Shown in pieces: positions 1 through 64,000 of a stretch of 64,000 bases of DNA. Source of the stretch: Vulcanisaeta sp. AZ3 (GTDB lineage Archaea; Thermoproteota; Thermoprotei; Thermoproteales; Thermocladiaceae); contig JZWU02000002.1 of NCBI GenBank assembly GCA_000960865.2, positions 1 to 64,000 on the forward strand, written 5' to 3'. The notes beneath the pieces were generated by a model. The model was not told the origin of the DNA. It worked only from the letters and a program-made list of their open reading frames with translations, and ran no database searches. Position 1 is the stretch's first letter, and every line of letters starts with the position of its first letter. The position numbers and the translations under genes are program-made.

Positions 1-98
1 AATGAACATTTAGCAATCGAGGTTACAAAATGCCTATCCTTACTCTGCAACCGATTAAGCAAATAATTAGCCAGGTCCATTATCTCCTCTAAACCCAT
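1..98 (-). CDS. 5' part of a probable second Cas4-like/PD-(D/E)XK protein, truncated by the window edge
   Basis: ATG at 98 overlaps the upstream TAA (TAATG). Reads MGLEEIMDLANYLLNRLQSKDRHFVTSIAKCS; 'FVTSIAKC' resembles the N-terminal Cys motif of Cas4 proteins. Confidence 0.5.
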   Translation of the reverse strand, partial: MGLEEIMDLANYLLNRLQSKDRHFVTSIAKCS

Positions 99-928
99 TA
101 CCAAATCACCCTCACTCCAGCCTTTGTTAATTCCCGCTTCATATAATCCAAGTAATTCTCAAGCAATTCCTTCGCGGGTAAAATAGTCTCGTGCGAGCTC
201 CTAGACCTCATTACGCATATATCACTAAACCTACAGACTTTACATGAGGTCGTCTTAGTTACCAAGGCACCAATATCACCACCCTCCGCAGCCTTAACCC
301 AAATCTTAAAGGCATATATGACTGGATAACCAACCTCCGGAATCACCTCAATGGGTACTATATTACGTAATATACCATCATTAAGTACCATGTACATAAC
401 ATAGGTATTTTTCTTACCAGCAGCTGAGTAAAAACCAGCCTGTATGAGATCATGCAATAACCTTGTCTTTGTAACCCTACTAATCACAGTCTTAAATTCC
501 AAGTAATAATCACCACAATCCAAGTCCGGCTTCCCCCTCAATGTCCATGAACCATGCACATACATAACCTCAACCCCATCAATACACTTACCACTAAGCC
601 TATTCTTCACCTCCGTGACAGCCAAACTATGTATCATCTTACCTAATAGATGCATTACTATATCACCCCAATCAATACTTGGGGTCCTACCCATTAAATA
701 ATAACTCGGTATTAAGGAGCACTGCGTGAATAAGCCCACTGGCACATTGCCAGGACTTATCTTAACCATGGAGTCCCTTATCTCATTAAAAATAACCCTA
801 CTCAACCCAACCTCCCTATTAACTGCATCACCAACCTCTTTCATTATGCTCGTTATTGAATAACCCTCCCTTACCAATCTCGTTACTTCCCCAACAACAC
901 TCTTTAAGGTATCAGTTAATTGACTCAT
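98..928 (-). CDS. Cas4-like PD-(D/E)XK nuclease with predicted 4Fe-4S staple (no CRISPR array in the window)
   Basis: N-terminal Cys (FTQC), GKMIH, RGKPD...LEFKT, QAGFY and C-terminal CKVCRFSDIC. TATA-like TTTAAA about 25 nt upstream of ATG 928. Confidence 0.75.
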   Translation of the reverse strand: MSQLTDTLKSVVGEVTRLVREGYSITSIMKEVGDAVNREVGLSRVIFNEIRDSMVKISPGNVPVGLFTQCSLIPSYYLMGRTPSIDWGDIVMHLLGKMIHSLAVTEVKNRLSGKCIDGVEVMYVHGSWTLRGKPDLDCGDYYLEFKTVISRVTKTRLLHDLIQAGFYSAAGKKNTYVMYMVLNDGILRNIVPIEVIPEVGYPVIYAFKIWVKAAEGGDIGALVTKTTSCKVCRFSDICVMRSRSSHETILPAKELLENYLDYMKRELTKAGVRVIW

Positions 929-995
929 AACGATAACATCGAAAGACACCCTTTAAATATCTGTCTAGCTCTAGACTCAATAATATCAACGCCCA

Positions 996-3002
996 TTAAG
1001 TAAGAAAGTATGATCTCTTCATAAAATCCTCATACTGACTAAGCAACTCCTTACTCAATGACGGACGAACCCTACCCAAGGCATACTCAAAATCCTCCCT
1101 CTTAATCATAATCCTCTCATCACCACCCAAAACCCTATCTAAAGCTCTCATCTTAGCCTCCCTAACCAAAGCCGCAATATCCGCACCACAATAACCCTCA
1201 GTCCTATCAGCAATCCAATCAATAACCTCATCCTCAACCACGGCATTCCTAATATGAACCCTTAAAATCTCACGCCTAGCCTCACGATTAGGCGGCGGTA
1301 TATACACAACCTTATCAAACCTACCAGGCCTAAGAAGAGCAGGATCCACAGACCAAGGCCTATTAGTAGCAGCAATAACAATCACATTACCCAACCCCCT
1401 CAACCCATCCATCTCTGTCAATAACTGAGAAATCGCATTAGCCCAAACAATACCCATCGGCGAATCCCTCGGCGGCGCCACGGAATCAATCTCATCAATA
1501 AATACTATCGCCGGAGCATTCTCACGAGCCCTATTAAACGCATCCTTAATAATAGACGCTGCTCTCTCAGGACCCACCCTAGCCAACTCAGCACCACTCA
1601 ACTCCAGGAAATTCGCCTTTAGCATATTCGCCGTAGCCTTAGCCAACAAAGTCTTACCCACACCAGGAGGACCGAAAAAGAGTATCCCGTGAATAGGCTC
1701 AATACCCAACCTCTCCAGAACCTCCTTTTTCTGCATAGACGCAACAACGTACTTATTAATCAAAGCCTTAGCCTCCTCTAAGTCACCAACATCATCCCAA
1801 GTAACCTCCGGAATCCCAACCTGGGGCTTCTCATAAGTCCTAAGCCTATCATACTGAAGCCTAAAGGCTTCATACCTCTCGAGCATGTCATACGTAAGAC
1901 TCGGCTTATACTTACTAATAATTCTCTCAAGATCCTCCTGAGTTATTAACCTCCTCTCCTTAGCAGCCTCAAGAACTGCAGTCCTAACAACATTCATTAT
2001 ATCAGCACCCGTAAACCTATCCGTCAACTTAGCCAACTTAGCATAATCAATAACACCCTGAACAGGCTTCCCCCTAAGCAATGACTCAAATATCCTAGCC
2101 CTAACCTCCTCACTCGGTGGCGGTACGTAAATCACCTTATCAAACCTACCAGGCCTAAGAAGAGCAGGATCAAGTAGGTCTGGTTGATTAGTAGTACCTA
2201 TTATTAATATACTCTCATTACTCTTACTAACACCATCCATTTCACTAAGCAATATATTCAACAGCCTCGGCGTCACATCATCACTCACATACCTAGTCCT
2301 AGCCTTACCAATAGCATCAACCTCATCAATTATAACCACAGACGGCGCATACTCCCTAGCCACCCTAAACAACTCAGAAAGCCTATTCTCACTCTCACCA
2401 TAATACTTACTTAACAATTCACCTAAATTCATTATTATAGTCGTCCAACCCAACCTACCCGCCATCGCCCTAGCAAGCATTGACTTACCCACACCAGGCG
2501 GACCAAAGAATAACACCCCATGTATTGGCATCAACCCATACTTCTGCGATATATTAGCATTCCTAAGCGGCATTAACACTGAAGACTCAATCTCATTCTT
2601 AATATCATCAATCCCAACAGCACTATCCCAATCCCCAGCCATCACCTTTAACTCATCCTTATTCGATATCAATTGATAACCCCGCTCAAGCATTACCATA
2701 GATTTCTTCCTCTCCTCCTCAAACCTAATCTCCACAAGCCTGAAATGCATTATAATCGGGAGTATTGTTAAACTAAGCAGAAGGGCTGGGATCAAACCCA
2801 TAACCAAAGTATTAACATTAATACCCTGATAAAGACTGAAATATGGATTTACATAATAAAGAAGACCAGTTAACAAGGCATAAGCGCCCATAGTACCAAC
2901 AGCCGGTGCAAAAAACCTAACTACATAATTACCATGAGCCCTCAACCTACTCGAAACCACATAAGCGCCATAAGCCGCAAGCGCCATAAGCAGCGGCAAC
3001 AC
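996..3002 (-). CDS. CDC48/VAT-type double AAA+ ATPase with N-terminal TM helices; probably one gene with 2942-3646 (frameshift)
   Basis: Two GPPGVGK(S/T) Walker A motifs, IIDE/FIDE Walker B, and DPALLRPGRFD SRH in both modules; hydrophobic N-terminus. Confidence 0.9.
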   Translation of the reverse strand: MLPLLMALAAYGAYVVSSRLRAHGNYVVRFFAPAVGTMGAYALLTGLLYYVNPYFSLYQGINVNTLVMGLIPALLLSLTILPIIMHFRLVEIRFEEERKKSMVMLERGYQLISNKDELKVMAGDWDSAVGIDDIKNEIESSVLMPLRNANISQKYGLMPIHGVLFFGPPGVGKSMLARAMAGRLGWTTIIMNLGELLSKYYGESENRLSELFRVAREYAPSVVIIDEVDAIGKARTRYVSDDVTPRLLNILLSEMDGVSKSNESILIIGTTNQPDLLDPALLRPGRFDKVIYVPPPSEEVRARIFESLLRGKPVQGVIDYAKLAKLTDRFTGADIMNVVRTAVLEAAKERRLITQEDLERIISKYKPSLTYDMLERYEAFRLQYDRLRTYEKPQVGIPEVTWDDVGDLEEAKALINKYVVASMQKKEVLERLGIEPIHGILFFGPPGVGKTLLAKATANMLKANFLELSGAELARVGPERAASIIKDAFNRARENAPAIVFIDEIDSVAPPRDSPMGIVWANAISQLLTEMDGLRGLGNVIVIAATNRPWSVDPALLRPGRFDKVVYIPPPNREARREILRVHIRNAVVEDEVIDWIADRTEGYCGADIAALVREAKMRALDRVLGGDERIMIKREDFEYALGRVRPSLSKELLSQYEDFMKRSYFLT

Positions 3003-3646
3003 ATAAGTACTAGTCCAAGTAGCAAAACCCTAACAGCCGCCTGCCCAAGCCCTGAGAAACCCAGGCTTAAACCACTCAAGGCATTACCCACACTGGCAGC
3101 CGTAAGCGTACTCAGCGGCTGTACTTGACCAGTCACATGGCCAAACCAAGGCATCACTGAGGCATCAGCATTGAGGAGTATTAGAGTCGGAATGTAAAGC
3201 ACTAGGAATGTTATTAATGACTTCAACGGCATCACCCTCCTAGTAACGCCAACCGTAAGACTTGGCGACGTCAGAATTACAGGTATGGACAACACATAGA
3301 ATGCATTAGGCACTATAGACAACTCCCAAGCAAGCATACCAACACCCACACCCAACCAATCAAAAGCCTCAATAAGCACAAGAAGAATCAAAATAAGCAA
3401 CAAAGCACCCAAAGCCGCATACCTATAAACATAGAGCAAAGCCGGTATTAAAATTACAACCATCACCGCAAAGGCAAGCTTCGTACGCCCTGAATAAGCC
3501 AAGGCCGTAGCGACAATAACTATTAACACAGCAACAGGCAATGGATAAAAAGGAAAATCCCACACCAAAGCCATCGCAGAGACTATTAAGTAAAGTACAG
3601 CCGTAAATAACCTCGACATTTCACGCAACGCCCTAGTACTAACCAC
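2942..3646 (-). CDS. Polytopic membrane domain, probably the N-terminal part of the AAA+ ATPase
   Basis: About 6-7 hydrophobic segments. One extra base in the run at 3024-3030 fuses it in frame to 996-3002. Confidence 0.7.
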   Translation of the reverse strand: MVSTRALREMSRLFTAVLYLIVSAMALVWDFPFYPLPVAVLIVIVATALAYSGRTKLAFAVMVVILIPALLYVYRYAALGALLLILILLVLIEAFDWLGVGVGMLAWELSIVPNAFYVLSIPVILTSPSLTVGVTRRVMPLKSLITFLVLYIPTLILLNADASVMPWFGHVTGQVQPLSTLTAASVGNALSGLSLGFSGLGQAAVRVLLLGLVLMCCRCLWRLRLMALMWFRVG

Positions 3647-3744
3647 ATCACTACCATTATGAGGACCCTTAATAAAATATCAATTAAAATCGCCAATTAC
3701 AACAAAACGAAAACCTCACCTTGAAGAACAAGGAAGAAACTAAC

Positions 3745-4050
3745 CTACTGCGCCTTCTTCTCAGCCCCCTTCTCCTCCGGAACGTTTAGGGTAACCTTCA
3801 CAGTACCATCACTATACTTCGTAACCTTAACCTCAACCCTCCTCGGCGGCTTCTCAATACTCCTCGACCAAACATAATTATTAACATCATTCTCAACCCT
3901 AACCTTACTAGGCTCAACCCTCATATGCCTAGCCACAAAACTCCTAATCAACCTAATGGCATAGGGAGACCTCTTAGTCCTAGAAACCTCCCTAGTCCTC
4001 CTAAGGTTAATCACATAAACTCTCTCAACCTCAACCTTAGCCTCACTCAT
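3745..4050 (-). CDS. rpl31e: 50S ribosomal protein L31e
   Basis: ERVYVINLR...RTKRSPYAI...[15 protein letters not shown] signature; start at MSEAK. Confidence 0.95.
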
Positions 4051-4083
4051 CAAGGCACAGGAAATGAGCAAGATTAATAAGCA

Positions 4084-4911
4084 TTATTTTTCCCTAAAAC
4101 CACTAAGCAACTCCAGAACCCCAGCCCTAACATAATCCTCATTACCGAACCCCATCACAGTCAATAATTCATAGAGAGACTTAACAGCTGAGGAAACAAC
4201 CAATGGAGTCCTCGTATCCCCAGCAGTCTTAACCGCATAATGCACATCCTTAGCAGCCAAGGCCAACGTGAATGACGGCGATGACCTAGGACTCACCATC
4301 CTATCCAAGTACTTCTCAGCAATCTCCCTAAACACAGTTCTCCTCAGAAGGTCCTTGAGGACACCATCATCAATACCGTAGGTCTTACCAAGCACAACAT
4401 ATTCGCCCAATAAAGCCATTGAACCTATAAGAAATGCATTATAGGCTAACTTCAATGCCATCGCAGACTCAGCAGTTGGCAATCTAATCACAGCACCCAA
4501 CTTATCAAAAACACCCTTAACCCCCTCATAAGTAGCCTCAGAACCCCCAACTAAATACACAGCCGTACCCTTCTCCACATCACCAGGTCCACCAACAACC
4601 GGCGCAGCCAAAAATCCAACACCCGCATCTCTAAGCCTAGCACTAAATGAAGCAACCGCAGCAACACTATATGTACCCGACAAGGCCACAACCTCACCAC
4701 CAACACCCCTAACCATACCTAACGCATTATCATCAGAGACAAAGACAAACACCAAACCCCTAGCTTGAGAAATATCATCAAGAGGCTTAGCCGGTAAGTC
4801 CTTAAGCTTCTCCTTCGTCCTATTCCACGCATACACAGTGAAGCCTTGACTAGCCAACCTCCTAACTAACGCACTACCCATCCTACCCGTACCAACCACA
4901 GTAACATCCAT
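4084..4911 (-). CDS. NAD(P)-dependent beta-hydroxyacid dehydrogenase (3-hydroxyisobutyrate/6PGDH family)
   Basis: VGTGRMG Rossmann motif, WNRT, APVVGG, catalytic KLAYN. Confidence 0.85.
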   Translation of the reverse strand: MDVTVVGTGRMGSALVRRLASQGFTVYAWNRTKEKLKDLPAKPLDDISQARGLVFVFVSDDNALGMVRGVGGEVVALSGTYSVAAVASFSARLRDAGVGFLAAPVVGGPGDVEKGTAVYLVGGSEATYEGVKGVFDKLGAVIRLPTAESAMALKLAYNAFLIGSMALLGEYVVLGKTYGIDDGVLKDLLRRTVFREIAEKYLDRMVSPRSSPSFTLALAAKDVHYAVKTAGDTRTPLVVSSAVKSLYELLTVMGFGNEDYVRAGVLELLSGFREK

Positions 4912-4957
4912 ACGATTAGTGAATTCTAGAGCCGAATTAAAAAGTATTATGAATGAA

Positions 4958-5506
4958 TTAACTATTTGATTCAGACCCTTGATTTAAGGATACATTAATC
5001 TTCATTAATGAGAATATATCATCCTCCCTAATCACACTAACACCCGTCGTGCTCGGAAAAACCTCCACCTGTATAACCTTATCAGGATTCTCAAGCCTAA
5101 CCTTATTACTAATCCTAGAGGCTATTGAATCTATAATATCCATCCTATCCAAATCAACACCCCTCTTCCTAACCTCAACCTTATACGTCTCACCAGCACC
5201 CAAGTACCTACCCGCCAAATCAACAGCAGCCTTCGCAATAGCATCCAAGTCCGTCCTAACAGTCCTCATTATAGGAACAACCTTAAGCACAAAACGAGGC
5301 ACATAACGACCACTAACCACTAACTCCTTAACTCTCCTCGTGAATTCCACAGGATCCCCATCAACATAACCAGTTATCAAACCATCAAACCCCGTAAATG
5401 ACGTCTGAGCAATCCTCATACCAATCATATCACCTATATACCTAATCTCATCAGCAGCCCTACCCTCCAACCTCCTCCCTGTGGATATCACAAGGTTAAA
5501 ATCCAT
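4958..5506 (-). CDS. THUMP-domain RNA-binding protein
   Basis: TYKVEVRKRG...KVRLENPDKVIQVEV THUMP signature. Confidence 0.85.
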   Translation of the reverse strand: MDFNLVISTGRRLEGRAADEIRYIGDMIGMRIAQTSFTGFDGLITGYVDGDPVEFTRRVKELVVSGRYVPRFVLKVVPIMRTVRTDLDAIAKAAVDLAGRYLGAGETYKVEVRKRGVDLDRMDIIDSIASRISNKVRLENPDKVIQVEVFPSTTGVSVIREDDIFSLMKINVSLNQGSESNS

Positions 5507-5644
5507 AACAAAAACTCAACACCCCAACCTAAACACTAATTTATAAACCACACCTATTTCGAGATTATTAACACCCTTAATCCTACAGCGAATCAACAAA
5601 AGGTAATGCTTTTAAGATAAGCAATTAAGACTCAACGATCAAGC

Positions 5645-5752
5645 ATGAACAGACTACTTATGGAGGAAGAGGAATGGGGTGAAGGTGAAGGAGAAGGAGA
5701 AGAGGAAGAGGAATGGGAAGAATTCGAAGAGGAATGGGAGGAAGAATTATAA
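5645..5752 (+). CDS. 35-aa acidic Glu/Trp micro-protein (not in the ORF track)
   Basis: MNRLLMEEEEWGEGEGEGEEEEEWEEFEEEWEEEL*. TATA-like TTTTAAGA about 30 nt upstream; mixed GAA/GAG codons. Confidence 0.65.
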   Translation: MNRLLMEEEEWGEGEGEGEEEEEWEEFEEEWEEEL

Positions 5753-5795
5753 TCATTATTAAACACAACCCATTAAAATAGAAAACCCACCCACT

Positions 5796-7001
5796 TCACA
5801 CCTCAGCATAACTCAATTGACTAAGCACATAAGCCCTAACATCACTATCACTCGGCATAGACTCAACAGCCTTACCATCCTCCACAAACCTCCTCAAAAG
5901 AGGCACAGGCCTAGAATTATCCGGACAAGGTGCAGGCTCCGAATCCCAGGGAACAACCTGATCATTAAGCGTATCCCCACACCTATAAACCTGCTTAAAG
6001 CCCGGCAACTTACCACGCTTTGTAATTGGAACCCAACGACTACTCTTCTCATCATAAGCCTCCACAATATCCATACTAATATCAACACTCGGCGGGAAGG
6101 CTATTGAAGTGCCAACGCCGAGCATATCCACAATATCCCTAAGCCTAACAACCTCATCCTCATCCACACCACCACTAACAACAATCTTAACATTCCTATA
6201 CCCAGCCAAATCAAGAGTCCACCTAACCTCACGCACAATAGCCTCCATACTACCACGCCTACTACTCGGCGTATCAAGCCTAACACCAAACAACCTATCA
6301 CCAAGCAACTTAGCAGCTAACATAGACTCTTCACGCTCGTCAAAGAAAGTATCAGCCAAAACAATCCTAGGAACACCACTCGGCATCACCTTATCAAACC
6401 ACACCCAAGCCATCGTATGATCCCCAACAGCATGCCTAAACACAATCATTAACGCATGAGGCATCGTACCACTCGGCTCAATACCAAGCAACTTAGCCCC
6501 AATCACACCCGCAACACCATCACAACCACCTATATACGCCGCCCTATCAACCATAGGCTGAACTGCTGGATGAACAACCCTAGCGCCAAAGAATAGACAG
6601 ACCTTATCACCAGCAAGCCTCTTTATCCTAGCAGCCTTAGTAGCCACTGAACTATAATGCCTCAATATACCTAGAAATGTAGTTTCATAAACAGCAAAAT
6701 CAACATAATTCCCCTCAACCACCATAACAGGCTCACCAGCCTTAAACAAAGTCCCCTCAGGCATCGCATATATAGTCACAGGCAACTCCTTAGCCGTCAC
6801 CAAATTAACAACCTCCCTCAAACCAGCAAAAACAGCCCACTTATAATCCCTGGGTAAATTAACAACATGAAACTCAGCCCTAACCCTAACCCTATCAAGA
6901 CCCGCAGCCTTAAGAACATCAACAGTCCTATTGAAATAAATATCCGTAGCCTCACCATTAAGAATCTCCTCATCCCTAGCAACATAAAACAACCTATCCA
7001 T
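5796..7001 (-). CDS. pncB: Nicotinate phosphoribosyltransferase
   Basis: [33 protein letters not shown]; start MDRLFY. Confidence 0.9.
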
Positions 7002-7108
7002 TGATCGAAATAGGCACCAGCAAATTTTAAGCTCTACACTGCAAAAACTGCCATGACAAACAGAAACTGCACTATTAATTTTTAAGAAACAACCACCTAA
7101 CCACTCAA

Positions 7109-7294
7109 TCACGCAGCCTTATACTTCCCATCAGTCTTTACTACCTTCCCATCCTTCACTAACCTCGTCAACTGGGCCTTAACAACATTAAGCCTCTCCT
7201 CACCAACAGCCCTCGCTATCTCCTCAACAGCAAACTCCTTATCCTTATTACCCGTAAGATAATCCAGAATCTTCTTCTTTATACCCTCGACCAT
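7109..7294 (-). CDS. Small basic winged-helix DNA-binding protein (61 aa)
   Basis: ILDYL...VEEIARAVG...[14 protein letters not shown]...KY wHTH pattern; TATA-like TTTAAAAA upstream. Confidence 0.75.
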
Positions 7295-7536
7295 ACAATA
7301 TGAAAGTATTTTCTAGTTTTTAAAGACACCGCTTACATATTTTGTGAGACGCAATCCATAACTCATTAAACTAATTAATAATATAAATTAACATACTTCT
7401 AATTAAAAACCAGAAATTTACCGCAAAACCACTGCAACCCCCTCTATTAATAACACATAAACCCATGAAAAATACCATAACCTCTACTCATTATTCACAT
7501 GTAAAAAGAGATTTACACAAGAGAGATTGCTTTTAT

Positions 7537-8580
7537 ATGCCCAAACTAGCACTCAAAACTGAAGTGCAAGAGTTCAGGGCATATTATGATAATGGAATTG
7601 TAATAGAATACAAAAGCAAGAAAATAATCATCGACTCACTAAAAAGACCAACAAAGCCATACGACGCAATACTAATAACCCACGGACACAAAGACCACGT
7701 AAACCCCAAAGCCCTCCACGGAGCCTACCCAATAATCATGAGCGAAGAAACAGCCACCATAATCAGAATCCGCGACAATGAAAGACTCAGGTACATAAAG
7801 GCCAACCCAGGCACTAAACTAACCATTAACGACATCACAATCGAAGCCTTCAACGCCGGACACATAATCGGCAGCCTATCCTACGTCCTCGACTTTAAAG
7901 ACCTTAGGATTGGAATCACTGGGGATTTTAACGTCGAATCCTCAATAATACTAAACGGCAACAAAAGCCTACCCGCAGACATCATAATAATGGAAGCAAC
8001 GTACGGAGACCCCGACTACGTATTCCCAAGCAGAGAAACAATATACAACGAATTAAAAACCATAATCGAGAACAACACAAAAAGCGGTAACGTACTCCTA
8101 ATGGGCCAACCACTAGGTAGAGGACAAGAACTAACCGCCCTGCTTAAGGACTACCCAATCTACATAGAACCCAACATAAAGATACTAAACAACGCACTCG
8201 GCCTCAAGTACGGCAAAGTACTCAGCGACTTACCCGAGACAGGCTCAATAATCATAACGGGCACACAAAAAAACTCCATGAATACAATCAACATACTAAA
8301 AACCAAATACAGCTTAACCAAAACCATTGCACTAAGCGGCATGTACGCAAGAGAATCAAGAACCAACAGACTTAGAGCCCTTGGCATTGAGGCAATCCCA
8401 CTAAGCAGCCACTCCGACTTCCCAGGCCTCGTGGATTTCGTACTCAATAGCGAGGCCAAATTCATCTACACTGTTTACGGAAACGCCGTAAAATTCGCCA
8501 AATACCTCAGGAAAGAGCTCAACATCATGGCAAGACCCCTCCCCACACCAAATCAATTAAGCATTGACTCCTTCCTATAA
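7537..8580 (+). CDS. MBL-fold/beta-CASP nuclease
   Basis: THGHKDH, AGHIIGS, TGDF, MEATYG, GRGQE, LSSHSD. Confidence 0.85.
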   Translation: MPKLALKTEVQEFRAYYDNGIVIEYKSKKIIIDSLKRPTKPYDAILITHGHKDHVNPKALHGAYPIIMSEETATIIRIRDNERLRYIKANPGTKLTINDITIEAFNAGHIIGSLSYVLDFKDLRIGITGDFNVESSIILNGNKSLPADIIIMEATYGDPDYVFPSRETIYNELKTIIENNTKSGNVLLMGQPLGRGQELTALLKDYPIYIEPNIKILNNALGLKYGKVLSDLPETGSIIITGTQKNSMNTINILKTKYSLTKTIALSGMYARESRTNRLRALGIEAIPLSSHSDFPGLVDFVLNSEAKFIYTVYGNAVKFAKYLRKELNIMARPLPTPNQLSIDSFL

Positions 8581-8611
8581 ATTTAAAATCACCAATAAGG
8601 AGCAGGACCTA

Positions 8612-9418
8612 ATGAGTAGGGTAATAACACTACTCACAGACTTCGGTTATGAATCATACTTCGTACCATCAATGAAAGGCGTAATACTAAGCCTAAACCC
8701 AAACGCCACAATAATCGACATAACCCACGCAATACCACCCTACAACATAATAAAAGCAGCATTCACCCTATGGGCCTCGTATAAATACTTCCCAAGAGGC
8801 ACAATACACGTAGTAGTCGTAGACCCAGGCGTAGGCACCACAAGAAGAGCCATAACCATAAAAACAAGGAATTACTACTTCATAGGCCCAGACAACGGAG
8901 TCCTCATGATGGCAGCCGAAGACGACGGAATAGAAGAAATAAGAACCATTGAGGAGAAAGCCTTCATGAGGCCCGCAATTTCTAGTACATTCCATGGACG
9001 CGACATATTCGCACCAACAGCCGCATACCTAAGCCTCGGACTAGACCCATCACAACTAGGCCCCAGAATCACCGACCCAATAAGGCTACCCACACAAACA
9101 AACACCATAACCAAAGGACACGCAAAAACCCACATAATCTACATCGATCACTTCGGAAACACATACACAAACATAAAAACCAACGACCTACAAACACTAA
9201 ACCTCAACTACGGAGACACAATAAGCATAAACATCCCCAAGAAAAACATCGAAATCAAGGCCAAGTTCCTGAGAAGCTACGGATACGCAAACGAAGGCGA
9301 AACCCTAACCCTCATAAACAGCGAAGGATTCTTAGAACTATCAATCAATAAAGGCAACTTCGCAGGTAAATACGGCGTAGAGGAAGGCGACGAAGTAGAG
9401 CTCACAGTAATTAAGTAA
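8612..9418 (+). CDS. SAM hydroxide adenosyltransferase (DUF62, chlorinase/fluorinase family)
   Basis: LLTDFG, VVDPGVGT, GPDNG, STFHGRDIFAP, IDHFGN. Confidence 0.92.
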   Translation: MSRVITLLTDFGYESYFVPSMKGVILSLNPNATIIDITHAIPPYNIIKAAFTLWASYKYFPRGTIHVVVVDPGVGTTRRAITIKTRNYYFIGPDNGVLMMAAEDDGIEEIRTIEEKAFMRPAISSTFHGRDIFAPTAAYLSLGLDPSQLGPRITDPIRLPTQTNTITKGHAKTHIIYIDHFGNTYTNIKTNDLQTLNLNYGDTISINIPKKNIEIKAKFLRSYGYANEGETLTLINSEGFLELSINKGNFAGKYGVEEGDEVELTVIK

Positions 9419-9962
9419 CAACACCATGCGAAACCAACTCAAGCAACTCCCTAAAATTCCTAACCAAAATTGCATCATCAACAAAATACTGCCTAGGCAC
9501 CCTACCATTAACCACATTCACATTCTCCATCATAAGCAAACTCATCTTAACACGAACACCACCAATCGAATAACCACCCAACGAACCATCATTCCTAACA
9601 ACCCTATGACAAGGCACAATAACAGGCAACCTATTAGCACCAGCCAACCTACCCACAGCCCTAGGACTAGTATTCAACAACTTAGCAATCTGCGAATAAG
9701 CAGCAACCCTACCCTTAGGAATCGACAACATAGCCAACTGAATAAGACCAAGAAGCCCAGAACCCAACTCCACATACCTAACCAACTCCTGAGGCCCCAA
9801 CAAACCATCCAAATACCTCATTACCAAATCTATGAACTCATCACGAACATCAATACGCACACCATCAACACCAACCCTCAACCTAACCAACTGAATCCTA
9901 CCATCACTAGCACAAACCTCAAGCACACCAATCCCCCTAACCGGCAAAGCAACACAACGCAT
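9411..9962 (-). CDS. ogt: Methylated-DNA-protein-cysteine methyltransferase
   Basis: YSQIA..., PRAVG, active-site PCHRV. Start codon uncertain. Confidence 0.9.
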   Translation of the reverse strand: MRCVALPVRGIGVLEVCASDGRIQLVRLRVGVDGVRIDVRDEFIDLVMRYLDGLLGPQELVRYVELGSGLLGLIQLAMLSIPKGRVAAYSQIAKLLNTSPRAVGRLAGANRLPVIVPCHRVVRNDGSLGGYSIGGVRVKMSLLMMENVNVVNGRVPRQYFVDDAILVRNFRELLELVSHGVVT

Positions 9963-10014
9963 CCACAGTACTTTTAGCAAAAAGCCCTTAAAAACCCTGA
10001 CCCGTTATTTAACT

Positions 10015-10296
10015 GTGATCGTTAAGGTTAAGCTCGTAGGAGTCCTCAAGGCATTAGCACTAGGCAAGGACCAACTAGAATTCAACAACATCAACAACAT
10101 TAGAGACATAATCAACAACTTAAGGACAATAAATGATAAATTATTCAAGAGAGTCCTCGACACCACAAGAGGCGAATTAATGCCAGACATCTACATAGCC
10201 ATCAACGACACAGACATAAGACTACTCAAAGGCCTAGACACACCAGTCAAAGACGGCGATGAGGTTTTAATACTAGCCTACATACACGGCGGATAA
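10015..10296 (+). CDS. Ubiquitin-like Urm1/SAMP/MoaD-family protein
   Basis: Beta-grasp pattern, IND.DIRLL.GLDT, C-terminal IHGG. Confidence 0.9.
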   Translation: MIVKVKLVGVLKALALGKDQLEFNNINNIRDIINNLRTINDKLFKRVLDTTRGELMPDIYIAINDTDIRLLKGLDTPVKDGDEVLILAYIHGG

Positions 10297-10818
10297 ATGA
10301 ACAAAACAATCAAACTAACCAGCGACATCGGAGAACTAAAGATTTGGCTAGCAACCACAATACTAAACAAAGCACTAGACGAAGAAACCCTAAACAAAAT
10401 CAAAAACGCAACACAGAACTGCGAGGAAACACTAGTAACCATAGCACCAGCAAACAAAATCCTCAACGCATGGCACATGATATACCCAACATACCTAAGC
10501 CTAAGAGACCACATAAGAGGCACCACTAAATACAAAGACCCAAGCCTAGGCGCACTAGCATACATGGCAGGAACAACACAACTAAGAAAAGCACTAAACA
10601 CACTAAACCCCATAGGGCATAGAGAAATCACCATAATAATAATGGGCACCAAAGACTGCACAACAAACACCATCAAAGACGTACTAAACATCATAAAAGA
10701 AATCACCACAGACATAATACTAGGCGCCGGCGCATACAAAAAATACGAAGGAAACTACAAAACAATCGAAGAATACACAAACAAACTAATCAACGAATAC
10801 ATCAACACATACACATAA
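10297..10818 (+). CDS. cgi121: KEOPS subunit Cgi121-like
   Basis: YMAGTTQLRKAL resembles the Cgi121 Y.aGtrQi..A motif; linkage to a Urm1-like gene is known in Crenarchaeota. Confidence 0.65.
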   Translation: MNKTIKLTSDIGELKIWLATTILNKALDEETLNKIKNATQNCEETLVTIAPANKILNAWHMIYPTYLSLRDHIRGTTKYKDPSLGALAYMAGTTQLRKALNTLNPIGHREITIIIMGTKDCTTNTIKDVLNIIKEITTDIILGAGAYKKYEGNYKTIEEYTNKLINEYINTYT

Positions 10819-10822
10819 CAAG

Positions 10823-10912
10823 CGGGCCCGGTGGGATTTGAACCCACGACCTACGGCTCTCTTCAAGGCACTTACCGGAGGCCGCCGCTCCACCAAGCTG
10901 AGCTACGGGCCC
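10823..10912 (-). tRNA. tRNA-Arg(CCG) with a 16-nt canonical 37/38 intron (10859-10874)
   Basis: GGGCCCG acceptor stem, GCGGC/GCCGT anticodon stem, CT-CCG-G|intron|A loop, GTGGG-TTCAAAT-CCCAC T arm; relaxed bulge-helix-bulge. Confidence 0.93.
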
Positions 10913-10960
10913 AAACAAAATAAGTCATCCCCATTTAATCTATTTTTCTCCCCCACCTAA

Positions 10961-11854
10961 TCACACAAAATGACCCATCGCAATACCAACACCATACAAC
11001 AAACAAAAGAGCGTATAAAACCTACCAGTCCTCGCATCAATATCCGACACACCCAACCTAAAACTCCTAACAAGCCCAGGAACCAACACCACTGTTACTA
11101 AAGCTAACAAGGAGGTCACAGGCAACACACCAACCAAGGAAAGCACCACCGTAATCACAAGCGCCAAGACCAATGAAGAAACATAAATCACAAAACCAAA
11201 CCTACCCGTCAACATGGCAAGCGTTGTAATACCAGCCCTCCTATCATACTCCCTATCCCTATAATTATTAGAATAAATAATAGCCAACATCACAAGCATC
11301 GGCGGTATCGAAACCAGGAAAACACTAGGCACCAAAACACCCAAAGAAGCCACAACAAAAAACCCACCAATCAACAAGGGACCCCACGTCAACGCAACAA
11401 CAACCTCACCCAAAGCCCTATACTTCAAAACAAAAGGAGGCCCAGTATAGGCATAGACAAGAAACACACCAATCAAACCAAACACCAAAACCCACAAACC
11501 AACCACAAAAACCAAATACAAACCCAACAAAACACCACCAACCAACGCCACAAAACCAACAAACACAGCAGTCCTAAGCCCAACAACACCACTCAATATA
11601 GGATGCCTCCTATAAACAGCCGTAGGGGAACCAGGCGTATCAACCCCATGCCTAAAATCAAAATAATCATTAAGAACATTAACACTAACATGAAGCAACA
11701 ACACGCCTATAAGGGCAATCAAGGCATACAAAACACCAACACCACGCAACAAACCAAGAAAATAAGCATAACCAACACCAACCACAAAAACAGCCACCGT
11801 CATAAACAAACTCCAAGCCCTAACCAAACCCAAAAACTCGGAAATCCTCATCAC
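10961..11854 (-). CDS. UbiA-family prenyltransferase, MenA-like
   Basis: NDYFDF..GVD, YTGPPF.LKYRALGE, NNYRD..YD..AG.TL. Confidence 0.88.
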   Translation of the reverse strand: MMRISEFLGLVRAWSLFMTVAVFVVGVGYAYFLGLLRGVGVLYALIALIGVLLLHVSVNVLNDYFDFRHGVDTPGSPTAVYRRHPILSGVVGLRTAVFVGFVALVGGVLLGLYLVFVVGLWVLVFGLIGVFLVYAYTGPPFVLKYRALGEVVVALTWGPLLIGGFFVVASLGVLVPSVFLVSIPPMLVMLAIIYSNNYRDREYDRRAGITTLAMLTGRFGFVIYVSSLVLALVITVVLSLVGVLPVTSLLALVTVVLVPGLVRSFRLGVSDIDARTGRFYTLFCLLYGVGIAMGHFV

Positions 11855-11911
11855 AAAAACAATTAATCAAACATATTTAAACATAAATCAATGAATTCAG
11901 TTAAAATAAAA

Positions 11912-12514
11912 CTACAACGGAAGCAGCACCATAATAAGCTCAAGCCAAACAACATGAGTTATTATAGACGCCACCAAACCAACCCTATCCGCAAGTAAAC
12001 CATCAACCAAACCCACAACAAAAGCACCAGCCACCAAGGCAGGATTAAAAGTCAACACATGAACCAACGTATAATAAACCATAGAAACAACCCAAGGCTC
12101 CCTACCCAAAACACCCCCAACCAACCCCTGCAACCCACCCCTCCAATAAACCTCCTCCATAAACCCAATAAGAACAAGAACCACAGCCAACACATACCTA
12201 CCAGCCATGCCCCTCACCATAGCATAAACAAGAACCACATAACGCGACAAACCTAAATACGTAAGAAAAGCATAACCACCAATAAAAATAACATACATAA
12301 TAAAAGCAAAAACAACACCAATCAACACAACCAACAACCTACCAAACCTAAACCAACGAAGATAACCAGGAAACCAAACAAGCGTCAACAAACCAAGCAA
12401 CAACGTAGACAACGCCATACCATAAACAAAATACCTACTAAACACATCAAAAGACAAAGGCCAAAGCAACACCGGCAACACAACATACACAACCCTCCTA
12501 ACATCACCAAACAT
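11912..12514 (-). CDS. CPBP (CAAX/Abi) family intramembrane glutamic protease
   Basis: MEEVYWRG, YTLVH, IITH motifs; start MFGDVR. Confidence 0.85.
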   Translation of the reverse strand: MFGDVRRVVYVVLPVLLWPLSFDVFSRYFVYGMALSTLLLGLLTLVWFPGYLRWFRFGRLLVVLIGVVFAFIMYVIFIGGYAFLTYLGLSRYVVLVYAMVRGMAGRYVLAVVLVLIGFMEEVYWRGGLQGLVGGVLGREPWVVSMVYYTLVHVLTFNPALVAGAFVVGLVDGLLADRVGLVASIITHVVWLELIMVLLPL

Positions 12515-12722
12515 AAACAACCACAAAACCCAAACAAACACCACATAAATAAACCTACCGCAACAAACCAAAACACCAAAAAGAGAAAAACAAACCAAAA
12601 ACACTATCGCAACTAATACACCAACTCATGATTCTACGCCAACAAAAAGAGTTCTTAAGAGATAGAAAGAAATCACCAAACCCTCAATAACACTTATTAA
12701 GAAGCTGAAAGTAATAAAAACG

Positions 12723-13277
12723 ATGACCAAAATAAATAGAATGAACAAAAGAGGTATCTCAAACGTAGTAGCCACAATAATACTCATCGCAGTAGCAATA
12801 GCACTAGCAGTAGCAGTAGCCGTCTGGGTCTTCGGACTAGCAGGAAGCGCAGCAAAAACAGCAACACTAACAATACAAGCCACCAGCCTCACCAACGTTT
12901 CCTCAGACAAGTCGGCTAATATTACATTCGTTGTTAGTAATCCATCTAGCTCAGGGGTAGGCATTAATGGTTTTACTCTCGGTAGCTTAACATGTACCTT
13001 TAGCCCACCAATCCAGGTCAGCGCAGGTACTCAAGGTGAGACAATAACATTTACACTAACCATTAGTCATAATGGTAATTTTACTGGTATTTCTGCAATC
13101 ATTGTTGGTAATACTCCAATTTACAGTAGTAAAGCGTCATCATCATCATCATCATCATCAACAACAACTCCTACATGTACTGGGATTCAGTCTGCAGCAG
13201 TTGGTGTTCAGTATAGTGGTTATTTAACTACTGCGACTGGCCAGACGTATCCGTTTACTGTGACTGCTAGTTCATAA
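12723..13277 (+). CDS. Archaeal type IV pilin (class III signal peptide)
   Basis: NKRG|ISNVVATIILIAVAIALAVAVAVW; Ser/Thr-rich beta domain with N-X-S/T sequons. Confidence 0.9.
   Translation: MTKINRMNKRGISNVVATIILIAVAIALAVAVAVWVFGLAGSAAKTATLTIQATSLTNVSSDKSANITFVVSNPSSSGVGINGFTLGSLTCTFSPPIQVSAGTQGETITFTLTISHNGNFTGISAIIVGNTPIYSSKASSSSSSSSTTTPTCTGIQSAAVGVQYSGYLTTATGQTYPFTVTASS
13137..13160 (+). repeat. (TCA)8 microsatellite encoding poly-Ser within the pilin
   Basis: Perfect 24-nt TCA tandem repeat followed by ACA ACA ACT. Confidence 0.95.
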
Positions 13278-14315
13278 GTGTTTAGTTTTAATTGGTTTTA
13301 AATCAAAATTGTTTTGTTTTCCATGGTTCTTTTTGAACCATGGGGTTTCTACTTCGTCTAGTCTCCATCTTTGTTTTGTAACTGCCTCCGTGGGGTTTAT
13401 GGTTATGCCTTCTTTGTAGGCCAGGAGTCCTGTTAGGGCTATCATTGCTCCGTTGTCTCCTGCGTATTCTGGTGGTACTACGCTTATTTTTGTGTTGAAT
13501 TCATTGGCTATGTATTGCATGATTTCTCTTAGCCTCTTGCTTCTGGCTACTCCTCCTGCTATTAGTAGTTCTTTCTTTCCCGTGAGGGCTAGTCCTCTTT
13601 CTGTTACTTCGGCTAGCATTGCGTAGGTTGTTTCGATTAGGCTTAGGCAGACATTGGGTAGGGGTTCTCCTTTTTTGATTAGTCTTAGGGCTTCTTCTAT
13701 TATTCCTGAGAAGGATACGTCTTGGCCTTTTACTGTGTAGGGTAGTGGTATGTATTTTGTGCCTTTGGTTGCGCATTCTTCTATGTGTGGTACGCCTGGG
13801 TTTGGTAGTCCGACTTGTCTTGCGAATTGGTCTAGGGCGTTTCCTATGGCCATGTCTATTGTTTCTCCGAAGATTGCGTAGGTTCTTCCTGAGTGGGCTA
13901 TGACCATTGTGTGTCCGCCTGAGACGAGGAGTACTAGTGGGTCTTCGAAGCTTGATGCCCATCTGGCTATTTCTACGTGGGCTACCCCGTGGTGTACTGG
14001 TATGAGGGGTTTGTCGAACTTTATGGCGAGGGCTCTTGCTAGGGTTGCTCCTACTCTTAGTGTTGGTCCTAGTCCTGGTCCCATGGAGAAGGCTATTGCG
14101 TCTATGTCGTTAATGGTTAGGTTGGCTTTTCTCAGGGCTTCCCTGAGTACTCTTGGTCCTACTGTGACGTGGTGATCCGCGGCTATTCTTGGGTGTATTC
14201 CTATACCTTGTGGTGGTGTGTATGTGTCGTTAATATTCACGAGTATACCATCCTCATTGGCTATTCCCACGCCGAAGGTGTGTGCTGTGGATTCTATTCC
14301 GAGGATTAGCGTCAT
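13272..14315 (-). CDS. kae1: KEOPS t6A tRNA threonylcarbamoyltransferase Kae1
   Basis: LGIESTAHTFG, GPGLGP, HHGVAH, VSGGHT, GETID, DNGAMIA. Confidence 0.96.
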   Translation of the reverse strand: MTLILGIESTAHTFGVGIANEDGILVNINDTYTPPQGIGIHPRIAADHHVTVGPRVLREALRKANLTINDIDAIAFSMGPGLGPTLRVGATLARALAIKFDKPLIPVHHGVAHVEIARWASSFEDPLVLLVSGGHTMVIAHSGRTYAIFGETIDMAIGNALDQFARQVGLPNPGVPHIEECATKGTKYIPLPYTVKGQDVSFSGIIEEALRLIKKGEPLPNVCLSLIETTYAMLAEVTERGLALTGKKELLIAGGVARSKRLREIMQYIANEFNTKISVVPPEYAGDNGAMIALTGLLAYKEGITINPTEAVTKQRWRLDEVETPWFKKNHGKQNNFDLKPIKTKHL

Positions 14316-14683
14316 TAATAAACACCCTCGTAGATTGTCTCTACCGCGTCTTCTAGTTCTTCGTCGTTTAGGCTTCCGTATTTATTAATTACGTAGTCAA
14401 TCGTTGAGTTTATTCTGTCTTTTAGCCAGCCGCAGTCTGGCTCGTAGTCGTTGTTCATGAGTATTATGAGGTTTTCTATTCTTTTTGTTGTGTTGTTACT
14501 CTCCATTTTTTCTATTAGGTCTAGGAATGTGGGGCTTGTTATTACTAAGTCTACCTTATCCCAGTCGAAGGCCTCGAACCCCCCGAGCCTATCTACTAGG
14601 AATGTTAGTCTGGCTAGCCTATCAATGCTCGTCCTGCCAATCCTCTTTAGAATGCTTATTACGATGCATTCTGTTAAGTCCAT
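14315..14683 (-). CDS. Hypothetical protein, weakly SocA/Panacea (DUF4065)-like helical fold
   Basis: RLARLTFLVD and IDYVINKYGSLNDEEL patterns; translationally coupled to kae1. Confidence 0.55.
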   Translation of the reverse strand: MDLTECIVISILKRIGRTSIDRLARLTFLVDRLGGFEAFDWDKVDLVITSPTFLDLIEKMESNNTTKRIENLIILMNNDYEPDCGWLKDRINSTIDYVINKYGSLNDEELEDAVETIYEGVY

Positions 14684-14761
14684 TGTTAAATGGCTTGGTT
14701 TGGCTTAATTAATAACTTTGGGTTTAATGTTTAAAAGGGGGATTTGTTGGGGTTTGGTTGT

Positions 14762-15328
14762 ATGGTTAGTCCTGATGTTCTTAGGGATGTTTTGAGGCCT
14801 GGTAATTCTGTTTTGGTTGTTTGGGATGTGCATAAGGCGTTATTCAATGGCATATTCAATAAGGATGAATTCCAAAGAGCCCTAAACACGGCTATAAGTG
14901 CTGCTCGGCGTGCCAACGTGCCGATAATCTTCACGAAGATAACCCCATACCCAAGCGGCTTCGAACCTGTTAATACGAAGATCATGCCGTGGAGAGGCGG
15001 TTTTAGGCCTGAGGATATGGAGCTTATTGTTCAGCCTCAACCTAATGACATTGTTATTAATAAGAATACTTGGTCCTTATTCGTGGGGACTAATGTTGAG
15101 CTTTTACTCCGCAATTCAGGTAGATATACTGTGGTTTTGACGGGCATTGCTACGGAGATTGGTGTTGAGACTACGGCTAGGCATGCCTACGCTCTGGGCT
15201 TCATACCAGTCATCATTAGTGACGCAGTCTCTTCGTACAATAGGGAGGCGCATGAGAGGTCTTTAACCAATATGAGAGCGTTCTTCCCAGTAATAACCGC
15301 TGAGGAATTATCAAAATACTGGTCGTGA
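14762..15328 (+). CDS. Isochorismatase-family hydrolase (YecD-like)
   Basis: LVVWD, K..WS.F.GT, GIATEIGVETTAR.A, SDA.S. Confidence 0.85.
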   Translation: MVSPDVLRDVLRPGNSVLVVWDVHKALFNGIFNKDEFQRALNTAISAARRANVPIIFTKITPYPSGFEPVNTKIMPWRGGFRPEDMELIVQPQPNDIVINKNTWSLFVGTNVELLLRNSGRYTVVLTGIATEIGVETTARHAYALGFIPVIISDAVSSYNREAHERSLTNMRAFFPVITAEELSKYWS

Positions 15329-15448
15329 GTTACTGCAGAGGTTACGCTCTACTTAAAATCATTAATTCCCTTTCCCCACCCTTAAGGGAGTTATATTTGA
15401 AGTGTGTATGTCGAAGGATTTTACAAGCTTATGGTGTTGTGGTTGTGT

Positions 15449-16804
15449 TTATTTGTGTGTTATTTCGCTTAGTAGTTCGTTGAATGTGTTTATTAGGTCT
15501 TGTGCTTGTTCTTTTGTGTGTATCATTGATGGTAGTAGGTGTGGCATGTGTTCTGTCATGTATAGTATGTTTTTTGTTCTCATGAATAAGTGTGCTAGGG
15601 TGTATAGGTTTTCGCTTGTCCTGCCTTCGTAGGCCATCCTAACGTTTGTGGGTCTTTCCTTGGTGAAGTGTATGCCTATCATGCTGCCGATGCCTGTTGC
15701 CCAGCATATTCTGTCGTGGTTTTCGCAGGCTTTGTTGAGTTCGTTTCTGGTCCAGTCCCAGAGTTGGTTGAAGTTTTCGTAGAGGGTTTTGTGTTGGTTT
15801 AGGTAGTTTATTGTTGTGTAGCCTGCTGTGAGTGTTATTGGGTTTCCTGTGAATGTTCCGCCGTGGAAGCTTCTGGATCTTGCGTTTGGTCTTTTTACTT
15901 GGTCTAGTAGTTCCATTATTTCTGTTCTTGATGCTATGGTTCCTGCTCCTGGGTAGCCGCCGCCGATTATCTTGCCTAGGGTTACTATGTCTGCCTTGAT
16001 GTTGAATCTCTCTTGGCCGCCGCCTAGGGCGAGTCTGAAGCCTGTTATTACTTCGTCGAGTATTAGTAGGGCTCCGTACTTGTCTGCTAATTCTCTAACG
16101 TTTTTTAGGTAGTTTTCCTTGGGTTCTATGCATCCTCCGGATCCTAGTACTGGTTCTGTTATTATGGCTGCTACGTCGAAGTTCCTGAGGACTTTTTCTA
16201 GGGATTCTGGGTCGTTGTAGGGGATTACTAGTGTGTATTTTATGTGGTCGGTTGGTAGGCCTAGGCTTTCGGGGCCTTCGAAGGGTGGGTTGACGCCGAC
16301 GTGTAGTCCGTCGTAGCCTCCGTGCCAGCCTCCCTCCATTTTTACGATGTATCTACGCCCGGTGTAGGCTCTGGCGAGTCTTACGGCGTACATGTTGGCT
16401 TCTGTGCCGCTGTTTGAGAATCTAATCATGTCTATGTTGGGTATGACTTTTGTTAGTAGTTCTGCGTATTCGACTTCTATTTCGTTTGGGTATCCGAGGT
16501 GTGTTCCGTTGTATGCTGCTTCGTTGACTGCTTTGATTACGAAGTCGGGTGAATGGCCGAGGATGTGTGTTCCGTGTCCCATCCAGTAGTCTACGTATTC
16601 GTTTCCGTCTAGGTCCCAGACCTTGGTGCCGCTTGCTTTCTTTATGTATATTGGGTATGGTGTGAAGTACCTGATTTGGTAAGTGGTTCCTCCGGGTAGT
16701 ACTTTCTTGGCTCTTTCGAAGAATTCCCTAGACTTACTGGTCTTCTCGATGTATATTTTTGTGTACTTGTTAATTAGTTCTTGAACTCTATCAGTGATGT
16801 TCAT
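15449..16804 (-). CDS. Class III aminotransferase, glutamate-1-semialdehyde 2,1-aminomutase-like
   Basis: DLDGNEYVDY, NSGTEA, DEVITGFR, LGKIIGGG, GGTFTGNP. Confidence 0.85.
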   Translation of the reverse strand: MNITDRVQELINKYTKIYIEKTSKSREFFERAKKVLPGGTTYQIRYFTPYPIYIKKASGTKVWDLDGNEYVDYWMGHGTHILGHSPDFVIKAVNEAAYNGTHLGYPNEIEVEYAELLTKVIPNIDMIRFSNSGTEANMYAVRLARAYTGRRYIVKMEGGWHGGYDGLHVGVNPPFEGPESLGLPTDHIKYTLVIPYNDPESLEKVLRNFDVAAIITEPVLGSGGCIEPKENYLKNVRELADKYGALLILDEVITGFRLALGGGQERFNIKADIVTLGKIIGGGYPGAGTIASRTEIMELLDQVKRPNARSRSFHGGTFTGNPITLTAGYTTINYLNQHKTLYENFNQLWDWTRNELNKACENHDRICWATGIGSMIGIHFTKERPTNVRMAYEGRTSENLYTLAHLFMRTKNILYMTEHMPHLLPSMIHTKEQAQDLINTFNELLSEITHK

Positions 16805-16850
16805 CTTCTTCTCTGTGTTGCTTCACTTTATAAATAATGTACCTTTATCG

Positions 16851-17252
16851 TTATGGGAGTTTTACGAGGAATCCGTGGTTTTGCATTAGGTGCAGTAGTG
16901 CGTCTGTGAATCTGCTTGTTTTGTAACCGCATTTTGCGCATATGAAGTACCTGTGCTTGTGGAAGGAGTTTCTGGAGTAGGGTTGGGTGTTGACTCGTAG
17001 CCATTGTGCGTATTCCTTGGTTTTGATTATGTGGTCGTAGAGGCCGCCGTGGTGTTGTACAAAGCCTAGTTTGACTTGGTCTGTGTGTGGTGTTATGGTT
17101 AGTTTGAATTCTTTGTTTGTGAAGGGGCATTTGATGATGCCTTCTAGGAAGGCTTTATTGTCCTTCTTGGCTGTGTATATTACTAGGTCTACGTACTTTC
17201 CCTTGATCTCGTTGCTTTTTCTTAATCCGAGTAGCCCTAGGTCTGTGTTCAT
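16851..17252 (-). CDS. Hypothetical protein with C-terminal C2H2 zinc finger
   Basis: CAKCGYKTSRFTDALLHLMQNH. Confidence 0.7.
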   Translation of the reverse strand: MNTDLGLLGLRKSNEIKGKYVDLVIYTAKKDNKAFLEGIIKCPFTNKEFKLTITPHTDQVKLGFVQHHGGLYDHIIKTKEYAQWLRVNTQPYSRNSFHKHRYFICAKCGYKTSRFTDALLHLMQNHGFLVKLP

Positions 17253-17297
17253 CGTGTTAGTTCATTGTAGTTGTGCTTTAAGCATTACTTTTCGAGC

Positions 17298-18020
17298 TTA
17301 TAATGTGTTGTGGTTTTTCATGATGTTTAGTAGGTCGTTAACGCAGTTAATTATGTGTGTTCTAACCTTGTTTGCTGTGTTTGATATTGTTTCGTTGAGT
17401 TCGTGGGGGTTCTTTGTTTGGGATATTATGAATAGTGATGAGGGTGATCTAATGTCTGTCTTGGCGATTATGTCTTCACAGACTCTTACTCTAACGATGC
17501 CTGTGGCTTTGCCCTCCGTGTATGTTATTACCTCTACTAAACTATTCTTGATTGGTTCGGTGATTAGATTTAGTGTTATGTTGTTGCCGCTGTATATGAT
17601 GAATATTTCGTCGGCTCCGGTTAGTACTTTGTTTGTCTTGCCGAGTTTGGCGTTGTCGAGTATTCTTCTCCAGCCGTCACCGATTGTCCTGAGGTATGTG
17701 TCGTGTAGGTTTAGTCTGGTGAGTAGGTATTTAATGGGGTCGTTGGTCTCGGTGTTCTTTAGGGTTATGTTGATTTTAAGTTCGTGGGATACGTTGAGTA
17801 GGAATTCGTCTAGTTTATCGAGTAGTGCCCTTAGGTAGTTAATGTTATTGCTTATTATTCTTATGGATTCCTCGTCATTAATCTCTAGGAGTCTTTCTTC
17901 GTAGGTGTTGTCAGGTCCGATGCCGATTAGGAAGAGGTGTTTCTCGTTAATGGATGCCTTGGTATTTATGAGGGTTCTATCCCTAACCTTAATGGTTCCC
18001 ATGGGTACTATGAACTCCAT
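17298..18020 (-). CDS. Hypothetical protein
   Basis: 240-aa ORF co-oriented with neighbours; no recognised motif. Confidence 0.65.
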   Translation of the reverse strand: MEFIVPMGTIKVRDRTLINTKASINEKHLFLIGIGPDNTYEERLLEINDEESIRIISNNINYLRALLDKLDEFLLNVSHELKINITLKNTETNDPIKYLLTRLNLHDTYLRTIGDGWRRILDNAKLGKTNKVLTGADEIFIIYSGNNITLNLITEPIKNSLVEVITYTEGKATGIVRVRVCEDIIAKTDIRSPSSLFIISQTKNPHELNETISNTANKVRTHIINCVNDLLNIMKNHNTL

Positions 18021-18092
18021 AAGTACTACATTCTCTAGGCCTGTATGTCTCTCTTAATTTTTATAAGGTGGTAATTATTTGGCTTGTTTTGT

Positions 18093-18854
18093 ATGGGTGA
18101 GTTTGAGGGTCGTGTTGTTGTTGTGACTGGTGGTACTAGGGGTATTGGTAGGGCTATTGCGGAGGCGTTTCTTAGGGAGGGGGCTAGGGTTGCTGTAACC
18201 TTTGTGAAGAGTGATGAGAAGGGTAGGGAGTTGGAGAGGGAGGGTATTTTGGCTATTAAGTGTGATGTTTCTAATAGGGATGAGGTTAGGAGGGCTGTGG
18301 AGCTTGTTCGTGAGAAGCTTGGTGATGTTAGTATTCTCGTTAATAATGCGGGTATAATGCCTTTGATGTCTTTTGAGGATTATAATGAGGAGGTGTTTGA
18401 TAGGATGTTTGCTATTAATGTTAAGGGTATAATTTACACAACCCTTGAGTTTTTGCCTCAGTTAAAGAGGACTAGGGGTGTGATTATTAACATAGCCTCG
18501 AATGCGGGTATTGGTACGGCCTTTGAGGGGACTACTTATTACGCGATTACGAAGGCTTCCGTGATTATACTTACTAAGAGGATGGCTTTTGAGTTGGGTA
18601 AGTATGGTATTAGGGTTAATGCTGTGGCTCCGGGTTGGGTGGAGACGGACATGACTACTGGGGGTAGGTCGAAGGAGGAGGTGGAGAGGACGAAGAGTAT
18701 GCTTAGGTCTAGGACTGTGTTAGGTATGACTGGTGTTCCCAGTGACATAGCTAATGTTGTTTTGTTCCTCGCTAGTGATAAGGCTAGGTACATGACTGGG
18801 CAGACTGTGGTGGTTGATGGTGGTAGAATAGATTATCTAACTCATGGGATTTAG
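18093..18854 (+). CDS. SDR family oxidoreductase
   Basis: TGGTRGIG, NNAG, YAITK, NAVAPG, VDGG. Confidence 0.92.
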   Translation: MGEFEGRVVVVTGGTRGIGRAIAEAFLREGARVAVTFVKSDEKGRELEREGILAIKCDVSNRDEVRRAVELVREKLGDVSILVNNAGIMPLMSFEDYNEEVFDRMFAINVKGIIYTTLEFLPQLKRTRGVIINIASNAGIGTAFEGTTYYAITKASVIILTKRMAFELGKYGIRVNAVAPGWVETDMTTGGRSKEEVERTKSMLRSRTVLGMTGVPSDIANVVLFLASDKARYMTGQTVVVDGGRIDYLTHGI

Positions 18855-18897
18855 TGAGGTTAGTTTTTAAACGTCTTGGGATTAATTTATTATTGAA

Positions 18898-20589
18898 ATG
18901 TTGGAATTAACCTTTGGGCAGTATTATGTGTTGGCTGTGCTTATTCTTGCGATTATATTGCTTTTAACGCGAGTTGTTAGGCATGATATTGTGGGTGCCT
19001 TGGTTTTAATACTCCTCGTGTTGGGTGGGGTGTTGAGTCTTGGGAGGGCTTTGGAGTTTTTTGTGTCTTCTACGGTGGTGGTGCTTGGTAGCTTGTTGTT
19101 AATTAGTAGGACCCTTGAGGAGTCGGGGTTTTTGGACAGGCTTGCTGAGGATTTGAGTAGGTTGATTAGGAATGAGTATGTGCTTCTGGTCATTGTTTTA
19201 TTCATGGTGGCGTTGACCTCGGGTTTTATGAGCGATGTGGCTCTTGTTGCCATATTTATGCCATTTATGTATGCATTATCTAGTATACATAAGAGGAGAT
19301 TGTCTAAGTATTTAATGCCTCTTTCGTATGCTGCAATACTTGGCGGTAGGTATACGATTTTTGGGACGAGTACGAATTTAATAGTTAATCAGTTTTGGTA
19401 TGAAAGTTTCCATAGGTATTTATCCGTGTTTCAATTTCTGTGGGTGGGTCTTGCTATACTCTTTGTTGGGTTGCCGGTGCTTCTGTTAATATACGTGTTG
19501 TTACCAAGTAGGGAGAATGTGGTTAAGTCAATAGATGATTTGAAGATTGGTGAGTATGTGATTGAGGCTAAGGTTAATGAGGGTTGTGAGTGGGTTGGTA
19601 GGCGTAGGCGTGATGTTGAGAGGGAGTATGGTGTTAAGATAGTTACTGTATTGCCCAGAAGGTTTCTTAGGTCGGGTGTTATTAATGAGGGATCTACGTT
19701 ATTAATGAGGGTTCCTACGGATAAGTTGCCTGTTATATCTTCAATTAAGGGTTTGTCATTGGCGTCTATGGAGCAGGTTGAGGGTGGGGAGGTTATTGAG
19801 GCTCTTGTGACTAGTAGTTCGTCTCTTGTTAATAATACGATAGCTAATGCTGATGTTCTTAATAGGTATGGTGTTAGGATTGTTGGGATATCCACAGGTG
19901 GTAGGAGAATTTACGGTGCAATAGAACATACGTCACTGAGGCCTGGTGATGCATTGTTGTTACTTGGTGAGGAGGGGGATGTGACTAGGCTTATGAGGGA
20001 CTTTGGGTTGATGCCTTTGAGGACTACGGGGGTTAGGCTTTTTAATGTTAGGAAGGGTGTTGTGTCTATTGCTGTTTTGGTTGGGGCTACTGTGGCGTCA
20101 TTGCTTGGTGTGGATATTTCATTGGCTTTCTTGATTGCTGCTGTGTTGCTTGTGCTTACGGGTGCTATTAATTATAGGAGGGTTTATCAGTATGTTGATT
20201 GGTCTGTGCTTGTGTTCATAGCCTCATTCTTATCCTTAGGTTATGCTATGAGTGTTAGTGGTTTGTCTGATGTGATTTCTCATGTGTTGCCAGCCTCGCC
20301 AGTATTATTATTCCTAATAACGGTTTTGATTGCGAACTTCGTTAATAATGTTTCGGCGGCTGCCATAATGACTCCAATAGCGTTAACGTACCCGAATCCG
20401 CTTGCTGCGGTTACTGTGGTGGCTATGGCATCCTCAACCACCTTCCTAACACCTTTTAGTCATCCAGCAAACCTACTTATTTATAGTCCAGGGGGCTATA
20501 GGGTGAGGGATTATTTAGTTATGGGTGCCCTAATTGTGCTTACGGTATTTATAGTAACTATGGTGTTCACGGGCTCACTGAAGATATGA
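18898..20589 (+). CDS. SLC13/CitM-type permease with TrkA-C domains
   Basis: TM blocks flanking two TrkA-C repeats; FGTSTN, LTPFSHPAN, GGYRVRDY. Confidence 0.88.
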   Translation: MLELTFGQYYVLAVLILAIILLLTRVVRHDIVGALVLILLVLGGVLSLGRALEFFVSSTVVVLGSLLLISRTLEESGFLDRLAEDLSRLIRNEYVLLVIVLFMVALTSGFMSDVALVAIFMPFMYALSSIHKRRLSKYLMPLSYAAILGGRYTIFGTSTNLIVNQFWYESFHRYLSVFQFLWVGLAILFVGLPVLLLIYVLLPSRENVVKSIDDLKIGEYVIEAKVNEGCEWVGRRRRDVEREYGVKIVTVLPRRFLRSGVINEGSTLLMRVPTDKLPVISSIKGLSLASMEQVEGGEVIEALVTSSSSLVNNTIANADVLNRYGVRIVGISTGGRRIYGAIEHTSLRPGDALLLLGEEGDVTRLMRDFGLMPLRTTGVRLFNVRKGVVSIAVLVGATVASLLGVDISLAFLIAAVLLVLTGAINYRRVYQYVDWSVLVFIASFLSLGYAMSVSGLSDVISHVLPASPVLLFLITVLIANFVNNVSAAAIMTPIALTYPNPLAAVTVVAMASSTTFLTPFSHPANLLIYSPGGYRVRDYLVMGALIVLTVFIVTMVFTGSLKI

Positions 20590-20705
20590 TAGATGAAGAG
20601 AGTTCATACTCTTATTTCCTTACCTCTCCTTACTCATTCCTCTACTAGCTAAGATAATGTGGGCATAAGGTTTAAAAATGAGTATCTGATTCGATATCGA
20701 TAAAT

Positions 20706-21380
20706 ATGAAAGTAATAGTTGCGCCGGGGCCTGTCTCATACCCATTAATAATGGCTACTAGGGTGATTAGGGATTTGGAGCTTGTTTTTGGTAAGGAGGG
20801 TAAGGATGCCTATGCTGTGGCTGATTCCCTTGTATCTCTGGCAAGGAGGGGTCTTAGGCCGAGTGTGGTGACTGTTAGGAGGTTATTAGTAATATACCCG
20901 GAGCTTAGGGGTCCGAATGTTGGTGTTTGGCGTAGGGGTAGTGCGGCTGATGTGTTGATTAGGGCGTATGCGGATAGACTTGGGTTTGGTGGGTTGAATT
21001 TTGTGTATGCTGATGATTGGTATTCATTAAATGATATGTTTAGGTCTGGGCAGGTTCAAAGTGTGGTTCTCAATAAGGCTCTTGTGGATGGTGGCTTGTC
21101 TCTTGAGGATGCCTTAGATTTACCGGGTGCCTGTGGTATATATGTAAATGGTGATTTGCAATACATAATCGATGCGTATGAGGCGGGTATTGAGTTGGTT
21201 AGGGAGGATCCGGAGGGATCTGCTGAGTATATTGCTAGTAAGTTGCCGATTAGGATTCCAAGGGAGTTTATTGTGAATGTACTTAGGAGGGTTGAGTATG
21301 GAATATTTAAACCGAGTATAGATAGTGTGGATAGGTTAATAAGTATTGTTAATAGGTATGGCGTCACCGGGTATGAGTAG
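20706..21380 (+). CDS. DUF3834-like substrate-binding-fold protein
   Basis: APGPVSYPLI, WRRGSAAD, PGACG; crenarchaeal family recognised from memory. Confidence 0.65.
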   Translation: MKVIVAPGPVSYPLIMATRVIRDLELVFGKEGKDAYAVADSLVSLARRGLRPSVVTVRRLLVIYPELRGPNVGVWRRGSAADVLIRAYADRLGFGGLNFVYADDWYSLNDMFRSGQVQSVVLNKALVDGGLSLEDALDLPGACGIYVNGDLQYIIDAYEAGIELVREDPEGSAEYIASKLPIRIPREFIVNVLRRVEYGIFKPSIDSVDRLISIVNRYGVTGYE

Positions 21381-22545
21381 GGGGCAGTTTTATGCTGGTT
21401 TGCTTCAGGCCTTGTTGGTGATTGTGCCTCTTACTATTGCTATTAGGGCTTCTAATAATATGTTATTAACGACTATACCTCTCTTGGCTAGGTATGATTT
21501 TCACTTCACGAATGCTCTTATAGGTGTAATTTCGGCTTTAACGTCGTTTGTGACATTCATAAGTAGTGGTATAATTAATGCGAGGCTTAGTAGTGAATTG
21601 AGGAGGGTTGCATTTATAGTTTCGTCCGTGGTCTACGCAGGTGTGTTTCCGCTTTTTGCGTTTTCTAGTGCGTTGACGATTTGGTTGTTGTCGGCCGTGG
21701 CTGGTTTTGTGCTTGGGTTTTTGATGCCTAATGTGATAACGTCGGCTAGTTTATTGCCGAGTAGGACTGATAGGGAGAGGCTTTTGAATATTTATACTTT
21801 GTCCTTGAGTACGGCGTTGGTTGTGGGGCCTGCGATAGAGTCCTTGATACTTAAGTACTTTAGTCTTAGGGAGTCCTTCATTTTCTTCACCATATTCCCA
21901 ATAGTAAGTGTAGTAACGGCGTTTATGTTGAAGTTTCCAGAGGAGCGGGGTAATCGTAATGGCATTGATTTTGGTGTGGTTGTTCATAATCCTGGCTTTA
22001 TAACTGCTGTTCTTAATATAGCGACGTATAACATAGTCTTCTCCTTCTTAATGGCGTTTGGTGGTATTTATGCTAGGGAGGCCTTTGGTATGGATTATTC
22101 TGAGATTGAGATTTTATTCTCTGTATTCTTTGTGGCCTCCTTCCTCGGTAGGTTGTATTTGTCGATTAGGCCTGCGGTGAGGCTTTGGCCTTATATGGCG
22201 TTGGCTGTTATGATGACTGTTACGGGCGTACTCGTGATAGCCCTCACTAATAATCCGTTGGTATATGCTGCGGCTTTGCTTGTGTTGGGTGTTCCGCATG
22301 GTACTACGTACCCGTTGTCCGTGGTCTCCATATCTAGGTCTTTTAAGCCTGAGGAGAGGAATGCTGCGAATAGTATATTCTTCTCCTTCATGATGCTTAT
22401 AGGTATAGTGACGCCTACGGTGACTGGTTATTTGGCTGATTTAATTGGTATTAGGAATACGTTTATTGTCTTGGCGCCGCCGATCATTCTAATCCTACTC
22501 CTAATGCGTAGGTATGTGGTTGCAGTCGATAGGCCGAGGGATTAA
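21373..22545 (+). CDS. MFS transporter
   Basis: About 12 TM segments; GYLADLIG motif. Confidence 0.85.
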   Translation: MSRGQFYAGLLQALLVIVPLTIAIRASNNMLLTTIPLLARYDFHFTNALIGVISALTSFVTFISSGIINARLSSELRRVAFIVSSVVYAGVFPLFAFSSALTIWLLSAVAGFVLGFLMPNVITSASLLPSRTDRERLLNIYTLSLSTALVVGPAIESLILKYFSLRESFIFFTIFPIVSVVTAFMLKFPEERGNRNGIDFGVVVHNPGFITAVLNIATYNIVFSFLMAFGGIYAREAFGMDYSEIEILFSVFFVASFLGRLYLSIRPAVRLWPYMALAVMMTVTGVLVIALTNNPLVYAAALLVLGVPHGTTYPLSVVSISRSFKPEERNAANSIFFSFMMLIGIVTPTVTGYLADLIGIRNTFIVLAPPIILILLLMRRYVVAVDRPRD

Positions 22546-22572
22546 TAATTATCTTTACATCAGTGATTCTTT

Positions 22573-23271
22573 GTGTCAATGCTTGGTTATGTGGTTAGGA
22601 GGCCTGATGTTGTTGGTGTGTTTGTGAGGAGGTTGAATAGGTTTGTGGGTGTTGCTGTTATTAATGGTGAGGAGGTTATGGTTCATATTCATGACCCGGG
22701 TAGGTTGCAGGAATTATTGAGGCCTGGTGTTAGGATTTATGCCTATGAGAAGAGTGGTGGTAAGACTAGGTATTACTTAGTGGCTGTGGATTTAGGTGAT
22801 GAACTTGTGCTTGTGAATTCGGCGATACATAATGACATCGCGTCCTGGCTTATTAGTAATGGTTTTGTCTTGAGGGATTATCGAGTGGTTAGGAGGGAGC
22901 CTGTGTTTGGTTCGGGTAGGTTTGATTTATTGTTAAGGTCGCCAATGGGTATGGATGCCTTTGTTGAGGTTAAGGGTGTTACATTGGAGGTGAATGGTAT
23001 TGCCGAGTTCCCTGACGCTCCTACGCAACGTGGTGCCCGTCACATGATGGAGTTGGCGAGGGCTGTGGGGCTTGGTTATGAGGCTTATGTGTTATTTCTC
23101 GTGCTTAGGTCGAGGGCTTTTGTGTTTAGGCCTAATGAGGCGCTTGATTCTAGGTTTGCTGAGGCGTTTAGGTTTGCGATGAGCCATGGTGTGAATGCAG
23201 TGGCTTATAAGTTAGTCTTGGGTCGGGATTGGGTGTTGAGGCCTGTGGGGCCCTTGAGGGTTGAGTTTTAG
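22573..23271 (+). CDS. sfsA: SfsA-family DNA/RNA nuclease
   Basis: [38 protein letters not shown]. Confidence 0.92.
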
Positions 23272-24609
23272 TTATTTAGCTTCGGGGGTGAGTATGTAGG
23301 TGTTTACGTTGGTTCTTGGAGATAATTCGTTGGAGATTGGTGTTAGCATTAATCTCTTAACCTCATTCATATCTCTTGTTTGTGCTAAGACCCATGATAA
23401 CTTAACAAATGCTACCTCTGGTATCATGTCTTCGGCTGGTATTACGCCTAGCGTTAGTAATTCTACGCCTCTTCTGTATACGTTTAGGTTTACTCTTCCG
23501 AATATTGTTTGACTCGTTATAACTATGGGTATGCCATTCTCGATGGCTCTCCTTATTGGATCGAGTAGGGGTTCTCTAACGTGGCCGAACCCTGTGCCTT
23601 CAATGACGATTCCGTGGTATCCCTTATCAATTAGGTGGTGAAGTATTTCTGGGTCCATGCCTGGGTAGAATTTGATTAGTGCGACTTTATCGTCGAATTT
23701 ATTCATGAGTATTGTATCCTCAGCCTTGGACTTGACTTGGTAATTGTTTGTATTGAGTTTGATCTCGAGTTTGTTAATGTCTACGTAGGCCACGGGCTCA
23801 TCATTAATACTTATGAACGCGTCTCTCCTTGAGGTGTGCATTTTCCTAACCCTGGTACCCCTATGCACTGCTATTAAGCCATCATTGGTTGAGGCATGCA
23901 TAATCACGAAGGAGCCTGCAAAGGGGGCGCGGGCGCCCACAAGCACAGCTGCAAGCATATTCTCAAAGGCATCGCTGGATGGCCTATCACTACTCCTCTG
24001 GGAGCCGACCAGTGCGATGGGGCCTGCTGGATTTCTAATGGCAAATGAGAGAGCCGCTGCTGTGTAGTGCATTGTGTCTGTTCCGTGGAGTATAACCACG
24101 CCGGACACGCCTTCCATGAAGGCCTTGTATGTGGCTTCTGCGATTTGGCTCCATCCCTGTGGTGTCATGTCCTCGCTGAAAATTGCCATTAGGTTTAGTA
24201 GCTCCACGTCCGCGATGCTCCTAATCTCTGGGTACATGGCGTATAGGTCCTCGAGGCTGAAGCTTGGGTAGACGGCGCCTGTCCTATAATCGACCTTAGA
24301 CATTATTGTGCCGCCGGTTGCCACTAGTCTAACCCTGGGTAATCCCGTGCTTTCAGCCTTTATGAAATGGCCAATGGGTATTGATGTAACGCCCTTGGAT
24401 TCAATGTGTCTCATTATTTCAACTCTATCGATATTGCTTACGTGAATACCTACGTTATAGCCATTATCGAGCTTGAGAACCATTATGTTAGGATCACCAA
24501 CACCTGGTTTTGGCAGGACAATGCCTCTTAGTGTTGTGCCGTCCTTTAGGTGAATATTAATGTCGTCAAACTCCCTAATCCCGTGCTTGTCAAGGAATTC
24601 ATTAAGCAC
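23272..24609 (-). CDS. gatD: Glu-tRNA(Gln) amidotransferase subunit D
   Basis: KLDNGYNVG, ATGGTI.SKVDY.TG, HGTDT, QRSSDRPSSD. Confidence 0.96.
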   Translation of the reverse strand: MLNEFLDKHGIREFDDINIHLKDGTTLRGIVLPKPGVGDPNIMVLKLDNGYNVGIHVSNIDRVEIMRHIESKGVTSIPIGHFIKAESTGLPRVRLVATGGTIMSKVDYRTGAVYPSFSLEDLYAMYPEIRSIADVELLNLMAIFSEDMTPQGWSQIAEATYKAFMEGVSGVVILHGTDTMHYTAAALSFAIRNPAGPIALVGSQRSSDRPSSDAFENMLAAVLVGARAPFAGSFVIMHASTNDGLIAVHRGTRVRKMHTSRRDAFISINDEPVAYVDINKLEIKLNTNNYQVKSKAEDTILMNKFDDKVALIKFYPGMDPEILHHLIDKGYHGIVIEGTGFGHVREPLLDPIRRAIENGIPIVITSQTIFGRVNLNVYRRGVELLTLGVIPAEDMIPEVAFVKLSWVLAQTRDMNEVKRLMLTPISNELSPRTNVNTYILTPEAK

Positions 24610-24641
24610 GGTATTCCTATCATGGCAATTGGTTAATAATT

Positions 24642-24980
24642 TTACTCATTTGGTGCTAGGTCTAGTAGCATGTTTATGACCTTGTTGTCGCGCTCTGTTG
24701 AGTGTCTGGTGATTATTATGTACTTGAGTTTGGATAGGGCGTAATCGCTGAGTAGGCCGAAGCCGTTACGTGAGATGCATAGGACTTTTTTACCACTGGC
24801 TAGGGCGTAATCAACCTCTGTCTGATCGCCCACATTTCTCAGTATTATTACATTTACGCCATCTTGTTCGACCACGAGTTCATCATCCTTAACAAGTAGT
24901 AGTGCGCATTCGCCAGGTTTTAGGTCTATTAATACTTTGTCTAGGTCGTTGTAATCGTTTATTCTGACGATCCTAACCAT
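24642..24980 (-). CDS. Hypothetical protein
   Basis: ORF upstream of and co-oriented with gatD. Confidence 0.55.
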   Translation of the reverse strand: MVRIVRINDYNDLDKVLIDLKPGECALLLVKDDELVVEQDGVNVIILRNVGDQTEVDYALASGKKVLCISRNGFGLLSDYALSKLKYIIITRHSTERDNKVINMLLDLAPNE

Positions 24981-25080
24981 ACCGAGACTTATGTACGGAC
25001 TAAGCATTTAGTACCCATACTCAAAATAACTAGTAAGCCTAATAACCCACTGATGGCCTTAAAAGGAAACATGATGAGTA

Positions 25081-25536
25081 ATGACCTCAACACTTTGTAA
25101 AGTGCCTGTGAGGTATGAGTATGGTGAGCACACGGCGGATATTTCCGTGATAGCCTATGGATGTACTCTAGAGGAGGCATTTGTGAATGCAGCTTTGGGT
25201 GTTGCGAACTTGACGTATTATACAGATAGGGTTGAGCCTAGGGAGTATGTGGAGGTTAGGGTTAGTGGTGATGATTTAGAGCAACTTCTTTTTAATTGGA
25301 TAGATGAGTATATATTTTTGTTTGACGGTAGGAAATTTGCCTATGGGGATTATTTTAAGGATATTGCGTTAGAAGGGAGTGGGCCTTATAGTATTAGGGC
25401 TTTGGTTGGTGGTGAGCATTTCGATATTAATAAGCATGGTTATAGGGGCTTGATTGTTAAGGCTATGACTTACAATATGATGGAGATAAGGAAAATTAAT
25501 GATTATTGGAGGCTCGTATTTGTGGTGGATATATAA
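25081..25536 (+). CDS. Archease
   Basis: EHTADI, YG.TLEEAF.NA, VKAMTY, C-terminal VDI. Confidence 0.93.
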
Positions 25537-25580
25537 TAAGGTTAATTTTAAATTTTTATACGGTGATTATTACTTCAAAT

Positions 25581-25808
25581 ATGAAGCGAGAGGTTAGTAT
25601 TGCTTTGATTATTATTGGTGTTGCTCTTCTTCTATTTGCATCTGTACTTGCATATTATGAGTTAATCCAGGGAGTGACTATACCACAGCCGCCAAGTCTT
25701 GAGAGTGTTTTGTATGTGCTTGCTGTGGTTACGTATAAGGTTGCGTTTATATCCGTAATAGCTTGGTCTGGTGCGTTATTGATTACTAGGGGGTTGCAGA
25801 ACTTATGA
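25581..25808 (+). CDS. Small two-TM membrane protein
   Basis: Two hydrophobic helices; start MKREV. Confidence 0.65.
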   Translation: MKREVSIALIIIGVALLLFASVLAYYELIQGVTIPQPPSLESVLYVLAVVTYKVAFISVIAWSGALLITRGLQNL

Positions 25809-26146
25809 GGGTTGTCATATTCCTGGCCTTATTGGCGTTGATTATAACTATCGTTGTCTTGGTGATGTCTGTATCTATGATTAATAGTTTCGGGAGTTAT
25901 GTTAGGGCTGGTGTTTACTCGATGGGTAATAGGTATTATTTATCGCTTAATGTGACTAATCCATTACCACTGCCAATAATATTGGCAATAGTCCAGGGGA
26001 ATGAGTCTATGCAGGTAGTGATACAGCCGTATGGGCATGGTAATGTGGATTTTCCGCTGGTGAGTTTAGAAATTCCTTTAAGGGTGATGATTGAGGTGCC
26101 TGGTGTCTTTAATGCCACGTATGTGGTGACTCTCAATGAGGGTTAG
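25805..26146 (+). CDS. Membrane-anchored protein with Ig/LEA-like 'NP.P.P' beta domain
   Basis: N-terminal TM helix, LNVTNPLPLPI; ATGA overlap with the previous gene. Confidence 0.6.
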   Translation: MRVVIFLALLALIITIVVLVMSVSMINSFGSYVRAGVYSMGNRYYLSLNVTNPLPLPIILAIVQGNESMQVVIQPYGHGNVDFPLVSLEIPLRVMIEVPGVFNATYVVTLNEG

Positions 26147-26537
26147 GGATAGGTTAATTAATGGTGCATTTAATGCGGTTACTGACCTTCTATTCCTAAT
26201 ACTAATGCTCATACTATATGCCTTACTAAGCTCATTCCTAATGCACACAACACCAAACATACTAGCGCTAATTCAAGAGTACATTGTGTTAATATTGGCT
26301 TTTGCGATCATAGCCTTCCTTAGGGGTGCTTTGGCGGGGCACGTGTTGGTTTACCCAGTGTTACTTGGGGAGTTTATGTTGGTGACTGCGATTTTTGTCT
26401 CTGTGCCAAGCACAATGATTGTTCATGGGGTTTTGGTGAATGTACAGCCAATAATTTATTTTGTATGGGCTATTGAGGCTGCGTGGATTGTGTACTCAGT
26501 AATCAATCAACTTAATGAAATGATTAAAGATCCCTAA
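26136..26537 (+). CDS. Four-TM membrane protein
   Basis: Hydrophobic 133-aa ORF overlapping the previous gene. Confidence 0.6.
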   Translation: MRVRDRLINGAFNAVTDLLFLILMLILYALLSSFLMHTTPNILALIQEYIVLILAFAIIAFLRGALAGHVLVYPVLLGEFMLVTAIFVSVPSTMIVHGVLVNVQPIIYFVWAIEAAWIVYSVINQLNEMIKDP

Positions 26538-26538
26538 C

Positions 26539-27794
26539 TCAACGTAGTGCCTCCTCAATCCTTAACGCCAAATCCTTAATCAACTTACTCATTAGGAATT
26601 GTGAAGCCCTTTCCCTGGCATTTCTACTCATTGCGTCTCTCTCCTCTGGGTGGTCGAGGAGTCTCTCCACAGCTTTGGCGGCGCCCTCAATATCGTCAAG
26701 TCCATTGACGTGTATTCCATCAATGCCATCCCTAATAACCCATTTCTGTCCGTAAATGGCTGATGTTATTACTGGAACGCCGCCGTACATGAACTCTAGT
26801 TGTGTTAGGCCTAGGGCTTCCATTTTACTCATTATTATGTTGACGTAGGATTCCTTAATCAATTTCTTCTTATCCTCAACACTTAACTCGTTTGTTAATG
26901 TGACGTTGCTTAACCCACGGGATTCCCTAACAACCTCATTCCATTGATCGCCTGGCTTGCCTGCAATTACGAAGTGAACATCGCGTCTATGCCTAAGTAT
27001 TTTAGCAACTTGAACAACAGCTAGTGGGTTTTTCTTTCTTCCACTGTACCTAGGTATGCAATGATTTTGTCATCATCTGGTATTCTATACTTAATTCTAA
27101 AGTCGCTCGAGTCAATTGCTCCCAGGTCGGAAACCTCATCATCGTCGATGCCTCCTGGAAATACGTATATCTGCTCAGGCCTAGCGCCCATCCTAACCAT
27201 CTCCTCACCCTCAATGGGTGTAACGCATAGGATTAAGTTGGCGGCCTTGAATATCTCGGGGAATGCCATGTGGTTCCAAGCAAGTCTATACGTCCTCTCC
27301 ACAACATCATACCTAGTTGGGTCTGGTGGCTGGTAATGACTCATATGTGCATAGAATATACTGCCGGACTCTAGACTAAAGGTTGTTAGCATTCTCCTCC
27401 ACATTACGTACTTAGCAGTGTCCTCGGGGCCGTTCCATAGTGTTGAGTGTGTTATTAAGGCATTGACGTTAAAGTTCTCGTTAATCCTCCTAAGTATGTC
27501 CACGAAATTCTTAAACATTATTCTCCTGGGAGGCCATTTGGCCATGTAACTATCAACCCTAATGGTGGGTAGGTTTATGGTTCTATCCTTTTCTTGAAAT
27601 ATGTAGCCCTCGAGTGATGTCTCTACAAGTCTTCTCTTAATGGCTTCATTACCATCATGATAAATGCTCGTTATTAAGTAAGCCTCATACCCAAGCCTAA
27701 GAAACCACTTAACCATCCTCTGGGCCACTAGTTCCTGCCCCTTGGAGTTACTTGTTTGATACATTATTACTCCAACAATCGGCTTAACCACCAC
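26539..27794 (-). CDS. Glycosyltransferase family 4, apparent 1-nt frameshift at 27029-27033 (about 418 aa when joined)
   Basis: Adding one A gives YLGTVEERKNPL...IAG...EALGLTQLEFMYGGVPVI, the GT-B C-terminal motifs. Confidence 0.85.
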
Positions 27795-28497
27795 TCCCAC
27801 CTTCCTTACCCTTTTGTTGCCGACCCCACTCCTGCTCAAGGAATCTCCTTAGGGGTTCTCTGAGGGGTACTGCGAGGACGAGGCCAATGGCTACGCCAAG
27901 CCCTATGGCGACTGCCCAGGCGAGTCCTTGGGCGAATATGTAGAGTATTTCTACGTTAACCTTCATTACGCTTAGGGCTATGGTTATCACCATGTAGTAA
28001 AGAATGAATCTAAAGGCATCGCCAACAAAGTTCAGTAGTGTTTGGGTGTATTGATCATTAGTTGGGTAACTGCGTTTGAAGTAGTCGCTTATCCAATCAA
28101 CCATTATTAAACCAATAATTAAAATTATAATACCAGACACGAGGTATGGTAGGTATGAGAGAACACTTCTTGATGTGTCGTAGAGAAATGATAGATTTGG
28201 ACTTATGTATGATAGTTCGAGGAGTGCGTAGAAAATGGCAGCTATGTAAATAATCCACTTAACAAAGAGGCCTAGGAAGTCACCTGCTGTATAACCGCTC
28301 CTCAGGAGTGCGCGGCCTACGGAGGTTTTCCTAAAGAAGGCATCTAGGCCTGTGGTGTAGGAGATCTTCTTTATGAGTATTTCCACTAGTCTGCCGATTA
28401 CATAACCGACAATGATTATTATGACCGCGGTTAATACAGTGTAGAATGTGCCTTGCGGGATGAAGCCTAATATTCCTGTTGTTTGATTTGTGCTCAT
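27784..28497 (-). CDS. CmpX/MscS-associated conserved TM-helix protein
   Basis: IIIVGYVIGR...YLPYLVSGIIILIIG...AIGLGVAIG repeated TM pattern. Confidence 0.7.
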   Translation of the reverse strand: MSTNQTTGILGFIPQGTFYTVLTAVIIIIVGYVIGRLVEILIKKISYTTGLDAFFRKTSVGRALLRSGYTAGDFLGLFVKWIIYIAAIFYALLELSYISPNLSFLYDTSRSVLSYLPYLVSGIIILIIGLIMVDWISDYFKRSYPTNDQYTQTLLNFVGDAFRFILYYMVITIALSVMKVNVEILYIFAQGLAWAVAIGLGVAIGLVLAVPLREPLRRFLEQEWGRQQKGKEGGSGG

Positions 28498-28582
28498 TTA
28501 TTAATTAATTATTCATTGTCCTTTTAAGGCTTCCATACGTATTAACAATATTACCGCTATTGAGGCTAATTTTAAGGGAAAA

Positions 28583-30010
28583 TCAAGCTTTCTCGCCAGC
28601 CATATATCCCGAGGCTTTCTTAATGGCCTTAATAATGTTGATGTAACCTGTGCATCTACAAATATTCTTTACACTAAGCCTTATGGTTTCATCATTAGCT
28701 GTGGGGTCAATATTCGTTAGGTAGTCGTAGGTGGTCATCATGAAACCATGCGTACAATAACCGCATTGCATAGCATACTCCTCGAGAAAAGCCCTCTGAA
28801 TGGGATGAAGCTCACTGCCCTTGCCTAAACCCTTCACCGTTGTTATGTAATGCCCTGATGCCCTAGCCACAGGTATCATACATGACTTAACAGCCCTGCC
28901 ATCCAGTAATACTGTGCATGCACCGCACTTACCCTCATCACAACCCCTCCTAACCTCCCTAAAACCATGCCTCCTAAGGAAGTCGAGGAGTAGGAGCCTA
29001 GGTTCGATGATGTCTTCAATCCACTGACCATTTACATTAATCCTAACCCTAACTAAGCCGCCAACGTACTCTAGCTTCTCCTCGGGGTTTCTCCACTCAA
29101 TTAAATTATCCCTAATGGGTAGCTTGGACCGTGTTATTCCCCTAGAGATGCTCATTAGTGCGTTTGTGAGTAGGTTTTTGGCAACCCTAACTTTATAATC
29201 GCTGGGTGCGTGGGTGTCCTCGAGGGGTGTTGCCTCTATTGATGTGAATATAGAATTAACAATCTCATTAACCTTATTCCCAACCTCCTTAACGCTCATG
29301 CCCGTGAGGTTATCCTTAATAAGCACGGGCTCTGGGTAAACAGCACCTATTGATATCCTGGAACTCCCTATAACGCCATCTTTCTCCTGGTAAGTAACCG
29401 CTACAATAACCGTCGGAAATGACGCCCCACCCCTCCTAAAGAATTGATAAACACCCTCATAACCACTGATCGGTATTCTAACCTCAGTTATTAATTCATT
29501 GGGGCCAAGGTCCACGGTGTACGGCCCCTTGTATAGATCAGATACCTTAACAATTCTCTCGGTACCAATACCCCTAATTACGACCTCCGCATCAAGGGCT
29601 ATTAAGGCTGGGTAATAGTTAGCAGCTGGGTCTGCATGGGCTAGACTGCCGCCTATTGTTCCTAGATTCCTAACTTGTATATCGGCTATGTGCCAGGCGG
29701 ATTCACTAAGTATGCTTGCATTCTCATTGATTAGCCTATTCATGGCAATATCATTATGCGTTACCAAGGCGCCAATCTTTAGATAATCGTCATCAACCTT
29801 AACATACCTTAATTCATTAATGCCAAGTATATCGATTAAATACTTAACCTCCGACATCCTGAGCTTAAGCATAGGCATTAAGCTCATACCGCCGGCCAAA
29901 ACCTTAGCCTCACCATACTCACTCAATAGCTTCAGGGCTTCATCAATGGTGGAAGCCCTAACGTAATTAAAGCCCCTTGGTATGCCTAGTGCATACGCCA
30001 TGCCCATCAC
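28583..30010 (-). CDS. Molybdo-flavoenzyme FAD subunit fused to a C-terminal [2Fe-2S] subunit (CoxM-CoxS-like)
   Basis: [24 protein letters not shown]; then [25 protein letters not shown]. Confidence 0.9.
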
Positions 30011-32358
30011 CCCTCAATGGCCCTCATGATTTTGTATGGTCGAAGTGGTAAATCTGTGATCGCCTTATTAATTATTGATGCCAAGGCATTAACAATGGCA
30101 GCTGGAACTCCCATCATAGCCCCCTCACCAATACCATGAGCCCCTGAAGGTAAGATTTTACTTGGCGTTTCAAAGTGAATAAACTCTACATCTATACCCA
30201 CAGCCTCGGCTAGAGTTGGCGTTTCATAAATATCGAGACTTGTCGTCATTGGGTTTCCTTGATCGTCATACATCAACTCCTCGTATAATGTGAGCGCAAG
30301 ACCATGCATTAAACCGCCCATTAATTGCCCATCGGCAAACTCCTTCTTAAGTATCCTGCCCGAGTCATGTGCAATTACGTACTTCCTAACCTTAATGTCG
30401 TACGTGTTAGGGTCAAGTTCAATAACAGCCAGTTGTGCTTGGATTGCATATGTGGCTGATGAGTTTATTTTATCACCCTCTGCAGCTTTAACTGTGGGTG
30501 GTTGATAAAAGACCGTGACATTAAGCGATGCATCAACACCCTCCGGAAATGATCCAGGATCCCAACTAACCGAGGATGCCAATCTCCTAATATCAACCTT
30601 CTTACTTGGATTATTCATATCGTAGAATTGCCCATTCTCAAAACCCACCTTCTCAGTACCGAGCACAGCCATGGCCAACCTAGTCAACTTCTCCCTCAAT
30701 TGCCTAGCCGCGAGTACTGCTGCACTAACAACTATTGGTGAGAAACGACTTGAGTAACTACCATCGGATAAAGCCCACACCTTTGTAGTGTCTATCCTAT
30801 TCTCAACAACCACCATTGATGGGTCAACCCCAAGCTCAGACGCCACAACCTCAGCAAGTGTGGTCTCATGGCCGAGGCCCTCATTGGTACCATTAACGAA
30901 AACCTTAATGAAACCGCTCATGTCAATACCTATCGTTACGTAGGAACCAGAACCAGAATGCGGGTACTTACGCTTACTCGGTTCTATGGCTAGGTCTGTG
31001 TAGCCTAAGTTTGTGCCGCTGGGTTCGGCGATTACCGAAATCCCTACACCAATGTATGGATTTTTATTATGTTCCTCAAGCCAGCGCCTATATTCAGGTT
31101 CGATAGCTCTAACAACCCTCTCATAATCCTGCTTTGGATAAAGCCCGCCGGTTATTGTTTCGTAGAAGTACTCATCACCAATCTTCTTCGGGAACTCTCT
31201 AATCAAATTCTTAATCCTTAATTCAAGCGGATCAATGCCTAATTCACGGGCTAACTCATTCACGGCAACTTCAAGCATGTAATAGAATGGCGGCCCTCCA
31301 TAAGCTCTATTAAGGCCTGTGGGTAATTTATTCGTCACAACGACATAATCCTCAACCTCAATGGCTCTAACATCATATGCACCATTCATATTACCATGAA
31401 CCCTAAATAAGACACCGGGATCCGGCGGTCTTGGGTATGCACCAACATCCTCATAGAAGGTATACCTAAGGCCTTTGATTATGCCGTCCTTTGTTGCTGC
31501 AACCTCAACAATGCCCTTCCTAGCTCCACCTGAGTTACTCCCAACTAGGTGTTCAGTCCTGGATTCAATCCACTTCACAGGACTTCCACTGAGTATTGAT
31601 GCGGCAGCTGCCAACGTGATGTAGGGATAAAGTGAGTATTTCGAGCCAAAACTGCCGCCAACATCCCTTGGCGAGAATAACTTAACGCTGCCTAGGGGGA
31701 TCCCTAATGCCCTACTAACGAAGTAAACTATCAACATAGGTCCTTGTGCATTAACCCATACGTTCAATTCACCACCAACATAATGAGTAAGCACACCGTA
31801 TGTCTCGAGAGGCATTGCATTATGCTTCTGGTAATTAAATTCCCTCTTAATGACTATTGGTGATTCAGAGAAGACCTTATCCACATTACCAAATTTCATA
31901 TGCCTATGCATAGCCACATTAGACCCAAGCTCCTCATGAACAAGAGAATCACCCCTCAATGCATCATCAAAAGTGAGCACAGGCTTGAGGGGCTCAAAAT
32001 CAACCTGCACATAATCAAGAAGATCAATTGCCTTGTACGGATCGTCAGCCAAAACAACGGCTATGGGCTCACCCACAAACCTAACCTTACCCCGAGCAAA
32101 TGGGTAATACTTAATCGGCGCATCCACGGCTAGAGGGAATGGGTTAGGTATTACTTTAGCCAGGTCATCAGGTCCGTATGCAATACCACCATGCTCAGTA
32201 ACCCCTGATAAATCAATCTTTAGGATTCGTGCATGGGCGTAGGGACTTCTATAAATTGCCATGTATAGAGTACCGGGAGGTACAGGGATATCATCAATAT
32301 ACTCACCAGAGCCCGTAACAGCTCTAAGCCCCTCTCTATAATGAGGTAACTTACTCAT
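30007..32358 (-). CDS. Xanthine dehydrogenase/CoxL-family molybdopterin-binding subunit (not form I CODH)
   Basis: [24 protein letters not shown] (lacks AYxCSFR), GIGEG. Confidence 0.9.
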
Positions 32359-32424
32359 TAATTTTATCTACCCTATATGGTTTTTAAATATTAAGCTTTA
32401 GATAAGTACTACTTAGTAATTTCA

Positions 32425-32985
32425 ATGAATCATGTAAGTATATTCATATATAGACTACCGCAGGACGACCCAAGGAAAAACACAGCCATAAAACTCGCTA
32501 AGCATGGCCTTGCGATACTCGTTAATAGCCTAAGAGAATTGCCAAGAGGCTCCATATTACTTGACCCAACGGCGAGGACCCCATTAACCCCCAACGATGT
32601 AGATACAGCCTTGAATAGAGGCATTTCCCTAATTGATTGCTCCTGGAAGAAGGCTTCTGAGGCACACCGTAGGCTTGCCCGGGGCGTGTTTGTTAGGAGA
32701 CGTTTGCCCCTCTTAATGGCTGTGAATCCTACGCATTATGGTAAGCCGTACATATTATCAACAATAGAGGCAGTGGCAGCTACACTATACATACTAGGCT
32801 TTAAGGAGGATGCTAATAATGTATTGAGTCTGTATAAGTGGGGGCCGAACTTCCTATCAGTAAACGGGAAGTACCTCGAGAGGTACTCAATGGGTGATTT
32901 ATTACCAGAGCGGGAGTTGCTGGGCATTGATGATGTATATTATGGATTGACCCAAATAATGAATGCATTATTAAGTACTGACTAA
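32425..32985 (+). CDS. tsr3: 16S rRNA aminocarboxypropyltransferase Tsr3 (DUF367)
   Basis: QDDPRKNTA.KL, IDCSW, RRLP.L.A.NP.HYG, LSTIEA, KWG..F. Confidence 0.92.
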   Translation: MNHVSIFIYRLPQDDPRKNTAIKLAKHGLAILVNSLRELPRGSILLDPTARTPLTPNDVDTALNRGISLIDCSWKKASEAHRRLARGVFVRRRLPLLMAVNPTHYGKPYILSTIEAVAATLYILGFKEDANNVLSLYKWGPNFLSVNGKYLERYSMGDLLPERELLGIDDVYYGLTQIMNALLSTD

Positions 32986-33669
32986 CTGCCTTGCATAATT
33001 ACAGTTACTGGCTAGAGTGCATTTTTCGCAGAGTGGTTTGTCTGGTAGGCAATACTTCTTCCCTATGGTTACTACGGATGCGTGGATAAGCTTATACGTA
33101 TAGAGATCCTTGGGTAGCAAACCCTCGAGGAACCTCTTCCACTCACCATAACTCCCACTAAAATTAATGCCCAATACCCTACTGAGGACACGCCTTGTGT
33201 ATTGAGAGATGGGGAGGGAGGGGATGTTTAGGGCGAAGAGCATTATTGAGTCTGCAGTCTCTTCACCAACACCATCCTGGCTCAATAAAAACTCTCTAAC
33301 ATCATCCCTACCCCTCAAAGCCTCTAAACCACCAATGCTAGTTATGTTTCTAGCAAGTTTTACAAGCCTAACAGCCTTAGTGAACCTATAATTAACACCC
33401 TTAATTAACTCGGCAAGCTCCTCAGGCTTCACCTCAGCAATCCTATCAAGCCTATTGAGGCCAAGAGCTCTAAGTCTACCTAAGACCTCACCAACGACCT
33501 CCCACCGAGTCTGCTGAACTAGTATCGCCGTTATGAAAACCTCATCAGGCGACTCAGCCCCACCCCACCACCTACTCGACTTAGGATCATCAACGAACCA
33601 ACCAGTCTCCCTAAGCTCCTCAACCAAGCTGCTAAACACATTAAGAAGTCTCTTAACAACCTCATTCAT
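32971..33669 (-). CDS. Endonuclease III-like HhH-GPD protein
   Basis: AILVQQT, GVG.ETADSI, C-terminal CLPDKPLCEKC...C Fe-S motif. Confidence 0.85.
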   Translation of the reverse strand: MNEVVKRLLNVFSSLVEELRETGWFVDDPKSSRWWGGAESPDEVFITAILVQQTRWEVVGEVLGRLRALGLNRLDRIAEVKPEELAELIKGVNYRFTKAVRLVKLARNITSIGGLEALRGRDDVREFLLSQDGVGEETADSIMLFALNIPSLPISQYTRRVLSRVLGINFSGSYGEWKRFLEGLLPKDLYTYKLIHASVVTIGKKYCLPDKPLCEKCTLASNCNYARQLVST

Positions 33670-33721
33670 AACCTGGACACCTAAAGTAAGCTTATTAAAT
33701 TAAGGATTTACCTGAGAGGCA

Positions 33722-33958
33722 ATGAGCGAGAGAGGTGGTAGGAGAGTAAGTAGGAGGTCGCCCCTGCCTGGGTATAAGGCTTGTAGGAATTGTAAAGCCG
33801 TAATTCCCGAGGAAGCAGAAAGATGCCCCGTATGCGGTGGGACAGACTTCACTAAGGATTGGATTGGGTTAGTAATAATACTTAAGCCTGAGGAGTCCTG
33901 CATAGCCAAGAGGCTTGGCATCACTAAGGCTGGTATGTACGCCATAGAGGTCATTTAA
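33722..33958 (+). CDS. spt4: Transcription elongation factor Spt4 (RpoE'')
   Basis: KACRNC...CPVCG...W.G.VII..PE.S.IAK.LGI...G.YA. Confidence 0.95.
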   Translation: MSERGGRRVSRRSPLPGYKACRNCKAVIPEEAERCPVCGGTDFTKDWIGLVIILKPEESCIAKRLGITKAGMYAIEVI

Positions 33959-33997
33959 TTTAATATTTATTAAGGGGTGTGTCCTGCGAATCCTTGA

Positions 33998-34396
33998 ATG
34001 TCCATACCAATGCCAAAATTACCCGAGGGAGTAGAGGTTGGTAAAGTAATAACTAGGTTAGTCAATATTAAGGAGAATAAGGTTATTGGGCGTAAGGAGG
34101 TTACCGTGGAGGTTTGGCACGTGGGATTACCAACACCAGGTAGATTACAATTACGTGAGGAGATTGCCAAGGCTCTCGGCGTTGATGTTAAGCAGGTCTA
34201 CGTGATTAGAGTACTCACGGATTACGGTAGGCATAGAAGTACCGTGGAGGCCCACGTATATGATGACCCAAATGCCGGTGAGAGAATCGAACCACTCTAC
34301 GTGAAGCTCAGGAACATGCCTAGGGAGGAGGCTAAGAAGATACGTGAAGAGATGAGGAAGAAGAGAGGCGAGAAGAAAGGCGCAGCTAAGAAGTAA
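33998..34396 (+). CDS. rps24e: 30S ribosomal protein S24e
   Basis: ENKVIGRKEV, H...PTP.R, T.YG, AHVY, IEP.Y. Confidence 0.92.
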   Translation: MSIPMPKLPEGVEVGKVITRLVNIKENKVIGRKEVTVEVWHVGLPTPGRLQLREEIAKALGVDVKQVYVIRVLTDYGRHRSTVEAHVYDDPNAGERIEPLYVKLRNMPREEAKKIREEMRKKRGEKKGAAKK

Positions 34397-34445
34397 TACA
34401 AATTACAAGCATAATTTTACAGCAACACTTGTTGAATTTATAGGT

Positions 34446-35150
34446 TTGCCAAGTATATATTTATTAAGGGTGATTTCCCTTGTAAATTATGTGGATTTTA
34501 GAGATATTCCAATTAATGAATGCCCAATTAAATACCTGGACACATTACACTTGATATTACTCATACTATATAGAAGGGCCAAGCTCTGTAGTAGCTTAGA
34601 TCTCAAATGCCTAGATCTACCAATACTTGCAACAACACCATTAGTTGCTAAGAATTGCGATAGGGATGATGTTTACAAATTCTTTAGGCGCATGAGAAGG
34701 ATTGTGGAGAAGATGGGTGATGAGATTGAAATATTTAGATTTGGCAAATTAAGTGCGTACTTATCCATAGTATTTAAGACAGCCACTATTAAGGTCCATA
34801 ATACATTCATTGTGAACGATGAGGATTGTAAAAAGGTGAATTGTGTCACGGTGAATAATGTTACAACACTGAACATGAGATTAATCGTTAAACTAAGTAA
34901 TGAGAACCTCGTAATTCTGAATATACCAGACGCTGTGATTTGGTTGAGCAAAATGTATGGCTTTGATGTAACATATGGCATATTAAAGTTAATTCATGAC
35001 TATATAGAGACTGGTACATTTAATGATGAGATTGATGAGTTAATAGAAATAGTTAGGAGGTGGGGTATTAATATTGATAGGGAGTCTTTCATAAGGTCAA
35101 CCTTACCAGGTAAAAGGAACCTGGAACATTTAAGGGAAATCAAGGTATAG
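34446..35150 (+). CDS. Hypothetical protein (start uncertain)
   Basis: Long ORF downstream of rps24e; no recognised motif. Confidence 0.6.
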   Translation: MPSIYLLRVISLVNYVDFRDIPINECPIKYLDTLHLILLILYRRAKLCSSLDLKCLDLPILATTPLVAKNCDRDDVYKFFRRMRRIVEKMGDEIEIFRFGKLSAYLSIVFKTATIKVHNTFIVNDEDCKKVNCVTVNNVTTLNMRLIVKLSNENLVILNIPDAVIWLSKMYGFDVTYGILKLIHDYIETGTFNDEIDELIEIVRRWGINIDRESFIRSTLPGKRNLEHLREIKV

Positions 35151-35598
35151 GCACCTCCTGTATTTGCAAATTTACCACCAACTGGAATAGAAGCGCTGGC
35201 ACCTTTAGGATTATAATCATAATGAGCTTTCCTCTCAGTGAAACAAGGCTTAAAGGCATCTCCTAGCGCCTTACTAATTGAAGAGGTATCCATAACGCCA
35301 ATTTGGCACGTAGAAACACCGTACAGCTATACCGCACGCCATAGGAATGGCATAACGCCATTAGTAATAAATCGAATTTATATAATTAATGGCTTATAAC
35401 AATGATTTCTAATGTGGCATCTGCAAGTAGACCTCTCTATAATGCATCCTGGAGTCCCCAGAGGCTACAGAATGAGGAAGATTCTCCCGCTCGGGGATGT
35501 GGCTTAAGATTCGCTCCACGGCCCTACTGCTGGACAAATAGGCACTAAATTTTTAGAAAAAAGTGAAGTTTCAAAAGAGATTTTATACAAATGTTTAT

Positions 35599-35943
35599 TT
35601 ACGGAGGCGGCACGTATTCCTTCTCCCTCTGCGCTTGCTCTTTAATCCTTTCAATATTCTTCAAGATCTCCTCGAGAGCCTCCTTAACAGCACCTCTATT
35701 TTTCACCAATGCGTCGAAGAGGGCCCTTTTGAAGGACACAGGGAGGTCCTCTAGGTAACCTCTTGCGTCTATCCTGGCTGAGGGGAAGGCCTCGAGTATC
35801 TTCTTAGCAGTTACGTCGTCCACCTCTATATCTAGCATTCTTAGTTCGCCGGCGAACATAGACTTAAGCGAAGACGCTAGCGACAGATCCTTTATCGCCT
35901 CGAAACGCCTATCATCTATTACGAGGCCTATTTTGTACGTCAT
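35599..35943 (-). CDS. Conserved sat-associated hypothetical protein
   Basis: Coupled to the sat stop (ATGA); ARIDARGYLEDLP motif. Confidence 0.7.
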   Translation of the reverse strand: MTYKIGLVIDDRRFEAIKDLSLASSLKSMFAGELRMLDIEVDDVTAKKILEAFPSARIDARGYLEDLPVSFKRALFDALVKNRGAVKEALEEILKNIERIKEQAQREKEYVPPP

Positions 35944-37299
35944 AGTCTCACCTCAAGCTCCTCCTCTTTAAGTTTTAAGTATTTTTCAGTCACGAAGGGA
36001 TAGCCGTACACCCGCCACCATTTAACAATAACCTCATAAACCTCCGGCCTCATAACTAACTTAGGAGGCCTCAGGCCTTCAATAAGTATGCCTCGGAGGA
36101 AAGAGCCGGAGATCCTCTCCGGCGTGTGGTTGCAGAGAGGCCGCTCCTTCACATCGCCATAAGACATGCCTAGGTAGGTGTACTCGCCGCACTTAGGGCA
36201 ATACGCCAGCTCGCCCATATTGACGGGCTCTATCTTAAGCCCCTTATCTACTTCATTTGGTGGGGCGTTTATGCCATAGCTAGGCAAGCCTCTAGTCCAC
36301 AGGTATTGCGTGGCGTATGGGTCGTAATATTCACCGACAGCGGCGTGGTCGCGGCCGAACATGTGATGCGTCGGCCCCCATGTTCTGTCGAATAATGCCG
36401 TGCAAAATAGACTCAAGAGGATTGCCGTACCTCATATCCCACAGCGTCATGGTGACCACATGCCTATCCGGGTGGAAATAGCCGGCTTTGTTAAGTGCCT
36501 CGTGGCCTTCCAATATGGCCTCGTCCACGTAATCGCCGGGCCTCTTAGCGCCGATTATGGCGTTGACGAGGACGGCGTCGCCAGGCCTATTGCCACCGCA
36601 TACGAATAAGGCACGTTTCATAAGCATTTCGTGGCCCATATGTGGAACATTACGCGTTTGGTGCGCTACAACTATCTTCCAGCCCTTACTCTCAATGTAC
36701 TTCCGCGAAGCCGCAGGAGGCATCCAGAAGCGGTCATAAGGCTCCTTAAACCTAGGCGGATTCACTATAGTCACCTTCCCAGCTATGGCCATGGGCTTCA
36801 TAGAGCGATAGATAAGCCAGCCAGGGTGCTTCTCGTCAAAGCGCACCCTCACAACTTCACGGTTCTTCTCCGGCGTTCCGAAAGTCGCATCGGCCAACTC
36901 CTTCCTATCACCGAGATTCCAAATCTCCTCTACCTTTAACACAGCGAGTGGCCTCCCCTTAAGCGTTAGTAATAGGTCATCCCCTACCTTGACGCCAGCG
37001 GCCTTGATCTCGTCCTCCGTGACGTCGTAGATTATGGGGAATGGGAAAAGCCACCCACTTAAAAGACGTCTCTCCTTAAGCACCGACTCTACCTCATTCC
37101 TCGTCATGAAGCCCTCCAACGGACTGAAGAAGCCATATGCAATAGACATTATTTCTCTATATGGATTCCTAATCGGTGAGCCGTCGGGGCCCAGGGTAGG
37201 CTTTATCTCGAGCCTAGTTTTAATCTCCCAAAACGACTTAGCCTTATCTATATCCTCAATCACATTATAAACTAGCCTACCTCCATGAGGCTCATGCAC
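35940..37299 (-). CDS. sat: Sulfate adenylyltransferase, apparent 1-nt frameshift at 36373-36379 (about 452 aa joined)
   Basis: PHGG.L, FSPLEGFM, QTRNVPH.GHE. Removing one base gives RQNMG(A/P)THHMFGRDHA. Confidence 0.93.
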
Positions 37300-37499
37300 A
37301 GGATACGGTCTATGGAATTAATTTAAAATTTATTAACAAATAATGGGAACATCTATTAATAAATGTTATTCACAATATTGATGCCTACCTCCGTTGTGAA
37401 TAATACAATCCTTATTAACTTGTCCAAGGACTTTCTTGCAGTAAACCTCGTAGAGCCCACCGACTCTCTATACCTACTCCTACACCCATCGGTCTCCAC

Positions 37500-37723
37500 G
37501 TGGTTTTACATACCCGAGTCCCTATGCTAGCGGCCTCTCCTGCCCAAGGAATAAGGCAATTAAGCCTAAGGCTTACCCTACGACCCATCACTGGGTAAGC
37601 GAAGTGAGGGTGAGCGATACTGACGACGCTACTCACTGGCTATAAAGCCGTGAGGATGAAGGCTGTGTACTACAAACCAACGAACCACCTAAAGAAAACC
37701 CTTTAGGGTGGGAAAAAAGTCAG
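37500..37723 (+). mobile_element. Degenerate IS200/IS605 (tnpB) 3' end / right-end relic
   Basis: ...CCCGAGTCCC...GATGAAGGCTGTG...AAACC...ACCCTTTAGGGTGGG...GTCAG resembles crenarchaeal IS605 right ends recalled as 'CCCTTTAGGGCGGGGAGGAGGTCAG'; no intact ORF. Confidence 0.6.
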
Positions 37724-38043
37724 CCTTAAAGATCTAAGGCGGCCGTTTCTCCCAAGGCCAGTGAAGGGGTATTTTGCGCATTGGTGGTGGCGCTAAATAG
37801 AAGACTCATTACTTGACGACTGACACACGTCGATAAAGAAAGCATAAAGCTCTTTATAGACGTTAAAGCGTCTAGCCAGTGCCGCGATAGCGAGAAAGCA
37901 TCGAGTAATACCAACGCAAACGAGAAGAAATTAAGGCGGCAGAGGTAAGCTATCGCAAAACTATTTCTATCTCTACTTTACACTAGACAAGATATAGAAA
38001 AATATTTTAATATTTTAATTTAGTGGTTATTTGGAATTATTTA

Positions 38044-39918
38044 TTATGGTATTATATGTATTACTGGGCTAGTGCGGAAACTCCATTGGCCAGTCTTCGG
38101 GTCTCTTCTTACATGTGTGAAGACGTGCCAATTCTCCTCATCAATGTATGGATAATCGGCGTTTAAGTAATAGCCCCTGCTCTCCTTCCTATTCATCATC
38201 GAGTAAACAAGGGCCTGCCCAGCAATTAGACGGTGATAGACTTCCCACACCCTTAACAACTCGTGGAGGTTCGCCGCAGCGGCGTATCTAAAGTCCTCCT
38301 CAAGCATGTGCAGCAGCTCCCAACCGCGGTTAAGGAGGTAGGTGTTAGTGACATAGAACATACCCCAGCCGGCTGCGTACTCATCCATAGTCTTTTGTAG
38401 GCGGACAAGCAACTGGTACCAATTCAAGTAATTGGGGTGAACCTCAAACCAATTAGTCATCGGAAGAGGCATTGTGGGCGTCGTCGTTAGCAGCCTATTC
38501 TTGTGGTACCACTCAAGAGGCCTATATACAATCTCCTTATAACGCTCAATAGTATCATTGCTTATAGTCGGCACATAATCCTTAGCTACGGTGAGCACAT
38601 ACCTAGCAGCGGCCTTGCCTGCGATGCGGCCTTCCGCAAATGAACCGGAACTGAACTTATGACCAGATGCTCCCACTGTATCACCGCCGCCGAACAAGCC
38701 CTCAACAGTCAACATACGGTTGGGACCCCACTTATACTCAGGAGGAGCGATGTCAGGAGGGCCAGAAGCCCACATACCCGCCGAGGAGGCATGGGAGCCT
38801 ATTATATACGGCTCCGTTGTCATAAGCTCGGCAGGACCCTTGTCTGGGTGTAGGTTCTGCGAGGCCCATACGAGGGCTTGACTAGGAGTCATATCGAGAT
38901 AATCTTCGAATAGTAGCTTAAAGGACTCCATATCACGAAGCCTTTCCTGAGTCTGCATAAGGTCGGGTCCACGGCCATTCTTGAGATTATTAATTGTAAC
39001 CCAGGCACGAATCGGCGTAGGCGTCGGTCTCGCATAGGCGTAGTCGTGGAAGATCTTCGACAGCTCCGCCTTGGCCTCGTCGGGCAAGGGTTCCCACTGC
39101 TGACCCTTGACATCAGTGCTCCTCATCTTTAAGAGTAGGTATGGGTAGCCGACAGGGCCATAGCCGTCCTTAAATCTTACGACAACGTGTCTAAACTCAA
39201 AATTCACTGTTTCAGCTCCCGCTAGTATTGGGATTGCGTAGGCTGAGCCAGAGGCCCACGTCGGATACCACGACCTCCCGAGGCCCTCGCCAGTGCTCCT
39301 AGGCCTATAGAGTTGTGAAGCACCGCCCGCAGTAACTATTACTGCTTTAGCTTTAAAGACGTAGAAAGTCCCATCTCTAACGTTAAAGCCGACAACGCCC
39401 GCAATCCTATTAGGCTTGCTCTCATCAAGCAATGGATGCGTCACCATAACTCTCTCATAAACCTCATCGGCGGACTTCCTACAAGGCTCCGCTATGATGG
39501 CCTTATATGACTCACCATGAATTGAGGTCTGCCAACGACCACTTCTCTCGTACTTACCTGTCTTCGGGTCACGCCATAGTGGTAGACCCCACTCATCGAA
39601 TAATTTAACCGTAGACGTCATATGACGAGCAATATCATAAATTAAGTCCTCCCTAACTACCCCTAACAAGTCATTGCGAACGTAATTTACAAAATCCTCT
39701 GGCTTGGGGTCAGCAGGGTCTGCAGTAAATACGCTGAGATTAATAGCCGATAAGCCCATACCTACTGCTCCACTCTTCTCTAAATTCGCCTTTTCTACTA
39801 GCGTGACTTTACATTTATTACGACACCAATACTTAGCCTCAAAGACAGCACCACAACCGGCCATCCCACCGCCAACCACTAGAATGTCTGTATTAACGAT
39901 CTTCATAGGGAAGTTCAT
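38044..39918 (-). CDS. aprA: Adenylylsulfate reductase alpha subunit
   Basis: VGGGMAGCG, SGAVGMGLSAIN, GESYK, RFKDGYGPVG, HKFSSGS..EGR. Confidence 0.96.
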   Translation of the reverse strand: MNFPMKIVNTDILVVGGGMAGCGAVFEAKYWCRNKCKVTLVEKANLEKSGAVGMGLSAINLSVFTADPADPKPEDFVNYVRNDLLGVVREDLIYDIARHMTSTVKLFDEWGLPLWRDPKTGKYERSGRWQTSIHGESYKAIIAEPCRKSADEVYERVMVTHPLLDESKPNRIAGVVGFNVRDGTFYVFKAKAVIVTAGGASQLYRPRSTGEGLGRSWYPTWASGSAYAIPILAGAETVNFEFRHVVVRFKDGYGPVGYPYLLLKMRSTDVKGQQWEPLPDEAKAELSKIFHDYAYARPTPTPIRAWVTINNLKNGRGPDLMQTQERLRDMESFKLLFEDYLDMTPSQALVWASQNLHPDKGPAELMTTEPYIIGSHASSAGMWASGPPDIAPPEYKWGPNRMLTVEGLFGGGDTVGASGHKFSSGSFAEGRIAGKAAARYVLTVAKDYVPTISNDTIERYKEIVYRPLEWYHKNRLLTTTPTMPLPMTNWFEVHPNYLNWYQLLVRLQKTMDEYAAGWGMFYVTNTYLLNRGWELLHMLEEDFRYAAAANLHELLRVWEVYHRLIAGQALVYSMMNRKESRGYYLNADYPYIDEENWHVFTHVRRDPKTGQWSFRTSPVIHIIP

Positions 39919-39922
39919 GCTC

Positions 39923-40405
39923 TCACCTCACACCCCTAGCCTTTATTAAACTCCCCACGATTCTTACGGTTTGTTTAGGCCTCGGTAGTTCAGGAAAGCC
40001 TAGGTACTCTGGATTATCCTCCATAGCTAATAACTCAGAATCTAGGTCTTCACGTAGTGGTATGTCTAGGGCGCCGCGGGCGCTGCCCCAAGGCGTAGTT
40101 CTAATTGGTGATGCGAATTCGTAAATAGTGCCGTCGCGGTACATAATACGCCAGTAAATAATATTCTTCTTTGTATCTCTAATAATGCCAACTCTCATAC
40201 CTAGAGGCGCAAACTCTGCATAGGTTCTAACATCAACAGCGTGTTCGGGGCAATACTTGATGCAATTCAAACACTCAGCACAAGAGACTGGGTCTACATT
40301 ATAGGCCCTCCTTGTCTTTGGGTCATATTGCATATTATCTGCCGGACATATATCGACACACTTTCCACAGCCTTTACATAACGACGTATACACAAACGTA
40401 GGCAT
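39923..40405 (-). CDS. aprB: Adenylylsulfate reductase beta subunit
   Basis: MPTFV, two ferredoxin Cys motifs, FASPIRTTPWG. Confidence 0.95.
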   Translation of the reverse strand: MPTFVYTSLCKGCGKCVDICPADNMQYDPKTRRAYNVDPVSCAECLNCIKYCPEHAVDVRTYAEFAPLGMRVGIIRDTKKNIIYWRIMYRDGTIYEFASPIRTTPWGSARGALDIPLREDLDSELLAMEDNPEYLGFPELPRPKQTVRIVGSLIKARGVR

Positions 40406-40493
40406 GTTATAACGCAAAATGCTCGTTCTATTTAAAAAAATTATTACAAATTCCTGTGTAATAAAAGATTTTAAAATCCAGGAAATTGCCTTG

Positions 40494-41387
40494 ATGATGA
40501 TTGTATATCAATGTGGAATATATACATGTATAAAAAGCCCGGTTGACTGGCACTTAATCGATGCCTTGGCTATAATCACGGTTATATGGATAATTGCCAC
40601 TTTTATTTATAAGGGCATCAAGCAATATAAGGTCTTTAATTACCCCCAGATGTATGCGATGATACCATACCCCGAGTGGGACAATAAGTTGTTGGGGAAG
40701 TCTAATGTGGGTGCTGGGCGTTTAATTGCTGGTTTCTTCAAGACTCTCTTCGTCGATGCATTAACAATGGCGGTTCTCGGTTGTGAGTTTGGGGAGAGTT
40801 ATGCCGAGATTGTTAGGACAAAAACGGTAAAGAGAGCGGCTAAGTTATTGATTGTCTGGGGTTTCATATTTGCTGGTCTCTCTACTATAATTGCTTATGT
40901 AACATTCCCCTATAACTATATAATACTAAATATTACAAACCCAGCTAGAATATTAGGCATGCTGGGCGGTCTTTTCATAATCATAGGAGCTGCAATATGG
41001 CTTTCTGTTAGGTATAAAGAGGTGAATTACAAGGGTGTTTTTGACTTCATTGGCGCTGATTATTTACCTGTCATGGTACTCCTCATTGGGATAAGCGGCT
41101 TCATACTACAAGGAGCCATACTAGCCTATGCAACTTACGGCACAACCCTCCCTGTAGAAGCTTTCCTTTGGACCGCAATACACTTCCATGCAATAACAGT
41201 TGCGGCCTTCTTCTGGCTATTCTTCTGGACAAACGCAGACCACATAATATATATGTTCTTCTGGAGAACGTATTACCACGCCTATGAGGGGTTACCAAAC
41301 ATCACGACGAAATTACCGCAAGAAACGCTCCACCCACTAAATAGGACAGGAAAAGAAATACAAGGAGGATATAAATACAGTAAGTAA
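40494..41387 (+). CDS. AprM-like membrane anchor, divergent from aprBA
   Basis: About 5 TM helices; KRAAKLLIVWGF resembles the AprM/QmoC R..HLL..(Y/W)GF motif; adjacent to aprB. Confidence 0.6.
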   Translation: MMIVYQCGIYTCIKSPVDWHLIDALAIITVIWIIATFIYKGIKQYKVFNYPQMYAMIPYPEWDNKLLGKSNVGAGRLIAGFFKTLFVDALTMAVLGCEFGESYAEIVRTKTVKRAAKLLIVWGFIFAGLSTIIAYVTFPYNYIILNITNPARILGMLGGLFIIIGAAIWLSVRYKEVNYKGVFDFIGADYLPVMVLLIGISGFILQGAILAYATYGTTLPVEAFLWTAIHFHAITVAAFFWLFFWTNADHIIYMFFWRTYYHAYEGLPNITTKLPQETLHPLNRTGKEIQGGYKYSK

Positions 41388-41649
41388 AAACAAAATATAT
41401 CAATATTTAACTTTAAAATATATTAATTCTTTAGATTTACTTTTTATTCTTTGGACAAAACCTCAGGCATTCTGGCTTTCACGAGACAGCTAAGTCACTT
41501 AGCTATTTATACCTGCAGCTCGAGCCCATAAATTAGCACTTATAGCCCTACCTTACCCGTCGAGTAACGGTTTCTCAGCATTATTAACTCATAGACACAC
41601 TATGTATTAATTATGTATTAATACTGTGTCTATTCACCGCTTTTGCTCT

Positions 41650-41965
41650 TCACCTGACTTTCCTAAGTCGTAGCTCCATCGATATTGTCTTAAGATCAGC
41701 TGGCAGGAGCTAGTGTGGTTAAGGTTCAGTAATCTACCCTATAGCTTAAGGACCGATTCATCGATGCTAAATACGCCGACTCATAAATACATCGATACTC
41801 TTCTCCTTAACTAAACACCATGCTTATATCCAATCAACTCCACGTAGACCGGACCACCGTAACCCTCCATTACTCTGAGTTTAATAACCTAATCATCTCT
41901 TCACCTATGAAGGTGTTGGCGTTGAGTCTACTCAACTACTTAGCTACGTCGGAGCCTTTATATTA
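41650..41965 (-). pseudogene. Decayed copy of the coaBC N-terminal flavoprotein domain
   Basis: 41821-41965 aligns by eye with 51321-51478 (e.g. CTCCACGTAGACCGGACCAC vs CTCCGCATAGACGGGACCAC; RVME..GGPVYVELIGY vs RIMEWATGGPVYAELSGY); contains stops and indels. Confidence 0.75.
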
Positions 41966-42129
41966 TCTGATACATTCAGGGTCTTATGCATTACGTTATA
42001 TGTATTTCATATTATTCACTAACAAGAACAAGAGTTTTAATCAAGATAAAGAGTCTAGAACGTTTAAGGGATATATTTAGTAGTTTATCGTAATTTTGAG
42101 TGAGAATAAAATCATTACTCTTATGGGCT

Positions 42130-43541
42130 TTATTCACTACGTCTAAGTAGTTTTTCAGTGAACCAAGGCATCATGGAGTTCTTTATTGCTGTTAATATCG
42201 TACTTAACCTACCATGTACTAACTCATGGATTAAGAAACTAAACCTACTGTAGTACTTCAGGTAAGCCCACTGAAGCATCTTTTGGGCTTGTTCCTTTGT
42301 GAATTTATAACCCCTCATAACAGCCCTAAGGGTTGTGTAATGCTCCCAATTCCAATCCTCAATTAAGTTCTCATTAACAGTTTCATAATAAAGTGGTGTG
42401 CCTGGGTATGGCGTTGCCACGGTGAATTGCGCATAGGTTGGGTTTAATTTCTCGGCAAACTTGACCGTATTCTTCATATCATCAATGGTTTCCCATGGGA
42501 ACCCAATCACAAATGAACCAACATGCTCAATACCAACCTCCTTAGCCCATTGAAAGACCTTAATGGCTTGTTCAAGCGTTATCTTCTTACCAATCCTATT
42601 TATTGTATCTTGACTACCAGACTCAACACCGAAGTACAGGGCTGTACATCCATGTCTCTTCAATGCCTCTATCATGTCTTTATCAATTGTGTCTACCCTG
42701 GATCCACAGGAGAAGCTTATGTCAAGGCCTCTTTCCTCAAGTTCCTTAAGGAATTCATATACGAATCTTTTACCTAGTGTGAACTCATCATCTGTAAAAG
42801 CAATTATGTTCGTTTTATACTTATTAATTGCGTCCTCAATCTCATCAACCACAGCCTTGGCTGATCTATACCTAACCATCCTACCCCAGAAATAACTTGT
42901 GGAGCAGAAGGAGCAGCCGTAGGGGCAGCCGCGACTGGCCATGGCATGTATTATCTTAATGGGCTTACCAAACAGTGTGTACTTATCCATGGGCAATAGG
43001 TGCCTTGCTGGCGGTGGCAATTCATCTAGGTTCCTGATTGGGGGTCTATCGGGTGTCCTAACTACATGATCATCAACCTTGAATGCCAATCCTCTTATTG
43101 ACTTAAGATGCTCAGGCTCTAAGCCGAATTTCTCCATGGTATTTATCAATTCAAGGGTTGTGTATTCACCCTCCCCCTAACCACAACATCCACATTATTA
43201 TTAAGCGCCTCCTCATACATGAATGTTGCATGAGGACCACCTATTATGATTGGTATGTCTTTATCATACTCCTTAATCGCCTTGGCTGCGTCGTAGGCCT
43301 TATAAATCGTTGGTGTTATTGCGGTTAACCCAACTACATCGGGTTGCCAAGCCTTTACCTCGTTTATGAATGTTTTAATGTCAATACCCTCGGTTGGTGA
43401 GTCTATGATTTTAACCCTATGGCCAGCTCTCTCAAGGACAGCTGCTATCCAGGCAAGGCCAAGTGGTGGTGCCTTTAGGCCTAGGACCTTGTATAACTCT
43501 AGTTTCTCAATACCTGGTGGGATTGCTAGGAGGACCTTCAT
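42130..43541 (-). CDS. B12-binding radical SAM methylase (candidate GMGT methylase Gmm), apparent 1-nt frameshift at 43173-43177
   Basis: PPLGLAWIA...GGPHAT...RG[EGE], SRGCPYGCSFC, GVESG, TPYPGT. Confidence 0.85.
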
Positions 43542-43553
43542 GGTTTATCACCA

Positions 43554-45065
43554 TCACTTAAATGCTAATGGTGAAACCCTAATCCTCACCTTCGATAAAT
43601 CCTCAGTTAGTTTTCTCCACTCGTCTGAGTTATAAATACAACCTGGGTCTGGTGCGAGGACATCTCCAAAGTAATTATATGCCCTCGCCCTACAACCACC
43701 ACAGATAAGCTTATACGGACACCTACCGCAGAATCCCTCCAACCTATCCCTATCCCTGAAATTCTCCATGAATGGGTCCATCCAAATATCCCAGAACGAC
43801 TTAATCCTTAAATTACCCACTGGGTATGGTAGAAAGACGCATGGTGTTAACGTACCATTGGGTTCAATAGCTGCATAAACTCTACCAGCCCCGCAGCCAC
43901 CAATGAATTCTGTGAGTTCCCTAGTTATTGGGTCGTTGGCAACCACGAAGTGGGTTGGTGCTACATCACTACCACTACCTAGTTGATTAACAACACGTCC
44001 ATACTGAGGTGCGGTACTTACTATCTCCATCTTTCTTCTCTTCATCTCCTTATATATGTGCCTAAGGAATTGTTCACGTTCCTCAGGTGATAAATCAATA
44101 TCTAGATTCTCACGACCCCTACCAACAGGTACGAAATTAAAGAACACAACTCTCTTAACACCAATCTCCTGAGCCAGATCGAGGATCTTATCAACCTCAT
44201 CAATATTAACCTTAGTAACCGTGAATGCCAAGGCTGCACTAAAGCCAAGCTTAACAGCATTCCTAAGGCCCTGTACCGCCTTAGACCATGCTCCAGGGAC
44301 ACCCCTAAACTTATCATGTACCCTGGGATCTGCAGCATCAATACTTATTTCCACGTACCTAAGCCCAAGCTTCTTAGCCTTCTCTGCAAATTCCATGTTG
44401 GCGAAGGTGGTTCCATTGGTCGCTATGGCTGTATAGAATCCCCTCCTCGTCATCTCGGTTAAGACAGGCCAGAAATCTCTATGCACCGTGGGTTCACCAC
44501 CGCTTAAGGCTATGGCTGGTACACCAGCTTCATCAAGCTCCTTAACGACCCTTAACTTCTCCTCAAGAGTTAACTCATCCGGTAAGGGCCTACCCGCATT
44601 CTGATAGCAATGCATGCACTTTAGATTGCAGGCGTTTGTGAAGTTCCATACTATGAAGAATGGGGCAGGTAGTTTCTGTGGTGTTGTTACACCGAATAGA
44701 GCTATACCCCTTAGGGTAGTCACAATGCCTCTTCTAATTGCGGGGTCGCTCAATAATTGCTTAATTGGCTCCTCATCAGCATGCAGCCATGCCGTAGCTA
44801 ACTTCATACCTAACTCGAAGAATGGAGCTACGAAGTGAGTGACTGTTGGACATTGAGATTCACCAGCATACTTAGCCAATGCCCATTCCATTAATGGCTT
44901 CCTTTCGCCATTGAACTCCACCTCTTTCGTGAGTAATCTTAGGGCACGTCTGACCGCGCCCCTATTTAGAATCCTAATTGCCGCGATTAAAGCCCCGGCC
45001 CCATTTCCAGAATCCTCAAGCTTTTTTTCTATGGATTTATCAATGGTTTCACCTAATGATGACAT
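43554..45065 (-). CDS. Radical SAM/SPASM protein (candidate GMGT synthase Gms)
   Basis: CNLKCMHC, SGGEP, GCGAG...PC, CGRC...CGGCRARA...DPGC; long N-terminal extension. Confidence 0.85.
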   Translation of the reverse strand: MSSLGETIDKSIEKKLEDSGNGAGALIAAIRILNRGAVRRALRLLTKEVEFNGERKPLMEWALAKYAGESQCPTVTHFVAPFFELGMKLATAWLHADEEPIKQLLSDPAIRRGIVTTLRGIALFGVTTPQKLPAPFFIVWNFTNACNLKCMHCYQNAGRPLPDELTLEEKLRVVKELDEAGVPAIALSGGEPTVHRDFWPVLTEMTRRGFYTAIATNGTTFANMEFAEKAKKLGLRYVEISIDAADPRVHDKFRGVPGAWSKAVQGLRNAVKLGFSAALAFTVTKVNIDEVDKILDLAQEIGVKRVVFFNFVPVGRGRENLDIDLSPEEREQFLRHIYKEMKRRKMEIVSTAPQYGRVVNQLGSGSDVAPTHFVVANDPITRELTEFIGGCGAGRVYAAIEPNGTLTPCVFLPYPVGNLRIKSFWDIWMDPFMENFRDRDRLEGFCGRCPYKLICGGCRARAYNYFGDVLAPDPGCIYNSDEWRKLTEDLSKVRIRVSPLAFK

Positions 45066-45179
45066 TGTTTATGATGTCGGAAATACTGATTTAAGACTGT
45101 TCATATGAGAAGCCACGTAACTTCTTCACGTGGTTTATCGAAAAAGCTATCTCTTCTTTATTAGATTCCGTGAACTAAT

Positions 45180-45236
45180 GGATCAGCCAGGATAGAGCTC
45201 AGTCATTTAATCCGCTGGGTAATCCTCATCACGCAT
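45180..45236 (-). ncRNA. Candidate C/D box methylation-guide sRNA
   Basis: GTGATGA (C) - GGATTACCCAG - CGGA (D') - TTAA - ATGACTGA (C'-like) - GCTCTATCCTGG - CTGA (D); intergenic. Confidence 0.7.
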
Positions 45237-45310
45237 GATAAGGAAGTATTCACCATATTAAGATTATATAGAGATTAATATTTATTAAAGGTTAGTGTCA
45301 AGTTTTTGAT

Positions 45311-46588
45311 GTGAACGTGAAATTCGACGCAGTGGTAGTTGGAGCGGGTCCCGCTGGGCTAACTGCAGCCCAGCAACTAGCCAGTAGGGGCTTTAAGGTA
45401 CTGGTGATAGATAGGGGAAGAAAGCCTGGTTCAAAAAATGTGTTTGGTGGTAGGATTTATGCTCACGTCTTAGATAGACTATACCCAGAGTATGTTAAGG
45501 AGACTCTTGTTGAACGTTGGGTTAGGAGGGAGAGGGTTACCTTGATGACTGAGGATTCGTGGACTACTATTGATTATGAGACTACAAAGGTGGAGCATAA
45601 GTCATTTACTGCGTATTTAACGAACTTCGTTGAGTGGCTTGATAAGAAGGCTGAGGCTGCGGGTGCTGTGGTGGTTCCTGAGGTTTCTGTGGATTCCCTT
45701 GTGATTAAAGATGGTAGGGTTGTGGGTGTTAGGGCTGGTAATGATGAGGTTCAGGGTGATGTTGTAATAATCGCCGAGGGTATTAACAGGTTGGTCTTAG
45801 AGAGGAGTGGATTAGCTCCGAAATTAAGTCAGGACCTTGTGGCGTTGGGGGTTAAGGAGGTTATTAAGTTGAGTAGGAATGATATTAATGAGAGGTTTGG
45901 TCTTGATGAGGATGAGGGACTGGCTTGGGTGCTGGCTGGGTATCCAACGCATTACCTGCCTGGTGGTGCCTTTATATACACGAATAAGGAAGCAATTACA
46001 TTAGGCGTAGTAATGTATCTAAGCCATGGGTATAACCTAGACATACCCATAAATGAATTAATCGAGGAGTTTAGGCTACATCCATTAGTTAAGAGATTGA
46101 TTAAGGGTGGCCAACTCCTTGAGTACTCAGCTCATCTAACCCCTGTGGCGGGTCTTAATGCAGCTCCACCAAGCCTCTATGGCAATGGTTACCTAGTTGT
46201 TGGTGATGCAGCAGGCTTTTTACTTCACCTGGGCTTGATAATTAGGGGTGTTGACTTTGCTATGGAGAGCGGTAGATTAGCTGCCGAGGCCGTGGTTAAG
46301 GCTCATGATTACGGCAAATACGATGCAGAGGCACTCTCTATCTATACGAAGTTACTTGAGGATTCCTTCGTACTTAAGGAACTAAGTGCATTTAAGAATG
46401 CGCATAAAGTTTTAATGGAACCAAAACTTTATAATGATTACGTGAAGCTAATGAACAGGGCATTGGGTAGGTACTTCGATGTTGATGGGACACCGAGGAG
46501 GCTGGCCTCGACAATCCTTGAGGCTAAGGGTAACGTAACACTCCTAGACCTTGCAAAGGATGCCATTAGGGTGGTGATGAACCTATGA
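45311..46588 (+). CDS. fixC: ETF-quinone oxidoreductase FixC
   Basis: VVGAGPAG, PGSKNVFGG, EYSAHL, VGDAAG, RG.DFA..SG. Confidence 0.9.
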   Translation: MNVKFDAVVVGAGPAGLTAAQQLASRGFKVLVIDRGRKPGSKNVFGGRIYAHVLDRLYPEYVKETLVERWVRRERVTLMTEDSWTTIDYETTKVEHKSFTAYLTNFVEWLDKKAEAAGAVVVPEVSVDSLVIKDGRVVGVRAGNDEVQGDVVIIAEGINRLVLERSGLAPKLSQDLVALGVKEVIKLSRNDINERFGLDEDEGLAWVLAGYPTHYLPGGAFIYTNKEAITLGVVMYLSHGYNLDIPINELIEEFRLHPLVKRLIKGGQLLEYSAHLTPVAGLNAAPPSLYGNGYLVVGDAAGFLLHLGLIIRGVDFAMESGRLAAEAVVKAHDYGKYDAEALSIYTKLLEDSFVLKELSAFKNAHKVLMEPKLYNDYVKLMNRALGRYFDVDGTPRRLASTILEAKGNVTLLDLAKDAIRVVMNL

Positions 46589-46878
46589 GTCTAGATAGGA
46601 AAATACCAATTGAGGAGAGGCTAAACGTAAACGCTTGGGATGTGGATTATAGACCCCACATTAGAATAATAGACCCAGAGCAATGCAGAAAATGCGATAA
46701 GAAACCATGCCTATACCTATGCCCAGCCAGGTGCTATACACCTGGGCCTGATGGGACAGTCTTATTTTCACATGAGGGTTGTCTTGAGTGTGGTACCTGC
46801 CGTGTGGTATGTCCTGAGAATAATATTGAATGGAATTATCCCAAATCTGGATTTGGTGTGCAATATAGATTTGGTTAA
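46585..46878 (+). CDS. fixX: Ferredoxin FixX
   Basis: PHI, CPARCY, GCLECGTCRVVC, W.YP..GFGV.YRFG. Confidence 0.92.
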   Translation: MSLDRKIPIEERLNVNAWDVDYRPHIRIIDPEQCRKCDKKPCLYLCPARCYTPGPDGTVLFSHEGCLECGTCRVVCPENNIEWNYPKSGFGVQYRFG

Positions 46879-47003
46879 TTATTAAAATTTTTAACTTTAT
46901 ACTGAGTATTTATGTATAAATTACCATGAGTATGTCATGCCTATATTGCTCTATATAGTGTCAAGGATTAGAAATGCATATTAAGTCAAATGATATTGAA
47001 CGC

Positions 47004-47825
47004 ATGATGGATCTAACCATAGTTGTGCCTGTGAAGGCTGCCGTGCCTAATATAACAGCGGTTAGGCTTGACCCCGTTACCCACAACTTAGTGAGGGAGG
47101 GTGTACCATTAATGCTTAACCCATATGATAGGAACGCCCTCGAGTTTGCCCTGAGACTCAAGGATAAGTATGGTGGTAAAGTCATAACCTTATCCATGGC
47201 GCCACCCAGCGGTAAGGACTTCCTAGAATCAACAATAGGCATGGGCGCTGACGAAGCATACCTAATCACAGATAGGGCATTTGCAGGTGCTGATACGCTA
47301 GCCACATCATACGCAGTGGCGAGAAGTATACAAAAACTAATTCCTAACTTCGATTTAGTGGTTTTTGGTGAGGAGACCACAGACTCCACAACAGCCCACA
47401 TGCCTGCACAAGTAGCTTCCTGGCTTGGTTTACCCTATGTTTATTATGCCGTGGATGCTGAGGTAAAGCTTGAGGATGGACTTGTGAGGGTTACTAGGTA
47501 TTTGGAGGATGAGGGTATGTATGAGGTTTATGAGTATAAGATGCCAATTATCGTAAGCGTCTATAGAAATAGTAACCCACCCAGAGACATTAGCTTGACA
47601 AGGAGGATTGAAGCTAGGGTTAAGGGTTTAGTAAAATCTGTAGATAATAATGAATTAAAACTTGAGAGAGAGTGCGTCGGACTTCGTGGATCTCCAACCA
47701 TTGTGGCAAAGATAGAGGATGCAAAACCCATTGAGAGAAAGAAGCAAATATTCAAGGGAGATCCTAAGGAGGCGGCTAGGTGGTTATTGGATAACCTAAT
47801 TAAGGAAGGGGTGATCAAGTCATGA
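47004..47825 (+). CDS. fixA: Electron transfer flavoprotein beta subunit
   Basis: NPYD..ALE.A, DRAFAGADTLAT, GL.GSPT.V. Confidence 0.92.
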   Translation: MMDLTIVVPVKAAVPNITAVRLDPVTHNLVREGVPLMLNPYDRNALEFALRLKDKYGGKVITLSMAPPSGKDFLESTIGMGADEAYLITDRAFAGADTLATSYAVARSIQKLIPNFDLVVFGEETTDSTTAHMPAQVASWLGLPYVYYAVDAEVKLEDGLVRVTRYLEDEGMYEVYEYKMPIIVSVYRNSNPPRDISLTRRIEARVKGLVKSVDNNELKLERECVGLRGSPTIVAKIEDAKPIERKKQIFKGDPKEAARWLLDNLIKEGVIKS

Positions 47826-48889
47826 GCACAGCCCCGGCACAACAAAGGATTTGTAGTGAATGGAATCCTGTCAAGAAGGAGGATTACAAAGGCGTGTGGG
47901 TTTACATCGAGTACGTTAATGGCACCATTAAGGAGGGTAGCCTGCAGCTAATTGGTAAGGCCAGAGAGTTGGCAAGTAAGATAAATGTGGATGTTACGGC
48001 AATAATGCTCGGTAACAACCTTGGTAATGCTGTCAGGGAGCCGATATACTACGGTGCGGATAAAGTGATTTACGTAGACCACTCAGCCCTGGCTAAATAC
48101 ATCCCCCATGTATATGCCAATGTGATTGTTCAATTAGCAAATAAGTATAAGCCAGAAATCATACTTTTCGCAGCAACCAAGAGAGGTAGGGAATTAGCAC
48201 CATACGTGGCAAATTCATTAAGGGCAGGCATAACCGCCGACTGCACAGAGCTTGATGTTGACCCAAAGACCAGAGACCTAGATCAAGTTAGGCCGACCTA
48301 CGGAGGCAATATACTAGCCCACATTAGGACTCCAGCAAGAAGACCACAACTGGCAAGCGTCAGACCAAATGTCTTTCCAACACCACCCAGGGATCCAAAT
48401 AGGAGTGGTGAGGTGATACCTGAAACTGTAAATTCCATACCCAACATTAATGGGCAGGGCTTAATCGAAAGTAGATCCGTGGTTAAGGGTGAGGAATTAC
48501 CACCCGTTGAAAAGGCTGACATCGTGGTTGTTGCTGGACGTGGAGTTGGTAGTGCAGACGGCATTAAATTACTCACTGAACTCGCTAAATCCCTTGGTGG
48601 CACAATTGGCGGTACTAAGAAGGCTGTGGATGCAGGTTGGCTACCGGCTGATAGGCAGGTTGGCCAGACCGGAAAGACGATAAGGCCTACTTTATACATT
48701 GGTGTTGGTGTATCTGGGGCAATACAACATATTTTTGGCATGAAGGAGTCCAAAATAATAGTTGCAATAAATAGTGACCCGAACGCACCCATATTTCAAT
48801 ACTCCGATTACGGAATTATTAGCGACTATAGAGACGTTATTAAAGAATTAATTGAACTATTAAAAAATCGTAACACAAAGGTTACATGA
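47822..48889 (+). CDS. fixB: Electron transfer flavoprotein alpha subunit
   Basis: GITADCT, RPTYGGN, QVGQTGK, GVSGAIQH, AIN.DP.API. Confidence 0.93.
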   Translation: MSTAPAQQRICSEWNPVKKEDYKGVWVYIEYVNGTIKEGSLQLIGKARELASKINVDVTAIMLGNNLGNAVREPIYYGADKVIYVDHSALAKYIPHVYANVIVQLANKYKPEIILFAATKRGRELAPYVANSLRAGITADCTELDVDPKTRDLDQVRPTYGGNILAHIRTPARRPQLASVRPNVFPTPPRDPNRSGEVIPETVNSIPNINGQGLIESRSVVKGEELPPVEKADIVVVAGRGVGSADGIKLLTELAKSLGGTIGGTKKAVDAGWLPADRQVGQTGKTIRPTLYIGVGVSGAIQHIFGMKESKIIVAINSDPNAPIFQYSDYGIISDYRDVIKELIELLKNRNTKVT

Positions 48890-48928
48890 TATATTTATTT
48901 TAAGCTTAAGCGTGTAAAACGAAAAACA

Positions 48929-50260
48929 TTAGTCTAATTGCTTCCTAACTGTCTCAGGCCCTAGGGATGCTCCTAGTATTGTCATTGCTGCACCAATCAT
49001 AACTACAATTGACGGAGCAAGCGCTGCGGACACCACAGGATTCGTATGTATTCCCATTAAGTAACCATAGATTAGCAACGCAAAGGTTGGTGATAATGAA
49101 CCTATTGCTGCATTTAAATTCCATCCAAAGCCAATGCCTGACCAACGAACCTCTGTTGGGAATATTTCTGAGAAATAGGCCGTCTGTACGGTGGCTGATA
49201 GTGTGAATATGAAGTATATTAGGGCTAGTGATGTTGCCATTATTGGTATTGAGAGTGTCGTTAGAGATAGGTACAGTGGGTATATTAGGACGAGCAATAC
49301 TGCTGTTGGTATTATGAGCATCTTCTTCCTGCCGAATATATCCGTTAAGTAACCACCAAATGTATTGCCTATTATGCCACCTAAACTGCCAATCATTAAT
49401 GGTACGTACGTTAACTGCACAAAGGCCTTCTGCAATTCAGGTAGATAGCTTGAGAGCAATTTCGTGAATGTTGTTACGAAGCCATAACCCGCATAGAAGA
49501 CAAATGTCAATCCAAGATTTATCAATATAACGAGCAATAAACTAAACCAATACTTCCTAATTGCGGTGGCTAAGGGCACCTTAACAAGTCTTCCCTCCTC
49601 CTTCTTTCTCTCCCAAAGTATTGATTCCGGAGCTGCCAATCTAATAAATAAACCCACAATGACGACTACAGCACCACTTAAGAATAGTATTCTCCAACCA
49701 ATAATTCCTAAAGGATAATACATACTCACCAATAATAACAAGCCTGTAGCTAATAGGGTAGCCACAGACATGCTTGAGTTAAGAACACCATTAACTAAAC
49801 CACGCCACTTTGGTGATGCAAACTCTAAAGCCCAGACAACACCACCACCAGCCTCACCACCGTAACCAAAACCCTGAATAAACCTAAATATTGTTAGTAA
49901 TATTGGTGCCCAAATACCAATTTGAGCGTACGTAGGTAGTAAGGCTATTACTATTGTTGCTATGGCCATTGTTATCGCATCGCCAAGCAACGAATTCCTC
50001 CTACCATACCTATCACCAACATGCCCAAAGAAAATAGCGCCAAGCGGTCTCGCAAAGTAACCAACAGCAAACACAAGTAATGTATACAGTAATGCAGCCA
50101 TTGGTTCTGATTTCGGAAAGAATAACTCACTTATATATGGTATCAGTGAAAAGTAAATTAGGAAGTCGTAGTATTCAAGTGCCCACGCAAGGAATGTTGA
50201 TATAGAGGCAAGCATTAAGCCCCTTCTTCTAACGGGTTCAGGTACTGCAGATGTCCCCAT
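48929..50260 (-). CDS. MFS transporter, MHS family
   Basis: LEYYDF, RPLGAIFFGH.GDRYGRR, RF.QG...GGE, PES, PET. Confidence 0.9.
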   Translation of the reverse strand: MGTSAVPEPVRRRGLMLASISTFLAWALEYYDFLIYFSLIPYISELFFPKSEPMAALLYTLLVFAVGYFARPLGAIFFGHVGDRYGRRNSLLGDAITMAIATIVIALLPTYAQIGIWAPILLTIFRFIQGFGYGGEAGGGVVWALEFASPKWRGLVNGVLNSSMSVATLLATGLLLLVSMYYPLGIIGWRILFLSGAVVVIVGLFIRLAAPESILWERKKEEGRLVKVPLATAIRKYWFSLLLVILINLGLTFVFYAGYGFVTTFTKLLSSYLPELQKAFVQLTYVPLMIGSLGGIIGNTFGGYLTDIFGRKKMLIIPTAVLLVLIYPLYLSLTTLSIPIMATSLALIYFIFTLSATVQTAYFSEIFPTEVRWSGIGFGWNLNAAIGSLSPTFALLIYGYLMGIHTNPVVSAALAPSIVVMIGAAMTILGASLGPETVRKQLD

Positions 50261-50335
50261 AGTTTGTCACTTGATTCAGGTAAATAAAAATATTAAAGTG
50301 TTACCCTAATTACATGTAATATAATTTATATATAA

Positions 50336-51574
50336 TTATAACTTGTGCCTATATATTTCCATAAATAGATTTAGAATCTCTCTAGCTAATTCCCTCTTAT
50401 GTACTAAACCTATTTTCTTAATAATACCGCCTTTATTGAGAATTGTAACCTCATCCTTTTCCGTACCAAAACCCTTACCCTCACCAACCAAGTGTGCTAG
50501 GGCTAAATCCCAATTGCCCTCAACTGCTCTTTTTAATGCCCTATCCACTAACTCCCTCTCCGTTATACCTACCTCAGCCTTATACCCAATTAGGAACGTG
50601 TTTGGTGACATCACCTTTAGATCCTTGGCAATCTTTGGTGCTTGTAATAACTCTATAGTAATACTCTTCAAATCACTACTTATCTTACCCTCAAACTTAT
50701 CCTTAACATAGAAGTCCAGGGGAGCCGCTGTTAGTATAGCTAAGTCGTAATGCCTATTCTCCATGAGCCTCATGACCGTATCATACATCTCAAGTACACT
50801 GGTTACCTTAAACACCTCAACACCAGGTGGGTCTCTAATTTCAACAGGGCCTCTCACCAACGTGACTCTTGCGCCCCTGGCCAAGGCCTCCCTAGCGAAG
50901 TAATAACCTGTTAAGCCACTACTTGGTGTTGTTATGTACTTGGTCGCATCAATGTGTTCATGGGTCGGTCCAGACGTAATTAACACTGACAAACCAGCCA
51001 TATCTTTGGGTGATAAGGCATCAATTACTGAATCCACAACCTCCTCAATAGGCGCCAACTTAGCCTTACCCTCCTCAATCACAGGCTCCACGAAAGAAAC
51101 ACCAAAACCCCTAAGCCTCTCAATATTCGCCCTAACCGCTGGATTTCTCCACATGGTCTCATTCATGGCAGGTACAATCACAACAGGCTTACCAGCCCCT
51201 AACGCGGTCATTCCACAGAGAGTAACTGAGGTATCAGCGACACCATTTGCTAACTTACCAATTGTATTTGCAGTGGCTGGTACGAAGATAATGGCATCAG
51301 CATTTGCACATATATTCACATGCTCAGCATAACCACTTAACTCCGCATAGACGGGACCACCCGTAGCCCACTCCATAATCCTCGGGCTCAATAACTTCCT
51401 AGCTTCCCTACTCATGAAGGTTATGATGTTGACACCATGCCTAATCAACTCTCTAGCTATGTCAGGGACTCTATATATGGAAATGCCGCCAGTGAGGGCT
51501 AGAACTACGTTCTTACCCTTAAGTAGGTTGCTCCTGGAACCTCTAATTAACTCTATATCCTCCCTAAACGCCAC
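50336..51574 (-). CDS. coaBC: Phosphopantothenoylcysteine decarboxylase/ligase
   Basis: TGGISIY, PATANTIGK, PAMN..MW, TSGPT.E.ID, SSG..G. Start uncertain. Confidence 0.93.
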   Translation of the reverse strand: MAFREDIELIRGSRSNLLKGKNVVLALTGGISIYRVPDIARELIRHGVNIITFMSREARKLLSPRIMEWATGGPVYAELSGYAEHVNICANADAIIFVPATANTIGKLANGVADTSVTLCGMTALGAGKPVVIVPAMNETMWRNPAVRANIERLRGFGVSFVEPVIEEGKAKLAPIEEVVDSVIDALSPKDMAGLSVLITSGPTHEHIDATKYITTPSSGLTGYYFAREALARGARVTLVRGPVEIRDPPGVEVFKVTSVLEMYDTVMRLMENRHYDLAILTAAPLDFYVKDKFEGKISSDLKSITIELLQAPKIAKDLKVMSPNTFLIGYKAEVGITERELVDRALKRAVEGNWDLALAHLVGEGKGFGTEKDEVTILNKGGIIKKIGLVHKRELAREILNLFMEIYRHKL

Positions 51575-51739
51575 AATGATTAAGACGAAATGCACTATTA
51601 AGCATTTTCCAGACCATACAATCTTAATCGTTACTCTACCGACGATATTTATTTAATTCGAATAATTATTCTTAACTTAATGTTAATAAAGTTTTAAAGT
51701 TTAGAAAAGGTGCTGGACGTTGACTATTTTTACTCCTTT

Positions 51740-52294
51740 TCATTGTTGGGCACCGGGAGCTTTAATAGTTAAATTACTAATAATGGGCTGCACATACTTT
51801 CCCATGAAGGGGATTAGGCGTTTTGCCTCTTCGATTGCTACGCCTTTATATAGGGCATAAAATACCATGACGGGTATTTCATCTATTATGGCATTATTTT
51901 TTAAACAATCCAAGTATGTATCTAAAAATTCCTTTATTAAGACCCCAGATACTTTGTAACGTTTTTCTAGTTTTCTAATCACAATATCGTGAGGAACGCA
52001 CCCAAGTAATAAACATATTACAAGCCCTCTTTCTGTCACCTCAATAATATCACATCTCTGGTTTCGTAACCTTCTAACAGCGCCTATCTCCTCAAGACTG
52101 CTGATCTTTCTGTAGACTTGGGAGAAGTAGAGATTGGTGTCTCGGGCTATTCTATACGCAGTTGCAGGTCCCTTTAAGATTAGGTATTCCAAGATCTCTG
52201 ATATTACGTTATCATTTTTTAGTTTACAAATATAAAATGATTGTATCATCAATGCATAGTTATCGTGATAATATATAAAAATTTTATTCCTCAT
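51740..52294 (-). CDS. wHTH-containing protein, possible regulator
   Basis: ILEYL..KGPATAYRIARDT.L..SQVYRKI..LE..G.V. Confidence 0.65.
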   Translation of the reverse strand: MRNKIFIYYHDNYALMIQSFYICKLKNDNVISEILEYLILKGPATAYRIARDTNLYFSQVYRKISSLEEIGAVRRLRNQRCDIIEVTERGLVICLLLGCVPHDIVIRKLEKRYKVSGVLIKEFLDTYLDCLKNNAIIDEIPVMVFYALYKGVAIEEAKRLIPFMGKYVQPIISNLTIKAPGAQQ

Positions 52295-52687
52295 AATATC
52301 AATTAAGTAATTGGAAGTTCATTCTGCGAGTAATTAACAATCTGACTTCCCTGCTTAGCATCTTCATGATAATGTTGCCTCCACTACGTAAAATAAACCC
52401 TAAGTCTTGCTTAGACGAACTATAATGCTGTGCTCTTTTCACGACTGAGGCAATTGTAAGGCTTATTACCACTAAATAATACTCCTCAGTGTGATTATAT
52501 TTCTACGGGATGAAACTACCTATTAAACCGTAGACTGTGTTCTCAAGCGTCTTATACGTCATTATCTAACCAGAGAACTAGTACTTAGTAGGTAATGACA
52601 AAGCCTTTAGTCCTCAGTTAGTTGGAGCCACACAGTGTTTATACTGACACTAAAAACTTAAAAGTTCATGAGAGTGGGTAAGCCAGA

Positions 52688-52774
52688 GCGGGGGTGCCCG
52701 AGCCAGGTCAAAGGGGACGGGTTTAGGTCCCGTTGGCGAAGGCCTGCGTGGGTTCAAATCCCACCCCCGCACCA
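52688..52774 (+). tRNA. tRNA-Leu(TAG), CCA encoded, no intron
   Basis: GCGGGGG acceptor, ACGGG-TTTAGGT-CCCGT anticodon arm, long variable arm, GGTTCAAATCC. Confidence 0.95.
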
Positions 52775-52822
52775 ATATTTATAAGGCGATAAAGATTCTT
52801 TGCCTTGATGAGTATTGGTGCG

Positions 52823-53737
52823 ATGAGTAAGGAGGGTACTTGGTTTATGGAGTTTAATACACCTTTTAGTTGGCATGTTAGGGGTATTAGGAGGGTGTTG
52901 TATAGTGGTGTTACTAAGTATCAGCGTATTGCTATTGTTGAGTTTGAGGATTTGGGTAAGGCGTTAATACTCGATGGTAAGACTCAAAGTTCCGCCTACG
53001 ATGAGTTTGTGTATCATGAATCCTTAGTGCATCCAGTAATGATTACTCATCCAAGTCCAAGAAGAGTCTTGATATTGGGTGGTGGTGAGGGTGCCACTGC
53101 TAGGGAGGTTTTAAGGTATGGGAGTGTTGAGGAGGTTGTTATGGTGGATATTGATGATGAGGTCATTAGGGTCGTTAAGGAGTACTTACCCGAGATGAGT
53201 CAGGGTGCCTTCGATGACCCAAGGTTAAGGCTTGTGATTTCAGATGGTAGGAAATTCCTTGAGGAGTCTAGGGATAGGTATGATGTGATTATCTTGGATT
53301 TAACGGATCCGCTTGAGGGTGGTCCATCTTATCTCTTGTATACTGTAGAGTTCTATAATATTGTTAAGGATAGGCTTAGTGAGGATGGTTTGATGGTTAC
53401 GCAGGCAACATCAACTCATTATTCAGTTAGGACCTTTGCCACTATATATAGGACTGTATCCTCAGTGTTCCCAATAGCTAGGGCGTACCACGTGTACATG
53501 CCAGCCTTCGATAGTACTTGGGGCTTCGTGATAGGCTCTAAGAAGTTAGACCCAACAGCCTTGCAGCCAGAGGAGGTGGATAGGAGGATTAGGGAGAGGG
53601 TTAGGGGTGAGCTTAGGTTTTACGAGGGAGTAATACATAGTGCCATTTTTGCATTGCCAAAGCATATTAGGCGTTTGCTTGCGGATCCATCAATAGAGCC
53701 CGCAAGGGATAATAAACCAACATTTATGCCCGCATAA
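52823..53737 (+). CDS. speE: Polyamine aminopropyltransferase
   Basis: LDG..QS...DE..YHE, LGGGEG, VDID, DLTDP. Confidence 0.93.
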   Translation: MSKEGTWFMEFNTPFSWHVRGIRRVLYSGVTKYQRIAIVEFEDLGKALILDGKTQSSAYDEFVYHESLVHPVMITHPSPRRVLILGGGEGATAREVLRYGSVEEVVMVDIDDEVIRVVKEYLPEMSQGAFDDPRLRLVISDGRKFLEESRDRYDVIILDLTDPLEGGPSYLLYTVEFYNIVKDRLSEDGLMVTQATSTHYSVRTFATIYRTVSSVFPIARAYHVYMPAFDSTWGFVIGSKKLDPTALQPEEVDRRIRERVRGELRFYEGVIHSAIFALPKHIRRLLADPSIEPARDNKPTFMPA

Positions 53738-53812
53738 TAAACACCATAACTAACCTGTATCAAAGAGTACGGCTATTTAATACTTAAAAATTACTTAAGT
53801 GAGGAGGCGACC

Positions 53813-55426
53813 GTGGATAATAGTGCAGAGAGGAGGCCCGTATTATTCCTCAGAGAGGCCACGGGCCTTGTTCGTGAAATAAGTCCTTGGTCCTCTGTGA
53901 GTGCGGTCTTCGGCTTGATAACTGGTGGTGTGCCTCTATTAATAGCCAGTTGGTTCTTTCTCGCACCGTCAATTAATGGCATTGCTTCATGGACCTTGGG
54001 CTATATAATAACGTTAATACCAATACTTGGCTTAACATTTCTATTCTACGTGGCAGGAATTACAATGCCTAGGTCTGGTGGGGATTACGTATTTAACAGT
54101 AGGGCTTCTCACCCAGTGATTGGATTAATGAATTATGCAGCCCTATGGATTGCCTTTGCAATATCCCTCGGCTTTTACAGCACACTAGGCGCTGCTTGGC
54201 TTGGCAACTTACTAACTGGGCTTGGCCTTTATTACCATAATCCAAGCCTCATGGGCATTGGTAATTGGATAATGGGTATTGATGGCGAGTTGATTGTAGG
54301 TGCGATACTTATAATATACGCCATTGCCTTGAGCATACATCCTAGGGTTCAATGGTCATTCATGAAGTGGAGTGGTGTGGTTACATTAATAGCTACTGTA
54401 ATAACTTTCGTGGGCTTCGCCATGGTTAGCAAATCCATATTTTATGCGAATCTGGCAAAAATAAGTGGTGTTTCAGATCTTGTCAGTATTGTTGTGAATG
54501 ATGCTGTTAAGGCTGGTATGAGCTTTAAGCCCTGGACTTATGCTGCAATGCTCTCCATAGCACCCATTTGGTATTACTTCTCTTGGCAAAACATGCCTGT
54601 TTCCTGGGCTGGTGAGATGAGGCAGGTTAGGAAGAACATGTTTTACTCAACAATTATCGCCGTGCTCATAATAGCTGCATACTATATCATATATACTGAC
54701 TTATTACTGCATGCCTTTGGTAATGAGTTCCTCACAGCCTACACATACCTATACAATAACAATATTAGTGATCCGGTGGCCAATGCCCTCTCATCAATAG
54801 GGCCATTCCCACCCTTCTTCCTACTCCTAGCCACTGGTAGTATGGCTCTATACTTCATTTCCTGGTTCGCCTTCTGGTGGCCCAATACCTACTCAAATGT
54901 ACCTCTAGTGACTGCTTTAGTTAGGTATCTCTTTGCCTGGGCCTTCGATAGGGTTGCTCCTGCGAGACTTGGTGATGTGAGTGAGAGGTTTCATACGCCA
55001 ACCTGGGCTTTGGTTGTTGTTGGTATTGTGGGTTTCATAGGCATGGTGATGTATGTCACAATAACTGTGTTAACCACTGTGGATGTGACCACAGTCTTTG
55101 AAATAAGCTATGCAGTCTTTGCCTTAGTAGCCGCCCTGATGCCCTTTGTTAGGAGGTCAGTTTATGAAAGGTATGTACCAATAAGGATAAGGATTCTCGG
55201 TATTCCCCTAATATCTTGGATTGGCTTTGCTGTCTTTGCCTTCTTAGTGTGGGCGTTATTAATAACCTGGGGCAATCCAATACTACTGCCTATAAACACA
55301 CCAACCATAATCTCACTCGTAATCATGTACTCCATAGGTATTATTATGTACCTAATCGCCCGATTCATAAACGCCAGAAAGGGCATAAACCTAGACGCCT
55401 TATTCCAAGAGATACCACCAGAATAG
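53813..55426 (+). CDS. APC family amino acid/polyamine permease
   Basis: F.REATGLVRE, MPRSGGDY, AGE, R..FAWAFD, C-terminal EIPPE. Confidence 0.9.
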   Translation: MDNSAERRPVLFLREATGLVREISPWSSVSAVFGLITGGVPLLIASWFFLAPSINGIASWTLGYIITLIPILGLTFLFYVAGITMPRSGGDYVFNSRASHPVIGLMNYAALWIAFAISLGFYSTLGAAWLGNLLTGLGLYYHNPSLMGIGNWIMGIDGELIVGAILIIYAIALSIHPRVQWSFMKWSGVVTLIATVITFVGFAMVSKSIFYANLAKISGVSDLVSIVVNDAVKAGMSFKPWTYAAMLSIAPIWYYFSWQNMPVSWAGEMRQVRKNMFYSTIIAVLIIAAYYIIYTDLLLHAFGNEFLTAYTYLYNNNISDPVANALSSIGPFPPFFLLLATGSMALYFISWFAFWWPNTYSNVPLVTALVRYLFAWAFDRVAPARLGDVSERFHTPTWALVVVGIVGFIGMVMYVTITVLTTVDVTTVFEISYAVFALVAALMPFVRRSVYERYVPIRIRILGIPLISWIGFAVFAFLVWALLITWGNPILLPINTPTIISLVIMYSIGIIMYLIARFINARKGINLDALFQEIPPE

Positions 55427-55439
55427 TTACCATTAAAAG

Positions 55440-56285
55440 TCATGTTTTCCTGCTTATAACTAGAAATGACGTTGCCAGGTACTTAAGAGGTGTCCGTATA
55501 CCAAGTATTCTATCCAACTCATACAGTAATGAGGCAAACCTTTTAATGCCACCATCGCCCCATTGGTGGAGTCTTGATGGTACTATGTTAGAGAGTACGT
55601 GAATACCCCTCATATCGACTATCTTAAAACCATACCTACTCAATATTCCTGCAATCTCTTTAAAGGTGAAGAACCTATAGGGTATAGCTTCATCATGCGT
55701 ATACCAATAACCAATACGCCCCTTGCCATCAAGTAGTCCCATTAGGAAATCCTTCATCGAGACTCCACCGAGCATTGCTTCATACGCCATATCCATGCAT
55801 AGGAGGTTATCAATGTCAAAGATTAAATAACCATCCCTCATTAAGACCCTAGCCACGTCCTTAAAGGCATCCTCAGCCTTAATAATATGATTAAATACAC
55901 TACCATACGCAATAACAGCATCGAAATACTCATCCCTAAATGGAAGCCTCACAGCGTCACCCTGGACAGGATCACTGCACCTCCCAATGTTTATGCACCT
56001 ACTTAATGATGCTCGAGATATGTCTAGGCTAATCACATGATAGCCACGTAATCTTAATAATTTACTCCAAATACCTGTACCGCTACCTAGGTCCAAAACC
56101 TTGCTCCTTATCTTAACGCCGTTGAAGTACTCCTTAAATACGTCATAGAGCGCGCCATATAGGTGTTTATAGTATTTTGAGGATTTTAGGTAAATCTTTT
56201 CATACATGGGAGCAACGCCATCGTAAAGTGTAGTTACGCGACGTTCGCTCAACCCATCATTAGATGAGGAATCCTCATCCTCCAC
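55440..56285 (-). CDS. Class I SAM-dependent methyltransferase
   Basis: VLDLGSGTG, LDIS, GDA..LPF....FD, RVL..DG. Confidence 0.88.
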   Translation of the reverse strand: MEDEDSSSNDGLSERRVTTLYDGVAPMYEKIYLKSSKYYKHLYGALYDVFKEYFNGVKIRSKVLDLGSGTGIWSKLLRLRGYHVISLDISRASLSRCINIGRCSDPVQGDAVRLPFRDEYFDAVIAYGSVFNHIIKAEDAFKDVARVLMRDGYLIFDIDNLLCMDMAYEAMLGGVSMKDFLMGLLDGKGRIGYWYTHDEAIPYRFFTFKEIAGILSRYGFKIVDMRGIHVLSNIVPSRLHQWGDGGIKRFASLLYELDRILGIRTPLKYLATSFLVISRKT

Positions 56286-56421
56286 CTCCTATCTACCGTA
56301 ATTGCAACTACAATGTTTAATTTATAAGTGCTTCTATCATGATGATTAATTAATATTTTTACCTAAACCCAACAATATTTAGTTATGAGTAAGATGGTAA
56401 GTAAGAACGTGGTGAACAATA

Positions 56422-57408
56422 TTAACCCCTAACGAATATCTTATCTTTCAACTTACCATCATCAAGTATTAAGTAAGCAAGCCTAAGTGTACCAACCATA
56501 TACTCACTACCTGCATTAACCACGGGAACCCTACGACCACACCTACAATTTAAATAATCAATACCTGGCGATTCATGAATATGGCCATGGAGACCGATTG
56601 CTGGCCCGTAATTCTCGAGAACCTCCTTGACAGCTGCACTACCCACGTGCTGCATCATCATTTCTCCACCAACAATGATGGGTTTCAAATCTGGTGTTAA
56701 TTTTGGTGCCAGGTCTATTGATGTGTTTATTGGTGGTACGTGTATTGCAGCTAATACCCTATCCATCTTATTAGCATCTACTTGACTGAATAGTTTATCA
56801 AGCCTAAACCTAATTTCCTCTTCTGTTAACTCCCTCTCTGTATGCCATGGTGTTGGATTTGAATATCCAAAGCCAAGTATTATGTACTTATTAAACTCGA
56901 TAATTCTCTCATCACCATATATCAATACATCATCATCTAACTTCCTTATACTATCTACGAAAATGTGTGGATCATCATTGCCTGGAAAGTAAAAGAGTTT
57001 TACGTTGAATTGCCTATATCTCTCCTCAACCTTCATCATCCACTCTTCAAAACTACTAATCATTAACTTAGTGAGTACTTGATTTACCTTGGCTGGCGAT
57101 TGTAATAAATCATCATACTCCTCCTTAGTGACCATATATGGATAATAACCGCTATTCCTAGCGTCCCTCATAACTGAGTCTAATTTACTTTCATCGAAAG
57201 TTTTAACCTCACCGAATAAGTTGGTTGTGTATTTACCGTTGTCGAGTCTAATGATGGGCATTAAGGCCTTACCTGTTAAGTCGCCACAGAGTATTACAAT
57301 GTCTGCCTTGTATATTTTCGGTACATTAGAAAGCTTTGCATAGGCAACCTCTGACCCATGAAGGTCAGACACAAGCACAACCCTAATCTTATCTCCCATC
57401 TCCGACAT
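56422..57408 (-). CDS. Calcineurin-like metallophosphoesterase
   Basis: SDLHGS, GDL, PGNDD, HVPP, HGHIHE, NAGS; start MSEMG. Confidence 0.88.
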   Translation of the reverse strand: MSEMGDKIRVVLVSDLHGSEVAYAKLSNVPKIYKADIVILCGDLTGKALMPIIRLDNGKYTTNLFGEVKTFDESKLDSVMRDARNSGYYPYMVTKEEYDDLLQSPAKVNQVLTKLMISSFEEWMMKVEERYRQFNVKLFYFPGNDDPHIFVDSIRKLDDDVLIYGDERIIEFNKYIILGFGYSNPTPWHTERELTEEEIRFRLDKLFSQVDANKMDRVLAAIHVPPINTSIDLAPKLTPDLKPIIVGGEMMMQHVGSAAVKEVLENYGPAIGLHGHIHESPGIDYLNCRCGRRVPVVNAGSEYMVGTLRLAYLILDDGKLKDKIFVRG

Positions 57409-57511
57409 GAACGTGAATAAGAACCTTTTAAGAGTTTCCCATAATTCAAGACAAAATAATACTATAAACAATAAAACACTTATATAAAACAGAAACCAAT
57501 AATGAGTTAAG

Positions 57512-58270
57512 ATGATCGCTAGCCATGCCGAGGATATATTGAAACGCGGGTTAAGCATGGTTAACGCTTGCGATGAAGATAAAGCAATCTGTAGGCTACT
57601 TGGTGGTGTGGCTGTTTACTACTTAGTCCATGATATATATCAAGAAGTCCCAGCCCTGGCTAGAGTGCCCAAGGACATAGATCTAGCAGGGCGTAGGAAG
57701 GAGTCTCAGAGATTGATTAAGGCATTGGAGGGCTTGGGGTTAGTTGCGGATAAGCGCTTCAATGCGTTACATGGTTGGGAGAGACTTAAGTTCGTAGATC
57801 CACAATTCAACCTTAAGGTGGATGTATTCCTTGACACGTTCAGAGAGAGTCATGTGATAGAGCTTGATGATAGGCTTGGCGTTTTCACACCAACAATACC
57901 GCCAAGTGATTTATTAATGACTAAGTTGCAGATTTGGGAGATAAATGAGAAGGATATTAAGGATATAATAGCCATGCTCTACAAACTCGAACTTAGTGAT
58001 AAAGACTCAAGCAGTACGATAGATATTAATAGAATAATTCAATTAACATCGAACGATTGGGGATTATACAAAACAACAACGATAAACCTAGACAGGACAA
58101 TAAATTACATGAACACGATCGAATTACCGATGAATGTGAAGGATAGAGTTACGAATAACATAAGTATGCTAAGACAGAGAATAGAGGAGGCGCCTAAATC
58201 CATAAAGTGGAGGATGAGAGCAGCGATAGGAGAGAGAGTTAAATGGTACGAAACGCCTGAGGAGGCATGA
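57512..58270 (+). CDS. Uncharacterised pol-beta-superfamily nucleotidyltransferase
   Basis: LLGGVAV...R.PKDIDL, VDVF, LL.TKL.....KD..D; TATA TTATATAA about 25-30 nt upstream. Confidence 0.7.
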   Translation: MIASHAEDILKRGLSMVNACDEDKAICRLLGGVAVYYLVHDIYQEVPALARVPKDIDLAGRRKESQRLIKALEGLGLVADKRFNALHGWERLKFVDPQFNLKVDVFLDTFRESHVIELDDRLGVFTPTIPPSDLLMTKLQIWEINEKDIKDIIAMLYKLELSDKDSSSTIDINRIIQLTSNDWGLYKTTTINLDRTINYMNTIELPMNVKDRVTNNISMLRQRIEEAPKSIKWRMRAAIGERVKWYETPEEA

Positions 58271-58355
58271 CAAATATGTACCTAACGGGTGCCATTAATT
58301 ACGCATGGTTAGTAAAGGTTAAAAAGGAACTGCGGGCGTAAGTGAATGATTAAGT

Positions 58356-58517
58356 ATGCCTAGTCATGGATCGCTCACAAAGGCAGGTAAGGTGAGGAGT
58401 CAAACGCCAAAGATTCCAGCTAAACCTAGGAAGAATCTTGTTCCTAGGAGGAGGAATTATCGTAATTATAGGCGCTTGTTATATAGATTAGGCCAACAAC
58501 AAGCCGCTCCCTCATAA
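58356..58517 (+). CDS. rps30e: 30S ribosomal protein S30e (not in the ORF track)
   Basis: [27 protein letters not shown]. Confidence 0.96.
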
Positions 58518-58784
58518 GAGAGGATTTACAAATCCTAGTCTCTTTGTAATACTTGTATATGTTCCTCTCTTGTTTTTATCCTGATTACCCCAGGAGTATG
58601 TAGGCCTAAACTTGTTGTGTAGGCTATGATTTGTTACACGTGGCATTATGTCTTAGGTTGGTAATTGATATCTTGGTATATATTTGCCTTATTCTTTAGT
58701 GCCTTTTTAATTGGGCTGTTTTATTTGGTTTTGATGGGGGTTTCATACCTAGTGCAGAGTGTTAAGGCTGTATTGACCCGTGAT

Positions 58785-59237
58785 ATGGAGGGGGTTGATC
58801 TAGGGCTCATGAGTATAGGTCCGGCTAAGGCTGGTTCAGTAATTAATGCGCCATCTAGTGTGGTTGAGGTTCTTATTAGGCGTGGCTTTGCCTCATTAGA
58901 TGAGGGGGATAGGGTTGATAATAAGGATATTATTAAGTGGATTTGGCTTGAGAATAGAGATCCAAGTGCATTAAGGGAGGAATTCCCTAGAGATTTTTAC
59001 GTGAGGGCTAGGCTATCAATAATTAGTGAGCAGGGTAGTAATAACAAGGTTTCGATCCAACAGTTAAGAGAGTTAATACAAGTGAGGCTTAGGAAGATAC
59101 TTATGTTCATTGCTATGAATCCATCGATTGCGGAGTCCAGTGAGTTCTTAAGTAGATTAACGCCAGAGGAGGTGTTTCTCGTTAAATCAGTAGCTCCAAT
59201 AATTAAGGATTACTTGAACTCCATGGTGGGCCTATGA
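58785..59237 (+). CDS. GINS subunit (Gins23-like)
   Basis: Coupled to mcm (ATGA); P..V.E.L..RG, FYVRA, RLRKI, LTPEE. Start uncertain. Confidence 0.7.
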   Translation: MEGVDLGLMSIGPAKAGSVINAPSSVVEVLIRRGFASLDEGDRVDNKDIIKWIWLENRDPSALREEFPRDFYVRARLSIISEQGSNNKVSIQQLRELIQVRLRKILMFIAMNPSIAESSEFLSRLTPEEVFLVKSVAPIIKDYLNSMVGL

Positions 59238-61297
59238 GTGGTATTGAGCAGACCGAGGTTAGCTTGGACACTTTGATTCAGAGTCTTAAGGGATTTGTGG
59301 AGTCTAGTAATGAGTATATCGATGAAATAAATAATATGATTATACAGAGGAAGAGGTCCCTCGTTGTTGACTTCCATGACTTGCTAATAAGTAATAAGGA
59401 TATTGCTGAAATGCTTCTTGAGAAGCCTCAATTAATTATTCAAGCCGGTTCGGAGGCTGTTAGACAGGCAATAACTGAGAGGGATCCAGAACTTGCTAAG
59501 TCAATAAGGAACTTCTACATGAGGTTTAGGAGGTTACCCGAGGCAATACCGATTAGGAAGCTTAGAAGTGAGGTTCTTGGGAGGTTAATAATGGTTGAGG
59601 GTATAATAACTAGGCAAACACCGCCAAAACATTACTTAAGGAAATCAGTTTTCCGGTGCAGTCAATGCGGTTATGAGATGGAGATTCCTCAAACAACCAC
59701 GGGCTTTGTACAACCACCGAAAAGGTGCCCTAAGTGTGGTGCTGTAAATAGTATGGTATTTGTTGAAGAGAGGAGTGAGTTTATTGATTGGCAAAAGGTG
59801 ATTGTTCAGGAGAAGCCTGAAGAGTTACCGCCAGGTCAGTTACCAAGGAGTATAGAGGCAATACTCCTCGATGACTTAGTTGATACGGTAAAGCCGGGTG
59901 ATAGGGTTTACCTGGTAGGTATAATGAACTTGAACCTGGCAGATCTGAGGAAGGGTAGGCCGCCCGTTGTTTCGAGCTTTATGGAGGTTAATTTCATAGA
60001 GAATCAGCAAAAGGAGTTGGTGGAGATTGAGATTACGCCTGAGGATGAGAAGAAAATACTTGAATTAGCCAAGTCCCCCAACATTAGGGAGAGGATAACA
60101 AAGTCAATAGCACCGTCGATATATGGAATGGAGGACATTAAGGAAGCAATAGCGTGCTTGCTCTTCGGCGGTATACCTAAGGTATACCCAGATGGCATTA
60201 GAGTTAGGGGTGATGTGCACATACTCCTTGTTGGTGATCCAGGCATGGCTAAGACACAACTACTTAGGTTTGTGACTAAGATAGCACCGAGAGCCGTGTA
60301 CACCACGGGTAAGGGGTCCTCTGCAGCCGGGTTAACGGCAGCAGTAGTTCGTGAGAAAGATACGGGGGAGTTTTACCTCGAGGCTGGTGCCCTCGTACTA
60401 GCAGATACTGGTGTTGCTGTTATTGATGAGATTGATAAGATGGATGCGAAGGATAGAGTGGCGATTCATGAGGCTCTTGAGCAACAGACTGTGTCTATAG
60501 CTAAGGCGGGCATTGTAGCTACGCTGAATGCCAGGTGTAGTGTGTTGGCTGCTGCTAATCCAGCATTTGGTAGGTACTTACCGAATAGGACTGTGGCTGA
60601 GAATGTTGATTTACCAGTGACGCTGCTCTCTAGGTTTGACTTAATATTCATTATCAGGGATGAACCTAATTTAGATAAGGATAAGGCGATTGCTGAGCAT
60701 ATAACCACACTACATGCTGGTGAAGTCCCTGAGGGATTCGCAGATATAATACCACCAGACCTACTTAGAAAGTACATTGCTTATGCTCGTAAGAACATAA
60801 AGCCCGTACTAACGCCTGAGGCTAGGGAGAGGATCGTTCAATTCTATATCCAGATGAGAACTAAGTCCAAAGAACCTGACTCGCCAATAGCCATAACGGC
60901 TAGGCAGTTAGAGGCTCTTATTAGATTGGCCGAGGCTGAGGCTAAGATGAGGCTTAGCCCTGTGGTTGAGAGTGAGGATGCTGATAATGCCATTAGATTA
61001 TTCCTGAAGTACTTGAACAGCGTGGGTATTGATGTTGAGTCAGGGAAGATAGATATAGATATAATAATGACTGGGAAGCCTAAGTCGGCTCAGGAGAGGC
61101 TTGCCTTAATAATGAATATACTAACGCAGTTGGAGGAGGCTAATGGCGGTAAGCCTGTGAGGATTGAGGATCTGTATAGGGAGGCTGAGTCTGCTGGTTT
61201 GGATAGGCAGTTTGTTGATAAGACTGTGAATATGCTCTTGAAGTCTGGTGATATATACATGCCTAAACCTGGCTATGTTAAGAGAGTTCTTGTATAA
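59234..61297 (+). CDS. mcm: Replicative helicase MCM
   Basis: Zn finger, GDPGMAK, IDEIDKM, HEALEQQ, LLSRFD; no intein. Confidence 0.97.
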   Translation: MSGIEQTEVSLDTLIQSLKGFVESSNEYIDEINNMIIQRKRSLVVDFHDLLISNKDIAEMLLEKPQLIIQAGSEAVRQAITERDPELAKSIRNFYMRFRRLPEAIPIRKLRSEVLGRLIMVEGIITRQTPPKHYLRKSVFRCSQCGYEMEIPQTTTGFVQPPKRCPKCGAVNSMVFVEERSEFIDWQKVIVQEKPEELPPGQLPRSIEAILLDDLVDTVKPGDRVYLVGIMNLNLADLRKGRPPVVSSFMEVNFIENQQKELVEIEITPEDEKKILELAKSPNIRERITKSIAPSIYGMEDIKEAIACLLFGGIPKVYPDGIRVRGDVHILLVGDPGMAKTQLLRFVTKIAPRAVYTTGKGSSAAGLTAAVVREKDTGEFYLEAGALVLADTGVAVIDEIDKMDAKDRVAIHEALEQQTVSIAKAGIVATLNARCSVLAAANPAFGRYLPNRTVAENVDLPVTLLSRFDLIFIIRDEPNLDKDKAIAEHITTLHAGEVPEGFADIIPPDLLRKYIAYARKNIKPVLTPEARERIVQFYIQMRTKSKEPDSPIAITARQLEALIRLAEAEAKMRLSPVVESEDADNAIRLFLKYLNSVGIDVESGKIDIDIIMTGKPKSAQERLALIMNILTQLEEANGGKPVRIEDLYREAESAGLDRQFVDKTVNMLLKSGDIYMPKPGYVKRVLV

Positions 61298-61563
61298 AAA
61301 TTAAAGACACTAATGCTTTCTAAGATGATTTTTACCAATTAATGAATTAGACATAGTACTAATGAGATTAGGAGTGATGTAGCATTAACCATAGAGAGAC
61401 CGATGATAGAACTAAAGGAGTTGGGATTGGGTTAAGAGGATGCTGGTTGTGAGATTTTGAATAATCATTACGATTAACTTAAATATATTTTAGATTTAAT
61501 GCAATTCTTTAGTTAAATATTTAAACAAAATACTTATTTAACTCAGTATTATTTTACAAATAT

Positions 61564-62970
61564 ATGGGGCTTCCTAAGGGCTTTGTTGAAGGTCTTGAGA
61601 GGATTGTTGGTCATGATAATGTCATTACAGATGAAGTTGAGTTACTAGTTTATGAGGCTGATGGTTCTCTGGCGATGACTGCTAGGCCTGACGTTGTTGT
61701 CTTCCCTGGCAGTACTGAGGAGGCTTCTAAGGTTTTGAGGCTTGCCTGGGATTATAGGGTTCCCATTGTTGGTCGTGGTTCAGGGACTAGTCTTAGTGGT
61801 GGTGCTCAGGCTGTCAATGGTGGTGTTATTGTTTCATTGAGTAGGATGAGGAGGATTTTGGATATTGATATTGATAATGAGGTTGTTACTGTTGAGGCTG
61901 GTGTTGTTAATGGTTGGATTGATGAGGCTCTTAGGAAGTATGGTTATCAATATGCCATAGATCTTGGTTATTTCTATCCTGCTGATCCTGGTAGTCAGAG
62001 GACTGCTACGATTGGTGGTAATATTGGGCATAATGCCGGTGGTGTTAAGTGCTTTAAGTATGGTGTTACTGTTAATCAGGTCAGGGGTTTGGAGGTTGTT
62101 CTCCCGAATGGGGAGGTTAGGTTCTTTGGTGGTAAGACCGTTGAGAATCCAGGTTATGATCTAGTTGGTATAACTGTGGGTTCTGAGGGAACCTTTGGAA
62201 TAGTGACTAAGGCAATACTTAGGATTGCCCCCTCCTATGAAGCTAGCAGAACGATATTGGCAGCTTTTGATTCATTGGAGAAGGTTGGGAATGCAGTGTT
62301 TAGGATAATTGGTTCTGGGATTAGGCCCGTAGCGCTTGAATTAATGGATAACCTAGCCATAAAAGCCGTGGAGTCAGGCCCATTTGCTGGCGGTCTACCT
62401 CAAGATGCCGAAGCAATACTTCTGGTGCAGGTTGAGGGTTCGCCACCAGGTGCTGAGACTGAGGCTGGGAAGGTCGTGGAGATCCTTAAGGAGGCTGGGG
62501 CTTACATGGTTAAGCAAGCCTCAAGTCCTGCTGAGGCGAATAGGTGGTGGAATGCGCGTAAGAATGCCTTTGGGGCTATGGGTTATGTAGGTCCTAATTA
62601 CTTAACTGAGGATATAACAATACCTAGGCGTAAGTTGGCTGAGGCTTTAACTACGATTAGGAATATGGGTATGAGGTATGGCTTGAGGGTTGCCTTTGTT
62701 TTTCATGCTGGTGATGGTAACTTACACCCATTAATACTCTATGATGAGAGGAAGACTGATGAGAAGAGAAGGGCGCTTGAGATGGGTGATGAAATATTCA
62801 AGGTTTGCGTTGAGATGGGTGGAACCATAACTGGTGAGCATGGGGTTGGGTATTATAAGAAGAAGTTCATGCCCTTAATATACAATGAACTTGAGCTAAA
62901 CGTAATGAAGAATGTCAAGTCTGTCTTTGATCCGCTCGGTATAATGAATCCAGGCAAGATATTCCCGTGA
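61564..62970 (+). CDS. glcD: FAD-linked glycolate/D-lactate oxidase subunit GlcD
   Basis: GSGTSLSGG, DPGS...TIGGN, GSEGT.G, HAGDGNLHP, GEHGVG, NPGK. Confidence 0.88.
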   Translation: MGLPKGFVEGLERIVGHDNVITDEVELLVYEADGSLAMTARPDVVVFPGSTEEASKVLRLAWDYRVPIVGRGSGTSLSGGAQAVNGGVIVSLSRMRRILDIDIDNEVVTVEAGVVNGWIDEALRKYGYQYAIDLGYFYPADPGSQRTATIGGNIGHNAGGVKCFKYGVTVNQVRGLEVVLPNGEVRFFGGKTVENPGYDLVGITVGSEGTFGIVTKAILRIAPSYEASRTILAAFDSLEKVGNAVFRIIGSGIRPVALELMDNLAIKAVESGPFAGGLPQDAEAILLVQVEGSPPGAETEAGKVVEILKEAGAYMVKQASSPAEANRWWNARKNAFGAMGYVGPNYLTEDITIPRRKLAEALTTIRNMGMRYGLRVAFVFHAGDGNLHPLILYDERKTDEKRRALEMGDEIFKVCVEMGGTITGEHGVGYYKKKFMPLIYNELELNVMKNVKSVFDPLGIMNPGKIFP

Positions 62971-62982
62971 GGTGGTTCCTCC

Positions 62983-64000
62983 ATGACTGTTGAAAGTCTA
63001 ATTAATAGGTTGGATGGTTTAGTCTCTAATGACACGATTGAGGAGCCTACGGACAAGTACATGGTTGATGGTATTAAGCCGAGGATTGTCCTCGTACCTA
63101 GGGATTTAGAGGAGTTGAGAACAATAATGCAATTAGTCAATGAGTATAAGGCATCCGTAATACCAACAATCAGGGGCACCAAGTTATTTATAGGCAATAT
63201 CCCTAAGTCCTATGACGCAGCCCTTGATTTAGGTAGGGTCGCAAATTACGTGAAGGCGGATCCTGAGGAAATGGTTGCTGATATAGGCGTTAGTGTGAGT
63301 TTCATGGATGCCCAGAATGAATTGACTAGGGTTGGTAGGAGGTTGCCTATGGATCCATTACTATCGAGTATATCGAGTATTGGTGGTGTCATGGCACTAA
63401 ATCTATACGGACCAATGGCCCATAGGCTATTAACCACTAGGGATCTTGTCCTAAGAGTTAGGGCTGTACTGCCTGGTGGGCATGTGGTTAAGTGGGGTAC
63501 TGGAATGATTAAGGATGTTGCAGGTTATAATCTGAAGAGGGTCTTCATAGGTTCCATGGGTACTTTGGGGGTTATTTACGAAGTTAACACTAGGCTCCTG
63601 GCAGTACCTGAGGTGGAGGCTGTGGTTTCAATTAGGGAGCCTATGGACCTTAGGTCCTTGAGGAGGTTTATGGGTATGGGTTACATAAGTATTAATGGCA
63701 TGACTTACATTAGGCTTGAAGGTGTTAAGGAGGAGGTTGAGTATAGGATTAGTTCGATTAAGGGTGAGGTTTACTATGGTAGGGAGGCCTACGAGCTTTG
63801 GTATAGGGTTACCTCGATGGATGAGCTGTTCGATAATTATCCCGTAATCCTAAAGATAATAACTCCACCTGCCCAATTAGGTAATATTATTGGCTTAATC
63901 AATGGTTATTTAGTGACATTGCCAATGCTTGGGATTGCTTATGTTGGTGTGAGTAGTATTGATGTTAAGACTATAAGTAATGTGAGGGAGGAGGCTACCA
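62983..64000 (+). CDS. glcE: GlcE-like FAD-binding subunit, truncated by the window edge (not in the ORF track)
   Basis: MTVESL...LPMDP...SIGG...KDVAGYNL..VFIGSMGTLG. Confidence 0.8.
   Translation, partial: MTVESLINRLDGLVSNDTIEEPTDKYMVDGIKPRIVLVPRDLEELRTIMQLVNEYKASVIPTIRGTKLFIGNIPKSYDAALDLGRVANYVKADPEEMVADIGVSVSFMDAQNELTRVGRRLPMDPLLSSISSIGGVMALNLYGPMAHRLLTTRDLVLRVRAVLPGGHVVKWGTGMIKDVAGYNLKRVFIGSMGTLGVIYEVNTRLLAVPEVEAVVSIREPMDLRSLRRFMGMGYISINGMTYIRLEGVKEEVEYRISSIKGEVYYGREAYELWYRVTSMDELFDNYPVILKIITPPAQLGNIIGLINGYLVTLPMLGIAYVGVSSIDVKTISNVREEAT

Follow-up and report, generated by a model that had tools for sequence, protein, structure and literature searches.

A two-sided strand-composition bias centred on a type IV pilin-like gene of Vulcanisaeta sp. 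AZ3, possibly a mutational scar of recombination

Strand skew is routinely taken as a sign of a replication origin. The origin skew of bacterial chromosomes, of some archaea and of the human 'N-domains' shares with the zones described here the upward jump in G+T, the G/T-rich outward strand and the independence from gene orientation. However, the skew in the window (the first 64,000 nucleotides of contig JZWU02000002.1) is far larger, with 84-91% favoured bases at fourfold sites against about 50% at the identical sites of relatives. The arms of all zones also have a shorter range (10-45 kb, with a flat genome further out), and the zone centres lie away from orc1/cdc6 loci and from the placed oriC1. 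In mitochondria, a heavy/light-strand mutational gradient follows the time spent single-stranded, and it likewise combines a comparably extreme skew of neutral positions, changes of both C>T and A>G type on one strand, a gradient with distance and a drag on protein composition. Unlike this gradient, the present zones are bidirectional and surround many chromosomal loci of a cellular genome, which is not known to use strand-displacement replication.

Strand-coordinated mutation clusters, which form in yeast and tumours in long single-stranded DNA at breaks and during break-induced replication (PMC6786661, PMC9262586), are another known counterpart. They have in common with the zones the strand-specific transitions over tens of kilobases, a strand switch at the centre and single-stranded DNA of recombinational repair as the proposed substrate; they are, however, single events caused by added or APOBEC deaminases, whereas the zones represent an equilibrium composition over evolutionary time. 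Replacement flexible genomic islands are exchanged by homologous recombination in their flanks (PMC4033161). They share the centre classes of glycosylation and surface-protein genes, CRISPR arrays being likewise hypervariable, but the account of them consulted here describes no strand asymmetry of the flanks, and rRNA operons, which are not islands, belong to the centres found here. The literature searched yielded no published account of the phenomenon.

The assembly under study (G000) is a 55-contig metagenome-assembled genome (MAG) of 1.51 Mb. As an earlier note on this DNA had claimed, the + strand is A/C-rich to the left of about 12.9 kb and G/T-rich to the right of about 13.2 kb whatever the gene orientation (Table 1), both in 1-kb windows of keto skew, (G+T-A-C)/N, and at the third codon position (p3) of individual genes. 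The skew peaks at 11,501-12,500 and is about 0 by 26.5-29 kb; the left arm reaches contig base 1, and its observed length is a lower bound. The sign switches at about 12,895-13,200, inside the pilin gene as the note had it, with the minimum of the cumulative keto skew at 13,175. Assembly-wide, 2-kb windows have a skew SD of 0.12 and a 99th percentile of |skew| of 0.42. The note's counts of 11 G+T in 12,481-12,600 and 94 G+T in 15,421-15,540 are exact: among 12,563 non-overlapping 120-nt windows of the whole assembly, the former is the only one with 11 or fewer, and 16 have at least 94. Its description of 12,481-12,600 as mostly intergenic is not established, because this segment falls inside a mechanical ORF, 11,912-12,604(-), which is the CPBP gene and may have its true start elsewhere.

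Table 1. Parts of the skewed region, numbered from the first base of the window
Feature	Position	Strand	Composition	Content
Left arm	1..12600	.	+ strand A/C-rich; skew -0.21 to -0.59 (over 1-13 kb), growing toward the centre	Genes on both strands: Cdc48-type AAA, L31e, THUMP protein, QPRT-like enzyme, MBL hydrolase, SAM hydroxide adenosyltransferase, Ogt, ThiS/Urm1, UbiA, CPBP
tRNA gene	10823..10912	-		Left limit of the block syntenic with relatives
Neutral centre	12601..13285	+		Pilin promoter spacer and type IV pilin-like gene (ORF 12,723-13,277)
Right arm, strong part	13286..23271	.	+ strand G/T-rich; skew +0.16 to +0.35 (over 13-23.5 kb); p3 up to +0.79	Genes on both strands: Kae1, hyp122, isochorismatase, class-III aminotransferase, two hypotheticals, SDR, CitMHS, DUF3834, MFS, hyp232
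Isochorismatase gene	14744..15328	+	p3 +0.30	Unskewed patch within the right arm
Right arm, fading part	23272..26500	.	Skew about 0 past about 26.5 kb	

The gene content of the left arm is housekeeping. The bias is carried by p3 in + and - genes alike and is far weaker at positions 1 and 2, p3 greatly exceeding both in at least 25 genes of both orientations. The p3 skew is -0.62 to -0.94 in the left arm (Ogt, for example, has A105 C77 G1 T7) and +0.53 to +0.79 in most genes of the right arm, where it drops at a gene boundary from +0.72 (22,573-23,271) to +0.29 (23,272-24,609). Intergenic stretches have the sign of the surrounding arm. At fourfold sites of conserved residues, the counts are A87 C92 G370 T596 in the right arm against A344 C227 G244 T330 at the matching sites of G004, and A92 C33 G10 T2 against A37 C30 G24 T46 in the left arm. 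Amino-acid replacements are also directional in arm proteins (UbiA, 15 against 79), strongly enough to push change in essential proteins (Kae1, 45 against 3), whereas those of the pilin have no direction (22 against 21). In the isochorismatase, which is 87% identical to its G008 counterpart, 6 replacements go toward keto and 9 away from it. The codon-position, fourfold-site and replacement data fit a mutation bias filtered by selection, rather than chemistry or assembly.

In a 55-contig MAG in which several zones touch contig ends, one could suspect a misassembly, an inversion with its junction at about 13 kb, or a strand-specific base conversion during library preparation. However, both arms are present in contigs of four runs from two studies at 95-99+% identity, and the gene order from UbiA via the pilin and Kae1 to hyp121 matches that of four relatives, which contradicts the junction that the earlier note had named as a possible refutation. 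The grading of the bias by codon position and the occurrence of the pattern in complete single-contig genomes (G034 and G029) also speak against an artefact, and since assemblies from two studies carry the bias, this explanation has a negligible probability.

The block syntenic with relatives extends from UbiA to hyp121 (10.9-25 kb), synteny being lost at about 25 kb. In 10/10 other species of the genus, the pilin locus is conserved and also fast-evolving but carries no skew; no reason for the lineage specificity of the bias was found, and genes for EndoV and two UDGs are present. The pilin-like ORF scores 40.1 bits (cut-off 20) with TIGR02537, a class III signal peptide/hydrophobic N-terminal helix domain, and 21.6 bits with Pfam Pilin_N, under the cut-off of 25.2. 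Its identification as UpsA was rejected because the UpsA model gives 27 bits against a cut-off of 130. The conserved N-terminus of the gene keeps the composition of the left arm, and the variable C-terminal part is unskewed.

Contigs from the other runs match the flanks at 95-99+% identity, break off at 12,560/12,570 and resume at 13,286/13,904. The X1 flanks differ from the window at 2/1,004 and 9/2,192 positions; from 12,570 on, the X1 contig holds 693 nt unlike the window, and the next contig begins at 13,286. In X2, seven contigs pile up on the conserved pilin N-terminus, and there is a 77-nt skip in addition. The allele borders, 12,570 and 13,286, are the inner ends of the arms, and the segment that differs between strains is the variable, unskewed part of the pilin. 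The pilin is therefore multi-allelic between near-identical flanks, with the differing centre that is typical of flexible islands. Strain differences in X2 are transitions over other changes by about 10:1 (208 against 21). A decay of flank divergence with distance was not seen in X2, where it is 0.4-0.9% by the centre and 1.7-2.0% at 5.8-10.9 kb, in figures taken from few pieces and from contigs instead of reads.

The same architecture, always in the order - arm, neutral centre and + arm, recurs elsewhere in this genome (C17, C19/C27, the end of C1, the start of C29 and C18, and more weakly C6, C10 and C3), as well as in a MAG of another family and in two complete Pyrobaculum-type genomes (G026, G034 and G029). 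Besides the pilin, the centres include glycosyltransferase islands, an island of 54.7% GC, giant ORFs, CRISPR arrays and the rRNA operon. One giant-ORF centre sits at the overlap of two contigs that differ by transitions, and in one centre the giant ORF and a protease gene are neutral at p3 (-0.09 and +0.10), the adjoining gene reaching +0.66. Zones are centred on the rRNA operon in G029 and G034, with weaker counterparts in G004 and G008; in G000, the single assembled side of this operon (C29) bears a strong + arm. Within the 1.4 kb upstream of 16S, the rRNA-sense strand is A/C-rich in 28/30 genomes of the class, and its skew is -0.15 or lower in 15. Since rRNA operons are not replacement islands, being a variable locus is not enough to define a centre.

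The presence of rRNA operons, CRISPR arrays and a pilin among the centres could also point to transcription-associated mutational asymmetry, in which strong central promoters would read through outward and expose the non-template strand. A coding-strand excess of G+T is the known signature of this process in mammals, and if transcription runs outward, its non-template strand is the G/T-rich one. Nevertheless, the skew ignores the orientation of the many arm genes, the p3 sign being equal for + and - genes within an arm, and the arm that lies upstream of the rRNA promoter matches the downstream arm in strength (-0.45 against +0.40 in G029, and -0.41 against +0.37 in G034). In addition, centres that code for protein show no skew of their own at synonymous sites, transcripts would have to read through 10-45 kb, and 0/3 thermosome and EF-1alpha loci have arms. 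Highly expressed protein genes are not centres, and transcription is an improbable source of the bias.

A replication initiation site, whether canonical, dormant or R-loop-primed at a heavily transcribed locus, was the first reading offered by the earlier note. Forks moving outward would keep the template of the lagging strand single-stranded for a long time, much like the mitochondrial strand-displacement picture. The polarity is the one expected of an origin, since the G/T-rich strand points 5'->3' outward and all flips are - to +; the signal declines away from the centre, and transcribed loci (rRNA operons and CRISPR arrays) are among the centres. Moreover, two zones of G029, the genome matching P. 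calidifontis JCM 11548, lie only 36 and 48 kb from printed origin positions. These positions come from a secondary source and were predicted from tRNA genes near marker-frequency peaks (PMC4009838); the tRNA-motif positions in G029 match those printed for this strain. However, the G029 zones (at about 466 kb, about 1.19-1.21 Mb and 1.724-1.730 Mb) leave oriC1, placed at 309-378 nt, without a zone within about 80-100 kb and the predicted oriC3 without one within ±90 kb, and one zone is at least about 235 kb from the nearest printed position.

The only Cdc6_C match in G000 (C14:33220-33504) lies on a different contig, in unskewed surroundings, although an adjoining initiator gene is not a strict requirement for an origin in Crenarchaeota, and 3/3 orc1/cdc6 loci examined in G000 and G026 lack a zone, including both of those in G026, a genome rich in skew zones. 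At the neutral centre of the pilin zone, the spacers measure 118 nt and about 50 nt and hold no ORB-like repeats; the only repeats found were A/C matches of low complexity and weak inverted matches from one arm to the other, and the minimum GC is 0.335. The arms end after 10-45 kb, whereas forks must travel much further in a genome of 1.5-2 Mb with few origins. Logan contig depth, a poor measure of initiation, is flat per contig and has no local peak (16-25x in X1 and 9-13x in X2). Because the orc1/cdc6 loci of G000 and G026 and the oriC1 of G029 are without zones, the origin reading is not supported; origins are excluded as a general cause, and an initiation site at the zones is unlikely. Of the two co-locations that the note had set against each other, skew flips coincide with surface loci, together with rRNA and CRISPR loci, and not with initiator genes.

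The note's second reading was a footprint of recurrent pilin-allele replacement. The multiple alleles, the coincidence of the variable segment with the neutral centre and the polarity argument stand, but a pilin-specific device does not, since rRNA operons, CRISPR arrays and glycosyltransferase/giant-ORF islands have the same architecture and the pilin loci of 10/10 congeners lack it. Several mechanisms fit, and deamination of resected incoming DNA is just one of them. A plain central double-strand break whose ends are resected 5'->3' and whose 3' tails then deaminate was rejected: by strand geometry, and assuming that the exposed strand is mutated by deamination, it predicts + to - flips, whereas all strong flips in the window, the rest of G000, G026, G034 and G029 are - to +. 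The polarity of the zones instead suits outward synthesis or ends-out tails.

The favoured reading, with a probability of roughly 0.5, is that the zones are a scar left by mutation, as recombination at loci prone to it leads to single-strand exposure or synthesis that proceeds outward. The region may well be such a long-standing scar and not a device encoded by its genes. On each side of a short centre prone to recombination, here the variable part of the pilin gene, the strand leading 5'->3' outward would be driven to G and T, at neutral sites and, more weakly, at amino-acid-changing ones. Recombination-linked DNA transactions, starting at the borders of the locus and running outward, are the likely cause; they would repeatedly leave the outward strand single-stranded, or have it made by unproofed and uncorrected synthesis. 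The acting variant could plausibly be the 3' tails of fragments that come in and take the place of the central allele ('ends-out' exchange, which generalises the idea of the note), break-induced or recombination-restarted synthesis leaving the locus, or long gap-filling after breaks. Exposure at hot-spring temperature would produce mostly transitions, and tract lengths of 10-45 kb would produce the decay with distance.

More tentatively, the scar may amount to an evolutionary-scale 'kataegis' of hyperthermophilic Thermoproteales, in which a handful of fixed loci (the rRNA operon, CRISPR arrays, surface-protein/glycosylation islands and, here, the pilin gene) would emit bidirectional tracts of 10-45 kb through recombination-dependent uncoupled synthesis or strand exchange. 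The single-stranded intermediate would be mutated until neutral sites are reduced to two letters and neighbouring housekeeping proteins are remodelled.

If the arms do record recombination-dependent synthesis or DNA exchange, they would provide a map of its start sites, from sequence only, in organisms that cannot be cultured or manipulated. Such a natural and heritable record, separate from Orc1-dependent origins, would offer a handle on how far archaeal replication and repair rely on recombination. The pattern is present in cultured strains with complete genomes (G029 and G034), which makes a direct bench test feasible. The strongest local skews encountered in a cellular genome lie off origins, at the flanks of loci for rRNA, CRISPR and the cell surface, so predictors of origins based on skew or the Z-curve would be misled in this order. 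The bias also removes stop codons on both strands, and the long false ORFs that result are a practical risk when genes are called.

The keto skew of the window, (G+T−A−C)/N on the + strand, reverses inside the type IV pilin-like gene. The cumulative skew reaches its minimum at 13,175 and the sign changes between ~12,895 and 13,200 (60–100-nt windows), which places the switch within the gene, as the earlier note had done. The 120-mer at 12,481 is the most A/C-rich of all 12,563 such windows in the whole assembly of Vulcanisaeta sp. AZ3 (1.51 Mb, 55 contigs, marker-gene completeness of 90%), and the G+T counts previously given for two 120-nt windows (about 11 at 12,481–12,600 and about 94 at 15,421–15,540) were exact on recount. 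Ordinary cellular genes on both strands occupy the arms, and the sign of the skew at third codon positions (p3) is uniform within each arm irrespective of gene strand (−0.62 to −0.94 on the left; +0.53 to +0.79 in most genes on the right), in agreement with the description of an A/C-rich left and a G/T-rich right side whatever the gene orientation. Likewise, the bias is strongest near the centre, and its reported fading by ~25–28 kb corresponds to a skew of about zero by 26.5–29 kb. Codon positions 1 and 2 are far weaker than p3; since a chemical or assembly artefact would be blind to codon position, this gradation argues against such an origin. The skew persists in spacers, which carry the sign of their arm, and at fourfold-degenerate sites. 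A misassembly or inversion junction at ~13 kb, another possibility considered beforehand, is contradicted by the presence of both arms at 95–99+% identity in contigs of four sequencing runs from two studies, and by a gene order from UbiA to hyp121 (10.9–25 kb), pilin included, that is identical in four relatives.

The left limit of synteny with the relatives is a 90-nt tRNA gene (10823–10912), on which contigs of other organisms stack in each of the four runs, their loose ends lying at 10,821–10,913. A second, moderate block of positive skew (+0.09 to +0.26) covers 58000–64000 of the window and reaches ~72.7 kb of the contig; it starts at ~57.5–58 kb and is preceded by a weakly negative stretch. 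Several long ORFs lie nearly exactly antisense to real genes (9411–9980/9426–9977, 10278–10739/10297–10818 and 17071–17838/17298–18020), such as one of 183 codons on the strand opposite Ogt. Stop codons are scarce on either strand of keto-skewed DNA, and gene callers could therefore choose the wrong strand here.

Sequence comparison with related genomes argues that the skew of the window is an evolved, lineage-specific mutation bias. Where residues are conserved, fourfold sites of the right arm hold A87 C92 G370 T596, versus A344 C227 G244 T330 at the same sites of another species of the genus (G004), and those of the left arm A92 C33 G10 T2 versus A37 C30 G24 T46 in a relative. Amino-acid replacements, compared with G004 or with a further relative (G008), run overwhelmingly along the bias in arm genes (Kae1, 45 vs. 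3; aminotransferase, 64 vs. 14; UbiA, 15 vs. 79), bearing out the reported shift in protein composition, and are without direction in the pilin (22 vs. 21) and in an isochorismatase gene (6 vs. 9). None of the 10 other species of the genus with a match to the Kae1 region exhibits comparable skew there (maximum |skew| of 0.22 in 2-kb windows), one of them holding +0.12 to +0.18 across 4 kb round Kae1. The isochorismatase gene (14744–15328) forms an unskewed patch within the right arm, with a p3 of +0.30 compared to +0.75 and +0.78 in its neighbours Kae1 and aminotransferase, and has the highest identity to relatives of the block (87–89%); its features suggest that it was recently imported or converted from a lineage lacking the skew. 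Loss of the repair of deaminated bases was ruled out as the cause of the lineage specificity, as EndoV is present in AZ3 and in 61/62 genomes of the order, and UDG-family genes in 31/31 genomes, with two in AZ3. The only endonuclease V gene of AZ3, which repairs deaminated adenine, is located inside the + arm of another zone (C17:9508–10077, L041).

Merged segments with |skew| ≥ 0.2 total 235 kb of the 1.51 Mb of AZ3, and all strong flips run from − to +. Zones with the same architecture were found in other genomes, including at least four in a MAG from another family of the order (G026), each with a neutral centre of 4–10 kb. A search for overlapping contig ends joined C19 to C27, the differences being transitions only, and gave no join for the C1 end, C29 start, C17 start, C18 end, or C2 start.

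Arms, neutral centres and centre occupants of the keto-skewed zones (C, AZ3 contigs; skew on the + strand; window arms in 1-kb windows)
Zone	− arm	Centre	+ arm	Occupant of centre
Window (C2)	base 1 to ~12.9 kb, −0.21 to −0.59, stronger toward centre	12,723–13,277 (ORF)	13.2–23.5 kb, +0.16 to +0.35	type IV pilin-like gene (TIGR02537, 40.1 bits)
C1 end	climbing over ~45 kb to −0.54	100,700–103,159 (last 2.5 kb), neutral, 54.7% GC (genome 41.8%)		carbamoyltransferase gene and truncated GT2 gene, at contig end
C29 start			+0.48, decaying over ~12 kb, from just upstream of 16S	5′ 926 nt of 16S rRNA
C17	0–3 kb	3–7 kb, neutral	7–14 kb	GT1/GT2 glycosyltransferases, hypotheticals
C18	present
C19 end/C27	C19 end		C27, from 7 kb	a single giant ORF (2,270 codons or more) spanning both contigs, then sedolisin/S8-like protease
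G026, CRISPR loci				CRISPR arrays, three loci (one with weak arms only)
G026, other				block of methyltransferase, hypothetical and 1,274-codon ORF; block of hypotheticals
G034 (complete, single contig)	718–723 kb	722.65–729.94 kb	730–739 kb	16S–23S operon
G029 (complete, single contig)	1,711–1,724 kb, to −0.45	1,724–1,730 kb	1,730–1,741 kb	16S–23S operon
G029, further zones		weaker, 442–478 kb; another, round 1,170–1,212 kb		732-codon ORF and GT2 beside GT1/GT2 genes; CRISPR arrays from 1,185.4 kb

The giant ORF and the protease of C19/C27 are unskewed at p3 (−0.09 and +0.10), and the adjoining gene leaps to +0.66. The giant ORFs match no Pfam or NCBIfam family; an Atlas lead points to PEGA/CarboxypepD_reg-type archaeal proteins (scores up to 0.81), and we infer that they would be surface proteins. 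The GC-rich patch of C1 (end of L039) lies directly beyond the strongest − arm and is probably foreign DNA. No CRISPR arrays are present in the assembled contigs of AZ3, and 23S rRNA is absent from this MAG.

The pilin centre is multi-allelic. In one other sequencing run (X1, assembled as Logan contigs), a contig matches 11,567–12,570 with two differences and then carries 693 nt that do not resemble the window; the contig after it begins at 13,286. In a second run (X2), long pieces break off at 12,560 and are picked up again from 13,904, seven contigs cover the conserved N-terminal pilin codons, and one contig omits 77 nt. These breaks indicate that the strain-variable segment is the neutral centre, and that the arms start where homology resumes. 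The earlier proposal of recurrent pilin-allele replacement therefore gains the expected allelic variation at the centre, but zones of this kind also surround rRNA, CRISPR, and glycosyltransferase centres.

The link between rRNA operons and skew is general in the class. In 28/30 genomes, the rRNA-sense strand is A/C-rich over the 1.4 kb that precede 16S, with a skew of −0.15 or below in 15 and of −0.25 or below in eight, including three species of the genus (G012, −0.44; G011, −0.35; G004, −0.28), in a count where related genomes are non-independent and divergent upstream genes could contribute about −0.1. A mutational asymmetry linked to transcription is kept alive by the rRNA centres, by the armless pilin locus of relatives, and by a flank divergence that is not raised. 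However, thermosome and EF-1alpha loci, normally very highly expressed, are centres in 0/3 cases in AZ3, and we regard this explanation as very unlikely.

Replication origins at the zone centres, the other reading offered by the earlier note, which had itself seen no cdc6 or ORB, are not supported. The sole Cdc6_C match of AZ3 is at the end of C14, the final 14 kb of which are unskewed, and at both orc1/cdc6 loci of G026 the sides sampled show no skew for 20 kb or more; the flips accompany pilin, surface-type/glycosyltransferase, CRISPR, and rRNA loci, but none of these three initiator loci. The window centre holds no ORB-like repeats and has no room for an origin, and Logan contig depth, which is insensitive to replication, exhibits no peak there. 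The length of G029 (2,009,313 bp) and its tRNA motifs at 514,500 and 1,688,049 agree with the values given for P. calidifontis JCM 11548 in PMC4009838, where oriC1 is given at 309–378 nt, and oriC2–4 are predicted at 514.4, 950.8, and 1,687.9 kb from tRNA genes close to marker-frequency peaks. With these printed positions, and across the 920 kb sampled (46% of the genome), the surroundings of oriC1 (~80–100 kb) and of oriC3 (90 kb) hold no zone, and the distances of the three zones to the closest origin position are 48 kb, at least ~235 kb, and 36 kb. The 1-kb keto skew passes from ~−0.1 to ~+0.1 at each of the predicted origins (L079, L080, and L081, at ~514.5, 951, and 1,688 kb), which may be a faint genuine signal of replication or reflect gene orientation. 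The flat oriC1 makes it evident that normal replication imprints little skew on these genomes, and the process that makes the arms must therefore be more mutagenic and short-range. Cryptic initiation of replication at the centres would draw on the same three points as transcription, but given the flat oriC1, the unskewed orc1/cdc6 loci, and a window centre without ORB-like repeats, it is unlikely.

A recombination-linked cause is ranked first, with a probability of roughly one half, because most centres are loci that vary or are prone to recombination, the borders of alleles and arms coincide, and centres that encode proteins are neutral and end in sharp steps. The main points against it are again the rRNA centres, the relatives' pilin locus without arms, and the flank divergence. 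The outward 5′→3′ strand is rich in T and G, T being commoner, with A and C depleted to about equal low levels, and strain differences are ~10:1 transitions. By strand geometry, this polarity fits outward forks, break-induced or recombination-restarted synthesis departing from the centre, outward gap filling, or 3′ tails of incoming fragments replacing the centre. The polarity argument of the earlier note consequently holds for incoming fragments, but not for 3′ tails resected from a break at the centre, the deamination of which would give the wrong polarity; forks converging on the centre were rejected for the same reason. The equilibrium ratios T/C and G/A are ~6–7 in Kae1 and ~20–40 in CPBP, so that C>T and A>G would be raised by about the same factor, a pattern that G·T mispairs made on one nascent strand might explain no less well than hydrolytic deamination alone.

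No account of local arms of keto skew in Thermoproteales came up in searches of the literature or in targeted reading. In PMC12999951, a 2026 paper on archaeal skews, the terms Thermoproteales, Pyrobaculum, Vulcanisaeta, and keto do not occur, and its two passages on rRNA operons both concern Haloferax. Mutational strand asymmetry is known as a kind; the placement, strength, and architecture seen here were not found in the literature.

A/C-only runs of at least 24 nt number 21 in AZ3 versus 0 in 345 kb of relatives' DNA, although across 62 genomes Thr/Pro-rich linkers, repeated elements, and CRISPR leaders confound the run counts, and the 21-mer A/C-run screen missed the rRNA arms of G029, of higher G+C. 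A long strong zone is absent at five sampled run loci of G008 and at 6/8 of G004, the sole structure being weak arms beside the G008 rRNA operon; genome-wide absence is therefore not claimed for any relative. Another genus of the family (G021) holds a small, sharp flip without a neutral centre, from −0.47/−0.37 to +0.21/+0.42 (L073 ~10000–15000; G021:C189, ~35–40 kb), where ORFs are sparse at 10.5–13.8 kb of L073 and no Rfam match was obtained. In G034, a Pyrobaculum-type genome, two identical 56-nt A/C-only runs directly precede two CRISPR arrays with the same repeat (L038 ~10732–10787 and L070 ~2368–2423; G034:216,732 and 228,368), ~3 kb of − skew lying beside the first, so that the leaders of these arrays are themselves two-letter sequence.
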